NCBI RefSeq assembly: GCF_006345805.1
Contig: NC_042999.1
Span: 167,958,001-168,022,000 of the forward strand
Length of the DNA stretch: 64,000 nucleotides
Origin: Octopus sinensis
Taxonomy: Eukaryota
Direction of reading: 5' to 3'
Part shown: piece by piece, positions 1 through 64,000 of the stretch
Layout: each line of letters starts with the position of its first letter
How positions within the stretch are numbered: the first letter of the stretch is position 1
Notes under the pieces: generated by a model
Seen by the model: the letters and a program-made list of their open reading frames with translations, nothing else
Told to the model about the DNA's origin: nothing
Database searches by the model: none
Translations under genes and position numbers: made by a program

Positions 1-124
1 AGGCAATGTTGTTAATATTTTTTGTTAAAAATGAAAATGTTATATAGAAGGTTATACAGAAATTCACCAGGGGACTTGTAATCAACGATTATCAGTTACA
101 AGGTCTTTATCAAATTTTTTTATT

Positions 125-324
125 CTTTTTCTTGTTTCAGTCATTTGACTGTGGCCATGCTAGAGCACCTCTTTCAAAGGTTTTATCAAACAAATTGGCC
201 CCATACCTTTTTTCTTTTTAAAGCCTAGTACTTATTCCATTGCTCTCTTTTGCAGAACCACTAAGTCACTAGGACATAAACACACCAACACTGGTTGTCA
301 AGAGGTAATGGGGAGACAATCACA

Positions 325-360
<36 letters not shown>

Positions 361-509
361 ATGAGCTTCTTTCAGTTTCCATCTACCAAATCTACTCACA
401 AAGCTTTGGTCGGCCCAAGGCTATAGTAAAAGACACTCACCCAAGGGGCCACACAGTAGCCAGGAAACATGTGGTTAAGAACCAAGCTTCTTGCCACACA
501 GCCATGCCT
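125..509 (-). mobile_element. tRNA-derived SINE family A (octopus OK/OR-type; exact family not verified), diverged
   Basis: Matches the recurrent unit cttgtttcagtcatttgactg...(CA)n...ccacacagccat. tRNA-like head lies on the - strand. Confidence 0.8.
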
Positions 510-534
510 GCATATATAATTATGTTTCTCTGTG

Positions 535-588
<54 letters not shown>

Positions 589-1082
589 TATGCTTACATC
601 ATATATAATCAGAGGATCTAGAGTGACTAGGCTAGGAAATGAAAAGTAAAATGATTGGGTTGATAGAGTACCAGAAAACCAACTGAGAAGTCAGTTCTAG
701 AATATCTTGTAATGTAAACTGCATTGTGTCTGGAGCAAGACAACAACTCTAATACAGCCCAGATGACTTAGTTGTTGTAGTGGTTGCTGTTGCCAGTGTA
801 GAACTATGGTAAAAGATATTCCATTCATAACAACCCTGTCTTTTTATACACCCAAGTTTACATGGTCATTTTTTAATTTTTATTTTTGTCATTTTCTTAA
901 AACATTAGGTTCTGATTTGAGAAAGATTTGGCTGCTATTTCTTGCAGATCAAATGACTACATAGATGCTCCCTCTTGGGCTCAAGATCAATTTTTAATAA
1001 CCAATGGTAGCACTATAAAATCAACAAGTGTTGTGTAAGTATACAATGCTGAATGTTATGGAATTGGAAAAGCCTATCCAGT

Positions 1083-1474
1083 AGTGGATGGAAGCACTCC
1101 GTCGGTTACGACGATGAGGGTTCCGGTTGATCCAAATCAACGGAACAGCCTGCTCGTGAAATTAACGTGTAAGTGACTGAGCACTCCACAGACACGTGTA
1201 CTCTTAATGTAGTTCTCGGGGATATTCAGCGTGACACAGAGAGTGACAAGGCTGGCCCCTTGAAATACAGGTACAACAGAAACAGGAAGTAAGAGTGAGA
1301 GAAAGTTGTGGTGAAAGAGTACAGCAGGGATCACCACCATCCCCTGCCGGAGCCTCGTGGAGCTTTTAGGTGTTTTCGCTCAATAAACACTCACAACGCC
1401 TGGTCTGGGAATTGAAACCGCGATCCTATGACCGCGAGTCCGCTGCCCTAATCACTGGGCCATTGCGCCTCCAC
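1083..1474 (-). mobile_element. tRNA-derived SINE family B
   Basis: - strand head gtggaggcgcaatggcccagtgattagggcag..ggtttcaattccc has A/B-box-like motifs. Tail is shared with the copies at 22533 and 38170. Confidence 0.8.
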
Positions 1475-1670
1475 GAGATTTAGTATTATGGATCTGGTTA
1501 TCTTACAGTTTTAATTTCCAGCCCTGCCTGATAGTTTTTTTTTTGTGTTTTTTTTTGGCCCCATCACAAACCAGATCTAGTTGTTGCTATGGCTGAGCAG
1601 ATTTATGATCAAGACATTCTGATCATCTTCATTATTCAATGTGTTTTAAAGAAAGTGGGGTAGAATTTAA

Positions 1671-1891
1671 CCCTTTTGCATTCAGATTATTCTGTCAAAG
1701 GTAATGCTTAATTATTCACATTGATTTAAATTAATTATGCATTATCTCATAGCTTTGAGATTTCAGTGATGTGATAGTTTACTTTTGATATGGTATTATA
1801 GGGTAGGTTGTGAGAGGCTGGATTTAGCCAGTTTGAATATCAAACAAATAGAATAGTTTGGACAGATGTAGCTGGTTTAAATGCTAAAAGG
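1671..1891. mobile_element. piggyBac-type MITE (~220 bp), family 1
   Basis: TTAA at 1667-70 and 1892-95; imperfect TIRs cccttttgcatt / aatgctaaaagg. Related copies near 3662-3874, 23110-23340, 57200-57250 and 58530-58610. Confidence 0.7.
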
Positions 1892-2440
1892 TTAAAGAGT
1901 ATTTGGTTCCTATTTTTAGCTGGCCAAGTGAATACATATAAGGCACATACCTATATCAACACAAAACAGTCTCCAATTTTGTGTTTAGGGAAGAGCTGAA
2001 AGAACTTATGATGTTCCTGACTTTTTCAAAAGGATTAGCATTATAGATGCTTATCTCTAAGTACTTATCTCTATAAATCAAAATAAGAAACTCATTTCAC
2101 AAAAAAAGTTAAGCTGCCTTACAACTCTCACATCATCCTACTTACATTTATTAAATATGCACTCTTAAGATATAAGTCTACTAAGAAAGATTGACCAACG
2201 TAGGCAAACAATACTGGACCCTCTTATCTGTGTGTTCAATCTGAAGAGTTTGAATTAATTCACCTTTAAGCCTTTTGATACTAACCTGTCTTAGACCACT
2301 TCGAGTCTACGATACAAATTTCATGTTTTAAAATAATATGAATTGAAATCTTCCATTAAAACTTCATGTTAATTAGTGTTCCAAACAATAGCTTAATTAC
2401 AACAAAATTAAAAATATTACTATCAAATTTATTCAATATA

Positions 2441-2598
2441 GGCATAAGCATGGCTGTGTGGTAAGAAACTTGCCCCCCAACCACATAATTCTGGGTTCAG
2501 TTCCACTGATGGCACTTGGGCAAGTGTCTTCTACTGAGCCATGGACCAACCAAAGCTTTGTGAGTGAATTCGGTACACAGATACTGAAAAAAGGCCAT

Positions 2599-2646
<48 letters not shown>

Positions 2647-2823
2647 CATGTGTGTGTGCATCTTTGTTTGTCCCCCACTACTACTTGACAACTGGTGTTA
2701 GTGTGTTTACATCCTCTAGCAGAAAATAAGTACAGGGGCTGATTCATTTGACTAAAAGTTCTTCAAGATGGTGCCCTAGCATGGCCACAATCTAATGACT
2801 GAAACATGTAAAAGATAAAAGAG
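2441..2823 (+). mobile_element. SINE family A
   Basis: Head atggctgtgtggtaag..gggttcagttcc, internal (TA)n, tail gtaaaagataaaagag. Confidence 0.8.
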
Positions 2824-3055
2824 CTATATGAGAAAAAAAAGAAGAATTACTTTTAAAACTTGTCAGAAAATAAAAAAAGACAACAGGGAAGTAGAAACAT
2901 TTGGCAAAGATAAATTTCAGACAACAGTGTTATATAATCCGGGATTTCATAATTCTGATATTTATTTAACAGTTCAATGTATTCTCACTGCACTCTTCGA
3001 ATATCTATTTCTGTATTAAGGAAATTTGACAATAGTGATATACTGTTCAGTAACT

Positions 3056-3273
3056 CTCTCTTTACTCTTTACTCTTTTACTTGTTTAAGTCATTTGACTG
3101 CGGCGATGCTGGAGCACCGCCTTTAATCGAGCAACTCGATCCCAGGACTTATTCTTTTGTAAGCCCAGTACTTATTCTATCGGTCTCTTTTGCCAAACCG
3201 CTAAGTAACGGGGACATAAACACACTAGCATCGGTCGTCAAGCGATGCTAGGGGGACAAACACAGACACACAA

Positions 3274-3308
<35 letters not shown>

Positions 3309-3480
3309 CTTATATACGACAGGCTTCTTTCAGTTTCCGTCTACCAAATCCACTCACAAGGCTTTGGTCGGCCCGGGGCTATAACAGAAGACACTTGCCC
3401 AAGATGCCACACAGTGGGACTGAACCCGGAACCATGTGGTTGGTAAACAAACTACTTACCACACAGCCACTCCTGCGCCT
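3056..3480 (-). mobile_element. SINE family A, young full-length copy
   Basis: (tactctt)n tail through to head ccacacagccactcctgcgcct; near-identical to the copies at 36552, 38912, 54336 and 63613. Confidence 0.88.
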
Positions 3481-3916
3481 GTTTCATTTTATTTATTTAT
3501 TTTTTCCTTTTTCAAGATCTCTAGAAATTTCCAGCACTTATGATAGAATTTTTGATCTTTCAGTTGTTTTTTCTTTATGAAATGCAGCAGACAGCTAGAG
3601 TGTGGACAGCTCTCTGATAGCCAGCTCTATGTCAAACCCATGCCAGCATGGAAAGCAGATGTTAACATTTAAACTGGCCATATATTCAGCCCAAATATTC
3701 TACCCATTTTGGCTAAATCTAGCCTCTCGCACCTACATTACAATGTCATTCTCAAGATAAAACAAATCACATTATCAAAATGTTGAACTTGCAAGCTAGC
3801 ACATAATTAATTCAGAACAATCTGAATAAATAACTATTACAGTTGACAGAGTAATCTGAATGCTAGAGGGTTAAATGATGTTCAGTGATGTATTTAATTT
3901 GCAGATAAAAAGCACA

Positions 3917-3986
3917 ATGATGATTAATTTACCAGCGATGGTATTTGGCGTGATAGTGAATTTACTAATGATGAATTACTCACAAT
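3917..3986 (+). CDS. Candidate signal-peptide exon (MMINLPAMVFGVIVNLLMMNYSQ)
   Basis: Acceptor tttgcag|3905, ATG at 3917, hydrophobic 23 aa, donor caat|gtaatt at 3987 (phase 1). Direct splicing to 18939 would create t|aa = stop, so it needs an unseen intermediate exon or is not real. Confidence 0.3.
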
Positions 3987-4185
3987 GTAATTAGCTTGTG
4001 AAGAAATTATTAGGTATTGAAGTTACAGGAGATATATTTACCATGTTTAATTATCTGTGAGGAATTTATAGAAAACCTTATACCCTTCACTATTGACTTA
4101 GGAGTCTTACTAAATGAGCCATAATTATTTTCACTTCCCGCTGTACTGTTACATTACGAAATTGTCAATCTTAGAAATATAACTT

Positions 4186-4244
<59 letters not shown>
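4186..4244. repeat. (TA)n microsatellite (representative of many TA, CA/TG, CT, AAT and CAT tracts)
   Basis: Direct reading. Other examples: 529-586 (TG), 21177-21238 (CA), 29455-29550 (TA-rich), 30430-30535 (TA-rich), 42606-42640 (CT), 48520-48570 (GGTT/GGGT), 49487-49530 (CT). Confidence 0.95.
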
Positions 4245-4247
<3 letters not shown>

Positions 4248-4721
4248 TTAATATAAAAAGAGGTTGTGTGTCTGTCTCCTACGATTTAGATTCCTAACTA
4301 CTCCCACATTTTGCGGTGCAGTTTAACCAAAGCTGGGTATCTTATAGTCGTGATTCATATCGAGCCCTTCTGGGTATTAGCGCGCGTTTACGATGAGTCA
4401 ACGATTTTAAAAAAATTGCCATCATTTTTTTCCATTTTAATGCATTTTTTCGCTATTATATAAGGGAAGTAACTCTCTAAAAATGTCTACGATGAGTCTA
4501 CGATTTAAAAAAAATTACCATCATTTTTTTCCATTTTAATGCATTTTTTCGCTATTATATAAGGGAAGTAACTCTCTAAAAATGTCTACGATGAGTCAAC
4601 GATTTTTTTTTAATTTACCATCATTTTTTTTCCATTTTTAATGCATTTTTTGGCTATCTCTAAAAATGCTTATATAGTTATTTCCCTTACAAACCCGAGC
4701 AACGCCGGGCGATACTACTAG
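4245..4721 (+). mobile_element. Non-autonomous Helitron
   Basis: 5' TC after A, subterminal hairpin cccgagcaacgccggg (4694-4709), 3' CTAG followed by T, no TSD. Internal ~100-nt tandem unit. Confidence 0.78.
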
Positions 4722-4729
4722 TATATATA

Positions 4730-5470
4730 TCTCTTATTATAAAAGGCAGATTTTATCTGCCTCCCTTTGGGAGTTATACAAATCTACAATATAGGATTTC
4801 TTCAATTACAATTTACCTAGCATTTTTAAGAGTACAATGCATCGCGTCATACCAGGTCCAGTTTTTAAAATTTAAACTCCAATTAAGCAAAATTTACAGA
4901 AAACTCACATTCTGGTGTGTGTGTCAAATGCTTTTTTAGTCTGGTTTACACCACACGCAAACGCACACACACAGTGGGCAATGAATAAACTGAAACTAAT
5001 TCACTGTGTGTTGACAGGTAGAAAATAGAATGGCGATGGCGATGGCTATGGCGATGGCGATGGCTATGGCGATGGCGATGTAATATTTGTTTCTCTATGA
5101 CGCTCATAAAAGCATTGATGTACATGTGTGCGTGCGTGAGTGTGTGTGTGTCATTCCTCACACACACGCATACACATACATATATGAGAGTGGCAAACAC
5201 AAACGTTTCAAACAACTACATACAAACACGGTGTGTTTGTTATTAGTAAAAAAAGGCGCCAAAACACAACTCACTTATCATTCCAACACATTTGCAAAGA
5301 CACACGGACGGTCGAATAACAATACAGAAAAGGTAAATTGGTTTTTATTTTACTCTGTATATATTTTATTATATAATATTATATATAGATATATGTATAT
5401 ATAATTGCAGTATGAAACAGTGTTATGTATAAACAGACGACACTTATATATAATTATTAATAAATGTATG
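4730..5470 (+). mobile_element. Probable 5' part of a second Helitron-like element
   Basis: Starts a|tctcttattataaaag right after the first Helitron; contains a (tggcga/tggcta)n tract at ~5031-5080. No 3' CTAG end found. Confidence 0.35.
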
Positions 5471-5481
5471 CATCCGTTTAA

Positions 5482-6305
5482 CCCTTTCGTTACCAAACCG
5501 CCCGAAAAAAATTTTGGTTAATGTGACCAAGCCGCCCGAATTTACCTATTCATATTTAAATGAGAATATCAGAGTAAATCTCTTTAGAACATTCGTGAAA
5601 ACACGTATTATACTTCGTAAACAGTTCAACTACAGTTTTGTACAAAAATCGAAGTGTAATTTTAATTCCGTGAATTATGGGAGATTTTTTTCCGAAATTT
5701 GTTCCTATTGTGTTTTTCCAAAATTTGTAATTCTGACAAAAAATGGATACGAATTTCATTATATCAAGCAGCGAGTCAGAATTCGAAGGATTTTCTACTG
5801 AAGACCTTCATAAATCTAACTCTATGACTGAAAAAAAAAAGCATGTGGTATTTGATCTCAACCTAAACAAAGCGAAAGAAACGATAGTTTGTTATTTCCC
5901 ACAACCTTAAATGAAATTAAGGCCTATTTTGCCATAAATATTATTATGGGTATTAGAAAGTTACCCAGAATAACAAATTCTATCGTAAAATTTTGTTGTA
6001 TACCCAATTGAATATTAGCTAATAACCCATTTTCTATAGCGATGTTGAACAAAATTTTAATAATTTTATATATTGTTGAATTTACCTGTATCTACCTGCA
6101 ATTAGAGTCACTTTGTGACAAAAATTATAGTATAGAATTGGTTGAGAACATTTCACTAAATTATCTTCCAAAAATCAGATTAATATATTCATAAATAAAA
6201 AAGTTATAGTTGTTTAATGAAACCAGACTAAATTTATGATTACGTTAGAAATTAATTGAAACACATAAGGGGTGTATTTTGGTCAGAAATATAGTAACGA
6301 AAGGG
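5482..6305. mobile_element. piggyBac-type non-autonomous element, family 2 (824 bp)
   Basis: TTAA|ccctttcgttac ... gtaacgaaaggg|TTAA: perfect 12-bp TIRs with TTAA TSD. Confidence 0.85.
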
Positions 6306-6417
6306 TTAAGAAAAACCAAAAAATATTTTATTCTTTGTAAATGTTGTGTTCAAAATAACATTTTCTTTTAAGAATGTGTATATAACAAAGTATGTGTATA
6401 TAACTACGTGGCTTATA

Positions 6418-6809
6418 TCTTTATATATAAGAGTGAAGTTGTGTGTCTGTCTCCTACGATTTAGATTCGTAACTACTCCCACATTTTGCGGTGTAGTTTA
6501 ACCAAAAGCGGGTATCTTATAGTCGTGATTTATATCGAGCCCTTCTGGGTATTAGCGCGCGTCTACGATGAGTCTACGATTTAAAAAAAATTACCATCAT
6601 ATTTTTCCATTTTAATGCATATTTTTCGTTATTATATAAGGGAAGTAACTCTCTAAAAATATCTACGATGTGTCAACGATTTAAAAAAAATTACCTTAAT
6701 TTTTTTTCAATTTTTAATGCATTTTTTTGCTATTTTTTGGCTATAACTCTCTAAAAATGCTTATATAGTTATTTCCCTTACAAACCCGAGCAACGCCGGG
6801 CGATACTGC

Positions 6810-6812
<3 letters not shown>
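6418..6812 (+). mobile_element. Non-autonomous Helitron (same family as 4245)
   Basis: TC start, same body, same cccgagcaacgccggg hairpin; 3' end CTAT (mutated CTAG) runs into (TA)n. Confidence 0.75.
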
Positions 6813-6859
<47 letters not shown>

Positions 6860-6860
<1 letters not shown>

Positions 6861-7013
6861 AAAACAGGATGTCAAGGAATAAATGATTGTCATATGAACT
6901 TCATTAGCTTACAGCTGTTTCTGCTAATAACATGCAATGGACTCTAGTTCTAAAGCATATATATATATATTGAGTTCTAAACCAGGTTATTAGTTTCACA
7001 ATGTCTAAGCAAA

Positions 7014-7048
<35 letters not shown>

Positions 7049-7317
7049 CATCAATTTGAAAGAAACTGCTCTCTTCAGATGACCATATAGATTTCAAACA
7101 TAAAGGATGAACCATCTTTAACAAATTCACATTTACGTTGTCAGTATTTTGGTTTATATCATTGATGTTAAAAATGGCTTATCCTTTACGTTTGAAATTT
7201 ATATGGTCGTCATCTGAAGAGAGCAGTTTCTTTCAAATTGATGTGATGTTTTCATTAATCAATTAAGTGGAGCCTCTTGAAACAGCTATAATGTATTGAC
7301 ACCTGTACATCCTTGTT

Positions 7318-7325
<8 letters not shown>
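6860..7325. mobile_element. Cluster of other Penelope pseudo-LTR remnants in (TA)n
   Basis: - strand GAAAC-AGCT-GTA at ~6910-6921. ~60-bp inverted repeat 7049-7107 / 7182-7243. + strand CTGAAGA (7214) with GAAAC-AGCT-ATA (7279-7290). Confidence 0.55.
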
Positions 7326-7357
<32 letters not shown>

Positions 7358-7387
7358 CAAAATAAGCAACAAGAATATCCAAGGTAG

Positions 7388-7475
7388 TGTAGTACAATTG
7401 TTTCGTGCTACTTCATTTTATCAAATGCTGTAAGTAAGACATCAGTTTTAAAATGTCGAGCAATCTTCAGCCACA
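7388..7475 (-). ncRNA. Hammerhead-ribozyme motif, inverted copy
   Basis: Reverse complement reads tgtgg CTGAAGA ttgct..agcac GAAAC AATT GTA ctaca. Confidence 0.68.
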
Positions 7476-8978
7476 TATAGAATTTTTTCATTAAACGGAC
7501 AATGCACATTCTTATACTTATTTCATTTGCCAGCTGATAAAACTGGAAACCTATATAGACTTGATTATACAACATACAGTAAACTTATTAGAAAAGAACT
7601 GAACTTGAGATACAAAATAACTACAAAGAAGAACCTGAGGGATATAAATTTAGAAATGGAAAAGGTTATGATGAAATACGATTTAGCCGATAGGACAGAA
7701 CCTTTAACACCATGTGAACCTAAAATTAATCTTAAAGACCAGCATAAAAATTTCTGTGAAAACCCTTCTGTAAGACTCATATACCCAACTAAGTCAGATA
7801 TTGGCCGACTTAGTAAATCTATTTTGGACAATATTCTACTCCATATAATCCCTAACCTTCCCTTGAAATTATGGATTAACACAGATGAGGTAATTAATTA
7901 GTTTAAATCTTTAAATAATAATAGCAGATATTCTTTCATCCAATTTGATATTAATAATTACTATTCCAGCATATCCCCTATTCTCCTAAATAAATCACTC
8001 ATTTTCGCAAAAAACCTCTCTCTCATAACTAGAGAAGAAATTGATATTATTTTACTAGCTAGAAAAACTATCATTGAATTTGAGGGAAAATTGTGGACCA
8101 AATAATTTCGATATACCCATGGGCTCTAGTGATTCGGTGGAGATAACTAATTTAGTAGGAACTTATTTATTAAAATGCATAAGTAGAGAGATCCCCGAAT
8201 TACAAGGTGGTTTATATAGGGATGATGCATTATTTATCTTCCCTAGTAATAATAAATCGATAATTGAGAGAATAAGGAAGAAAATTAGTGGATTTTTCAA
8301 GGATTTCAATTTAGGCATCACCTATGAATATAACACTAAGATAGTTAACTTTCTAGATGTTACCTTAGACTTAAATTCAAATTTATATTAAGATGGTGAA
8401 GTTACTAGATATGTAAACAAATTATCAAATCACCCCCCTAATATACTGAAATCGATAGTGAAAAGTACTTCAAGCAGAATTTCAAAATTATCATCTAACA
8501 ATGAAATTTTTAATTCTCACTCACATCATTACAGTGTTGCTTTATCTGGAGCTGGAGACGGCCAGGAAATCACCTTCCTAGATCTTGATAACATAAATCT
8601 TTCAAATGAAAAAATGAATGAAAATAGCTCAAATAATATAGAATCTTCTACTTTAAAAAAATATAAATCAACCAAAATGGGTAACCTAGTATATAAACCC
8701 AATACAATAAATAGAAATGGTAAACAGGTCATAAATAAGTATAAAAAGGTTAAGCTAGATAAAATAAATATAAATAATAATATAAAAATCCCTCCCACTG
8801 ATAAAAAAACCTAATAAATATAACTATAAGACTAAAGAGAATAATGAATCTCTAAAGGATATAGATAACATTAATCTTTCCCACCCTTACTCAACTAAAA
8901 AAATTCAAAAGAAAAAATGTTGTATGGCTAAATATTCCCTTCAACTAATCAATTTCTACAAACATATACGGCAAATTT

Positions 8979-9147
8979 ATGTCCATACTAGAAAAAAACT
9001 TCCCTGCTTCCCATAAAATAATTTCTAGCAAATCAGTGAGAATATCATACTCTACTCTTTCAAGTATGGGTACCATAATAGCTAGACTAAATAGAAAAAA
9101 TATTAAGTTAGCCAGAAATGGAATAAATAGTAACAACAATAATAATG

Positions 9148-9183
<36 letters not shown>

Positions 9184-9842
9184 TTAACATAAACAATAAT
9201 AATAATAATAATATCAATAATATAAATGATAATAATAAAAATGTGGAAAGTGATGAAATTAGGAAAAGATTAGTAACAAACAACCCTAACTTACATAACA
9301 ATATAATTATAGATAAGGGAAATAACACTAATGCTAGTAATAGCTCTAGTAATGAAAATGAAAACAGCTTGTTCCTAAATAATACTAATATCAGGAATCC
9401 TCCCCCCCCCCCCCCCAGTTTTAATTGCAGAATTAGATCAAAATGTCCGGTATCTAGTCGTTGTCTGGTTCAAAATGTAATTTATAAATGTACAATAATG
9501 ACTTTAAATAGTAGCTATCTTTATTTTGGATGTTCGATAGACCTAAAGAAACATTTGAACAATCATTTTTCTTCTTTTAGACTTAAACATAAGGCAGGTT
9601 GCACAACGCTGTCCAGTAAAATTTGGGAACTGAAAGAAAAAAATATCAAATTTAACCTAAAACGGGATATAATAAGAAAGGCACAGCCTTATAAAAATAG
9701 TAGGGATGGATGTAAACTTTGTTCTATGGAGACATATGAAATTTTGAAACATAGGAATAATACAAACTTATTGAATAACCGTTCTGAACTGGGAGTTTCC
9801 TGCATACATTGTGCCACCCGTACCTTTAATTATTTTAAATAA
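8979..9842 (+). pseudogene. Penelope ORF C-terminal part: linker with poly-Asn, then GIY-YIG endonuclease
   Basis: Track ORF of 287 aa with Cys/His clusters and a degenerate GIY-YIG (VIY..YFG). Confidence 0.85.
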
Positions 9843-10799
9843 TAACATTCTAACCATTCCTAAATTTTCAAATCTTATTATTTTGTAGCCACATAAGGAA
9901 TTAATATACCATACTAGCTTTTATTTAACCTGCTTAGATTACTAAGAAATTTTATTATATAAATAAATTTGAATATAGTGAAATTAGAATTTTTTGATAC
10001 TCTCCTATATGGGATTGCAAAAAATTCTATTTATCTAGGGAAATTATTTGGTTCATCTTGATTACCTCCCTTCCATTACTTTTTAATATATCTTATTGAC
10101 TCTTGATATATGTGCTAAATTGATACGGTCTTTTCTCCCACAGTTAGTAAATATTTTGTCTAGCATATTCTTTTAATTTAACTCATTAATAAAATAAATT
10201 ACTATTTACTAACTAACTATGATTCTATATTAAGTGAAATGGATATGCATCTATATTTATATAAATATGAAATGATTTCTATATTTTCTATCCCTATATA
10301 AAATACTAAAATTTATTGGAATCCTTTGGAAAATTATTTAAAGGATATATATTTAAAATTCACAATACAGAATTATGGCTGTTAAATAGTAAGGGACATT
10401 GAAAACCTCTAGAGCATTAGTAGTCTCTATTCTCCCTACCCCACTAACTTCAGCCTACTAGCTTTTGCTATAATACATTCGAATATGTCTAAACTAAATT
10501 CCTCAAAATGACAATGGATTTGACATTTGTACTACCCCTTTCTCTATCTATAAATAGAAAAAAATTCTTGTTTGTCTCCATTCAAATTAAGAATAGAAAA
10601 CCCCCTCCCAACCGTTAGATCTAAATAACAAAGTGAACTCAGTGATAAAAAATCTATAGCCAGAGAACACACTACCACCATGTTCTTAATGATGAAATTA
10701 ACCTCTCTGTCTATATATCTACCCTCTTTGTAATGTTGGCAAATGAAATATGTATAAGAATGTGCATTGTCCGTTTAATTAAAAAAAAACAATTCTATA

Positions 10800-10887
10800 T
10801 GTGGCTGAAGATTGCTCGACATTTTAAAACTGATGTAATACTTACAGTGTTTGATAAAATGAAGTAGCATGAAACAATTGTACTACA
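10800..10887 (+). ncRNA. Type I hammerhead-ribozyme motif in the Penelope pseudo-LTR
   Basis: Stem I tgtgg/ctaca; CTGAAGA 10805-11; extended stem II (tgct/agca, catttta/taaaatg); GAAAC 10871-75; palindromic loop C-AATT-G; GTA cleavage triplet 10880-82. Position 10.1-11.1 is T.T rather than G-C. Confidence 0.7.
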
Positions 10888-11019
10888 CTACCTTGGATAT
10901 CCTTGTTGCTTATTTTGATTATAATCACCCCACTTGATATATATGGATAATACCATACAAAATTCTGGTGCCTTTAACTTAAGTACCACATTAATCTGAA
11001 TCTAAATTTTGCTGAACTT

Positions 11020-11058
<39 letters not shown>

Positions 11059-11374
11059 TTGCTGTCAGTTTCAACAATGCAAATCCACTTGTCCAATCAA
11101 CTGAGTTATCCACTCATTGAATTAGCATAAGTTGTTGAGCATTTCATAAACATGTATCACTAACATAATCCTCATGTAGAATCATCATAACACAGTGTGT
11201 AACATGTGACGCACTGTTTCCATCTGTCCAGTTTCATTCACAAGGCTTGAGTTGACCTGAGGTAATGGTTAAAGACACTTACTCAAGATACTATGCAATA
11301 GGATTAACTGCAGAACCTCTACCATCTTATTAATTCCAGTGTATGATCAGTTCTCAGCTTTTTAGTGGTTAACT

Positions 11375-11644
11375 TCAGATACCTTTAGAAGAGTCCAGTC
11401 TGTTGAGAACAACTACACCAGGTCTCTGATTTGAAGACAAAACATAAGTAATGGATTCTTCTTCCTTTTTAAAACATAAGTAATGGATTCTTCTTTCTTT
11501 TTTTCTACCAGTCTTAGAGACTCCTTTTCTGATAATGCCATTTAAAGTACGAAGAACTCTATTATCATTTCTTAAGAACTGCCAGAGACCCGCTTTTCTT
11601 TTTATTGAATGATCTAAGAAAGTAACAAAGAAGTAACACACCAC
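11375..11644 (-). pseudogene. Decayed Penelope-type RT N-terminal fragment
   Basis: LRNDN..IIRK and RP..VVVLNR.D resemble the LxNxxxIIIxxxDKGxxVVILNRxDY motif upstream of PLE RT cores. Internal 32-bp-period tandem duplication at ~11439-11500. Confidence 0.4.
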
Positions 11645-13239
11645 AAGAGTTTTCTGTTGTCTTCAGGTTAACAAAAGGATTTGAACTCTGTACTAAAAGC
11701 GAACAAATCACTTATCATTACTATTCTTCCACTGTTCACTATAGATAAGTATTTTATTGTTTAGCAATGTCTCACAGATGTAATACTTTGAAAAGCTTTG
11801 ACCCACTGCAAATATCCTAAAGATGAATAGTCCTTCTTAGGGTGATTGAAGTCTAAAAAAATAGCATTTACCTTTAAAATCTAAAAAACAATATTTAAAT
11901 CTAAATGTTAAAAACATTTTAATTTAAAATACTCCTAAAGGGAGTTTTTTTCTACTTATTGCTTGAATAATCTCAGTTAATAAAAGCTTTTCAATTCACT
12001 GTATTACATGTGTTATAACCACTTGGATTTAGTATATAGAATGCCCCTGATTGACTTTTCCTTTCATCCTTTCAGGGTCAATAAAATAAGTACCAGTTGA
12101 GCACTGGGGATCAATGTAATTAATTTACCTCATCTTGCTGGCCTCAAACGAAAATTTGAAGCCAGTATTATCCAATAGGATTTAAAGCCAGCATCCTAGC
12201 AGAATCATTAACTATAGCAGATGAAATGCTTAACAGCCTTTCTTCTAGCTTTACATGCATTATGTAATGCTGTTAAAAAAGATCTTATCAGTTTGGCTGC
12301 CTGCATTTCAAAAATTAAAGTTTACCGAAAATTTTAAAATTTGGCTCAATAATATACTTGCCCAAACTGAATTGCTAGAGTTATTTTATTTTTTCCAGAA
12401 AAATGTTTTTAAAAAGTTATAGAGGTTTAAACTTTGATCATTTTCACCCAGTCAGGAAACAGGATTTGGAAGCTGTCATTTTGTGCGTGACTGCATATTT
12501 GGTCGTCAACATACTGAAAATAGTAGGTGTTGTCAATATTTGTAAACATGTGTTATGTCACTGGTAATTTTCTTTCATGTAAATAAGTGTTTATGTTAAT
12601 TTAAAAGAGAAAAATAGTTTTAAATCTCTGAGTGAGGCGTTGGCAAATAAACTTTAATTTAAAAGATTTATCCAGAAAATTTTATTTAACTGTTATTTTT
12701 AGCACACCTCAGAACCACCTCAGTGCTCAATGACAAAAAGAAACGAGTAAACAAACATTTAAGCATTCGATATGCATTTAATGCAAATGTGATGAACAAC
12801 ACATTACATGCGATAAACACATTACAATTTTTAACAGGAAAATTTGGAAGAATTAGATGAAAGTTCTACGGTAATTTTCTTTCATGTGAATAAATGTACA
12901 TGTTTCCATCACATCTTCTCATACACCTAACATGCCTCTTTTTACATAATTTTCTTTTGGTTGCAACACCCTTTTCTTAAAAGTTTAACACAAAACTCAA
13001 CATCAAATTTGTCAACACTTGTTTCCTCACAGATAAAAGACTGTTCAAAGACTGTTACTATGGCAACAGGCACACAAAAGAGTTTTCATGTTCCACTTCT
13101 TACTATCAAAACAGGCATGAACGTGTCTGTGGTTTATGATTGGCTAAAACTATCAAAATTTTCAAACTTTAATTAACTCTTTGTTTATTGATTTATAGTC
13201 AAAATAATTTTCACATCATTAATTAGCCCATAAAAGTGT

Positions 13240-15858
13240 ATCATCATCATCATCATTATCGTTTAACGTCCGCTTTCCATGCTGGCATGGGTTGGACGGT
13301 GCAACTGGGGTCTGGGAAGCCAGAAGGCTGCACCAGGCCCAGTCTGATCTGGCAATATTTCTACGGCTGGATGCCCTTCCTAACGCCAACCACTCCATGA
13401 GTGTAGTGGGTGCTTTTTACATGCCACCAGCATGGAGGCCAGGCGAGGCTGGCGACAGCCACGATCAGATGGTGCTTTTTATGTGCCACCAGCACGGAAG
13501 CCAGTCGGGGCGGCGCTGGCAACGACCACATTAGGATGGCTCTCTTATGTGCCACCAGCACTGGTATCACAGCTACAATTTCCATTGATGTTGATCAATT
13601 TTGATTTTGATTTTGATTTTCACTTGCCTCAATAGGTCTTCACAAGTAGAGTTTTGTGTCCCAAGAAGAAAAGGTATGCATAATTGGACTGAGGCCATGG
13701 GTTATAATCTCACTTGTCCGGCCGGGTCTTCTCACGCACAGCATACTTCCAAAGGTCTCGGTCTCTAGTAATTTCCTTGGTGAGACCTAAAGTTTGAAGA
13801 TCGTGCTTCACCACCTCGTCCCAGGTTTTCTTGGGTCTACCTCTTCCACAGGTTCCCTCAACCGCTAGGGTGTGGCACTTTTTCACACAACTATTTTCAT
13901 CCATTCTTGCCACATGGCCATACCAGTGCAAACGTCTCTCTTGCACACCACAACTGATGCTTCTTAGGTCCAGCTTTTCTCTCAAGGTACTTACACTCTG
14001 TCGTGTATGAACACTGACATTACACATCCATCGGAGCATACTGGCTTCATTTCTTGCGAGCTTACACATATCCTCAGCAGTCACGGCTCATGTTTCACTA
14101 CCATGTAGCATGGCTGTTCATACACATGCGTCATACAGTCTGCCTTTTACTCTGAGCGAGAGGCCTTTTGTCCCTAGCAGAGGTAAGAGCTCTCTGAACT
14201 TTGCCCAAGCTATTCTTACTCTAGCAGTTACACTTTCAACACACCCGCCCTCGCTACTGACTTGGTCACCTAGGTAACGGAAGCTATCAACTATTTCTAG
14301 TTTTTCTCCCTGGAATGTGGCGGAAGTTGGTCTCTGCGCATTTTCAGTGTTTATTGCTCTTGAGCATCTGCCACATACAAAAACTATCTTCCTAGTTAGC
14401 CTTCCCTTGACATTGCTGCACCTCTTTTTTCTACAGATCAAGCAAGGCCATCTACCTGAAGGCATTTGTGACTTGTCGACCCTCCTACTTATTAGGACTT
14501 TGGTTTTAGCTAGGTTGACTCTAAGACCCTTCAATTCTAATCCTTGCTTCCACACCTGAAACTTCTCCTCCAGTTCTGATAGTGACTCAGCAATTAGAGC
14601 AAGGTCATCAGTGTAGAGGAGCTCCCAGGGGCATCCTGTCTTGAATTCCTCCGTTATTGCCTGGAGGACTATGATAAATAGGAGGGGGCTGAGGTTGAAC
14701 CTTGATGGACCCCTACCTCTACCCGGAATTCTTCACTGTACTCATTGCCAACCCTCACCTTACTAGCAACGTCCCTGTACATGGCTTGCACAGCTCTCAC
14801 TAACCATTCATCTATCCCTAGTTTCCTCATTGACCACCAGATAAGGTATCGGGGGACCCTGTCGAAGACTTTCTCCATGTCAACGAAAGCCAGGTACAGG
14901 GGCTTATCTTTGGCTAGGTATTTCTCCTGCAGCTGTCTTACCAGGAATATGGCATCAGTGGTGCTTTTCCCTGTCACGAATCCAAACTGCATCTCATCTA
15001 AACTAACTCTCTCTCTAATTAGTTGGGCTATGACCCTCTCCGTAACCTTCATTACCTGATCCAACAGCTTGATACCTCTGTAATTATTTGTATCTCGGGC
15101 GTCACCTTTACCTTTGTAGCAGTTGACTATTATGCTGCTACACCAGTCATTGGGTATGACTCCTTCGTGTATCACCTGGTTAACTATACTAGTGACTAGG
15201 CTATAGCCGACACTACCAGATATCTTGAGCATCTCTGCAGTAATTCCTGATGGGCCTGGGGCTTTCCCTGTCTTCATGCTTCTAATTGCCTTAACTACCA
15301 AGGAACTGTCAACTCGGATAGCTGGTCCCTCTGTTGGGTCGACATTCGGCAGACTCTCTTTATCCCATTCATTTTCCTCATTCAGCAACCTTTCATAGTG
15401 GCGTCTCCAATCCTCTCTCTTTGCATCCTCATTTAGCGCAAGTGAACCATCATCCTTGCGAACACATTTCTCTCCTACCACGTCACGATTCTCTCTCAAA
15501 CACTGTCTTGCAACACAAAATACCTCAAGTCTTTGGTCCTCACGGCGCAAAACATTGGCAAATTTTTTCTTATCTGCTTCCCCTCTGGCTAAATAAACCT
15601 GTCTCTTAGATTCCCTTTTGGCAGTCTGATACAATTCCCTGCTACCACCATTTTCCCAGTCCTTCCACCCCTGTCTCTTTTCTCTAATAGCCCTGTCTAC
15701 AACATTATTCCACCACCACGTTATTTTAGGTCGAGAGGGGACTTTGCACCAGCCACAGATCTGGTCAGTGGCTCTCAGCAGGTTGTCCCTTAGAATCCTC
15801 CAGTTGTCTTCTACCTCATGTGAAGCTATATCCCCTTCTACTTCGTCAAAGGCTTCAT
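13240..15858 (-). mobile_element. RTE-clade LINE, 5'-truncated, frameshifted
   Basis: Track ORFs 14669-15634, 14118-14555 and 13710-14084 carry RT motifs (NYRGIKLL, QFGF..GKST, FVDMEKVFD, GVHQGS). The catalytic YADD reads YTDD near 14605-14616. RTE C-terminus RLHWYGHVARM..GRGRPKKTW. 3' UTR has ~60-nt repeats and a (GAT)n tail. Confidence 0.93.
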
Positions 15859-16027
15859 TATATTGAATATGAAATCAATTCGAACAAATTGATGCTGGCA
15901 GCCAAACTGACAAAATCTGTTAAAAATAATTTACTCACTTGTTTTGTTTGTTTGTTTTCATTTTATTCTATTTTTTACGAATGGAATTCAAACGGAAGTT
16001 GACACGTTTAATATACAGATAAACTTT

Positions 16028-16816
16028 ATACTCTTTTTTACTCTTTTATTTGTCTCAGTCATTTTTACTGCAGCCATACTGGAGCACAGCCTTTAGTCGA
16101 GCAAATCAACCCCAGGACTTATTCTTTGTAAGTCTAGTAATTATTCTATCGGTCCCTTTTGCTGAACCGTTAAGTTACAAGGATGCAGACACACCAACAT
16201 TGGTTGTCAAGCAATGCTAGGGGGACAAACACAGACACACAAACACATGCATATATATATATATATCTATATACGACAGGCTTCTTTCAGTTTCTGTCTA
16301 CCAAATCCACTCACAAGGCTTTGGTCAGTCTGAGGTTATAGTAGAAGGCACTTTCCCAAGGTGCCATACAGTCGGACTGAACCAAGAACCATGTGGTTGG
16401 TAAGCAATCTACTAACCACATAGCCACTCCTACACCTATAGTTTGAAAATTATATTCTTTTACTTGTTTCAGTCATTTGATTATGGCCATGCTGGAGCAC
16501 CACCTTTAGTCGAACAAATTGACCCCAGGACTTATTCTTTGTTAGCCTAGTACTTATTTTATCGGTCTCTTTTGCCGAACCGCTAAGTTGCAGGGACATA
16601 AGCACAACAGCATCAGTTGTCAAGCAATCTTGGGGAGACAAATACACACACATACATATATACAACAGGCTTCTTTTCCATTTCCGTCTACCAAATCCAC
16701 TCACAAGGCTTTGGTCTGCCCAAGGCTATAGTAGAAGACACTTGCCCAAGATTTCACGCAGTGGGACTGAACCTGGAACCATGTGGTTGGTAAGCAAACC
16801 ACTTACCACACAGCCA
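16028..16816 (-). mobile_element. Two tandem SINE family A copies (16028-16437, 16455-16816)
   Basis: Two complete head-to-tail units of the family consensus. Confidence 0.85.
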
Positions 16817-17796
16817 TGAAGGTAAAGAATATACACACCACCTGTTCTTAGTGTTTAAGTTTAGGGTTATGGCGAAAATAGGTGGTGTGCATATTCTTTA
16901 CCTCAGCCATAATTTCTTCAAAGCAATATGACTTTTTTAATAATGTGAGAAAAAAAAAACTGGACACAGTGCCACACTTCTTCAATCATTATATTATAGA
17001 TAGTGAAGGAAAGGTTAAACTCTAACTTTTAAATGAAGGAAAATATGTATTAGTTTGAAGTCAACCAGAAATTAAGCTTACCAAAATTTCTAACTTAAGT
17101 AATATATATTACCAGAATATTTTACAGTAATAGCATTTATTATCTTAATTTATATATAATAATATATAATATTTCAGAGTTGTACTTGTTTAACAAGCAA
17201 CTTGATCTGAGATTGTATGCAACAATTTACACTGTGGAAGGGTCACTTTAGCCATTTAAGAATTCACAAACTGTTTACATTTACTTTCATTCTATAATTA
17301 TATTGCCCATTATGAAGTCTTAAAAAGTTTTAATTACACTTTTCCAACCTGGTCACTGATATAATTCCACTTCATCAGAATATACTTATATACTTTTATA
17401 ATCAGTCTTCATCATCATCATCATCATTTTAATGTCTAAGTTTCCAAGAATGCACAAGTTGAACAGAGTTTATTGAGGCAAATTTTATAAGGCCTGATGT
17501 CCTTCCTGTCACCATTTCTTACCTGTTTCCAAGCAAGATAATATTTCTCCTTGGTTAGACATGTTTTTGCAGAATATTTGAAATGAATAATATTCATTTA
17601 CAGTGTTGTGCAATATCAAGACAAATAGACACATCTAAGCACACACTCACTCACATATATACATGACTAACTTCTTTCAGATTCCAGCTATCAAATCTAC
17701 TCACAAAGTTTTGATTGGCCCAACAAAGTTTTGATTGGCCCAAGACTACTGTAGAAGACACTGTTTAATTATAGCCAACTAAAAATAAACACCATT

Positions 17797-18140
17797 CATC
17801 ATCATCATCATCATCATTATCATTTAATATCCATTTTCCATGTTGGCATAGGCTGGACAATTCAACAGGAGCTGACAAGCCAGAAAACTGCACCAGGCTC
17901 CAATTGTTTGTTTTGACAGAGTTTCTTTGGCTGGATGCCCTTCCTTATGCCAACCACTTTACAGAGTGTACTCGGAGTTTTTTATGCAACACCAGTACAA
18001 ATGCTCTTTACCTAGCACTGGCAGAAGTGCTTTTCAAATGGTACCAGCTCAGGTGTTTTTTACATGGCACCAGCACAGGTGCCTTTAACATGGCATCAGC
18101 ATAGGTGCTTTTTATATGGTACCGGCACCAGCAGGATCAC
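17797..18140 (-). mobile_element. RTE 3'-end fragment, diverged
   Basis: (CAT)n then ccattttccatgttggcatagg..ctggatgcccttcc, as in the 13240 element. Similar pieces at 3617-3665(+), 17408-17630(-), 37651-37826(-), 41925-41977(+) and 43700-43831(+). Confidence 0.75.
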
Positions 18141-18938
18141 CAAAGACTTTTTAGTCGAGAGAGGGAGTAGAACCAAGGAGGAAAAAATCTTTATTGCATA
18201 AATATCCTTTTTTTATATTTCATCTTTCTTCCAGTTTCACAATGTGTGCCTTTTTCTGCAGGCTGTATACTGTATGAATCCTTCTTTCGATGTGCACCCA
18301 TCCTTTTCCAAATTTTTGTTTTTTCTTACATCTTTCTCCAGTTATCACCCTTTTTTTTATTCCAGCTGATAAATGCAATCAAAAAATGATAATAATGATA
18401 ATGTTTATCACCAAGATAATCTGTTACCTGGAAAAATTTGCATACATCCTGCATCAGCATGAACTGCTCATCTTCTCTCTTCCAGGAATGATCTTACCTG
18501 TTCCCTTTCTTGCTAAATTTTTGAGATCTTAGTTGGATTAAACATTTTTTGTGTAATCATTCAGAAATTGAATGGTATCCTGAGATTTTGAACCCTAGGA
18601 AATAATAGCCTTGTTTACCTTGTGCATAGCACTATCCCTGCTTAGTATTTCAGCTGTTGAACCTGAAGATATAAAATTCAAAAATGACTCCAAGCACTGT
18701 TTGAACTTAGATTATAGAGGAGTAAAACTAAAATATTTTGTGAAGCCCCTTAGTGTTTCTGCTACTCTTGCTTCCCAAAGAAATCAATATTGGGGAGGAT
18801 CAAAGTAGTTTTCCTAACCCCAAACTAATTAGTTTGAAATTTCATAGACTTTACTGAAAAAAATTGTTTACCATGAATATTTCTCATTTGTAATTGTCCA
18901 TTGAAAACTATATTATTGTATATTTGTATTCTATTCAG

Positions 18939-19032
18939 AACCATCAGAAAAACAGTGTGAAGACCAACATTATTGTCTAAACAAAGGTGAATGCTGGTAC
19001 CGGTTACCTCCCTTAGATGAGAAATATTGCAA
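18939..19032 (+). CDS. EGF-domain common exon (Cys1-Cys4)
   Basis: Acceptor tttgtattctattcag|, donor tgcaa|gtaagt; 94 nt = 2+90+2. Encodes PSEKQCEDQHYCLNKGECWYRLPPLDEKYC(K). YCLNKGECW resembles the FCVNGGECF / YCLNGGxC motif of EGF-family ligands. An in-frame tandem acceptor is possible at 18948. Confidence 0.88.
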
Positions 19033-19155
19033 GTAAGTATTTCTCCCAAAATAATAAATCCACATATATATATATTACAGTTCTTACAATAATAGTTTTA
19101 GATAGTAAAATTTTACTCTTGTACAAATTAAAGATATCTCTCTTTTAAAAATCAG

Positions 19156-19215
19156 ATATAGATATTACCACTTTTAATATAGCCATAGCTATATTAAAAG
19201 TGGTAATATCTATAT
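19156..19215. repeat. Perfect 28-bp inverted repeat with 4-nt loop
   Basis: atatagatattaccacttttaatatagc-cata-gctatattaaaagtggtaatatctatat. Confidence 0.95.
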
Positions 19216-21176
19216 ATAAACTGTTAAATATCCATAGAGTGCTTTGAGTTTCTTAAAAAAATTTTTATATATTTAAAGCACTGTGAAATGTATATTTAAA
19301 CTATGAAAATATTTTTTCTATAACTATTTTCATTTCAATGTGTGTGAGGGTTTGTTTATGATGAAAGAAATCCATGAGAATATTTTGTTAAACAACAGAT
19401 ATAACTTGTTAACCAAGAAATACCTGTTTTGTCTTGTTCTTAACTAAAATAGAAATTTACCTATTGCACTTACATTTATAATAATTAAATTTAGTCATCA
19501 TCATCATCATTATCATCATCACAATTATCATAATTTAGTTTTACAACTGTTCACAAACATAAACTCTTGTATGATATTTCTTTATACAATGACATTCACA
19601 GGCCCTATGCACATACTCACACACATGCACATACAGTATTTAGCATTATCAGCATCCTATAAACATACTGATATTAAATTTGCTATATATATATATATAT
19701 ATATATAATGATAGCAAATTTTTATAAATATACACTAATCCCTCAACTATCATGGGTGTTACATTCTAAACCCCCTGCGATAGGTAGAAATCCATGAAAT
19801 AGAAACAGTACTGTACTGTATATTTTTCAAATTATTTTTATAATTTGTATATATTTATTTCATTATAAATGCAAAACAACACAGATTGGAATCAACATAA
19901 GCTTAAATAATAAATTGCGGTAGGTGATCCGCAATATGGTAAGGGATAATATAATATAATATAACATAAAATACTTTGTATATCATCATCATTGAACTGT
20001 TCTGACTGCTGATATGTGATACAACACAAGATCTGTCCACTCATAGCAAAGTGTGTGTTTGTATACACACACACACACACAAATATGCAGTAAGTAGAGT
20101 CAGTGAAGAATTTAGCATGAAGGAAGGAGTTCATCAAAGTCATCTATTCTTCATAGCCCTACAGGCCATCACAGAGGAGTTTAAGACTGGATGTCCATAT
20201 GCTCAATGAGTTGTTCTCATAGCTTAGACAAAAGTAGGATTAGAGAGGAAATTCTAGGTATGGAAATTAAACCAAGAATCAAGAAACCCCATGAAAAATT
20301 TAGCAAAGACTAAGATTTTAGTGAGTGAGAAAAAAGACAGGACTTTTGCTATCTTCATGGAAATTGTCTTGCTCAGTATGAAGGAATTGATCAATTATAA
20401 ACTCTGTACACTGTTCCTAGAGAAAGCTATGGATACACAAGCAGTATGAGGTGTAGTAGAATTGCAGGTAGACTAACAGAGAAGGTAAGCATCAATGTGA
20501 TAGATACCTTGGAGCAGTGCACAGTGCATACTATGAACAGTCAGAAATGGATTTTCTTCAATGTCTTGATAGCTCACTGGAATTAGTCAGTAGGTTTTGT
20601 TACCTGGAAAGATGGTTGCTCTGAAAGTTAAGTACCTAAGTTAAGAACAGGTCAGAGAAAATTCAGGATGCTACCACTGCTGCTGGCATCTAATCAGTAT
20701 TTGTACTGATTTTTATACATCATTGCAATTCTAGCAATTACTATTTCAATTATAGCATTTTATGACAATGTACTGCTATGATAAATAAACTTGTTTTCTG
20801 TATTTTTACTTGGCTGTCAATTAAAAACAACAGTCTGTTTCTCTATGTGTTGAAAATGCAGGGAGCCTAGCACCAATGAGCCCTGTACCAATGAGCCTTG
20901 CACTTTATGTCAATATGGGAATCTTCAATAAGAGCACAACATAAATTAACACAAAATTTTGAAAGGTTTTAATGTAGATTCCTTTAAAATCAGAAGTTTG
21001 TATCATAGAACCAGGAGTTGTCTCAGGAAAGGTTGTTATAAGAACGGTTGAGTTTCATTTGAAGTCCTCATGTCATTCTATTACTTTATACCAAGATTGA
21101 TATATGCTAACTCTTTAAAATACTATTTACGTTTATAGTGATCTGCTTTCTCTTTAAACCTCTCTCTCAATATACG

Positions 21177-21207
<31 letters not shown>

Positions 21208-21504
21208 ACACGTACACACACACACACACACACACACATATCCAATATGTTTCATTCCCTAGTGGACAGTTATTATTACAAAGGAGATAATGATTTCTTC
21301 ATAATATTTGATGAAATAAGAAATTTGAAATTAAGGAATTACAGAGAAAAAAATGCATAGAATTCACATATATTTTTTGATATTTGAATTTTTTTTTCTC
21401 ACTTATGAAATTCTTGAAGATTATAGTCAATGGTAATTGTGTATAGAACTATTTCATTCTTTTCAGAAATCTTCAGTATAATAATGATATCAAGTTTTTG
21501 CTAT

Positions 21505-21705
21505 AAGGGCAGCTTGGTGGAGGGGATTAAGTCAATTACATCAACCCCAGTGTGCAACTGGTACTTATTTAATCGACCTTGAAAGGATGAAAGGCAAAGT
21601 CGACCTCAGCGGAATATGAACTCAGAACATAGCACAGACAAAATACCACAAAGCATTTCGCCCAGTGGGCTAAAAATTCTACCTGCTCGGCCCCTTAATT
21701 TTCAG

Positions 21706-21742
<37 letters not shown>

Positions 21743-21760
21743 TAATAATAATAATAATAG
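21505..21760 (-). mobile_element. SINE family C with adjacent (AAT)n
   Basis: Reverse complement of the gagttcaaatt..gtcgactttgcctttcatcctttc..aagtaccagt unit seen at 47430-48145. Confidence 0.75.
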
Positions 21761-22532
21761 TAATTCATTGTTCATTTCTAATCATCTAAGTTGCAAAAGT
21801 AAAAATTGATTTTTTTCCTGCTTCTTTAGGTAAGCTTCTTTGTGAGTTAATACGAAAACCTGTACAATACCACAATAAATATAGTTTATAAGTAACAGGT
21901 AGAAAAATATAATTCCTGAAAAGTTTTCAAAAGTAAAAAGAAAACATTGGTTTTATATAAATATGACGTAGTTACGTTGAAAATATATTAAGTTCTTCAC
22001 CTAAAAATATTTGTTGTGTGTTGATGAGTGTGTATATATGTATAATTATCATAATTTTTTTTTTTTGTCAGTATCTATATTTCTGGCAATATAACAAATA
22101 TAAGCAAAAAATATTCACTGCAGAATCTGAGGACATATAAATTCATATATACTCTTTATTGTTTGTATATACCAACAATGACAATTTAATAGAAAAGTGC
22201 CAATTTGTTATGTAATTATTATTTAGTCTAATCTGTAAATACAAAAGTTAGTTTTTGCTCAGAATCAAAGATGAACTAATTAATAGTTCAACAAATAAGT
22301 TTTCATTTGCAGAACTAGAGAAATATTTTCATAAAGTAGGAATATTTTACATGTGTGTGTGTGTGTAAGAACATGCTTTATGCTTTGATATAAATATCAA
22401 ATTATATCATTGTGCTAGTGTTTCATTATAGTTGAAAGTTAGTGAATCCTTCAAATTGATTCGGCTGTTTTTAATTTCAATAAAGTATCACTTTAAAACG
22501 AATGCTGAAATATTGAAGTATTATTCTCTACT

Positions 22533-22860
22533 ATACTGGCACTCCATTAGTTATGACAACAAGGGTTCCAGTTGATCCAATCAATGGAACAGCCCACTCA
22601 TGAAATTAACATGTAAGTGGCTGAGCACTCCACAGACACATGTACCCTTAACGTAGCTCTCAAGGAGATTCAGTGTGACACAGAGTGTGACAGGGCTGGC
22701 CCTTTGAAATACAGGTACCACTCATTTTTGCCAGCTGAGTGGACTGGAGCAATGTGATATAAAGTTTCTTGCTCAAGGACACAATGCGTCACTGGGAATT
22801 GAACTCATGACCTTACAATCATGAGCTGAATGCCCTAACCACTAAGCGATGCACCTTCAC
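22533..22860 (-). mobile_element. SINE family B
   Basis: Same tail as 1083; central module ctcatttttgccagctgagtggactggagca..cttgctcaaggacac. Confidence 0.8.
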
Positions 22861-24379
22861 ATTATTACATATTATATTGAAGTAAAATCATTATTATAAT
22901 ACAGCCATTATGTAGCAATGCAATTATTGTTTCATTTCTCAGTTAAGCTATGACAAATCTTGGATTTCATTTCTCATCAATGAAATCATGCTGATTAGCA
23001 AATTATTAAAAAGCTTTTAACCTTTCATATATACCCAATAAACTGTAAGCATATTTAATAAATCTATGTTATGTCTATGAGAACCGAATGTAAATTAACT
23101 AATGGTGTCCTTAAACCCTGTAGCATTTAAACCAACCATATCCAGCCCCAAAATGTTCTGCCTGTTTTATGTTCAAACTGGCCAGATCCAGCCTCTCACA
23201 CCTAACCTACAATGTCATTCTAAAAAATTAATGGCCACCTCATCAAAATCCCATAACTACAAGATTATCCATGATTAATTCAAAACAATGTGAATAACTA
23301 AGAATTACTTTTGGTAGAATAATGTGAATGATAAAGGCTTTAAACACTCAAGTTATCTTTCATAAACAATTGTATCACACTGTAAAACTTGTAATAGATC
23401 AAAATATTTTAATAAGCTTCAAAATTTATACAACCTATGGTATCTACTATATATACGTAACTGTCCTTCAAATAAGTTAAAATAGTCTGTTAAAGGCATT
23501 TTTGAATTTCTAAATTGTCTTACAAAAAAATTTATTTAGACAAGTAGTTTTTAGAATAACAAAATAATGTTAGTTTAAACAATACACAAGAACATTAAGA
23601 ACACTGTAAAAACGGAATCAAAGAAGCTCTGGACAACAGAAGAAGTAGGAATTTTATGTTCTGCTTAAGATTTCTATAACTATATTAGTATTTTATTTTG
23701 TCAGAAAAGCATGTAATTATTTTAATTGACTTGTGAGTAGTATATTATTGAAACTTATAGCAATGATCCTTTAGATATGATCAGCCATGTGGAACATGGA
23801 AGGATAAAACTAAACACTTCATCTGGTGTTTCACTGTTGCACTATTTAGTATTCCCATTTAGTTTTGTATATGTGTAATTTTTTATGCATAATAGTGTAG
23901 GACTAACAATAAAGAACTATTCCAGTCATAGCACTGATAATATGAAACAAAATGGTATTACTTAATATGTAAAGTAAGAAGAAACTCTATGCTCAGTGAA
24001 GCAATAAAGTTTGGAGAAGTACATTGATAAACAGGCTACCCAAAGCTTCAAGTACAACTAATATCCACTCTGTCAGTGTTGATAATATAAATACTCTTCT
24101 CACAAAGAATTTAAAAACAAGATTGAATCATTAAAAGTGGCAAATTAATTCAGTTATCATGGATACATAATCAGCAGAAGGCTTCACTTAACCACAAATC
24201 TGAACATTTTTGCTCAGTATATCTCAAATTTCGACTTATTTTAATGATATAAATGTTAATAAGCTCTGTAATTAGTTAATTGAGGAAATAAATAAATCTG
24301 CTAATCTGATAAACTCTTTAATAAAAGTTTTAAAAGAACTAACTTTAGGCTAGCCACTTGTGTTTCCAGGAACATTTAA

Positions 24380-24601
24380 CCCTTTTGATACCAACCCGGC
24401 TGAAACTGCCTCTTGTTCAGTCATACAAATGTCTTGTTTTCAAAAGTTCTGAATTAAAATCTTCCATCAAACCTTAGTCACAATTTATGTTCCTAACACT
24501 AGCTTAATGATAATGAAGTTATTTTACTAAATTCTTTGTTATATTTAAAATTAATTGAAAGAAACTCAGAGCATCTCAAAATAAATACAGTAACGAAAGG
24601 G
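24380..24601. mobile_element. piggyBac-type MITE, family 2 short form (222 bp)
   Basis: TTAA|ccttttgatacc-type left end and gtaacgaaaggg|TTAA right end; reverse copy at 61867-62091. Confidence 0.82.
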
Positions 24602-27044
24602 TTAAGTTAATCTTTAAACATAGTTATCAGATTTTTATGAATGGATTATTAACTGATACATATTTATTTGTTTATTATATTGTTATTAAAATATATTGTA
24701 TATATATTTCCTAATTATTGATAATCATTGAAAGTGATTGTAAGGATGTGTCAATATGTCATATTAGTTGTCAATGTGAACTCCATTTTCCCATAATAAT
24801 ACAGATTGTTATTGAAACATTATTATAGGTTCTGAAACTAATTTATCATATCTTTCCGTTGTAGTTTAGTCCCATATTAACTTGAATCATATTTTATCCT
24901 TAGTTTAGTTTATTACTGAATGTATTTCATAATGGCTGAGTATAGTTCATGGGTGCTGAATATAGCCAATGACAGTTCTTAAATTTTTCTGAGACTAAAT
25001 GTTTAGCATAGTTAAAGTTAGGATTTTAGAAATCATTTGCTCTTGATAAGTCATTCGTCTAAGCTTTTAAGACATATCCATATTTAAATCAAGTGTGAAT
25101 GCAATCACAAATGACTCATGATACAGAATCATAACAACAACAAAAAAAAACATTAGCTGTGTCATAGGAATTATCTATATTTGCATATACACTTAATTCT
25201 AAAATACAAACGTATATTTTTATTTTCAATTCATATCTAGTTCTCAAGCAACTTTAATTTAATTTACTTGTAATGTTTCCTGAATAACACTGTGTAACAC
25301 GATTTTTGTCCTTGGGTAGCAACTGTTATTTCCTATTTGCTTACCCCTAGGAAGTATGAAAAATGGTTAACTTTCCTTCAAACTTTGCTTTTGTTACATT
25401 TATTCAAACCCCAAAGAATCCCCCTCAACACATGGCTATGATGCTCCCCTACTACTCCTGTTCATGATCAGAGAAGCACGTATTGTCAGCCACTAAGAGA
25501 AATGCTCAAGTGATTACAGTCAAGCAACTGACAAGCAAATCCGTGGTATTGAGCAGAATATTTGCTATAACAATATTTCTGCTTCAGCAACTCCGTGATG
25601 AATCTGTCTGAGATGTGATGGAAAATAGGTCAGTTTTAAAACATTGATGTCCAGGTCACAAAACAAACTTTGAAGGGGAAAGTAGTCATTTCCTTTGATT
25701 TCTAAATAGAAGCAAATAGGAAATAACACTTACTGACCAAAGACAAAAAATAAATAAATAAAAATTTTGTTACACAGTGTAATTTAGTAACTATTTTTTA
25801 TTTAGAGTTTTTGATAATTTATAAGATTGAAAATTATTTTCTCACATGAGCTCTTTTGTTATCAAAGTAGTAATACTAGAAGTTCCATATTTTCTACCTT
25901 ATTTTTTCCTTTTGAGCTATGATCTTGTTACCAATCTCAGTAATGCATTGATACACTTTGTCAATGTCACTGAATGGAAATATTAAAGTACTAGACTGCT
26001 GGTCTTATAGTAAGTTCAAACCTTGCTAAAGTCATTGCAGTGTGATTCTAAGCCAAGTATTTTATTCTGCTTGAGTCAGTGGGGCTTATTAACAGTGGGT
26101 TACTTTTGCTTATCAGTTCAATTCTAAGCTGTAAGAATAACTTCAATCTGTCAAAAGATTTGTTCAAGAAGTATGAAAATTTCTATACATATTTACAATG
26201 TAAACCTATCCTACTCATGTAGCATAGAACATGGGTGTAAAACTGTAATAAAGAAATTTATGATAAAGGAAATACATTGATCCAGCCTTGTTAGCTTATC
26301 CTACTACAAACCAATAAAGGAGACGATGTGTCTGTATAGAAGTTTGTCTCTGATAACAGCCTAACATTAAAAACAAATGAAGAAAGGAGAGATAGTTATT
26401 GAAACAATATATTGGAATAACAAGATAATTATCATAGCAGGAATGCATTTGGTTGTCATAGGTCTACTTAATCACGATTGACCTCGGGCTAAACAACAAC
26501 AATAATATACTACCTTCTTTCTAAGCAAATTTTTATTCTTAAAAAAAGACATTCACATGTAAATAAAACCTGCTCCAGGAAACAGAGAGAGAGAGAGAGA
26601 AAGAGATGACAAATTTGTCTAACTTTCACTAATCTAGATAGAAGGTAAAGTAAAATACTTCATAAATACATCAAATGCTATTAAATTACTGGTGCAGTAA
26701 TTGTACACACACTGATAATAGATGCTGAAATATTTAGCTAATTAATGATATCTATTTCTAATACAGCTGTTTTAACCTAATATAGCCACTCTTTCTCAAT
26801 GTTTATTTACAGCATCTCTCTAGTACTGTAATAATGTTCTCAACTGGCCTTTTGCCTCAGTAGCCTGTTTGGTTCTTGTTATAGATAAGTGAAATTGTAA
26901 AGCTAAGAATTATATACAATAATAATAACCTTAGGCATAGGATCTCAAAACTTTGAGCTAACACCTACAAAATTTGACTCCCCCCCCCCACCACCACCAC
27001 CATAAAAAAATACATAAGTAGAATGATATTTTTCAATATATATA

Positions 27045-27088
<44 letters not shown>

Positions 27089-27402
27089 TATACCTCAACA
27101 TATGTCAGTAAATGGTTACAAGACATGCAACTTAACAAAATACAAAAATGATGTAACATGAAAAATACATAAAAAGACATTTAAAACAAATTTATTAGTT
27201 TATATCTGCTTTAAAATGGCTTGTACATATTTTCATATCTATTCTATTTGATTATCCACTTCAATGTTAGTTTTTAGGTTGTTTTTTTTTTCATTTTTAT
27301 GTTTTTAAATGTGTTTTACTGAGGCCGACATAAAGTTGCTGTTTATTTTTTCATTACATTCTAACAAACACAACATAAAGTTGAAAAATATGTTAAGGTA
27401 TG

Positions 27403-27443
<41 letters not shown>

Positions 27444-27898
27444 ACATACACACACTCACATTGGCAGTTTCTTTTCTGATAGCCAATAGTTGTAGAAACA
27501 AAAGATATCATTACTTGTAAGCACTTCCTTTGAGTTTCATAACCATAATGCTAATAATAATACAAGCAACTGATGCAAGTATAGAGTATATAATGAAGTT
27601 GAAGTTATTAAAATTTTAATTTATTACAACTTAAAGTTAAATGACAGTTTTAGTTGCCTTCAGGGATATTCATAATTTTTGTAATATTTGTTCTGAAATT
27701 CTTAGCATTCTTTGCCATAGGTAGGAAAAAAGATATATTTGGAATTTGTTGCTATAAAATTCCAATAATTAATTTTGTAAATGTCCTTAAATATGCAAGA
27801 CATTTAGAATTGAAATAGTGAAAGAACTGTTCTTCTGTAAATGGCACAGTTGTAAGAAATAGGATACTTATAATTTGGTGCTTCACCCAATATTGCAG

Positions 27899-27960
27899 AT
27901 GTCCCTATCAACCAGTGGATGATGTATCTCGTTGTGCTATCATGGAAGACATACCCAATG
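27899..27960 (+). CDS. Alternative EGF C-terminal exon A (atypical Cys5-x10-Cys6)
   Basis: tattgcag|a tgt ... aat g|gtacag; 62 nt = 1+60+1. Encodes CPYQPVDDVSRCAIMEDIPN. Phases fit both neighbours and Arg-Cys6 is kept. Splice sites are weaker than those of exon B. Confidence 0.62.
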
Positions 27961-29477
27961 GTACAGCTTATAAGTCATCAGTTTTGCATTCTGACTTTTG
28001 TGTTGATATTTTAGCATGGCATGCCTTCTGATAGACAATTGTTTCCAATAAAATCTAATTTTTTGATTGCATGTTAAAAGTTTTAAACTAGGCTAAATCA
28101 AAATTATATATATATATATATATATATACATGTGGCAGTTTTGCCTAAGACAGTTTTGCATGGGGTTACACTTACGAAAGGAAAATAATATGCTTCCTAT
28201 AATAATTGAAAATAAAACATTAATCCCACTGCAGAGAGTGTTCTAATTGTATAAGTAATTAACATTGTTACTTATTATTGTTGCATGGGACATACTAAAA
28301 ACATAATGATTACATGGTATGTCCAGCTTAAGTTGGTCTGTGATCTGTTATTTATAATAAGATATGCAGATTTGAAGATAATAATTAATTATTTGTTATT
28401 AACAATCAATAATTGAGACTAGTTGTTATCAATTTGTGTGTGTGTGTGTTTTTTTGTTTTTGTTTTTTATGGGAAGGGATTTTCAAGGTAAGCAGTTTTG
28501 TGATAGCATCTTTACAAGAGCCATTTTTTCAGATTTCTGTAACTTAATGAACAACAACTCAATAAAAAAAACAATTTCATAGAAAATCAACTTTGATTAC
28601 TACCAGCAGTATAACATGCGGCAGTTGCACAATAGCTTAAATATTGTTTTCCACATTAACTTTATAAAAGATTATTACCTCAGTAAATGTGATTTCGTGT
28701 GACCATTCTTATGTATACCTTCATTGATTGAGATAAAGTTAGTCAGATGACAGCAATTTTTGTTGATTTAAAGGTATGAATAAACAGAAACTGTGCTATC
28801 GTAATCAAGCCAACAAGGAAGCCTTTATATGGTCCGTTTATTCTACTGGATATAACAGCTTAATTTCCCTCAAATAACACCTATCCATATTAGAGGGACA
28901 TATGGTCTTAGGTGCATTGTGGCAAGAAAAGGCTAGATATAAAGTTGCTTTGATCATAATTAACCAGCTACAGCATAAGCTATGTATATGATTGATATGA
29001 TTTTCAGCTCATTCCTGAAAAAAAAGGAGATTAATTATTGATCAAAAGTACTAATAAAAATGGAAGAGAAAATAAGTGTTGTTTTGACGCATTTGTAATC
29101 TAATTATAAAACATTCTAGTGTTTTTTTTTAAATGTCTATAAACACAAGATCTTAAATATACATTCACTAGATATTAAGTTTCCCATTTCATTATAAGGT
29201 CTTCAAGTTGATTTCAGCAAATATTCATAATTCTTTATGAAAAAAAAAATCATTGCTTAAGAAACAAAAATTCATGTTCATTTTTGAAAAATTGGCTTTA
29301 TGTTTTTGTGAACACTTCCTGATTTTCATGCTGTTTTAATTTTCTATCAATTATTCTCACTAACTCTGTAATAATTAACATTTTAATATACTGTTACTGA
29401 ATTTGGATTTAACTTTTACATTAACATCATATATATGTAAGAATATATATATTCTCACATATATATATATATATTCT

Positions 29478-29526
<49 letters not shown>

Positions 29527-29651
29527 TCACATATATATATATATATATGTGCACACACACATACATGCACATATATACATGCTTATATATAAATGTATAT
29601 GCACTATGCATATATAAATGCATATTCATACATATGCTTATATGATCGTTA

Positions 29652-29936
29652 ACACATGTAGTATACCGAATAGAATGCAACAAATGTAAGGCATTTTATA
29701 TAGGTAGCACAACTCAAATTTTGCATATTCGCATTAAAGAACATTTCAACACACACGCATCCTCATTCAAAAAACACATTGATATATGTAAAAATACCAA
29801 CAAACAAATTAAAGTTACTATTGAAGCCAATGATAGAAATCTCGACAACTTAAGAATTAAGGAAGCTTTGATTATCTATAAATTAAACCCACAAATAAAT
29901 AACAGATTGGAGCTAGGCACGCAATACATAACATGA
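29652..29936 (+). pseudogene. Penelope-type GIY-YIG endonuclease fragment
   Basis: Open frame THVVYRIECNKCKAFYIGSTTQILHIRIKEH..LRIKEALIIYKLNPQINNRLEL: VVY..YIG, catalytic R and E, NPxIN. Confidence 0.85.
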
Positions 29937-30044
29937 CATACACACACAGACACATTTGCTACATATTAGAAAAGAGGGGATGAAAATTGATTTGGGGAGC
30001 GATAAGTTAATAACTGATGTCACAAACATTATCTACATATATTT

Positions 30045-30475
30045 TGTTCTTCACTTGTTTCAGTCATTAGACTGCAGTTATGCAAGCTTGTAGAGTTTCG
30101 TCAGTTTGACCCAAGTACTTATATAGTAAGTCTGGTACATATTGTACTGGTCTTCTTTGCCAAAGTGCCAATGCACAGGCAGCAAACAAACCAACACCAG
30201 TTGTCAAGTGGTGTGGGAGATAAGCACACATGCATACACGCACACACTTATGTATATATACACAATGGACTTGTACATAGTTTCCATCTACTACATTCAC
30301 TCTCAAGGCATTGGTTGGCATTGATCAGCCTGGGTTGTAGCAGAAGACACTTGTCCTGGGTGTTATGCTGTGAGACTGAACTTGATACCATGTGGTTGTA
30401 GAGTGGGTTTCTTAACCACACAACAATACCCATATATATATATATATATATATTTATATTGATATATATATATAT

Positions 30476-30538
<63 letters not shown>

Positions 30539-31208
30539 ACACACACATAAACACATGTATATAGATATATATGCAATCACATAGTTGGGAAGCAAGCTTC
30601 GTAATCTCACACCAATTTTTAATTGACATAAGATTAGTTTGGGTTATTGTCTTAGCCATAATATTGCACAAATTAGAGCAGCACACAATGTTAAAATAAT
30701 AGCGGAATTTTAAAAAAGTGAGTACGATCAAAACAGCCTAATAAATTTTCGAATTTATAACTCCAAACGAAAGAAACTCAAATAAAAGAGAACACTAGAA
30801 AATTAGATGTCGTGGGAAGGGGTTTAAACCCAACTTAACATAAATAATAACGTCAAATCGAATAAAAGTTCAGCTAGAAATAGAACAAAGATCATGTTAT
30901 CTAAAGGAGTAAATGGTAATAATGAACTTGGTGCAAATGAATTTAATTCTATCACGATGGATTAAATTGAAACTAAATCTCTTTTACTCTTTTACTCTTT
31001 CACTTGTTTCAGTCATTTGACTGCGGCCATGCTGGAGCACCGCCTTTAATCGAGCAACTCGACCCCAGGACTTATTCTTTTGTAAGCCAAGTACTTATTC
31101 TATCGGTCTCTTTTGCCAAACCGCTAAGTAACGGGGACATAAACACACCAGCATCGGTTGTCAAGCAATGCTAGGGGGACAAACACAGACACACACATAC
31201 ATATATAT
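30045..31208 (-). mobile_element. Two SINE family A copies (30045-30430 diverged; 30979-31208 tail half only)
   Basis: Family consensus segments separated by (TA)n and unique AT-rich DNA. Confidence 0.75.
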
Positions 31209-31517
31209 ACACATTTGCTACATATTAGAAAAGAGGGGATGAAAATTGATTTGGGGAGCAATAAGTTAATAACTGATGTCACTAACATTCACGAAGAAGA
31301 GAAACGCTTGAAAATTCAAATATAATCATAGAATTATTTTATCTCTGACAAAAAACATCTTTCCAAGGACGGTTCCTTTTTAACCCTGAAGAAGGAACTT
31401 GTATGTCCCAAAATATTGGATACATATAAAACCAAGGATTACCAGGTAACTTACTTTTAGTTTACGTTACCTCATCTTAAAATCTATTTGCATTGTTTGG
31501 CCTTTTACATCTTTCAA

Positions 31518-32035
31518 CATCATCATCGTCATCATCGTCGTTTAACATCCGCTTTCCATGCTAGCATGGGTTGGACGGTTCAACTGGGGTCTGGGAAGCC
31601 AGAAGGCTGCACCAGGCCCAGTCTGATCAGGCAGTGTTTCTACAGCTGGATGACCTTCCTAACACCAACCACTCCGTGAGTGTAGTGGGTGCTTTTTATG
31701 TGCCACCGGCACAGGTGCCAGACGAGGCTGGCTAACGGCCACGATCGGATGGTGATTTTTACATGCCACCGGCATGGAGACCAGACAAAGCTGGCAACGA
31801 CCACAAATCGGATGGTGCTTTTTACGTGCCACCAGCATGGAGGCTAGTCAGGGCGGCACTGGCTACGGTCACATTCGGATGGTTCTCTTATGTTCCACCG
31901 GCACTGGTAACACAGCTACAAATTCCATTGATGTTGATCGATTTTGATTTTGATTTTCACTTGCCTCAACAGGTCTTCACAAGTGGAGTTTTGTGTCCCA
32001 ACAAGGAAAGGAATGCATAAGTGGGCTGGCTGCAC
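31518..32035 (-). mobile_element. RTE 3' UTR fragment
   Basis: Colinear with 13240-13690, including the gtgccaccggca repeats and attttgattttgatttt. Confidence 0.85.
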
Positions 32036-32090
32036 ACACACACATACATGTGATCAAAATGAGGTTCCTTTGAAAGATCTTTGGAGCGTA

Positions 32091-32137
<47 letters not shown>

Positions 32138-32523
32138 TCATACACACATACGTATGTGTAAATCTTCTGAGGTTTACCAGAAGTGATAAATTGCAGGATT
32201 CAATACTCATGTAGGGCACTGGAAATCAGAACATTTTAGTTATAATATATCTAAAAGGCTCCAATTTCCAGCACTCAGAGATACTCATTCCTGATCATCA
32301 GCTGGTAAGCTTGGTTTTTGATTTTCTTATCTGGTTCCCATGGTGATATTATAAATGTCATAAACTTCATTACTAGCAAAGTCATGACATTGCTTGTGAT
32401 GGCGTTTGTGATGTTTGGAATAACATTAGTCAGACAATTATGCCAGGGAGATAAGAAACAAATGACACCACTTGTATTATGGTGATACTTGTCTACAACC
32501 ATCATGGAATATTAAATCCAATG

Positions 32524-32555
<32 letters not shown>

Positions 32556-32565
32556 CACATACATA

Positions 32566-32717
32566 GGCACTGGTGTGGCTATGTGGTAAAAATCTAGCTT
32601 CCCAACCACATGGTTCTGGGTTCGGTCCCACTGTGTGGCACCTTGGGTGTTCTACTATAGCCTCAGGCTGAGCAATGCCTTATGAGTGGATTTGGTAGAT
32701 GGAAACTGAAAGAGGTC

Positions 32718-32755
<38 letters not shown>

Positions 32756-33220
32756 GAGTCTGTGTTTGTTCCCCCACCACCACATGACAACCAATATTGG
32801 TGTGTTTACCTTCCTGTAACTTAGCAGTTTGGCAAAAGAGACTGATAGAATAAGTACTAGGCTTACAAAGAATAAGTCCTAGGGTTGATTTCCTTGATAA
32901 AACCCTTAAGGCAGTGTTCCAGCATGGCCGCAGTCAAATGATTGAAACAAATAAAATAATATATACATTCTTTTATTCTTTGACTTGTTTCAGTCAATTT
33001 AATTGCGGCCATGTTGGAGCACCACCTCTAGTTGAACAAATCAACCTCAGGACTTATCTTTTGTAAGCCTGGTATTTATTCTATCTTCCACTTTTGCTGA
33101 ACTGCTAAGTTTCAGGGACATAACACACCAACATCAGTTGTCAAGCAATGGTTGGGTGACAAACATATATATATATATGATGGGCTTCTTTCAGTTTCTG
33201 TCTACCAAATCCACTCACAG
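32566..33220. mobile_element. Tail-to-tail SINE family A pair (+ 32566-32957, - 32968-33220)
   Basis: The + copy ends gtcaaatgattgaaacaa; the - copy begins ttgtttcagtcaa about 10-30 nt later. Confidence 0.8.
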
Positions 33221-34576
33221 CATGCTTCTTAACACACCAGAGTTTGTATGATTCTGTATAGATAAATATGTTGGTCATTGAAATTCCGATATAATCTGAT
33301 TTTCACGTTTTATTTTCTTATATTTTACAATTTTACAATACTACGTATTACAACAATACAAGTACTTTCAAGCTTTTCGCAATAGTAAGGTTCATGTAGT
33401 AAAAGTATTGTGAAGGACAACTATAAGTTGATACTACATAAACTTTATACTACTGCTACTACGTAAACCCAAAGATTAAAGAAAACAGGAAAATATTTCT
33501 TTTATTATAATATGTAATTTTATAAAAAGTATAAAAACTAAATCTGGAAATCAGACCATGTTGGAATTTCATTGACTAATATATTATATCATCAAGTAGT
33601 ATAACTGCTCAGAATGTTACCATCAGTTTCACAATGACTGTTGCACTTTACAATACTGATGATTCTTCAGAGATGGCAGCCAGAAGTCTCATTGATATTG
33701 TCAAGTATGAAACCAATGATAACATTTTCACTAGTTATAAGCAACAACCAATTATATATTGCTTGACAATATATATAAAAATATAATTGCTGTCTCATGA
33801 GTGTCCATTATGTTTTTTCAATTATGGACAGTTAATTATACACACACACACATACATTTCCACTTGTATGTATATGTGTTTAATTGTATATAGATATGTG
33901 TGTGTGTGAATGCTTATGCGTGTATAAGTTTTGTGTGTGTGTATAATATGCATACGCATGTAACATACATATATGTACATATGCAATAGGGGTATGATTC
34001 CATTGTGTGGTATCTTGAGTAGGTGTTTTCTACCTTAGCTTCAGGCTAACCAAAACCTTGTGAGTCAGTTTGCTAGATGGAAACTGTAGATAGATATTTG
34101 TGTGTGTGTGTGTGTGTTTGAAAAAAGAAAAAGAATGGGAGATTTAAAAAGAAAAATTTTTTTTTCTTAAATTTTCTTGTTAACTTTTTTGGAGAACTTT
34201 CTCGCATTCGTTGTCAAACAGATCTGAGGATTTGGGGTTTTGTGATTCTATATATGAGGTTTGGGTGTGTTTGGGGTTTGTTAATCAGTGTGGGAGTGAA
34301 AGACTGTCCATGAATGATAGCTGAAAGAAAGTAGTGAATGGTCAACACAAGATACTTGATTGGGGGTGGAGTTGGGAGGTGGTAGAGTTTTAAAGGAGTG
34401 TTTTGTGAAGCCATTTTTTTTTCGTTTTTCTTTGTGGTATCAGTTTTACATAATGTTTATGACATTGAGATGAAATTAAATGGTGATCAAATAGCAAAAG
34501 TGTCTCTTGATACCATGTGGTTGGTAAAGATATGAGTAGATAGTATGAAGTACATACTGATAATAATGTGTGTGTA

Positions 34577-35710
34577 TACTCTTTTACTTGTTTCAGTCAT
34601 TTGACTGCGGCCATGCTGGAGCACCAGCTTTAGTACTTATTCTATCGGTCTCTTTTTGCCGAACCGCTAATTGACGGGGACGTACACACACCAGCATCGG
34701 TTGTCAAGCAATGCTAGGGGGACAAACACAAACACACACACATATACATATATATACATATATACGACAGGCTTCTTTCAGTTTCCGTCTACCAAATCCA
34801 CTCACAAGGCATTGGTCGACCCGGGGCTATAGCAGAAGACACTTGCCCAAGATGCCACGCAGTGGGACTGAACCCGGAACCATGTGGTTGGTTAGCAAGC
34901 TAATTACCACACAGCCACTCCTGCGCCTGGATGTATGCATATCTTTTATCTTGCTCAAGGTGCCACACAATGGGACAGAATCCAAAACCATAAGGTTGGA
35001 AGCAAGCTTCTTGCAACACAGCCACACAACACAGGAGTGTTGGATAAGATTGGTTACATAAGAAGCAGTGTAGAATGAACAGTTGAGTTCCATTTCTATC
35101 CTTATTCACACTATTAGTTCAGTACTGTGAGAGTAAGAAGAGGAATGAGTGATTGAAACGGTAAGGATTAATGACATTAGTGATCAAGATAAGAATGATG
35201 GTGACATGGGTGACATGTGACATGTGAATGATGATGGTGAGGATGATACTGGGACAAGTGATGAATGATAGGTCTTTTAAAGAGATGAAACCCTGACAGT
35301 ATCTACATGTGCACACACAATCTTTCTTTTACTTATTTCAGTCATTTGATTGTGGCCATGCTGGAGCACTGCCTTTAGTCGAACAAATCAATCCTAGGAC
35401 TTATTCTTTGTAAGCCTAGTACTTATTCTATTGGTCCCTTTTGCCAAACCGCTAAGTTACGGGGATGTAAACACACCAACATCAGTTGTCAAGCGATGGT
35501 AGGGGAATGAACACACACACACACACACACACATAGTATATATATATACTACAGGCTTCTTTCAGTTTCCATCTACCAAATCCACTCATAAGGCTTTGGT
35601 CGGCCCGAGGCTATAGTAGAAGACACTTGCCCAAGGTGCCACACAATGGGACTGAACCCAAAACCATGTGGTTGGGAAGCAAGCTTCTTACCACACAACC
35701 ATTCCTGCAC
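34577..35710 (-). mobile_element. Two SINE family A copies (34577-34928 with internal deletion; 35325-35710)
   Basis: Family consensus; the first copy lacks the gaccccaggacttattctttgtaag segment. Confidence 0.82.
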
Positions 35711-36040
35711 CTATTCATAAATGTATGTGTGTGTATTTGGTAAGTTATTGTCATATTCATGAGAATGTCAAATAGATTGCTTTTTGCATTCAATTCCACT
35801 CTGTGTGCACAGCTAAGAAAGCCCCAGTTCAATGCCTGGGTTAATTCTTTCTTTCTTTTCTTTCTATCTTCCTCTTTCCCTCCGTGAGTTTCACTATGGT
35901 TAAAGAGGAAGACTGATGGGTTCTGCCAGGTTATACTACCCAAGACATCAGAGGTTATAACAGAGCCCCATACTCCATCAGGTGTTGTGTATCCAAGCAA
36001 AGCGTATATATATATATATGCTTTACTTTGACACACAAAA

Positions 36041-36072
<32 letters not shown>

Positions 36073-36074
36073 AT

Positions 36075-36290
36075 AGTTAATCCAAACATGAACAAAGAGA
36101 AAACACAACAGCGCGAGGACATGGAACAAGTATAGTGTTAATGGAAGCTCAGGAAAGGAAAGAAAGAAGGAGGATTTAACGTTTCGAGTGGAGCTCTTCG
36201 TCAGAAACATAGAAAAAGGAAAGGTCCAAGGAAGGGAAGACGGAGAAAGAAAATCGCCAACGATACACACGCAGTCACATATTGAAAATG
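36075..36290 (-). mobile_element. Solo Penelope pseudo-LTR with a minimal hammerhead (36174-36208)
   Basis: - strand tgttt CTGACGA a gag ctcca ctc GAAAC GTT aaa, embedded in TA/TG microsatellite. Confidence 0.7.
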
Positions 36291-36316
36291 TGTGTGTGTG
36301 TGTGTGTATGTATATA

Positions 36317-36367
<51 letters not shown>

Positions 36368-36411
36368 TAAGGGTAGAAATTGATATTAGTCAATTAAAAC
36401 CAGTGGTCTAG

Positions 36412-36457
<46 letters not shown>

Positions 36458-36551
36458 ATATGCACTATCCTTAAAATCCTTAAAATCCTTAAAAATGTTT
36501 TAGCCCAGAGGCTGCAGCCATGCTGGGGCACCACCGCTATATATATATCTT

Positions 36552-36947
36552 TTTTCTTTTACTTGTTTCAGTCATTTTGGCTGCGGCCAGGCTGGAGTAC
36601 CGCCTTTAATTGAGCAACTCGACCCCGGGACTTATTCTTTGTAAGCCCAGTACTTATTCTATCGGTCACTTTTGCCGAACCACTAAGTGACGGGGACATA
36701 AACACCCCAGCATCGGTTGTCAAGCAATGCTAGGGGGACAAACACAGACACACAAACATACACGCACATACATATATATACATATATACGACGGGCTTCT
36801 TTCAGTTTCGGTCTACTAAATCCACTCACAAGGCTTTGGTCAGCCCGAGGCTATAGTAGAAGACACTTGCCCAAGGTGCCACGCAGTGGGACTGAACCCG
36901 GAACCATGTGGTTGGTAAGCAAGCTACTTACCACACAGCCACTCCTG
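36552..36947 (-). mobile_element. SINE family A, young
   Basis: Near-complete match to the family consensus. Confidence 0.88.
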
Positions 36948-37827
36948 TAAAGATCTTAATGTATATTAAACCATACTATTTTCATTCACTTGATATGAAC
37001 AGAAATCTAACACTGCTGATGCATTGTGACATAAAATATATAACCTCTTTGAAACCAGACTTGTTTTTTATATATATTTTTATATATACACAAATAAACT
37101 ATCTATGCATAAAGACCAGCATCAGTAAGTTCAAAGGAAACCAGTCTTTTTCGTTAATATCTTTAGAAATCAGAATTTTTTTTTTAACTTTTAATTTTTA
37201 TTTTAATATGTTAGATGAATTTATATAGTTCTTACTCTGAATTCATGACAACTAAATAAATAGCTTCATGTTTCTAAATATATATTTCCAAGTAAAATAT
37301 ATTTTCATGTTTCATGATTTCAATTTTGCATTGTATAATCTGTGGACGTAGTCTTTTTGTGGGGTCTTTTAAAACTACTTTTATTATCAATCAAAGAATA
37401 ATTATTTAAAGAGAAAAAGTGTTTTACTACTAAGTTCATAATTGCTTTATCACAAGCAATTTTTTTAATCATATATTTTGAGTAATGATAAAAAAAAAAA
37501 TTATAATTCCAGTATTGACTATAAATTAATTTTTTAGATGTATAATCTTCTTGCTGATGGAACAAACTGAATTCATTGAAATAGCATTTCATTTTCATTT
37601 TATTTATTTATTTAGATACATAAGGAAATATATATATATATATATATATATCATCATTTAACATCTGTTTGCCATGCTGGCATGAGTTGGACAGTTTGAC
37701 TGAAAACTGGTAAACCAGGGACCTGCATCAGGTTCTGATCTGATTTGGCAAGGTTTCTACAGCTGGATGCCCTTCCTAATGCCAACCACTCTGAGAGTGT
37801 AGTGGGTGTCTTTTACATGCACAGGTG

Positions 37828-37871
<44 letters not shown>

Positions 37872-38169
37872 TATGTATGCATGCATGTATGAGTAAACAA
37901 TGTTGTGAAGGAAAACACTATTCAGTAAAGAGGCCATAAAATTTTTTAATAGAATAGAGCAGCACATTTAAATGATTTAAGGTTACTCTGATAATTATCA
38001 TATTTCCTCTTTAATTGTTTTATATCTTCACCAATATGGCATTAAAAGAAACAGTCAAAACCAATTCTGTTATTATTTTTAACATCATTATCAAGAGTTA
38101 AAGTATTCACTATCTAAAGCAGGATATGTTTGTAGAGGGTTTGTGATAATTTTTAACGACCCTTTAACC

Positions 38170-38805
38170 TTTTTGTTACCAGTTCTCTGTTGAACTAGCA
38201 ACTACATGTTACAACTACATGTGTTCCAGTTGATCTGATCAACGGAACAGCCTGCTCATGAAATTAACATGCATGTGGCTGAGCACTCCACAGACTTGTG
38301 TACTCTTAACGTAGTTCTCGGGGAGATTCAGCAAAATGCAAAAATATAGGAAAATACCACCTGTGTCATCTCTTGTGAAAGGTAGGAGAGTCCAGTTTGC
38401 TGGACATTGTTGTAGAGCTGAAAAAGAGGTAATTTCTACTCTTCTCCTCTGGAAGCCATCTACTCGCAATACCAGAGGGTGCACACTCTCCTACCCTGAT
38501 GTAATCTCCAGGGATACAGGCATCCAGCAACAGGACCTCCGTAATGCCATGATGGACCGTGAAGTCTGGCGTAGCATGGTAAATTCCATTGTCTCGACCA
38601 CGGTCGAACAATGATGATGATGATGAGCATGGCACAGAGTGTGACAAGGCTGGCCCTTTGAAATACAGGTGCTACTCATTTTTGCCAGCTGAGTGGACTG
38701 GAGCAAGATGAAATAAAGTGTCTTGCTCAAGGATACAACTCGTCACCAGGTATTGAACTTATGATCATAAGCCAAATACCCTAACCACGAAGCCACGCAC
38801 CTTCA
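38170..38805 (-). mobile_element. SINE family B interrupted by an RTE insertion
   Basis: Consensus gagattcagc|gtgacacagagtgtgac is split at 38331/38629. Confidence 0.8.
38332..38628 (+). mobile_element. RTE-type LINE 3' fragment (second RTE family)
   Basis: Track ORF 38336-38614 RRVQFAGHC..LLWKP..DLRNAMMDREVWR; the stop lies inside the (TGA)n tail. Confidence 0.85.
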
Positions 38806-38911
38806 CTCTGTTGAACTCCACCCTTTTTATTTCAATTAATTTCGAAAATAATTGAGAATTTATGAAAATATCTTAGTAATTATTAAGCTGCTAATTGAAA
38901 CATAAATTAAC

Positions 38912-39309
38912 TCTTTTACTCTTTTACTTGTTTCAGTCATTTGACTGCGGCCATGCTGGAGCACCGCCTTTGATCGAGCAACTCGACCCCGGGACTTATT
39001 CTTTTGTAAGCCCAGTACTTATTCTATCGGTCTTTTTTGCCGAACCGCTAAGTAACGGGGACGTAAACACACCAGCATCGGTTGTCAAGCAATGCTAGGG
39101 GGACAAACACAGATGCACAAACACACACATATATATATACATATATACGACGGGCTTCTTTCAGTTTCCGCCTACCAAATCCACTCACAAGGTATTGGTC
39201 GGCCCGGGGCTATAGCAGAAGACATTTGCCCAAGGTGCTATGCAGTGGGACTGAACCCGGAACCATGTGGTTGGTTAACAAGCTACTTACCACACAGCCA
39301 CTCCTGCGC
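38912..39309 (-). mobile_element. SINE family A, young
   Basis: Full-length; ends ~280 nt upstream of EGF exon B. Confidence 0.88.
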
Positions 39310-39585
39310 ATGAAATTTTGATGAGAAATTTTAATTTAGATTACTTTATTTAAAAATTTTGTATCAAAGAATTGTGGACAGTCTTGGACAAGTTGGCATC
39401 AAAAGGGTTAAACTATTTCTGAAAACAACATCAAAGACTATTGCTACAAAGTCTTTAGTGCTGCCAACACTTGTTAAGTGATTTTATTCTAAACAGATAT
39501 TTTCATCCCTCCTGGCTGTTGCATGTTTCCAGTTTAAATTTACACTGTGTTAATCAAATGCCGTCTGCTAATTACCAATTCTTAG

Positions 39586-39653
39586 GTGCCACATAGACTA
39601 CACTGGGCAACGCTGTGAAACTATGCTTGGGGACACAGTTCAAGGTGTAAGAG
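39586..39653 (+). CDS. Alternative EGF C-terminal exon B (canonical Cys5-x8-Cys6)
   Basis: Branch-like tgctaat at 39566, acceptor cttag|g tgc, donor agag|gtatgt; 68 nt = 1+66+1. Encodes CHIDYTGQRCETMLGDTVQGVR with the canonical Y-x-G-x-R-C. Confidence 0.88.
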
Positions 39654-40578
39654 GTATGTACTTTTTAATTTTTAAGCATGAAACACATTCTTTCTCTATT
39701 TTCTGCTTGTCTTTTCCCGTCTATCACTTATGCACCTATCTAGAATATTCTATGGTCATCTATCATATTTTGTTGCCAAATATTATTCAACAATCAAATT
39801 TTAAAATCCTTAGATCTATTAAATGCCTAGCCATTTATTATTTCCTTATTACAACTGCTGGGCTATTAGAAATATGTTAGTAATTGATAAAAAGTTGCAA
39901 AGAATTTTATTTGATATTCCAATTCAAGCCATCTGGCTTTTTTTTTTCCTGTAGAGTTAATAACAGTTGACATTCATTAAAATTTTGTAAATTAAGTCAA
40001 ATTGGTACTATGCTCTCATTCCTCAAAAAAATTAAAAACCAAATCTTCAGACTATTCAAGACTAATCTAAGGATTTATGGTAAAATTTCTTAAATTCTCC
40101 CTTATTTTTTTTCCAGAAATTAACTACTTTAGATTTGACAGTTTATTATTTTACCAACTTATTTGGACTATCATGGTCTTACAGCTAATGCTTAGTAATG
40201 TGGTAACAGTTTTAATGGTTAGTAAACAATAATTCTGTGCAAACTACCAGTTGATTTGGTTGCTGTAATTTTACATGAATTACCTTTCAATTGGTTACTG
40301 ATCCCAAATTCTCATTAATCTTATAGTTGTGACCATTTTAATGTGTATGTGTTAATTTTTGATGGAATAAGTATCAAAATGTTTAAAGATACAAACATTT
40401 AACTGTAACATAGATAAAGCTCCTTCTCAACTCATATACACTGATGGGGTCAGTTTTCCAGTTTCTATGGCCTATTGTATTCCCATTGGTTTCTTAACAT
40501 GAAACCAATGGTAGCCTTAATACACAAATAAAGAATCTTTGTCCACTAATGTAGTGTTGAGCACTCATTCTCATTGTT

Positions 40579-40618
<40 letters not shown>

Positions 40619-40658
40619 CACACACACACACATACATACATATATATATATATATATA

Positions 40659-41874
40659 TTGGGTTGTCCGGAAAGTTCATGCCGATTTATTGTAGCTTAC
40701 CTTTCGACTTATTTTAGAACATGGTTGAGTCCATAAAATAGGATTTGACTACACCTCCATTTAGAATACAGTTTAAGAAGGTTTATGTTCCTATAACCTG
40801 TGTTAATTCTGTAACCCTTTAAAATGGAAGATAAGAAAGTTCATTTTCGGCACTTGATGCTTTTCTTTTTCTGTAAAGGGAAAAATGCCTCACAAGCAAC
40901 CAAAGAAATATATACAGTAACGGAAGTGGTTCACAAGGTTCCGAGCTGGAGATTGTAGCCTTATTGATAAAGAGCGATCAGGCAGACCATCCACTACAGA
41001 GGATGACCAAATCAAGTCATTTATTGAGAATAACCCACATTGCACAACCCGAGAATTGGCAGAAAGCCTCAACCTATCAAAATCCGTCGTTCATGAGCAC
41101 CTCGTAAAGCTTGGGTACACAAATGGCTACGATGTTTGGGTACCACATGAGTTGAGTGAGAAGAACCTTTTGGATGGCATTTCTATTTGTGATTCGCTTT
41201 ATAAACGGAATGAAAATGCGCCTTTTTTAAAGCAAATTCTGACAGGTGATGAGAAATGGATTATCTACCAAAATGTTCAGAGAAAGCGATCCTGGAGTAA
41301 GCGACATGAGCCACCTCAAAAGTGGGTTTCAACCTTAAAAATCTTGCTTTGTGTCTGGTGGGATTGGAAAGGAATTCTGTACTTCTCCCAAGTAACCAGA
41401 CAATTAATTCTGAGAAATACTGCACACAACTGGACAAGTTAAAAGCAGCAATTCAAGAGAAATGTCCAGAATTGGCCAACAGGAAGAATGTTGTTTCCCA
41501 ACATGATATTGCAAGACCGCACGTTTCTTTGGGAACCAGACAAAAATTGCTGCAGCTCGGCTGGGATGTGTTTCCCCACCCTCCATATTCACCAGATATT
41601 GCTCCTTCGGATTTCCACTTATTCAGGTCTCTGCAGAATAGTCTTCATGGTAAAAATTTCAATTCCTTGGATGATGTAAAAAGATACCTTGTTGAATTCT
41701 TTGCCATGAAACCACCTCAATTCTGGGAAGAGGGTAATTTCAAGTTAAAGGAAAGATGGAGACGCATTGTGCAACAAAATGGTTCATATTTGGTTGATTA
41801 GAAATGTAATGGCAAATATTTATTGACCTTTTTCTTTTCTTTAAAAATCAGCATGAACTTTCCGGACAACTCAA
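40659..41874 (+). mobile_element. Full-length mariner (Tc1/mariner, DD34D) with disrupted transposase
   Basis: TA|ttgggttgtccggaaagttcatg ... catgaactttccggacaactcaa|TA TIRs. ATG at 40824 (MEDKKVHFRHLM..GKNASQA); WVPHEL, TGDEKW, QHDIARPH, HPPYSPDIAPSDFHLF motifs; frameshifts. Inserted in (TA)n. Confidence 0.95.
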
Positions 41875-42602
41875 TATATATGTACATATATATGTACGTA
41901 TGTATGTATGTATGTATGTGCCAGCAGTCCCACCCATGCCAGCATGGAAAGCAGATGTTAAACAATGATGACGATGACACACATATGTATCAAGCAATAA
42001 TGCTTGTGGTGTATTATAATTAAAACAAATTGGTTGGTTGCAAGAAACCTGTGAATCCTTGGTATAAAATTGCTCTTAATTAGAAATAATACTATAAAAA
42101 AAAAGGAAATTAAAATCCTTCTTATACCCATAATATGCTTGTTTGTCTTGTTTGAAAGTTTAGAAAATTGGTGCCAATACTTGGTGCATCCTTTATGAAA
42201 TGGTATTATGTACAGAGTGTAGCATAACTGTATAGTGTATTGGCAACTGACTTGGTCTTCTTTTAAACTTCACAGCTGTTGACTTGCCACTCTTTTCTTC
42301 TGCACCCTCCTAGCAACTGATATAGCATTGTTAAAATATTATCCATTTTCACCACCAGTAGTTTATAGTTCTTCTATTCCACTTTTGTATATACTTCGCT
42401 GAATCCATCTATGCCCTGCTCTCAAACCATAACACTAATACAGCTGGCATCTATCTCTTCAAGCTTTCTGTTTCTTTTATAAGATCTGGAAAATGCTTTA
42501 TAAATTATCAAGTTCTATCTCTTTAATATTAAATTGCTCTGATTTTCTTCCAAATCATTTGGTACTTGTTTCTATCACTATTTTCCCCTACCCGCACCCC
42601 AT

Positions 42603-42644
<42 letters not shown>

Positions 42645-43065
42645 CAGTTAAACAGTAAGGTTTATACAATTTATAATGTGCTTTTTATTTTCTTTGCAGT
42701 TTCAAATTTATTTATAATAGTCTTAAATTGATGTAACTCAAACACAGTATAATGTTTAACCAATACTTACAGTTTTCTCTCCAACAGTATGTATTTAGAA
42801 AAACAAAATCAAGATATTCAAATACACACACACACACAAAAAAAAAGAAAACAAAGCACTGAAAGTGTTTTATTTTTGTGTGTTATGTCTAATGCCATTA
42901 AAGTCTGTCATGTATTTTTGTGTCTTTCCTTACTTTCTCTCTTAGAAAAGATGTAACCAGAAGATTATTATATTTTTAACTGAATATTTTATGTACATCA
43001 TGTATCGATCAATAGAATGAAATATTAAACAGGTATATTATGTTCAGATGCTAATGTATTTCACG

Positions 43066-43470
43066 CAGCAGTGGCTGTGTGGTAAGTAGCTTGTTTACCA
43101 ACCACATGGTTCCGGGTTCAGTCCCACTGCATGGCATCTTGGGTAAGTGTCTTCTACTATAGCCTCGGGCCGACCAAAGCCTTGTGAGTGGATTTGGTAG
43201 ACGGAAACTGAAAGAAGCCCGTCGTATATATGTATATATATATATATGTATGTGTGTGTTTGTGTGTCTGTGTTTGTCCCCCTAGCATTGCTTGACAACC
43301 GATGCTGGTGTGTTTATGTCCCCGTTACTTAGCGGTTCGGCAAAAGAGACCGATAGAATAAGTACTGGGCTTACAAAGAATAAGTCCCGGGGTTGAGTTG
43401 CTCGACTAAAGGCGGTGCTCCAGCATGACCGCAGTCAAATGACTTAAACAAGTAAAAGAGTAAAAGAGTA
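43066..43470 (+). mobile_element. SINE family A, young, sense orientation
   Basis: gtggctgtgtggtaagtagc head through to gtaaaagagtaaaagagta tail. Confidence 0.88.
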
Positions 43471-44164
43471 ATGTATATAATTAGATATAAGGTTTACACA
43501 CACACACGTACAGTCACACACACACACAGTCGCACACACATTCACATGTGAATTAAATATGTGCATCTGTTTTGTGTGTCCTGATAAATGTCGACTCCAG
43601 ATCAACAAATGTTTAGGTAAAAAGGCACAAACATAAATCCACTCACATATAAGTGTTTGCCTAAGCCCTTCCTAATGTCAAACCACTTTGTAAGGTAATT
43701 GGCATTAGGAAGGGTATCTAGATGTAGAAACCATGCCAGAGCAAACAAATGGACCCTTGTGGAGTTCTCTGGCTAACCAGCCCCTGTTGAACCATCCAAC
43801 CCATGGAAAGCAGACGTTAAATGATGATGATATCTTGTATGTACAGACAAATGTATGACTACTACTGTATGAGTTACAGCTCCACACAGATTATCATTAT
43901 CCAGTCAGCTTCTTATAGTGGTAATTCAACCACAGAACTTACTAGTGTTACTAGTTATGATATACAGAGATTATATAGTTGAAAATTAAGATACACACCA
44001 GTATAAAATATATAGTTGCTACCAACATTTCATCATTGCAGTTATTTGGAACTTGGCACTTGATGTTACATGTGCACTTGAATGCTTAAGTGCCATGGAT
44101 CAGCAAATTGGTTCAGTGTGTTCTTCCTAAATTTTCAGAGTCTAATCACATGCAGAGAGTGAAT

Positions 44165-44750
44165 GTGTGCTCTGATGACAGACGGTAGAGAAAGGAGAAA
44201 CAGCAGCACTCCAGGCTAAAGAAGGTCTTCATCCACATAAGGTGTTGTTATCTGTTTGGTGGGATAGGAAAGGTTTAGTGCACTTTGAACTTTTAAACCC
44301 AAACCAAACAATAACAAAGGAGATCTACTGTGAGCAGACTGAGTGGATTAAGTCAGCGCTAGAAGAAAAACAACCATCTTTGGTTTCAAGACGAAAGGTG
44401 TTCTTCCATCAGGATTATGCTCAGCCACATACAGCGAGGACGACATTCCAAAGGCTGGAGCAGTTTCAATAAGAAACAATGCCCCACCCACCATATTCAC
44501 CAGACATTGCCCCATCTGATTATCATTTATTCCACATCCTTCAAAATAATTTGGATGGTAAAAGTGTGAATTCCCTAGACGAGGTCAGAACAGTACTGGA
44601 GGAATATTTTTTCTCACAAACAAGTGAATTTCGGAAGAGGGGCCTTACAAGTCTACCAGATAGGTGGAAGAGCATTGTAGGAAATGAAGGAGAGTATATT
44701 TTAGATTAAAAAAGAATTTGGTTTATCTTAATTTTGAAAAATAAAAGAAG
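44165..44750 (+). mobile_element. Mariner transposase 3' fragment (second family)
   Basis: WWDRKGLVHFELL, HQDYAQPH, HPPYSPDIAPSDYHLF, GEYILD*; internal stop. SINE A fragment follows at 44752-44930. Confidence 0.88.
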
Positions 44751-45003
44751 GCTATAATAGAAGACACTTTCGCAAGGTGCCATGCAGCTGGGTTGGGAAG
44801 CAATCCAACTGCATTGTTTTGAATTCAGTCTCACTAGGTGGCACCTTGGGCCATTGTCCCCTACAACAGCTAAGTTCAAAGCCTTGTGAGTGGATTTCAT
44901 AGATGGAAACCAAAAGAAGCATGTCATGTACATGCATATGTGTGTGTGTGGGGGGGGGGTGCGTGGGTGTATACACACACACACACACTCACACACGTGT
45001 ATG

Positions 45004-46304
45004 CAGGGCTGGATCTACCACTAGGCAAATTAGGCGACCACCTAGGGCGCAGCATCTAGGGGGCGACAAACTCTGGGGATGTCTTGGGAGGTACTGACTT
45101 AGGAGAGAGAGAGAGAGAGTTTAAGAAATTTATGATTATAGAGTGATAATTTTGTTATTATAATAAAAAAATTCACTTATCAAATCGTCAGCAATTAGTA
45201 GGTAAAGTTTGATAAAGATTTCAGTAACACTTAGACTTCTGAAATCCTATGTTCCCTCTAAGGCTTTGGTATGTGTGCAGAATTTGAAGTAAAGCCAGTG
45301 TGCATTAAAAGAAAGAAACAACAATTCTGATATGAAGGAGAAAATGAACCTATCCAGGGTAGTAAACAAAATCAATGTTTTATGTTGCAAAACTGGATAC
45401 GTCAATTAATTCAGTTTCAAAATGCTTTGAACAACTGAAACATAGAAATTCCATCTTTGGCTTTCTCTGGGATATAAAATCTTTGCAATGTAAAACTTCT
45501 CATCAAGTAATGGAATTTTACATAAAATTTGAGTCTGCCCAACAGGTTGAAGAGTCAAAGGGTGTTGATACTAAAGATTTGGCTAATGAACTAAATGTCA
45601 TATCAAGAAGACTTGAAAAATCCTCTGGGTCCTCTGAAAGTGCTTGAACTTCTTTCTGAGTAGCAACAAAGAGAAAGCTTTCCAAATTTGTACATCTCTC
45701 TCAGAAACCTGCTAACTCTACCAATGAGTGTCACAAGTGGAGAGCGTAGCTTTTCAAAACTTAAATTAATAAAGGCATTTCTAAGAACTTCAATGGCCCG
45801 AGAGGGGCTCACTGGACTAGCTATGCTTTCCATAGAACATGGAATTTGTAGAAAACTTCCACTCCAAGAGCTTGTAAAAGATTTTGCAAGACAGAAAGCT
45901 CGCAAAATTAGCTTTCAAGTACCAAGATGAAAAAAACAACAGTATTTCAATATTTCAACAATCAATAATAAAGTGAAATCAAACCAAAGAAGGATACAAA
46001 CAAGGGCTTGGTGAACTACTGTTTGTTTACCATATTTGCTCGTAGCCAATTAGTAAAATATTAAATTTTCAGTATATCATGTTTATTAGTTATATATTTT
46101 TTCATTAATTTTTAAGAAATGAATTTAAAAATTTTCCTTTACAAGTGACTTCAAAACCCTTCTATGTTTATTCATATTTCTAAAAACTTTTTTGAGGAAA
46201 TCCTCAGCTTGTTGGGCTGCCACCACCCCCCACACACACACACACGCACACACACTGCAAGTGGGGGGTAGGAGTAAAATTTGATTCGCCTAGGGCCGGC
46301 CCTG
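45004..46304 (+). mobile_element. Internally deleted hAT transposon retaining the C-terminal dimerisation region
   Basis: Ends cagggctgg.. / ..ctagggccggccctg. LTLPMSVTSGERSFSKLKLIKAFLRTSM..GLAMLSIE (45688-45930) is the hAT dimerisation motif. Degenerate 8-bp TSD cgtgtatg / cacatatg. Confidence 0.85.
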
Positions 46305-46547
46305 CACATATGTGTATATATGTGTACATATATACACATATATATATATTTATACACACACACACATATATATATATATACACACATACACTCATGCGCA
46401 AGCATACACACAATGGGTTCCTATCAAACCCACTCACAAATTTTGGTCAAACTGGGGCTATTGTAGAAGACATTGGCCCAAGTACCACCCAGTGTGACTG
46501 AACTCAAAACTATGCAGCTGGGAAGCAAACAGTGTACCACACACTCA

Positions 46548-46584
<37 letters not shown>

Positions 46585-46856
46585 CACTCCAAACTGTTAC
46601 AACTTATTTCAGTCATAACAGCTCTGTGATTTTTTAATGCATGCATCTATCTGACATTTCCGTATACCAATTTCTTTTTGGCAATATTAGCTCTGTTTAG
46701 ATTTTTTTCATTAGATATTCTTCTTCTTCTTCTGCCTCCCCTCCTAACTGTTCTTTAATTCTCCTCCTCATTCACATTGTCAACCTCTCCATTTTCCCTA
46801 TCATCATCATTATTATCACAACTACCATCACCACCATTATCATCATAGTCATATAT

Positions 46857-47250
46857 TTATTATCAACCATCGTACAAACAATAACTCTGAGCACCTTTTC
46901 AAACTCCACCCATCTAACACCCATGGACATATTTACAAAGTCAGAAAACAGCACAGCTCCCATGACTTCAGGAAACATTTTTTCACGCTGAGAGTTGCTG
47001 AAGCATGGAACAAACTGCCGGCATCAGTTGTTAGTTGTCGGAGCACTGCATCCTTCAAAACTTCCATGCTTCCTGAAATTCACCAACACTACACCTGATT
47101 TTCTCCCCTCCATACACACACAAGCATGTATCTGACTCATACATTGTTCGCTTTCCAGATATTTTTACATTACTGCATATGCTTTATACGCACTTTCTGA
47201 TAAGTTGTGGTGCACCTAAGCAATGGATACAATTAATTTCATTATTATTA
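46857..47250 (+). mobile_element. CR1-type LINE 3' fragment
   Basis: Nearly identical to 53135-53540; ends in an (ATT)n tail. Confidence 0.9.
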
Positions 47251-47429
47251 TTTAGAAGTCTTAAATGAGAAACTTCAAGCCTCTTCTCTTTCTCCTTAGT
47301 GGTCAAATTGTATCCTGTAACATTTGACTGGTTTCTACTGATGTTGTTCTTGTGTACATATCTTGTGAGTACTTTTTCTAATGAAAAGGCAGCATGAAGA
47401 GTTTTCAATTTTCAGTTACTATCATCTTC

Positions 47430-47918
47430 ATCAAGACAAAGTCGTTAGAACACCAGAGAAAATGCTTTGCTGTATTTCTTCTGATTCTTTGCATTCTGAG
47501 TTCAAATTCTGCCATGGTCAGCTTTGCCTTGCATCCTTTCGGGATAAATAGAATAAGTAGGATGAGCACTGGGAGTTAATGCAATCGATTAACCATTCCC
47601 CACCAAATTTCAGGCCTTGTAGAAACTGATTATTATTATTATTATGATGATGATGATGATGATGATGCCAACACTGACGCCGATGACGTCATAGGTTTAA
47701 GGTGTTGAGCTGGCAGACTCGTTAGCACACCAGGCAAAATGCTTAGCAGCATTTCATCTATCTTTACATTCTGAGTTCAAATTTCACTGAGGTCGACTTT
47801 GCTTTTCATTCTTTTCCGGGTCAATAAACCAAGTACCAGTGAAACACTAGGGTCAATGTAGTCAACTAGTCCCCTCCCAACAATTTTCAGGCCTTGTTCC
47901 TATAATAGAAAGGATCAA

Positions 47919-47954
<36 letters not shown>

Positions 47955-48145
47955 ATAGGTTTAAGTTGGTGAGGTGGCAAAAAAATGCTTAGCAGCTTTC
48001 TGTCCATATTTACACTCAAATTCTGCTGAGGTTGACTTTGCCTTTCATCCTTTCAGGGCCAGTTAAATAAGTACCAGCTGAGCAGTGGGGTTGATGTACT
48101 CTTGGAATTGCTGGCCTTGTGCCAAAATTTTCAATCATTATTACA
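47430..48145 (+). mobile_element. Three head-to-tail SINE family C copies
   Basis: Repeated aaatgcttagc..gagttcaaatt..ctttgcctttcatcctttc..aagtaccag..ggccttgt, each followed by an (ATT)n or (GAT)n tail. Other + copies near 12045, 53670, 57755 and 61170. Confidence 0.8.
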
Positions 48146-49485
48146 TTGGTATATTTTTTGGATATTGTTAAATGTGATTCTGCAAAAACAAACAGGAAAA
48201 TGTTTTTGTGGGGCAAAACTTTCTCCTTTCTCCTCAGTGAAAAAAAATAAAAATAAAAATAAAATTTAGGCCAGAAAAACATGCAAGAATTGTTGTTGAT
48301 GCAAAAATGAATGTGGGTTAGGGAAATAGATATTCCAAAACAACAACAACAACAATAACAACTACGATTGATGCTGCATGTTAGAATGGGATTATAGAGT
48401 TCAGTCAGTTACAAGGAAGACAAACTTCAAAATATAGAGACTGTTCTTAATGGTTGGGCAGATAACATCCTTGGAATTGGTGTCATAGTAAACACTGTTG
48501 GTTGAATCTCACACTGTGTTAGTTGGTTGGGTGGGTGGGTGGGTGGTTTGGTTGGTTGGCTGGTTGGTTGGCGCTGGAAAGTGTATTGAAGCGTTCTAAA
48601 GCTCCGACACAGCAGATACGCCTGAAAGATATATAATTAATAGATGTCAATCTTTGTTTTCAGAAGCTATGATATCGGCGACTAAATGCTTTTAGAATGT
48701 TTACTCTCTTGAGAGCAAGAGAAACTTCTTGGAATGTATTTGTTGTTTTTATTATTTAGCAGAAGATCAAGAAGTTATGGTATCTTGTGTTTGATACAGC
48801 AGAACAGCTTTTTTAAAGTTGTTTGCTATCATAGCAATACAGCTGGAGTTAACAACAACAACATCAAACATAGAATAGTAAGAATTAAGTAGATAAGGTA
48901 AGAATATTATTGGGGGTATTGCATCAGAAATTATTAGCAGAAACTAATGAAAAGTTCAAAATACATATAATACTTATTTTTTTATAATCCATTTAACTAT
49001 GTGGGTTAGAATGGAATTTTCTTCTTTTTTTAAAAGACAAATTAGAAATTTACATATTGAATCAAATATTTTGACAGGAGATGCATTTTATTTCTAGTTG
49101 TGATAAACGAGTAAAATTGTCAGGCAGAGTATTCTCCCTTGGCTGGCTGTAACTTGTTTTGAATCTTATTCAAATTAAAAGACAGGAACTCAGTAATGGT
49201 GACTCCAGAGAAATCAAAACGATGGCTATGATGTAAATATTTACTAATCATCAGTCTAGGAAGCGAATAGGGGAATATATTTCATTAATGGAATGAATTC
49301 AAGCTCTGATTTCTAAAGCAGCTGAAACACTTTACAGAAAAAAAAAAATTTCATTATTTCAAAATAATTTCCTTTCCCTGTGAAAAGTGTATTAAACAAT
49401 AACATTGTTTTCTTTTTTTTTTCCTTCATATGAAAAAAATTTTTTAATTCATTTTTTTCAAATTCCCTTTCCATCTACATTTATT

Positions 49486-49535
<50 letters not shown>

Positions 49536-49956
49536 CATGGAATTTTCAGTAATAATAATCAGACTACAAGTAGAATTTTGTTACATCAGTATATCAAAAT
49601 ACTTACTCTTAATACCTTTTCTGCTTGACATATTCTCTAACTAAATAGGATAGGTTGGTTTTGCCATTAGCTGACAAAAAGTATGTAAAAAGCAGAAACC
49701 TCAATGTGATGACACAATTAATCATTATAGCCTCATACTGAAAATTTATCTCATTTATAGAAATACCTAGAAATTTCATCTTTTTTTTTATCTCTTCTTT
49801 CCTGTCATTTTTCATTACATCATTACTTTTGTCTTTATTTTCCACAAGTAGAGCCTTACAATCTTGAGGTAATTTGTTAATAATTTCCTTTTTGAATTAG
49901 TATAGAATGAAATGTATGTTATAAACCATTGTTTAATGCCTTGTTTGACTCTGCAG

Positions 49957-50065
49957 GACAATGCCACTACCTTACAAGTGCTGTCATAGCTATAGGAACT
50001 TTGCTGGCATTTTTTACTTTAATAATGTCCATTGCCTTGATATATTTTCTGTGCAAATGTTTCAA
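49957..50065 (+). CDS. Stalk + transmembrane exon
   Basis: ttgactctgcag|ga caa ... ttc aa|gtaagt; 109 nt = 2+105+2. Encodes (G)QCHYLTSAVIAIGTLLAFFTLIMSIALIYFLCKCF(K). Confidence 0.87.
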
Positions 50066-51914
50066 GTAAGTATTTAATAAACCAATTTTCTTATTTTACA
50101 TTTGTTGTATAATTATTTTGAATATCAAAATAATGAAAAAATTTTCATAGTTTTGTGTAACACATCTTGTTAAATATTTTTTCCTCCAATTTCTATGGTT
50201 TTGATCATAAATGTTTTAGATAACACCTTAGAATTTATGCTATAGAGCTTTTAAGGTATATACATACCATTTTTAGGTAATCGTAATATAGTATTTAAGT
50301 CTACTCATATATCTTAATAATCATTTCTATGACTTTCTTTTCTCATTATCTTTTGTACCATTTTACTTTTTATCTCAATTCCTGTTTAATATCTCCATGG
50401 TACACAACATTTTTAATATTTTGTAAAAAAATTTTAAACTTTTTCCATGATTATATATCAATTTCTGTAATCATTTTAGGGTAACTTTTTTCAAACATTT
50501 TTCAATTGAAAATAATAATAAATGAGGATTAGAAAAGAAGGATCAAAAGAGGAGACTGGTAATTTGTTAATTAAAAGCATGTAATAAATTAAGAAGAGAT
50601 AATCCAATTAGTGTGTGTACATGAGGTGCAAGTTCATACATTCAGCTTAATTGTAAGATTTTGTAAGAACTCATCCACTTTAGAAATCTTAGAATGATGA
50701 AAATGGATTTAGATTATATGGTTGGGTGCATAAACCAGTGGGAACAAGTAACTATGTATATATGCTTACTCATCATAAAGTTTTTTGTTTAATTAATATT
50801 TGAGTATAAATCTATTATAAACTAATATGAATTTTAATATATGTATATTTTTCTATATCTGAAAATTATTTTAAACTAAGAGAATCTGAATTCAACAATG
50901 AATTAAATTTCAAATTCTAACTATTAGTATCAACAACACTAAAATTGCAATAAAAGCTGTGAAAAATTTCTTACTTTGGTCTGGCATTCACAAAGGGTAA
51001 TAGCACCTTCTTCTCACAGATCACATTTCATCAAAATGAAATTATTAAATAAATGAAGTTTTTGAAATGTTTCATATTCGTTTTTATAAACACATATTAG
51101 AGTAACATTAAAATTCAATGGGAAAACAGCATGCCTCAAAGTATCTCATTTCAGTGTATTTATTTACAGTCACATTAATTCATTTTACAGAAATAATCAG
51201 TCCTTTGACATAACATAATCAAAACTATAAAACAATTTTAAGACTTTGAAATTGGTGTAAAACTTTTGCTGTGTCATTTGATAGCTTGACCTATATTTCT
51301 AAATCTATACATCTTGGATAGAGCTAGACTGCTACCAACACAGTTGAGACACATCTAATTTCTTCTTATTAGATTTATCAGTTGATTTCTCTAACAATTT
51401 ACCACCCAGGGAAATAATATTTATACTACTATTTTTCTGTTCAAAGTATTTTCTTGTAACTTACAAGAGAATCAAATTAGAATGGTAAGATGGGGTGCAA
51501 TCACATTTCAGCTTTTCAGCTCCTGGAGAGAATTATCGTAACACAGGAGTTCAGTGTTGTTTAAGCAATTTCATTAATTATCCTTTAATCTTTTTTTGGT
51601 CTTTTATATGACCCTTCATTCTGTTATATTATGGATTCAATTGTCAGTGTATAGAATCATGTTACATATCGATACAAGTAAAGCCATGAAAACAGAAGAA
51701 AATATTAACAACACTAATTAAAATACCTCTTGACTGATATTTCTCAAAAGTCGGGCTAATATATAATAGCAGTATTCAGCCTTTTGACTTGGGATTAAGG
51801 ACAACGAAATCTAACCATTGTTCTTACTGATGAAAGTATCTACCATTTTATTGTAGTGTAGAAAGGACAAAGACGCAAAATAATATGAAAAGGGATGAGT
51901 GGGTGTGCAGGAGG

Positions 51915-53540
51915 CATAGTGCACTGAAATCCATTGTAAGAACCCCATCATAGAACTTCTCAAACACAGTGGGTACTTTCTTCTAAGCCAACTTTCTCTA
52001 TTCTTCCAATTCTGTCTTGACAATGGTGTTACTCCAGAACAGTGGAAAACTGCCAGTGTCATCCCTCTGTTCAAAAAAGGCGACCGCACATCGCCTGTCA
52101 ACTATCGCCCCGTCAGTCTTACTAGCTGCATCGCCAAACTGATGGAATCCTGTGTCAGAGAAACCCTCTGGAACTTCTGGAAGTCTCACAGCCTCATCCA
52201 GCCGTCACAATTCGGATTTATTCCTAACTCCAGCTGCTGTAATCAACTCATCGAGTTTCTTGAGGATGTTACCCAAATCACTGATCGCGGATCCTGGGTG
52301 GATGTTGTTTACCTGGACTTTGCTAAGGCTTTTAACTCTGTGCCACACAAAAGACTTATGGTGAGGCTTTCTGCGTTGGGTGTAAGAGACGAACTCTATA
52401 ACTGGTTGAAGTCCTTTATTTTCAGCCGAAAAGAGGTTGTCACAGTTCTAGGACAGCACTCTTCGCCCTATGAGATGACATCTGGTGTACCACAGGGATC
52501 TGTTCTTGGCCCCCTTTTATTTGTTGCATATGTTAATGACATAGATGCCAACTTAAAGTATGCCACAGTGCTGAAATATGCAGATGACATCAAGCTGTGC
52601 CTCGAAATCCTGTACACTATAGATCTCTATTGCAAGCAGACCTGGACACAATGCAGCAGTGGATCATGGACTGGCAACTCAAGCTGGCTGTGAACAAATG
52701 TACCACCATGCATTTTAGGAGGAGAAACCCAGCGTCCACCTATTCCCTCCACAACACTAGTCTCAAAAAGTCTTCATGTGAACGTGACCTGGGTGTTATT
52801 GTCGACAGTGATTTGCGTTGGACAAAACACATCGCTAAAATTGTCAAGAAGGCTGAGGGTGTCTTGGCATCACTCACCAAATCCTTTGTAAGCCGCTCTC
52901 CGGCTATCTATCTGCGGCTTTATATAGCTATGGTAAGACCTCACCTGGAATTTGCATCACCGGTCTGGAACCCCTATCTTGCCCAGGATATCAATCGTCT
53001 GGAAGCTGTTCAGCGACGTGCAACCAAAAGAATACTCTCCATCAGGCATTTGCCATATCCTGAACGCCTTACTTCCCTGGGCATGGACACATTGAAACTC
53101 CGACGTCTGGCAGCTGACTTGGCAGACACCCATAAAATTATCAACCATCGTACAAACAATAACTCTGAGCACCTTTTCAAACTCTACCCATCTAACACCC
53201 ATGGACATATTTACAAAGTCAGAAAACAGCACAGCTCCCATGACTTCAGGAAACATTTTTTCACGCTGAGAGTTGCTGAAGCATGGAACAAACTGCCGGC
53301 ATCAGTTGTTAGTTGTCGGAGCACTGCATCCTTCAAAACTTCCATGCTTCCTGAGATTCGCCAACACTACACTTGATTTTCTCCCCTCCATACACACACA
53401 AGCATGTATCTGACTCATACATTGTTCGCTTTCCAGACATTTCTACATTACTGCATGTACTTTATATGCACTTTCTGACAAGTTGTGGTGCACCTGAGCA
53501 CTGTATACAATAATTTCATTATTATTATTATTATTATTAT
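51915..53540 (+). mobile_element. CR1-clade LINE, 5'-truncated, RT region with a frameshift near 52600
   Basis: WKTASVIPLFKKG..NYRPVSLT, QFGF, VYLDFAKAFNSV, SGVPQGSVLGPLLF, KYADDIKL, VRPHLEF..W.P, LKLRRL, FFTLRVAEAWNKLP; (ATT)n tail. Confidence 0.94.
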
Positions 53541-53904
53541 AATAATTCTTTTGCAAACCTTCCAGTATCAGTGCTTTCTGCAGTAAATAAATAGATAAAA
53601 TGACAAACTTAGGAACTTAGGAAGGATGGAGGGTAGAGACATTAGTTTTGGACAAAATACCTTGTGTTGGTTGGTTTATCCGGATCTGAGTGCAAATTCC
53701 AGTCTAGTCAATTTTGCCTTTTGATTTTCATCCTTCAGAAAGTTGATAAAATAAGTAGCAGACTATAAATAGTGGGTTAGTAATTATACCTTTGATGGTG
53801 ATGTTCCAGCCTGATTACAGTCCAATTAACAACCATTCTCTAATCTCTGCATCTTTGTATTATCATTTGTTTACAAAATATTTCATTCTCATTTTGTCAC
53901 TTGT

Positions 53905-54328
53905 TCCCTCTCTTATATAGTCATCTTTATTTTTTAACTGTTTGATAAATAGTTAGAGCACATGATGAAGATCCACCAAATTATATATAGGGTAAAGTGT
54001 AAAGACCCCGTTTCAGTCATAAATGACCATGGGATTGTACCTAGGAAGTTCCCCTCCAAGGCGCAAGTCCAAGCAAGATTGTTTATGGAAGACCAGCAGT
54101 CACCCATGCAATTTTGGTCTCCCATTTCCTCACCATGGATGTTGTCCAAAGGAAAGACAAAGGGGCCGATACAGCTTGGCACCAGTGATGTTGCAACACA
54201 TTTTTACAGCTGAGGCAACATGAAATAAAGTGTCCTGCTCAGGAACACAACATTGAGCCCATTCTAGGAATCAAACTCACAACTTCACGATTGTAAGTCA
54301 GATGCCCTAACCACTGAGCCATATGCCT
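53905..54328 (-). mobile_element. SINE family B variant
   Basis: Head and tgaaataaagtgtcctgctcaaggaacac central box as at 22533, with a different 3' body. Confidence 0.6.
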
Positions 54329-54335
54329 TAGCATA

Positions 54336-54545
54336 TCTCTTTTACTCTTTTACTTGTTTCAGTCATTTGACTGCGGCCATGCTGGAGCACCGCCTTTAGT
54401 CGAGCAAATCGACCCCGGGACTTATTCTTTGTAAGCCCAGTACTTATTCTATCGGTCTCTTTTGCCGAACCGCTAAGTAACGGGGATGTAAACACACCAG
54501 CATCGGTTGTCAAGCAATGCTAGGGGGACAAACACAGACACACAA

Positions 54546-54584
<39 letters not shown>

Positions 54585-54744
54585 CGACGGGCTTCTTTCA
54601 GTTTTCCGTCTACCAAATCCACTCACAAGGCATTGGTCGGCCCGGGGCTATAGCAGAAGGCACTTGCCCAAGATGCCACGCAGTGGGACTGAACCCGGAA
54701 CCATGTGGCTGGTAAGCAAGCTACTTACCACACAGCCACTCCTG
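54336..54744 (-). mobile_element. SINE family A, young
   Basis: Full-length consensus match. Confidence 0.88.
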
Positions 54745-56149
54745 TATATAAAAATCAATGTATACAGTATTCTAAATCCATTACAGACAATGATACCAAT
54801 TGGTTTTGTACAGGATATATAAACAAACCTTTTATATATTTAGATCTGTACAAAGCAAAGATTCTTCAACAGAATAAATAACTGTAGAGTCTAGTCATGT
54901 TATACCTTAATCATAAACATTGTTGAAATTAGTCTGCAGTCAATAAGTTAATTAGTTAGTTAGAGTATAGGGGTAATGCCTATGACTTTAGCGGGTCCTT
55001 CTGGTCTGTTGATGTTCAGTTTGAACATACTTACAGGTCAATACATTCAAGAAAAAATGTGGTTGGAGTTGTTAATATCAAATGGGTTAAAGACATAGAA
55101 AATTATGGCTATTGGTAAGAATGATAGGCAATAGAGAGACAACTGAATCAGGTATGCCTTGGTAAAAAGGTTTGTAGTCTACTACACCAGAAGAATAGAA
55201 ACCATTATAGTAGCAATACAGTTATTTCTAGTAAAAAATATATAATAGAAAAAAAATCAAAGCTCACCAATAAAATTCCTTGGTGACAAAACTTCTAAAA
55301 ATTACTGGGTTGATAACAGTGGTTATCATATTAGTTTCTATGGTTATTATAGAGAGTTTTTATGTTTTTTGGCTTTTCTGGTGGAAATAGTTTTATCACT
55401 GACACTAGCTAGCTTGTATAACGTCTTCACTAAACCACATTTGATGAAAATCACCTTAAATGAAGATGATTTTTATATTTCCCTCACAAGTATATCAACA
55501 GTTCATTGGTCTAAAATACATCTTAATTCTACAATTAATCTTATTTTGCAGTAACTGATTGCTGATTTTACTTTAAAAGTTAAGGCTCACATTATTTTCA
55601 GATTATTTTTTTACTTTTTTAAGTAGTCATTAAGTGTTGAAATCAGAAATGTAGAAGCTATTTAAAGCAATTTAACCATTTCTTAGTAAAATGCATTTTA
55701 TTTCATCATCTTTGCCTTATCTCAGAAAGCCTGAAATTCTCTCCCAAATTTTACTTTCTTGATTACAATTTATAAAGATATCCTACAATAGTTTCAGTAG
55801 AAAGTGTTTGTAATTCATATTTCAGTCAAAGTTTATTTAAAGATAATTATAACTCTATGTTATATTCCTCTTGTTAGAGAGTACCAGCCATAGTCCCTGT
55901 AGACCCAGTGTGATAAGCTAAATTATTCTCATTATCTGATTCTCTATCTTAAATACCTTTTATCTTTTAAGACAACAGGAAGTCTCACCTGTTTCGCTTT
56001 CTTTGTTAATAAGCAGCTTGACCCAGCCTCTTGTTGTAATCTTTTCTTTTTTCTTAGTTTCTTTTTACTGCTTGCATTCTTCTAGTCTCATTAATTTTTT
56101 TACTCCACCTCCCCATACTGATTGAAGGTTAATGACATATACATAGGTA

Positions 56150-56181
<32 letters not shown>

Positions 56182-58219
56182 AATCTTTGTACAGGTGTAC
56201 AAACAACCAAGCTAATAAAAAAAATAGTACAAAAGTGTTTCCTGTGTTGTGTCAAACGATTATGTCACTAGCATTTTTTGATTTTTGCTTATTTTACTCT
56301 CCTACCACTTAGCAATACTATTGTTTCCCTTTAATGATTACCAAATGGCGGTGCCCCAGCATGGCCACAGCTCGTGAGCTGAAACTAGATAAAATAAAAT
56401 AAATACTATAGTCATCCTCTGTTCGTGCTTTTCTAATGTTTGGTTCTCTTGTTTCAAGATTTACTTAATTAAAATTGCAAAATGTTCTGTAAAAAGACAT
56501 TTTGAAGTTGTCAGTGTTTAACATAATTTAACTGTTACATCAGTAGAGAGTCACCACCCACTACTTCAATGTTGCCCATTTCTTACTTCAAATCTTGTCA
56601 ATGTATTTTAGCAGGATTGATAAAACATGTAGCAGTAATACCAGTAGATGGGATATTTTGCTCAGGAAAAAGATCCCTGCTTATAAGCAGCACTTTGTTT
56701 TCTTAGGAAGCTTCAAAGTAGTCAATCTACTTGTTAAAAGTAGCTGCTAAATCTCCATTTGCATTTCGGCAATTTCAACCAATCAATGACGTCTATTGAG
56801 GTGAAAGCATTCTGTGCCGTATGAAAATGTCCCTTGTTTAAAATAGATTGAAATGCAATAGATCAATACTAGGCTCATAATTATGGGTGACAATTTCATA
56901 TGACACCGCTAGAAAAAACTGCCATTTTCTCTAGAACAACAACATAAGAAAGTAGTCTTATTTTCTCAGACTTGCAGATTAATCTTTTTCATTTCCTTTG
57001 CATTCCATTTCATAAAAATCAATGATCTTACAAATGCTAAAAGTCTCGAAATTCTTTAATAAGACACTAGATAACTAATTATCTTATCATGTAATTTGCT
57101 TCATGTTACGTTCGTGCTTCTTTGAAGAACAGCAACGATTTGAGCCTTAAAAAGTTCTTAACTAAAACGAAACCAAAAGACGGCCGTAATGTCCTGACAA
57201 TTGCCTGGACAATTTGGGCTGGATATGATTAATTTAAATGCTAAAGGGTTAGTAAATTTTTAAATTTATAAAGGGCAGGGATGGATAGATTTACTATAAA
57301 ATATGCTATAATATGTTCAAGAGAGCTATAAGTAATTCCCTTTAGTTTCTCTTTGGATTTTGGTTATGTGGGGCCTGAGTGATAACATATATTTCTTCTA
57401 GACTTCACCTTAACTGCCTAAAGATTTTCAAGAATCCAAATAGTTGTTATTTTGTTACAATATTCAGACATTGTTACTGAGCAGCAGAAACCATTTTAAC
57501 CCTTTATGATAAAAAAAAACAGAAGTAACCTGACAAATAAATAATATATGCTGAAGATTTAATTAACTTTACTGAGTAGAAATTAGAATTTCTGTACAAA
57601 TTTAGTGAAATAATTTCAACACATTATTGGGATAATTACCCTACACCACAGTTTGAGTGCAGCCAAAAACATGTTCTTAGCCATTCCTGTTTCTATGTAA
57701 TGAATCATTGTAGGGGGTCATATAAATTTTTTTGATGAACTGAAATTGGTGATGTTAGCTTCTTACGTCTCCAAGGTCAACTTCGACTTTCCTACTTTCA
57801 AAATCGATAAAATATACCAGTTATATACTGAAGTTGATTTAATCTACTGCCGATCTGTACGATGATGCAATAAGTTATCATGGTATATAGTAAAACTTGA
57901 ATTTCCTGTTCAAACGTGTCACCCTAACAACAGGTACAATGAACCATCATATCAATATTAATTATATTAACAATATATTACTGTCATTATAACTGAATAA
58001 ATAAAAAAAATATAAACTAAACTAATCTTGAATTTAGTACTGATAAAACGATATACTATAAAATATGTTCAAATTGGTTTTAATTCAAGAGAGATTAGCA
58101 GTAATTCATTTCGCCGCCTTCGACCAGTTTTCAAAACCAATAAAAAGTTATTGAATGTTTTCATTTCTGTAAAAGTTATCTCCCGTGGATAACACTATTT
58201 CACTTCTGACAATTGTCGT

Positions 58220-58287
58220 TTTGACAGCAAATTATTGGTGAACTAGTTTTGGTACCAAAACTAGTTCACCAATAATTTGCTGTCAAA
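58220..58287. repeat. Perfect 68-bp palindrome with no spacer
   Basis: tttgacagcaaattattggtgaactagttttggt|accaaaactagttcaccaataatttgctgtcaaa. Confidence 0.95.
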
Positions 58288-58732
58288 TTTGCTGTATTGT
58301 AAATTTTTGTATTGGTTTCTTCAGACAAACCATAAAGGCCATATATTTTTGGGAAGTATTAACATTCATGCATTTCTTAAGGGTGTAATGAAGTGAATTG
58401 TCCACAATAGATAAGTCAGCTCAGCATTTTTCACCTTATAAACATAATTTGCTGAAAAGAACATATTCATAGAACCCTTTGATTAATAATGTTTATAATC
58501 TAAATTTCTGTCAATTTGGAGTATGTTTGACCCTTTAGCATTCAGATTACTCAGTCAAATGTAATACTTATTTAGTCACTTAGTTTTGTATCTCATTGCT
58601 TTGAGATTTCAAGCTTCATTCAGTTCACACAGCAATAAATACTAAAGAATTATATGACACTACAATGACTGAATCAATCTTCCTTGTCTTATCCTTAACC
58701 ATTTTCTAAACTTCTGGTTGCCAAGTCAGAAA

Positions 58733-59108
58733 TCTTTATATATAAAAGTGAAGTGGTGTGTCTGTCTCCTACGATTTAGATTCCTTACTCCCACATTTTG
58801 CAGTGCAGTTTAACCAAAACCAGGTATCGAGCCCTTCTGGGTATTAGCACGCATCTACAAGGAGTCTACGATTTTAAAAATAATTTACCATCATTTTTTT
58901 TCCATTTTTAATGCATTTTTTTTGCTATTATATAAGGGAAGTAACTCTCTAAAAATGTCTACGATGAGTCGATTTAAAAAAAAATTTACCATAATTTTTT
59001 TTCCATTTTTAATGCATTTTTTTTGCTATTTTTTGGCTATAACTCTCTAAAAATGCTTATATAGTTATTTCCCTTACAAACCCGAGCAACGCCGGGCGAT
59101 ACTGCTAG
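58733..59108 (+). mobile_element. Non-autonomous Helitron (same family as 4245)
   Basis: A|TC ... cccgagcaacgccggg ... CTAG|T; inserted between A and T with no TSD. Confidence 0.82.
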
Positions 59109-59449
59109 TGATGGATATAAATGTCCAGATAAGTTTTGTCTCTTCTTACAGAAAGAGTAGCCATTTATGTTTAAAGACTATTAAGTTTTGTCTTTTTTGC
59201 TTGAGAAAAATTGCCTTAGATGGAAATGATGAACTTTATATAGACATCCATTTCCAATTTCAAATATTCTAGTTGTTATTGTTCACTTCATACATTTTTT
59301 TTATTAGTTAAGTTCCATTGTTACATTATGTCTATTAATGGGGGATTTCCTAACAGCACCAATTCTACTTTTTAGATTTGTACATCTTTTTTCCCCTTTT
59401 ATTTTTAATTCTTTTATATTGTTTCCTCTAATCTTACTTTTTTTTTCAG

Positions 59450-59579
59450 AAATGGTCGAAGGAAAAGCAACTTGCCATCTGAATATGGTAGTTTTATTCA
59501 GGCCAGTTCCAAGGGGGATACATACTGTCATATTCCTTCTGATGACTTTACCCAACCTGATCTATATTTATCATCATTG
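59450..59579 (+). CDS. First cytoplasmic-tail exon
   Basis: Long U tract ttttttttttcag|a aat; phase 2 completes Lys. Encodes NGRRKSNLPSEYGSFIQASSKGDTYCHIPSDDFTQPDLYLSSL, with basic residues right after the TM. Donor ttg|gtacgg. Overlaps track ORF 59472..59720. Confidence 0.75.
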
Positions 59580-59886
59580 GTACGGATAAATTTGATATTG
59601 TTTGCCTCACATGTTGTCGGTATAAAACCTTTCCTACATAGAGGAGTAAGTAATACAAAATGGTACCATCACTCAAATTTGCTTTCAGATTTTACTTATG
59701 TATTTCAAACATCTACTTAATACTATATTGCAACAGTCCTTACTAAAGTCTGCAAAGGAGACACCTAACAAACATTAACTCACATTTCAAGATCCTTCAT
59801 TTAGAAAAAAACTGGGGATAATTGCTATCGTGTCTGTTGCTGTTCTCTCGGTTGGAAAGCTTTGTCGAGATTGTCTTCTCATAAAA

Positions 59887-60944
59887 TCATCATCATCATT
59901 TAACATCCACTTTCCATGTTGGCATGGGTTGGATGGTTTGACTGAGGACTGGTGTGGCAGAGGCTGCACCAGACTCAATTTGATCTGGCAAAGTTTCTAC
60001 AGTTGGATGCCCTTCCTAACGCCAACCACTCCGAGAGTGTAGTGGGTGCTTTTTACATGCCACCAGCACAAGGGCCAGTCAGGTGGTTCGGACAATGATC
60101 ACGCTCCAAAGGTGTTTTTAAGCACTACCTGCCAGTCCGGCAGCACTGGCAACGACCACGCTCGAATGTTGTTTTTCATGTGCCACTGGCACATGTGCTG
60201 GTAAGGCGCTGCTGGCAATGATCACGCCCAAATGATGCTTTTCATGTGTCACCAACATGGGAGCCCTGGCAACGATCACACTTGGATATGCTTCTTTTAA
60301 CGTTCCACTGGTACGAGCGCCAATCAGGCAATACCCACTGGCACGAGTGCCAATCAGGCAATACTGTCATCAACCACATCAGTGATTTTGATTTGTTTAC
60401 ACTTGCCTCAATAGGTCTTCGCAAGCAAAGTTCATTGTCTAATGAATGAGGGGTACTCATAGAGGGACTGGTTACACCCACTGGCATAGGCCATGGGCTA
60501 TGTTCTCACTTGGCTTGTTGGGTCTTCTCAAGCACAGCATATCTCCAAAGGTCTTGGTCACTAGTCATTGCCTAGGTGAGGCCCAATGTTCAAAGGTCAT
60601 GCTTCACCACCTCATCCCAGGTCTTCCTGGGTCTAGTCTACCTCTTCCACAGGTTCCCTCAACTGCTAGGGTGTGACACTTTTTCACACAGCTATCCTCA
60701 GCCATTCTCGCCACATGACCATACCAGCACAGTCGTCTCCATTGCACACCACATCTGATGCTTCTTAAATCCAACTTTTGTCTCACTGACATTACGCATC
60801 CAGCAGATCATGCTGGCTTCATTCCTTGCAAGCTTACGCATGTCCTCAGCAGTCACGGCCCATGTTTCACTGCTATGTAGCATGGCTGTTCACATACATG
60901 CGTCATACGGTCTACCTTTTACTCTGAGCGAGAGGCCCTTTGCC
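59887..60944 (-). mobile_element. RTE LINE 3' fragment related to the 13240 element
   Basis: RRLCWYGHVARM..CVKKCHTLAVEGTCGRGR and MLHSSETWAVTAEDMRKLARNEASM; same 3' UTR and (GAT)n tail. Confidence 0.9.
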
Positions 60945-61866
60945 ACCACACAGAATACTCTACCATTCTGTTTACAAAAAAGACTTTCCATAAATTTGAC
61001 TTCATAAGTAACTTGAAATCTGAAATTGGATGAAATCAAAGGTGATCTTACCTCTTCCCTAAATGTGTAGGCTTATACATTTGTCAGAAGTACTGTTGAC
61101 AGGTGGGGCCATGCTGGTGTACTATCAAATCATTATTCTTGTTATTATTGAAAATGTCAGCAGAGAGATTTACAGAATCATTATAGTGTCAGACAAAATG
61201 CTTTATAATATTTGGTTATGGCTCTTTACATTCTGAATTCAAATTCCACCAAGGTCAACTTTGCCATTCAACTTTCTAAGGTTGATAAAACAAAGTACCT
61301 GGGCTGATTTTAAGCAAATTAGACAGAATTTTTCAAATTGGACCTTGCACCAAGAGAGCGTTCCATACACAGGTTTGACTAGTAATAAAACATTAAAACT
61401 TTCATATGAGCTTTCAATTGTGACTAATGGTAGAGCCTCAAGCCCTCAACACTTTTCAGCTGGGATTGGCATACTACACAGAGCATAAAACCTCAATCTT
61501 TGCTTTTGTAGAGTCCCACTGTAGGGTCCCACTGACAATTCTCTAATTGGGCCCTGCACTTTCTAGCACCAGCCCTACAAAGTACCAGTTAAGCTGATTT
61601 AATTGACCAACCCCGTTCCCCCAAAGTTCTGGCCTTATACCATTGTTGTGAATAGCAGCAAAGGAATTCAAGAAAACTAAATCCACATCTCAGTTTTCAG
61701 ATTTAATAGGAGCCATATTATTTTTGTTGTAGCACTAATGCTTCTTGTGTCTAACATGATTGTCACAACTTCCCAGTTTATCAGGGATGTATTTCTAGCA
61801 ATATCCGTCTACATTCTCCATAGAAGAATTTGAACAAAGCACTTGTGAATTATACAGAACTCTTAA

Positions 61867-62091
61867 CCCTTTCGTTACCGTATTTATTTTGAGATGAAAC
61901 ACAGATGTTTCATTCAATTGTTTTAAATATAACAAAGAATTTAGTAAAATAACTTAGTTATCATTAAGCAAGTATTGGGAACATAAATTGTGACTAAGGT
62001 TTGGTGGAAGATTTTAATTCAAAACTTATGAAAACAAGACATTTGTACTACAGAGCCAGAGGCGGTTTTGGCCAGGTTGGTATCAAAAGGG
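61867..62091. mobile_element. piggyBac-type MITE, family 2 short form (225 bp)
   Basis: TTAA|ccctttcgttac ... ggtatcaaaaggg|TTAA. Confidence 0.85.
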
Positions 62092-63298
62092 TTAATGCTT
62101 ATTGTGGTGGAGTGTGTATCAAAGTCAGCAAGAGTTGTCTTTTACAAAGGCCTCAGTTGCAATGTTGCTTTCAAGAGACACTATAAATATTCCAGTCCCT
62201 AACTTTGTATGTAATAGCTTTTCTGTCTATAAAAATTAATTCCTAAAATATTGGTCAGACCCCGTACACTTACATTTAGATTCAGGTAACCTAAACAACT
62301 AATGCAGTTGTCAATGACAAAAGCAGTTATAAATTACATCATCTATCATTTGTGTTCTGCTTTATTATTTTTAATCAATGTATCTTTTTTATTTGTGTTT
62401 TTTGTTGTTGTTGTTAGGTTATTCTTTTATGAAGTATATTAATAAGAAAAATGTTCCAAATTATAGATTACTTTCCATGTAATTGTTTCATTTTGTTATT
62501 TTCTTTTCTTATAAATCCCACCCATGGTGTTGATGTTGTTGCTGTCTGTCATCTTTAGATATTGTCATGTGGTGTCATATATATTGCTTTTACTTGAGTC
62601 ACTTATCAATGCATTTATTTCAGTATCATTTGATACTTGTTTATATACATCTTAAAGGTTTATAAATAGTATTATAAAATGTATTTACCAAAATACTTCT
62701 TTCTTTTTCAGATATATTAAGCAAACATGTGTTTGTGTGTGTACATACACCTTTTCAGCTGGTCTGATTAAGTTGGTATTCTAATATGTAAACCAATACA
62801 TAGCTGCATGTTGTTTAGCTGGTTTCAAAAAACCAAACACTATGCTCTGCATGTTTGCATGAACTTGATCTTTGCATGAACACGTACTCTTGTTGAATCT
62901 CAAATGTGATAGAGATGAAAATGAGCAAATAAGTCTTCTCACTTATTCCTTCCTCATCTTTAATTTTTCTATCACTGGTTCAATATTTTCCACTTTATAT
63001 TGATTAAACTTAAAAGTCATGATCTTGAATGAAATGTGAATAGTTTATAAGGTCTAAAGTTTGATTTATTAAACAATTTTCACAGCTGAGTTTTAATCAA
63101 TACAGTAAAATTAATATATCCTTGTAAGTCTGCATTTACAATATTTCAGTATATTTCTGCAATATATTAGTAATGATGGTGACAATATATTGATAGTTAC
63201 ATATATAAAGATAAAGTTAAAGAAAAGAATAAGACAATGCAAAGCTTGTTGGTTGATGTCTCTGTTTTACAGTTTAGTTCATTTTTTACATTTTACAG

Positions 63299-63397
63299 AA
63301 CATGCAAAAAGATATTTCTTTCTATAACAAAAAAAAAGCTTATTTAATTAATTCTTTTCTTGAAAGTTCATTGGATTTTTCAGAGAATAGTACATAA
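63299..63397 (+). CDS. Possible terminal exon (NMQKDISFYNKKKAYLINSFLESSLDFSENST*)
   Basis: Strong acceptor ttttttacattttacag|; phase 0 matches the 59579 donor; open for 32 codons. No homology support. Confidence 0.2.
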   Translation, partial: NMQKDISFYNKKKAYLINSFLESSLDFSENST

Positions 63398-63612
63398 AAT
63401 TCCTTGAAAAGTCAGATGAACTTTGTTGGGAAATTTTAATGAGCGACAAAAAAATTTAATTGTTAAATTTTGTCATTTAAGAGTCAGAAGTTCTTCAATT
63501 TGTTTTAACGCTAATGACTAAAAATTAAACACCTTAGCCACCTCCAATGTACGTAACTGGATATTAGGTGTGTCATTTAATAAGAATTTTAGTGGTACCA
63601 AGAGTATCCCAT

Positions 63613-64000
63613 TTACTATTTACTATTTTACTTGTTTCAGTCATTTGACTGTGGCCATGCTGGAGCACCGCCTTTAATCGAGCAACTCGACCCCAGGACT
63701 TATTCTTTTGTAAGCCCAGTACTTATTCTATCGGTCTCTTTTGCCGAACCACTAAGTAACGGGGACATAAACACACCAGCATCGGTTGTCAAGCAATGCT
63801 AGGGGAACAAACACAGACACACAAACATATTCACACACACTTATATATATACATATATACAACGGGCTTCTTTTAGTTTCCGTCTACCAAATCCACTCAC
63901 AAGGCATTGGTCGACCCGGGGCTATAGCAGAAGACACTTGCCCAAGATGCCACGCAGTGGGACTGAACCCGAAACCATGTGGTTGGTTAGCAAGCTACTT
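63613..64000 (-). mobile_element. SINE family A, young (head cut by window end)
   Basis: Consensus match. Confidence 0.88.

What the first reader, a model, noticed from the sequence alone, without database searches (positions are those of the whole stretch)
18939..50065. Hidden neuregulin-like ligand gene with mutually exclusive alpha/beta-type EGF C-terminal exons in a cephalopod
Seen: the common exon ends at Cys4-Lys in phase 2. Two different downstream exons (27899-27960 and 39586-39653) each begin with Cys5, contain Arg-Cys6 and end in phase 1, and both join the same TM exon. Including both gives g|gt gcc aca TAG, an immediate stop; skipping both frameshifts the TM exon. Reading frame therefore enforces a strict either/or choice. 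Known: vertebrate NRG1/NRG2 swap the last third of the EGF domain through alternative alpha/beta exons with this phase pattern, which changes ErbB affinity. Inference: a mollusc ligand has the same switch, either ancestrally or by convergence. I am not aware of this being described, but cannot check the literature here.
Basis: partly seen in the sequence, partly recalled or inferred. Interest (0 to 1): 0.9.

Follow-up and report, generated by a model that had tools for sequence, protein, structure and literature searches.

The report
Octopus neuregulin-like gene, doubtful extra exon
The window holds the EGF and membrane-anchor exons of an already annotated octopus neuregulin-like growth-factor gene. 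The proposed second "alpha" exon has no support beyond its pattern, although snail and worm relatives of this gene really do swap that part of the EGF domain.

Summary
The gene is not hidden. The spliced exons 18939-19032 + 39586-39653 + 49957-50065 + 59450-59579/59645 translate to an exact substring of Octopus sinensis LOC115209589 (XP_036357499/500, "pro-neuregulin-2, membrane-bound isoform").

- **Beta exon:** it is real and is used in every annotated isoform of three Octopus species, in Argonauta, and in cuttlefish transcripts.
- **Alpha exon (27899-27960):** it appears in no annotated product. It has a 10-residue C5-C6 loop without the aromatic-x-Gly motif. It scores negative against profiles of genuine alternative exons and shows no similarity beyond the Cys...Arg-Cys frame. 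Swapping it in removes the matches to solved ErbB ligands.
- **Chance:** its pattern is expected 1.1-1.7 times per intron without the Arg and 0.04 times with it, so chance is not fully excluded or proven.
- **Other phyla:** Gastropod orthologues in five genera have isoform pairs that swap exactly this EGF third. The Patella and annelid loci show two tandem exons with the same phases.

I put about 12% on a working octopus switch. No cross-species cephalopod DNA or reads could be obtained.

The parts
18939..19032 (+). Common EGF exon: linker plus Cys1-Cys4 of the ligand EGF domain. It ends in phase 2 (AA|gtaagt), two bases into the Lys codon that follows Cys4.
   Evidence: Direct reading and translation. 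Exact match to O. sinensis XP_036357499/500 residues from 112. Conserved in O. vulgaris, O. bimaculoides, Argonauta and Sepia. The intron position and phase are the same in Patella, Lamellibrachia and Saccoglossus.
27899..27960 (+). Its status as an exon is unsupported; it is probably a look-alike or a decayed pseudo-exon.
   Evidence: The sequence facts are confirmed. It is not in any annotated or retrieved protein. Profile scores are -0.9 and -4.0 bits against type A and type B alternative exons. There is no similarity beyond the C..RC frame (P=0.37) and no nucleotide similarity to the beta exon. It gives no Pfam EGF hit, and 26 of 30 PDB ErbB-ligand matches are lost. Chance expectation is 0.04-1.7 per intron depending on the criteria. 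It does not lie in a repeat.
39586..39653 (+). Genuine EGF C-loop exon ('beta'): (K)CHIDYTGQRCETMLGDTVQGVR(G). It encodes Cys5-Cys6 with the canonical Tyr-x-Gly-x-Arg-Cys motif plus the stalk, running from phase 2 to phase 1.
   Evidence: Used in all annotated isoforms of three Octopus species, with orthologous exons in Argonauta and Sepia. It is the top hit in the window for the type B profile. It is the only + strand match in 64 kb to [FYWH]-x-G-x-[RK]-C. PDB ErbB-ligand alignments run through Cys6.
49957..50065 (+). Transmembrane exon: (G)QCHYLTS, the hydrophobic span AVIAIGTLLAFFTLIMSIALIYFL, then CKCF(K). It runs from phase 1 to phase 2.
   Evidence: It starts with GACAA, as does the Patella TM exon.
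59450..59645 (+). First cytoplasmic exon (K)NGRRKSNLPSEYGSFIQASSKGDTYCHIPSDDFTQPDLYLSSL, with two annotated donors: 59579 (isoform X2) and 59645 (isoform X1, +22 aa VRINLILFASHVVGIKPFLHRG).

Best explanation
The interval is the EGF-to-transmembrane core of the annotated neuregulin-type ligand gene of Octopus sinensis (LOC115209589). The predicted protein is a pro-ligand with an Ig domain (its exons lie upstream of the window), one ligand-type EGF domain, a short stalk, one transmembrane helix and a long cytoplasmic tail.

The EGF domain is split by an ancient phase-2 intron after Cys4-Lys. In octopus its last third is supplied by a single canonical exon, 39586-39653, which joins the TM exon at 49957. 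By inference from the family, the ectodomain is shed in the stalk and the Ig-EGF fragment activates the EGFR/ErbB receptor.

The 62-nt 'alpha' stretch at 27899-27960 is not part of the normal message. It is an exon-like ORF in a 20.5-kb intron that has the Cys...Arg-Cys frame and compatible phases but lacks the rest of an ErbB-ligand C-loop. The alternative splicing actually documented for this gene in cephalopods lies elsewhere: alternative 5' ends, an alternative donor in the first cytoplasmic exon and, in cuttlefish, skipping of the TM exon.
For: - **Identity:** the spliced translation of the four exons is an exact substring of XP_036357499.1/XP_036357500.1. It is 99% identical to O. vulgaris CAI9720502.
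- **Isoforms:** eight cephalopod proteins, including all annotated isoforms, use only the beta-type loop. The EGF-containing cuttlefish proteins assembled from public sequencing runs (Logan), among the 15 of 20 cluster members listed, also use only it.
- **Searches for alpha:** a query carrying the alpha peptide found no protein with it among candidates of 270-860 aa. A 49-156 aa search with the beta form found none either.
- **Alpha is non-canonical:** the beta form has a full-length Pfam EGF hit and alpha has none. Solved ErbB-ligand matches number 30 for beta and 3 weak ones for alpha, and those rest on the N-terminal part only. Profile scores are negative, there is no residual similarity, and the donor is weak (gtacag).
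- **Motif scan:** only the beta exon carries [FYWH]-x-G-x-[RK]-C on the + strand of the whole window.
- **Comparison:** verified second exons in Patella and Lamellibrachia, and a candidate exon in Saccoglossus, all keep the 8-residue loop and Gly-x-Arg-Cys.
- **False positives:** look-alikes of the loose pattern are common, including copies of a repeat encoding CH[AT]VGLNPEPC.
Against: - With Arg required before Cys6, the pattern is expected only 0.04 times per intron. With Pro after Cys5, as in most orthologues, it occurred 0 times in 400 simulations.
- Orthologues in gastropods and an annelid do carry two alternative C-loop exons, so a second exon or its remnant is a reasonable prior expectation in octopus.
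- The alpha stretch has exon-like GC (0.44 against 0.28 in its flanks) and is unique sequence.
- Annotation can miss rare or tissue-restricted exons.
- No reads and no other cephalopod genome could be examined.
- Candidates of 157-269 aa were never searched.
Confidence: 0.55

Rival explanations
1. 27899-27960 and 39586-39653 are mutually exclusive alternative exons, and reading frame plus nonsense-mediated decay enforces the either/or choice. The alpha form yields a ligand with an altered C-loop and hence different receptor affinity, or antagonism. It would be the octopus counterpart of the switch seen in gastropods and vertebrates.
For: - The frame logic is exact.
- C5-Pro and Arg-C6 are present, and the pattern with Arg has a chance expectation of 0.04.
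- The same switch, with the same intron position and phases, exists in orthologous gastropod genes and as two tandem exons in an annelid.
- In human NRG1, joint inclusion of alpha and beta also shifts the frame (PMC11360300).
Against: - No annotated isoform in five cephalopods uses it.
- The loop has 10 residues, not 8, with no aromatic-x-Gly. Gly and the aromatic residue are kept in every verified alternative exon.
- Profile scores are negative and there is no similarity beyond the frame used to pick it.
- The donor is weak.
- It lies upstream of the B-like exon, whereas the second exon lies downstream in Patella and Lamellibrachia.
Confidence: 0.12
2. 27899-27960 is the decayed remnant (pseudo-exon) of a second C-loop exon inherited from the mollusc ancestor. 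Cephalopods stopped using it, and it has drifted: a two-codon insertion and loss of the aromatic and Gly residues.
For: - Two alternative exons are the state in several gastropod orders and in an annelid, so loss in cephalopods is implied if alpha is not functional.
- C5-Pro, Arg-C6, the open frame and the AG/GT borders are retained, at a joint chance probability well below 0.04.
- No other candidate for the missing exon exists in the intron.
Against: - There is no detectable residual similarity to either exon type or to beta.
- Its position relative to the B-like exon is the reverse of Patella and Lamellibrachia.
- A remnant that lost constraint before octopods diverged would not be expected to keep an open frame and both splice dinucleotides.
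Confidence: 0.2
3. The stretch is a cryptic or poison exon. When occasionally included together with beta, it introduces the stop ...PNGAT*, giving an unproductive, decay-targeted transcript or a truncated product.
For: - Double inclusion gives an immediate in-frame stop.
- Human NRG1 has alpha+beta transcripts and a separate poison exon that the authors predict are NMD targets (PMC11360300).
Against: - There is no transcript evidence of any kind.
- Any random AG...GT segment whose length is not a multiple of three would behave the same way, so the model explains nothing specific about the Cys...Arg-Cys pattern.
Confidence: 0.08

Closest known systems
Vertebrate NRG1/NRG2 (pro-neuregulin, membrane-bound) with alternative alpha/beta EGF exons
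   Same: - Ig-EGF-stalk-TM-tail architecture.
- The EGF domain is split between Cys4-x and Cys5. The Cys4-Lys|Cys5 position in NRG1 is from my own knowledge.
- The alternative C-loop exons have lengths that are 2 mod 3, so including both shifts the frame. This is confirmed for human NRG1 in PMC11360300 and shown here for Patella and Lamellibrachia.
- The octopus EGF+TM query retrieves vertebrate NRG4 proteins and NRG1 structures.
   Different: - In octopus only one canonical C-loop exon is detectable.
- No Pfam 'Neuregulin' intracellular domain was found in the octopus, cuttlefish or Patella proteins. NRG2_N is not detected in the octopus or cuttlefish proteins and is just below the cut-off in Patella.
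- The best PDB sequence matches are epiregulin and EGF rather than NRG1.
- Orthology of mollusc A/B exons to vertebrate alpha/beta exons is not shown.
Gastropod 'pro-neuregulin-1/2-like' genes (Patella vulgata LOC, Haliotis spp., Gigantopelta aegis, Littorina saxatilis, Babylonia areolata)
   Same: - They are orthologous over the N-terminal region, Ig, EGF, TM and tail motifs such as LHISEED.
- The phase-2 split after Cys4-x and the phase-1 entry into a TM exon starting GACAA are identical.
   Different: - Gastropods have two verified alternative exons: type A CP..W.G.RCE[LI].D... and type B CP..[FY].G.RC[EQ].... Both are canonical with 8-residue loops.
- Octopus has one canonical exon, which is closest to type B (15.2 against 9.0 bits).
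Drosophila Vein and planarian nrg-type ligands (invertebrate neuregulin-type EGFR ligands)
   Same: They share the Ig + EGF ligand class, which has been proposed to date from the bilaterian ancestor and has been reported in a mollusc (C. gigas) and in annelids (Barberan et al. 2016, PMC4914847).
   Different: - Vein is secreted and lacks a TM segment (my own knowledge).
- That survey does not mention splicing at all (0 occurrences of 'splic').

Membership tests
Neuregulin-type (Ig-EGF-TM) EGFR/ErbB pro-ligand | One ligand-type EGF domain with six Cys and Gly-x-Arg-Cys6 | tested here: met
   With the beta exon the domain reads C-x5-C-x5-C-x11-C-x-C-x8-C with YTGQRC. Alignments to epiregulin, EGF, NRG1 and Spitz structures run through Cys6. 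The Pfam EGF match covers the full model length but is below the cut-off (14.6 against 21.5 bits).
Neuregulin-type (Ig-EGF-TM) EGFR/ErbB pro-ligand | Ig (I-set) domain N-terminal to the EGF domain | tested here: met
   Full-length O. sinensis and O. bimaculoides products have Ig_3, I-set and V-set hits above the cut-offs. The Ig exons lie outside the window.
Neuregulin-type (Ig-EGF-TM) EGFR/ErbB pro-ligand | Single transmembrane segment shortly after the EGF domain | tested here: met
   A 24-residue hydrophobic span AVIAIGTLLAFFTLIMSIALIYFL is followed by CKCFK. No dedicated TM predictor was run.
Neuregulin-type (Ig-EGF-TM) EGFR/ErbB pro-ligand | Neuregulin-specific N-terminal (NRG2_N) or intracellular 'Neuregulin' Pfam domains | tested here: not met
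   Neither was detected in the octopus or cuttlefish products at E<=0.01. NRG2_N scores 26.3 bits (cut-off 27) in Patella, and it is listed among the precomputed hits for Gigantopelta (unmarked) and, marked weak, for Patella and Haliotis. No intracellular Neuregulin domain was found in any of the four proteins scanned. Membership therefore rests on architecture and orthology to genes named pro-neuregulin-like, not on the vertebrate-specific domains.
Neuregulin-type (Ig-EGF-TM) EGFR/ErbB pro-ligand | Binds and activates an EGFR/ErbB receptor | not testable with these tools
   This needs expression of the EGF domain and a receptor phosphorylation assay.
NRG1/NRG2-type mutually exclusive alpha/beta EGF C-loop exons | Phase-2 intron after Cys4-x, and a shared downstream exon entered in phase 1 | tested here: met
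   The same holds in Patella, Lamellibrachia and Saccoglossus.
NRG1/NRG2-type mutually exclusive alpha/beta EGF C-loop exons | Two alternative exons, each with a length of 2 mod 3, so that including both or neither breaks the frame | tested here: met
   The lengths are 62 and 68 nt. Including both gives a stop and skipping both gives a frameshift. This is an arithmetic property and holds whether or not alpha is ever spliced.
NRG1/NRG2-type mutually exclusive alpha/beta EGF C-loop exons | Each alternative exon encodes a functional-looking C5-C6 loop (8 residues, aromatic-x-Gly-x-Arg-Cys) | tested here: not met
   Beta meets this. Alpha does not: CPYQPVDDVSRC has 10 residues with no Gly or aromatic residue in register. 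Its profile scores are -0.9 and -4.0 bits, it has no Pfam EGF hit, and the PDB ligand matches are lost.
NRG1/NRG2-type mutually exclusive alpha/beta EGF C-loop exons | Both forms present in transcripts | tested here: not met
   Only beta-type products occur among the annotated isoforms of O. sinensis, O. vulgaris, O. bimaculoides and Argonauta and among the listed Sepia transcript-derived proteins. No alpha-containing protein was found.
NRG1/NRG2-type mutually exclusive alpha/beta EGF C-loop exons | Each alternative exon conserved across related species | not testable with these tools
   Beta is conserved. The metagenome scans were empty, including the control TM-exon pattern.

The most novel reading that the evidence does not exclude
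The octopus 'alpha' stretch is a genuinely used, cephalopod-specific alternative C-loop exon. It would be the surviving partner of an alpha/beta-type EGF switch that this follow-up shows in gastropods and, as two tandem exons, in an annelid, at the same intron position as in vertebrate NRG1/2. It would produce a ligand with a non-canonical 10-residue loop and hence altered or antagonistic receptor engagement.
Probability: 0.12. Interest if true: 0.7.

Novelty: already known. Interest (0 to 1): 0.35.

Why it matters
What is firmly in the window is an ordinary, annotated gene.

What could matter is the context it opened. The part of the EGF domain that vertebrate neuregulins swap to tune ErbB binding is also swapped in gastropod orthologues, by frame-enforced alternative exons at the same phase-2 intron. 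An annelid carries two tandem exons of this kind at the same intron, and a hemichordate shares the intron. I found no paper in the searchable library that describes this, although the isoforms are in public annotation.

If the arrangement proves homologous, ligand-isoform tuning of EGFR signalling would predate vertebrates. Cephalopods would then be a lineage that reduced the pair to one exon. The octopus 'alpha' exon is the one place where that loss could be tested directly.

Tried and rejected
- **Short homolog search:** an 89-aa spliced beta query found nothing, because only proteins of 49-156 aa were candidates.
- **Orthologous cephalopod loci:** fetching failed for O. bimaculoides, Argonauta, O. 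vulgaris and Sepia pharaonis because the gene ranges are 159-292 kb. It also failed for Haliotis and Gigantopelta.
- **Metagenome scans:** a degenerate alpha pattern and a control TM-exon pattern both returned nothing, so the negative result is uninformative.
- **Structure prediction:** single-sequence AlphaFold2 of the beta EGF domain gave pLDDT 43 and says nothing.
- **Hit at 48600-48692:** it scored 11.7 bits against a three-sequence type B profile and briefly looked like a remnant. It lacks Cys5 and fell to 5.9 bits with a seven-sequence profile, so I rejected it as noise.
- **By-eye alignment of the alpha and beta tails (RC..M..D...G):** it did not survive testing. The nucleotide local alignment scores below the null, and protein similarity is no better than shuffles.
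- **Assigning exons to type A or B:** the cephalopod exon is only weakly type B (identities). The annelid exons cannot be assigned to A or B by sequence.
- **Alpha as part of a repeat:** rejected. Only a TA microsatellite at 28105-28131 lies nearby.

Full report
**The observation**

- Exon 18939-19032 follows a pyrimidine-rich acceptor. It encodes PSEKQ-C-EDQHY-C-LNKGE-C-WYRLPPLDEKY-C and ends on AA|gtaagt, which is phase 2 inside a Lys codon.
- Both 27899-27960 (62 nt) and 39586-39653 (68 nt) begin with one base that completes Lys and then a Cys codon. Both contain Arg-Cys and both end one base into a codon before GT.
- Exon 49957-50065 starts GA-CAA, so either upstream exon gives Gly-Gln. 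It encodes a 24-residue hydrophobic span followed by CKCFK.
- Splicing in both candidates gives ...PNGAT followed by a stop. Skipping both shifts the frame.

**Gene identity**

A HMMER search of 1.84 billion representative proteins with the spliced beta form found a 493-aa protein that is 99% identical over all 89 residues. This is Octopus vulgaris CAI9720502, named 'pro-neuregulin-2, membrane-bound isoform isoform X2'.

The cluster look-ups add several more proteins:
- O. sinensis XP_036357499/500 (LOC115209589);
- O. bimaculoides LOC106868416 isoforms X1-X3;
- an Argonauta hians protein.

One search also lists a family of Logan-assembled cuttlefish proteins.

The window's four exons, 18939-19032, 39586-39653, 49957-50065 and 59450-59579 (or to 59645), translate to an exact substring of the O. 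sinensis proteins. The O. vulgaris and O. bimaculoides proteins differ slightly. The window is therefore O. sinensis or something identical to it, and the gene is annotated, not hidden.

The full-length products have an Ig domain upstream of the EGF domain. The Ig exons lie outside the window.

**The beta exon**

Its peptide CHIDYTGQRCETMLGDTVQGVRG has the canonical eight-residue Cys5-Cys6 loop with Tyr-x-Gly-x-Arg-Cys.
- It is present in every annotated isoform of the three Octopus species. It has clear orthologues in Argonauta (CPINYNGKRC...) and Sepia (CHMNFSGLRC...).
- With it, the domain aligns through Cys6 to solved structures of epiregulin, EGF, NRG1-beta, heregulin-alpha and Spitz, 30 matches in all.
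- It gives a full-length, though sub-threshold, Pfam EGF match.
- It is the only place on the + strand of the 64-kb window that encodes [FYWH]-x-G-x-[RK]-C.

**The alpha candidate**

Nothing beyond the pattern supports it.
- *Absent from proteins.* No annotated isoform contains it. The isoforms differ instead in their 5' ends and in a 22-residue cytoplasmic insertion made by an alternative donor at 59645. A search with a full-length query carrying the alpha segment found only beta-type proteins, at 80, 76 and 64% identity over the region.
- *Non-canonical loop.* CPYQPVDDVSRC has ten residues, with no Gly before Arg-Cys and no aromatic residue in register.
- *Lost database matches.* Swapping alpha in removes the Pfam EGF match. 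It leaves three weak NRG1-beta matches in the PDB (best E = 0.32), and these rest on the N-terminal two thirds of the domain.
- *Profile scores.* Profiles built from verified alternative exons of other species score alpha at -0.9 and -4.0 bits, against 9.0 and 15.2 bits for beta.
- *No residual similarity.* With the Cys and Arg positions held fixed, shuffled versions of alpha match real exons as well as alpha does (P = 0.37). There is no nucleotide similarity between the alpha and beta exons or their flanks.
- *Weak donor.* The donor is ATG|gtacag, against gtaagt or gtatgt at the other exons.

**Chance**

| Pattern required | Occurrence or expectation |
|---|---|
| AG, one base, Cys, 8-10 residues, Cys, open frame, GT in phase 1, 50-95 nt | 4-5 antisense occurrences; 1.07 expected per intron by simulation |
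| Same, with 7-11 residue spacing | 1.73 expected per intron |
| Same, with Arg before Cys6 | 0.04 expected per intron |
| Same, with Arg and with Pro after Cys5 | 0 occurrences in 400 simulations |

Several + strand hits to the loose pattern come from a repeated element encoding CH[AT]VGLNPEPC. Chance alone is therefore not a comfortable explanation. However, these features were chosen after seeing the sequence, so the figures overstate the significance.

**The same gene in other animals**

This is the most interesting outcome of the follow-up. Gastropod orthologues named pro-neuregulin-1/2-like have isoform pairs that differ only in the stretch from Cys5 to the start of the TM exon:

| Species | Type A exon peptide | Type B exon peptide |
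|---|---|---|
| Patella vulgata | CPVEWGGSRCERWDNYKLTRESNR | CPKDFIGPRCEERAPDAVEDFG |
| Haliotis | CPEKWAGRRCELQDIFSLGPDYNR | CPESYKGERCQELESTSVIGTG |

- The same kind of pair is present in P. caerulea, four Haliotis species, Gigantopelta, Littorina and one Babylonia gene. The pairs come from two kinds of annotation: RefSeq and independent GenBank submissions.
- In the Patella locus the common exon ends TGC GA|gtaagt (phase 2). A 65-nt exon at 61362-61426 and a 71-nt exon at 64534-64604 both run from phase 2 to phase 1. The TM exon starts GACAA. Each single inclusion reproduces an annotated isoform, while including both or neither gives a premature stop.
- The tubeworm Lamellibrachia satsuma has two tandem exons of the same kind, 83 and 71 nt, between the common and TM exons. 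Its gene model wrongly strings them together.
- Every one of these verified exons keeps the eight-residue loop and Gly-x-Arg-Cys. That makes the octopus alpha an outlier.
- In both Patella and Lamellibrachia the exon most like the cephalopod one comes first and the other lies downstream. In octopus the candidate lies upstream. The type assignment of the cephalopod exon is weak. No remnant of a second canonical exon was found anywhere in the octopus intron.

**Relation to vertebrates**

The split of the EGF domain between Cys4-Lys and Cys5, with alternative alpha and beta exons, is what I recall for NRG1 and NRG2 from my own knowledge. A 2024 paper confirms that human NRG1 has alternative alpha and beta EGF exons, and that including both shifts the frame of the beta exon (PMC11360300).

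The hemichordate Saccoglossus has the same phase-2 intron after Cys4. The intron position therefore looks ancient. I cannot say from 20-residue peptides whether the exon pairs of gastropods, the annelid and vertebrates share one origin or arose by repeated tandem duplication.

A survey of EGFR ligands across Metazoa reported neuregulin-type ligands in a mollusc and in annelids and does not mention splicing (PMC4914847). Further searches found no paper describing the molluscan switch.

**Mechanism**

*Shown:* the exon structure, the phases, the identity with the annotated protein, and the canonical ligand-type EGF domain when beta is used.

*Inferred from the family:* the protein is a membrane-anchored pro-ligand. 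Its Ig-EGF ectodomain is released by cleavage in the short stalk encoded by the end of the beta exon and the start of the TM exon, and it activates the octopus EGFR.

For the alpha stretch my estimates are:
- 55% that it is a non-functional look-alike;
- 20% that it is a decayed remnant of the ancestral second exon;
- 8% that it is an occasional poison exon.

**Limits**

I could not examine reads or any other cephalopod genome at this intron. Protein candidates of 157-269 aa were not searched for the alpha peptide. The verdict on alpha is therefore a weighing of indirect evidence, and one read-mapping experiment would settle it.

Noticed in passing
L001 (Patella vulgata OW026349.2) 59351-59456, 61362-61426, 64534-64604, 67308-67410; proteins P0052/P0017 and the other gastropod pairs: Gastropod neuregulin-like genes have a frame-enforced pair of alternative exons for the Cys5-Cys6 third of the EGF domain (types A and B). 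The pair is conserved across Patella, Haliotis, Gigantopelta, Littorina and Babylonia. It is visible in annotation, but I found no description of it in the searchable literature.
   Followed up: yes
L002 (Lamellibrachia satsuma JAHXPS010001823.1) 5517-5599 and 7123-7193; also 6024-6088: The annelid gene has two tandem C-loop exons with the same phases, and its gene model (KAI0235633) wrongly concatenates them. A further ORF at 6024 (CFMYNGGVFRCSVHEWGTKFL) resembles the end of the common exon (..ELGTKFC) and may be a pseudo-duplicate.
   Followed up: partly
L005 (Saccoglossus kowalevskii GL016874.1) 48810-48953: This is an unannotated 144-nt, phase-2-to-phase-2 exon-like stretch with a strong acceptor and a gtaagt donor. 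It encodes a canonical C5-C6 loop (CKRNYNGHRC) followed by Cys1'-Cys4' of another EGF domain (..CNYCLNGGTCEFLDEINQIVCK). If included, it would give two tandem ligand-type EGF domains.
   Followed up: partly
L003 1170-1350 and L004 (Sepia contigs assembled from public runs, Logan SRR9970007 and SRR25158142); proteins P0003, P0041, P0044: Recurrent cuttlefish transcripts join the C-loop exon directly to a later cytoplasmic exon, skipping the TM and first cytoplasmic exons. The frameshift ends the protein at ...LRNLQSEAN*, predicting a soluble Ig-EGF form that recalls truncated NRG1 isoforms.
   Followed up: partly
window 59579/59645: An alternative 5' donor in the first cytoplasmic exon adds 22 residues (VRINLILFASHVVGIKPFLHRG). 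This is the difference between annotated isoforms X1 and X2 in O. sinensis, and it is also seen in O. bimaculoides.
   Followed up: yes
window 13713-15874 (-) and 51920-53373 (+): Reverse-transcriptase ORFs (Pfam RVT_1, E = 1.6e-14 and 4.2e-28) from retroelement remnants sit in the flanking introns of the gene.
   Followed up: partly
window + strand 3404, 16361, 34852, 35636, 36876, 39235, 63947; also copies on the - strand: A dispersed repeat, often next to TG/TA microsatellites, carries a short ORF CH[AT]VGLNPEPC preceded by AG and followed by GT. It produces false 'Cys5...Cys6 exon' hits in pattern scans.
   Followed up: no
window 48600-48692 (+) and 9603-9620 (-): Two weak look-alikes of the C-loop were seen. 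TPERYIINRCQSLFSEAMI lacks Cys5 and scores 5.9 bits with the better profile. FPNFTGQRC lies on the opposite strand. I judged both to be chance.
   Followed up: yes
window 39626-39628 compared with P0001: The O. vulgaris protein has Glu where the window, O. sinensis and O. bimaculoides have Gly in the stalk (ETML[G/E]DTV). This is the only difference from O. vulgaris in the 89 residues.
   Followed up: no
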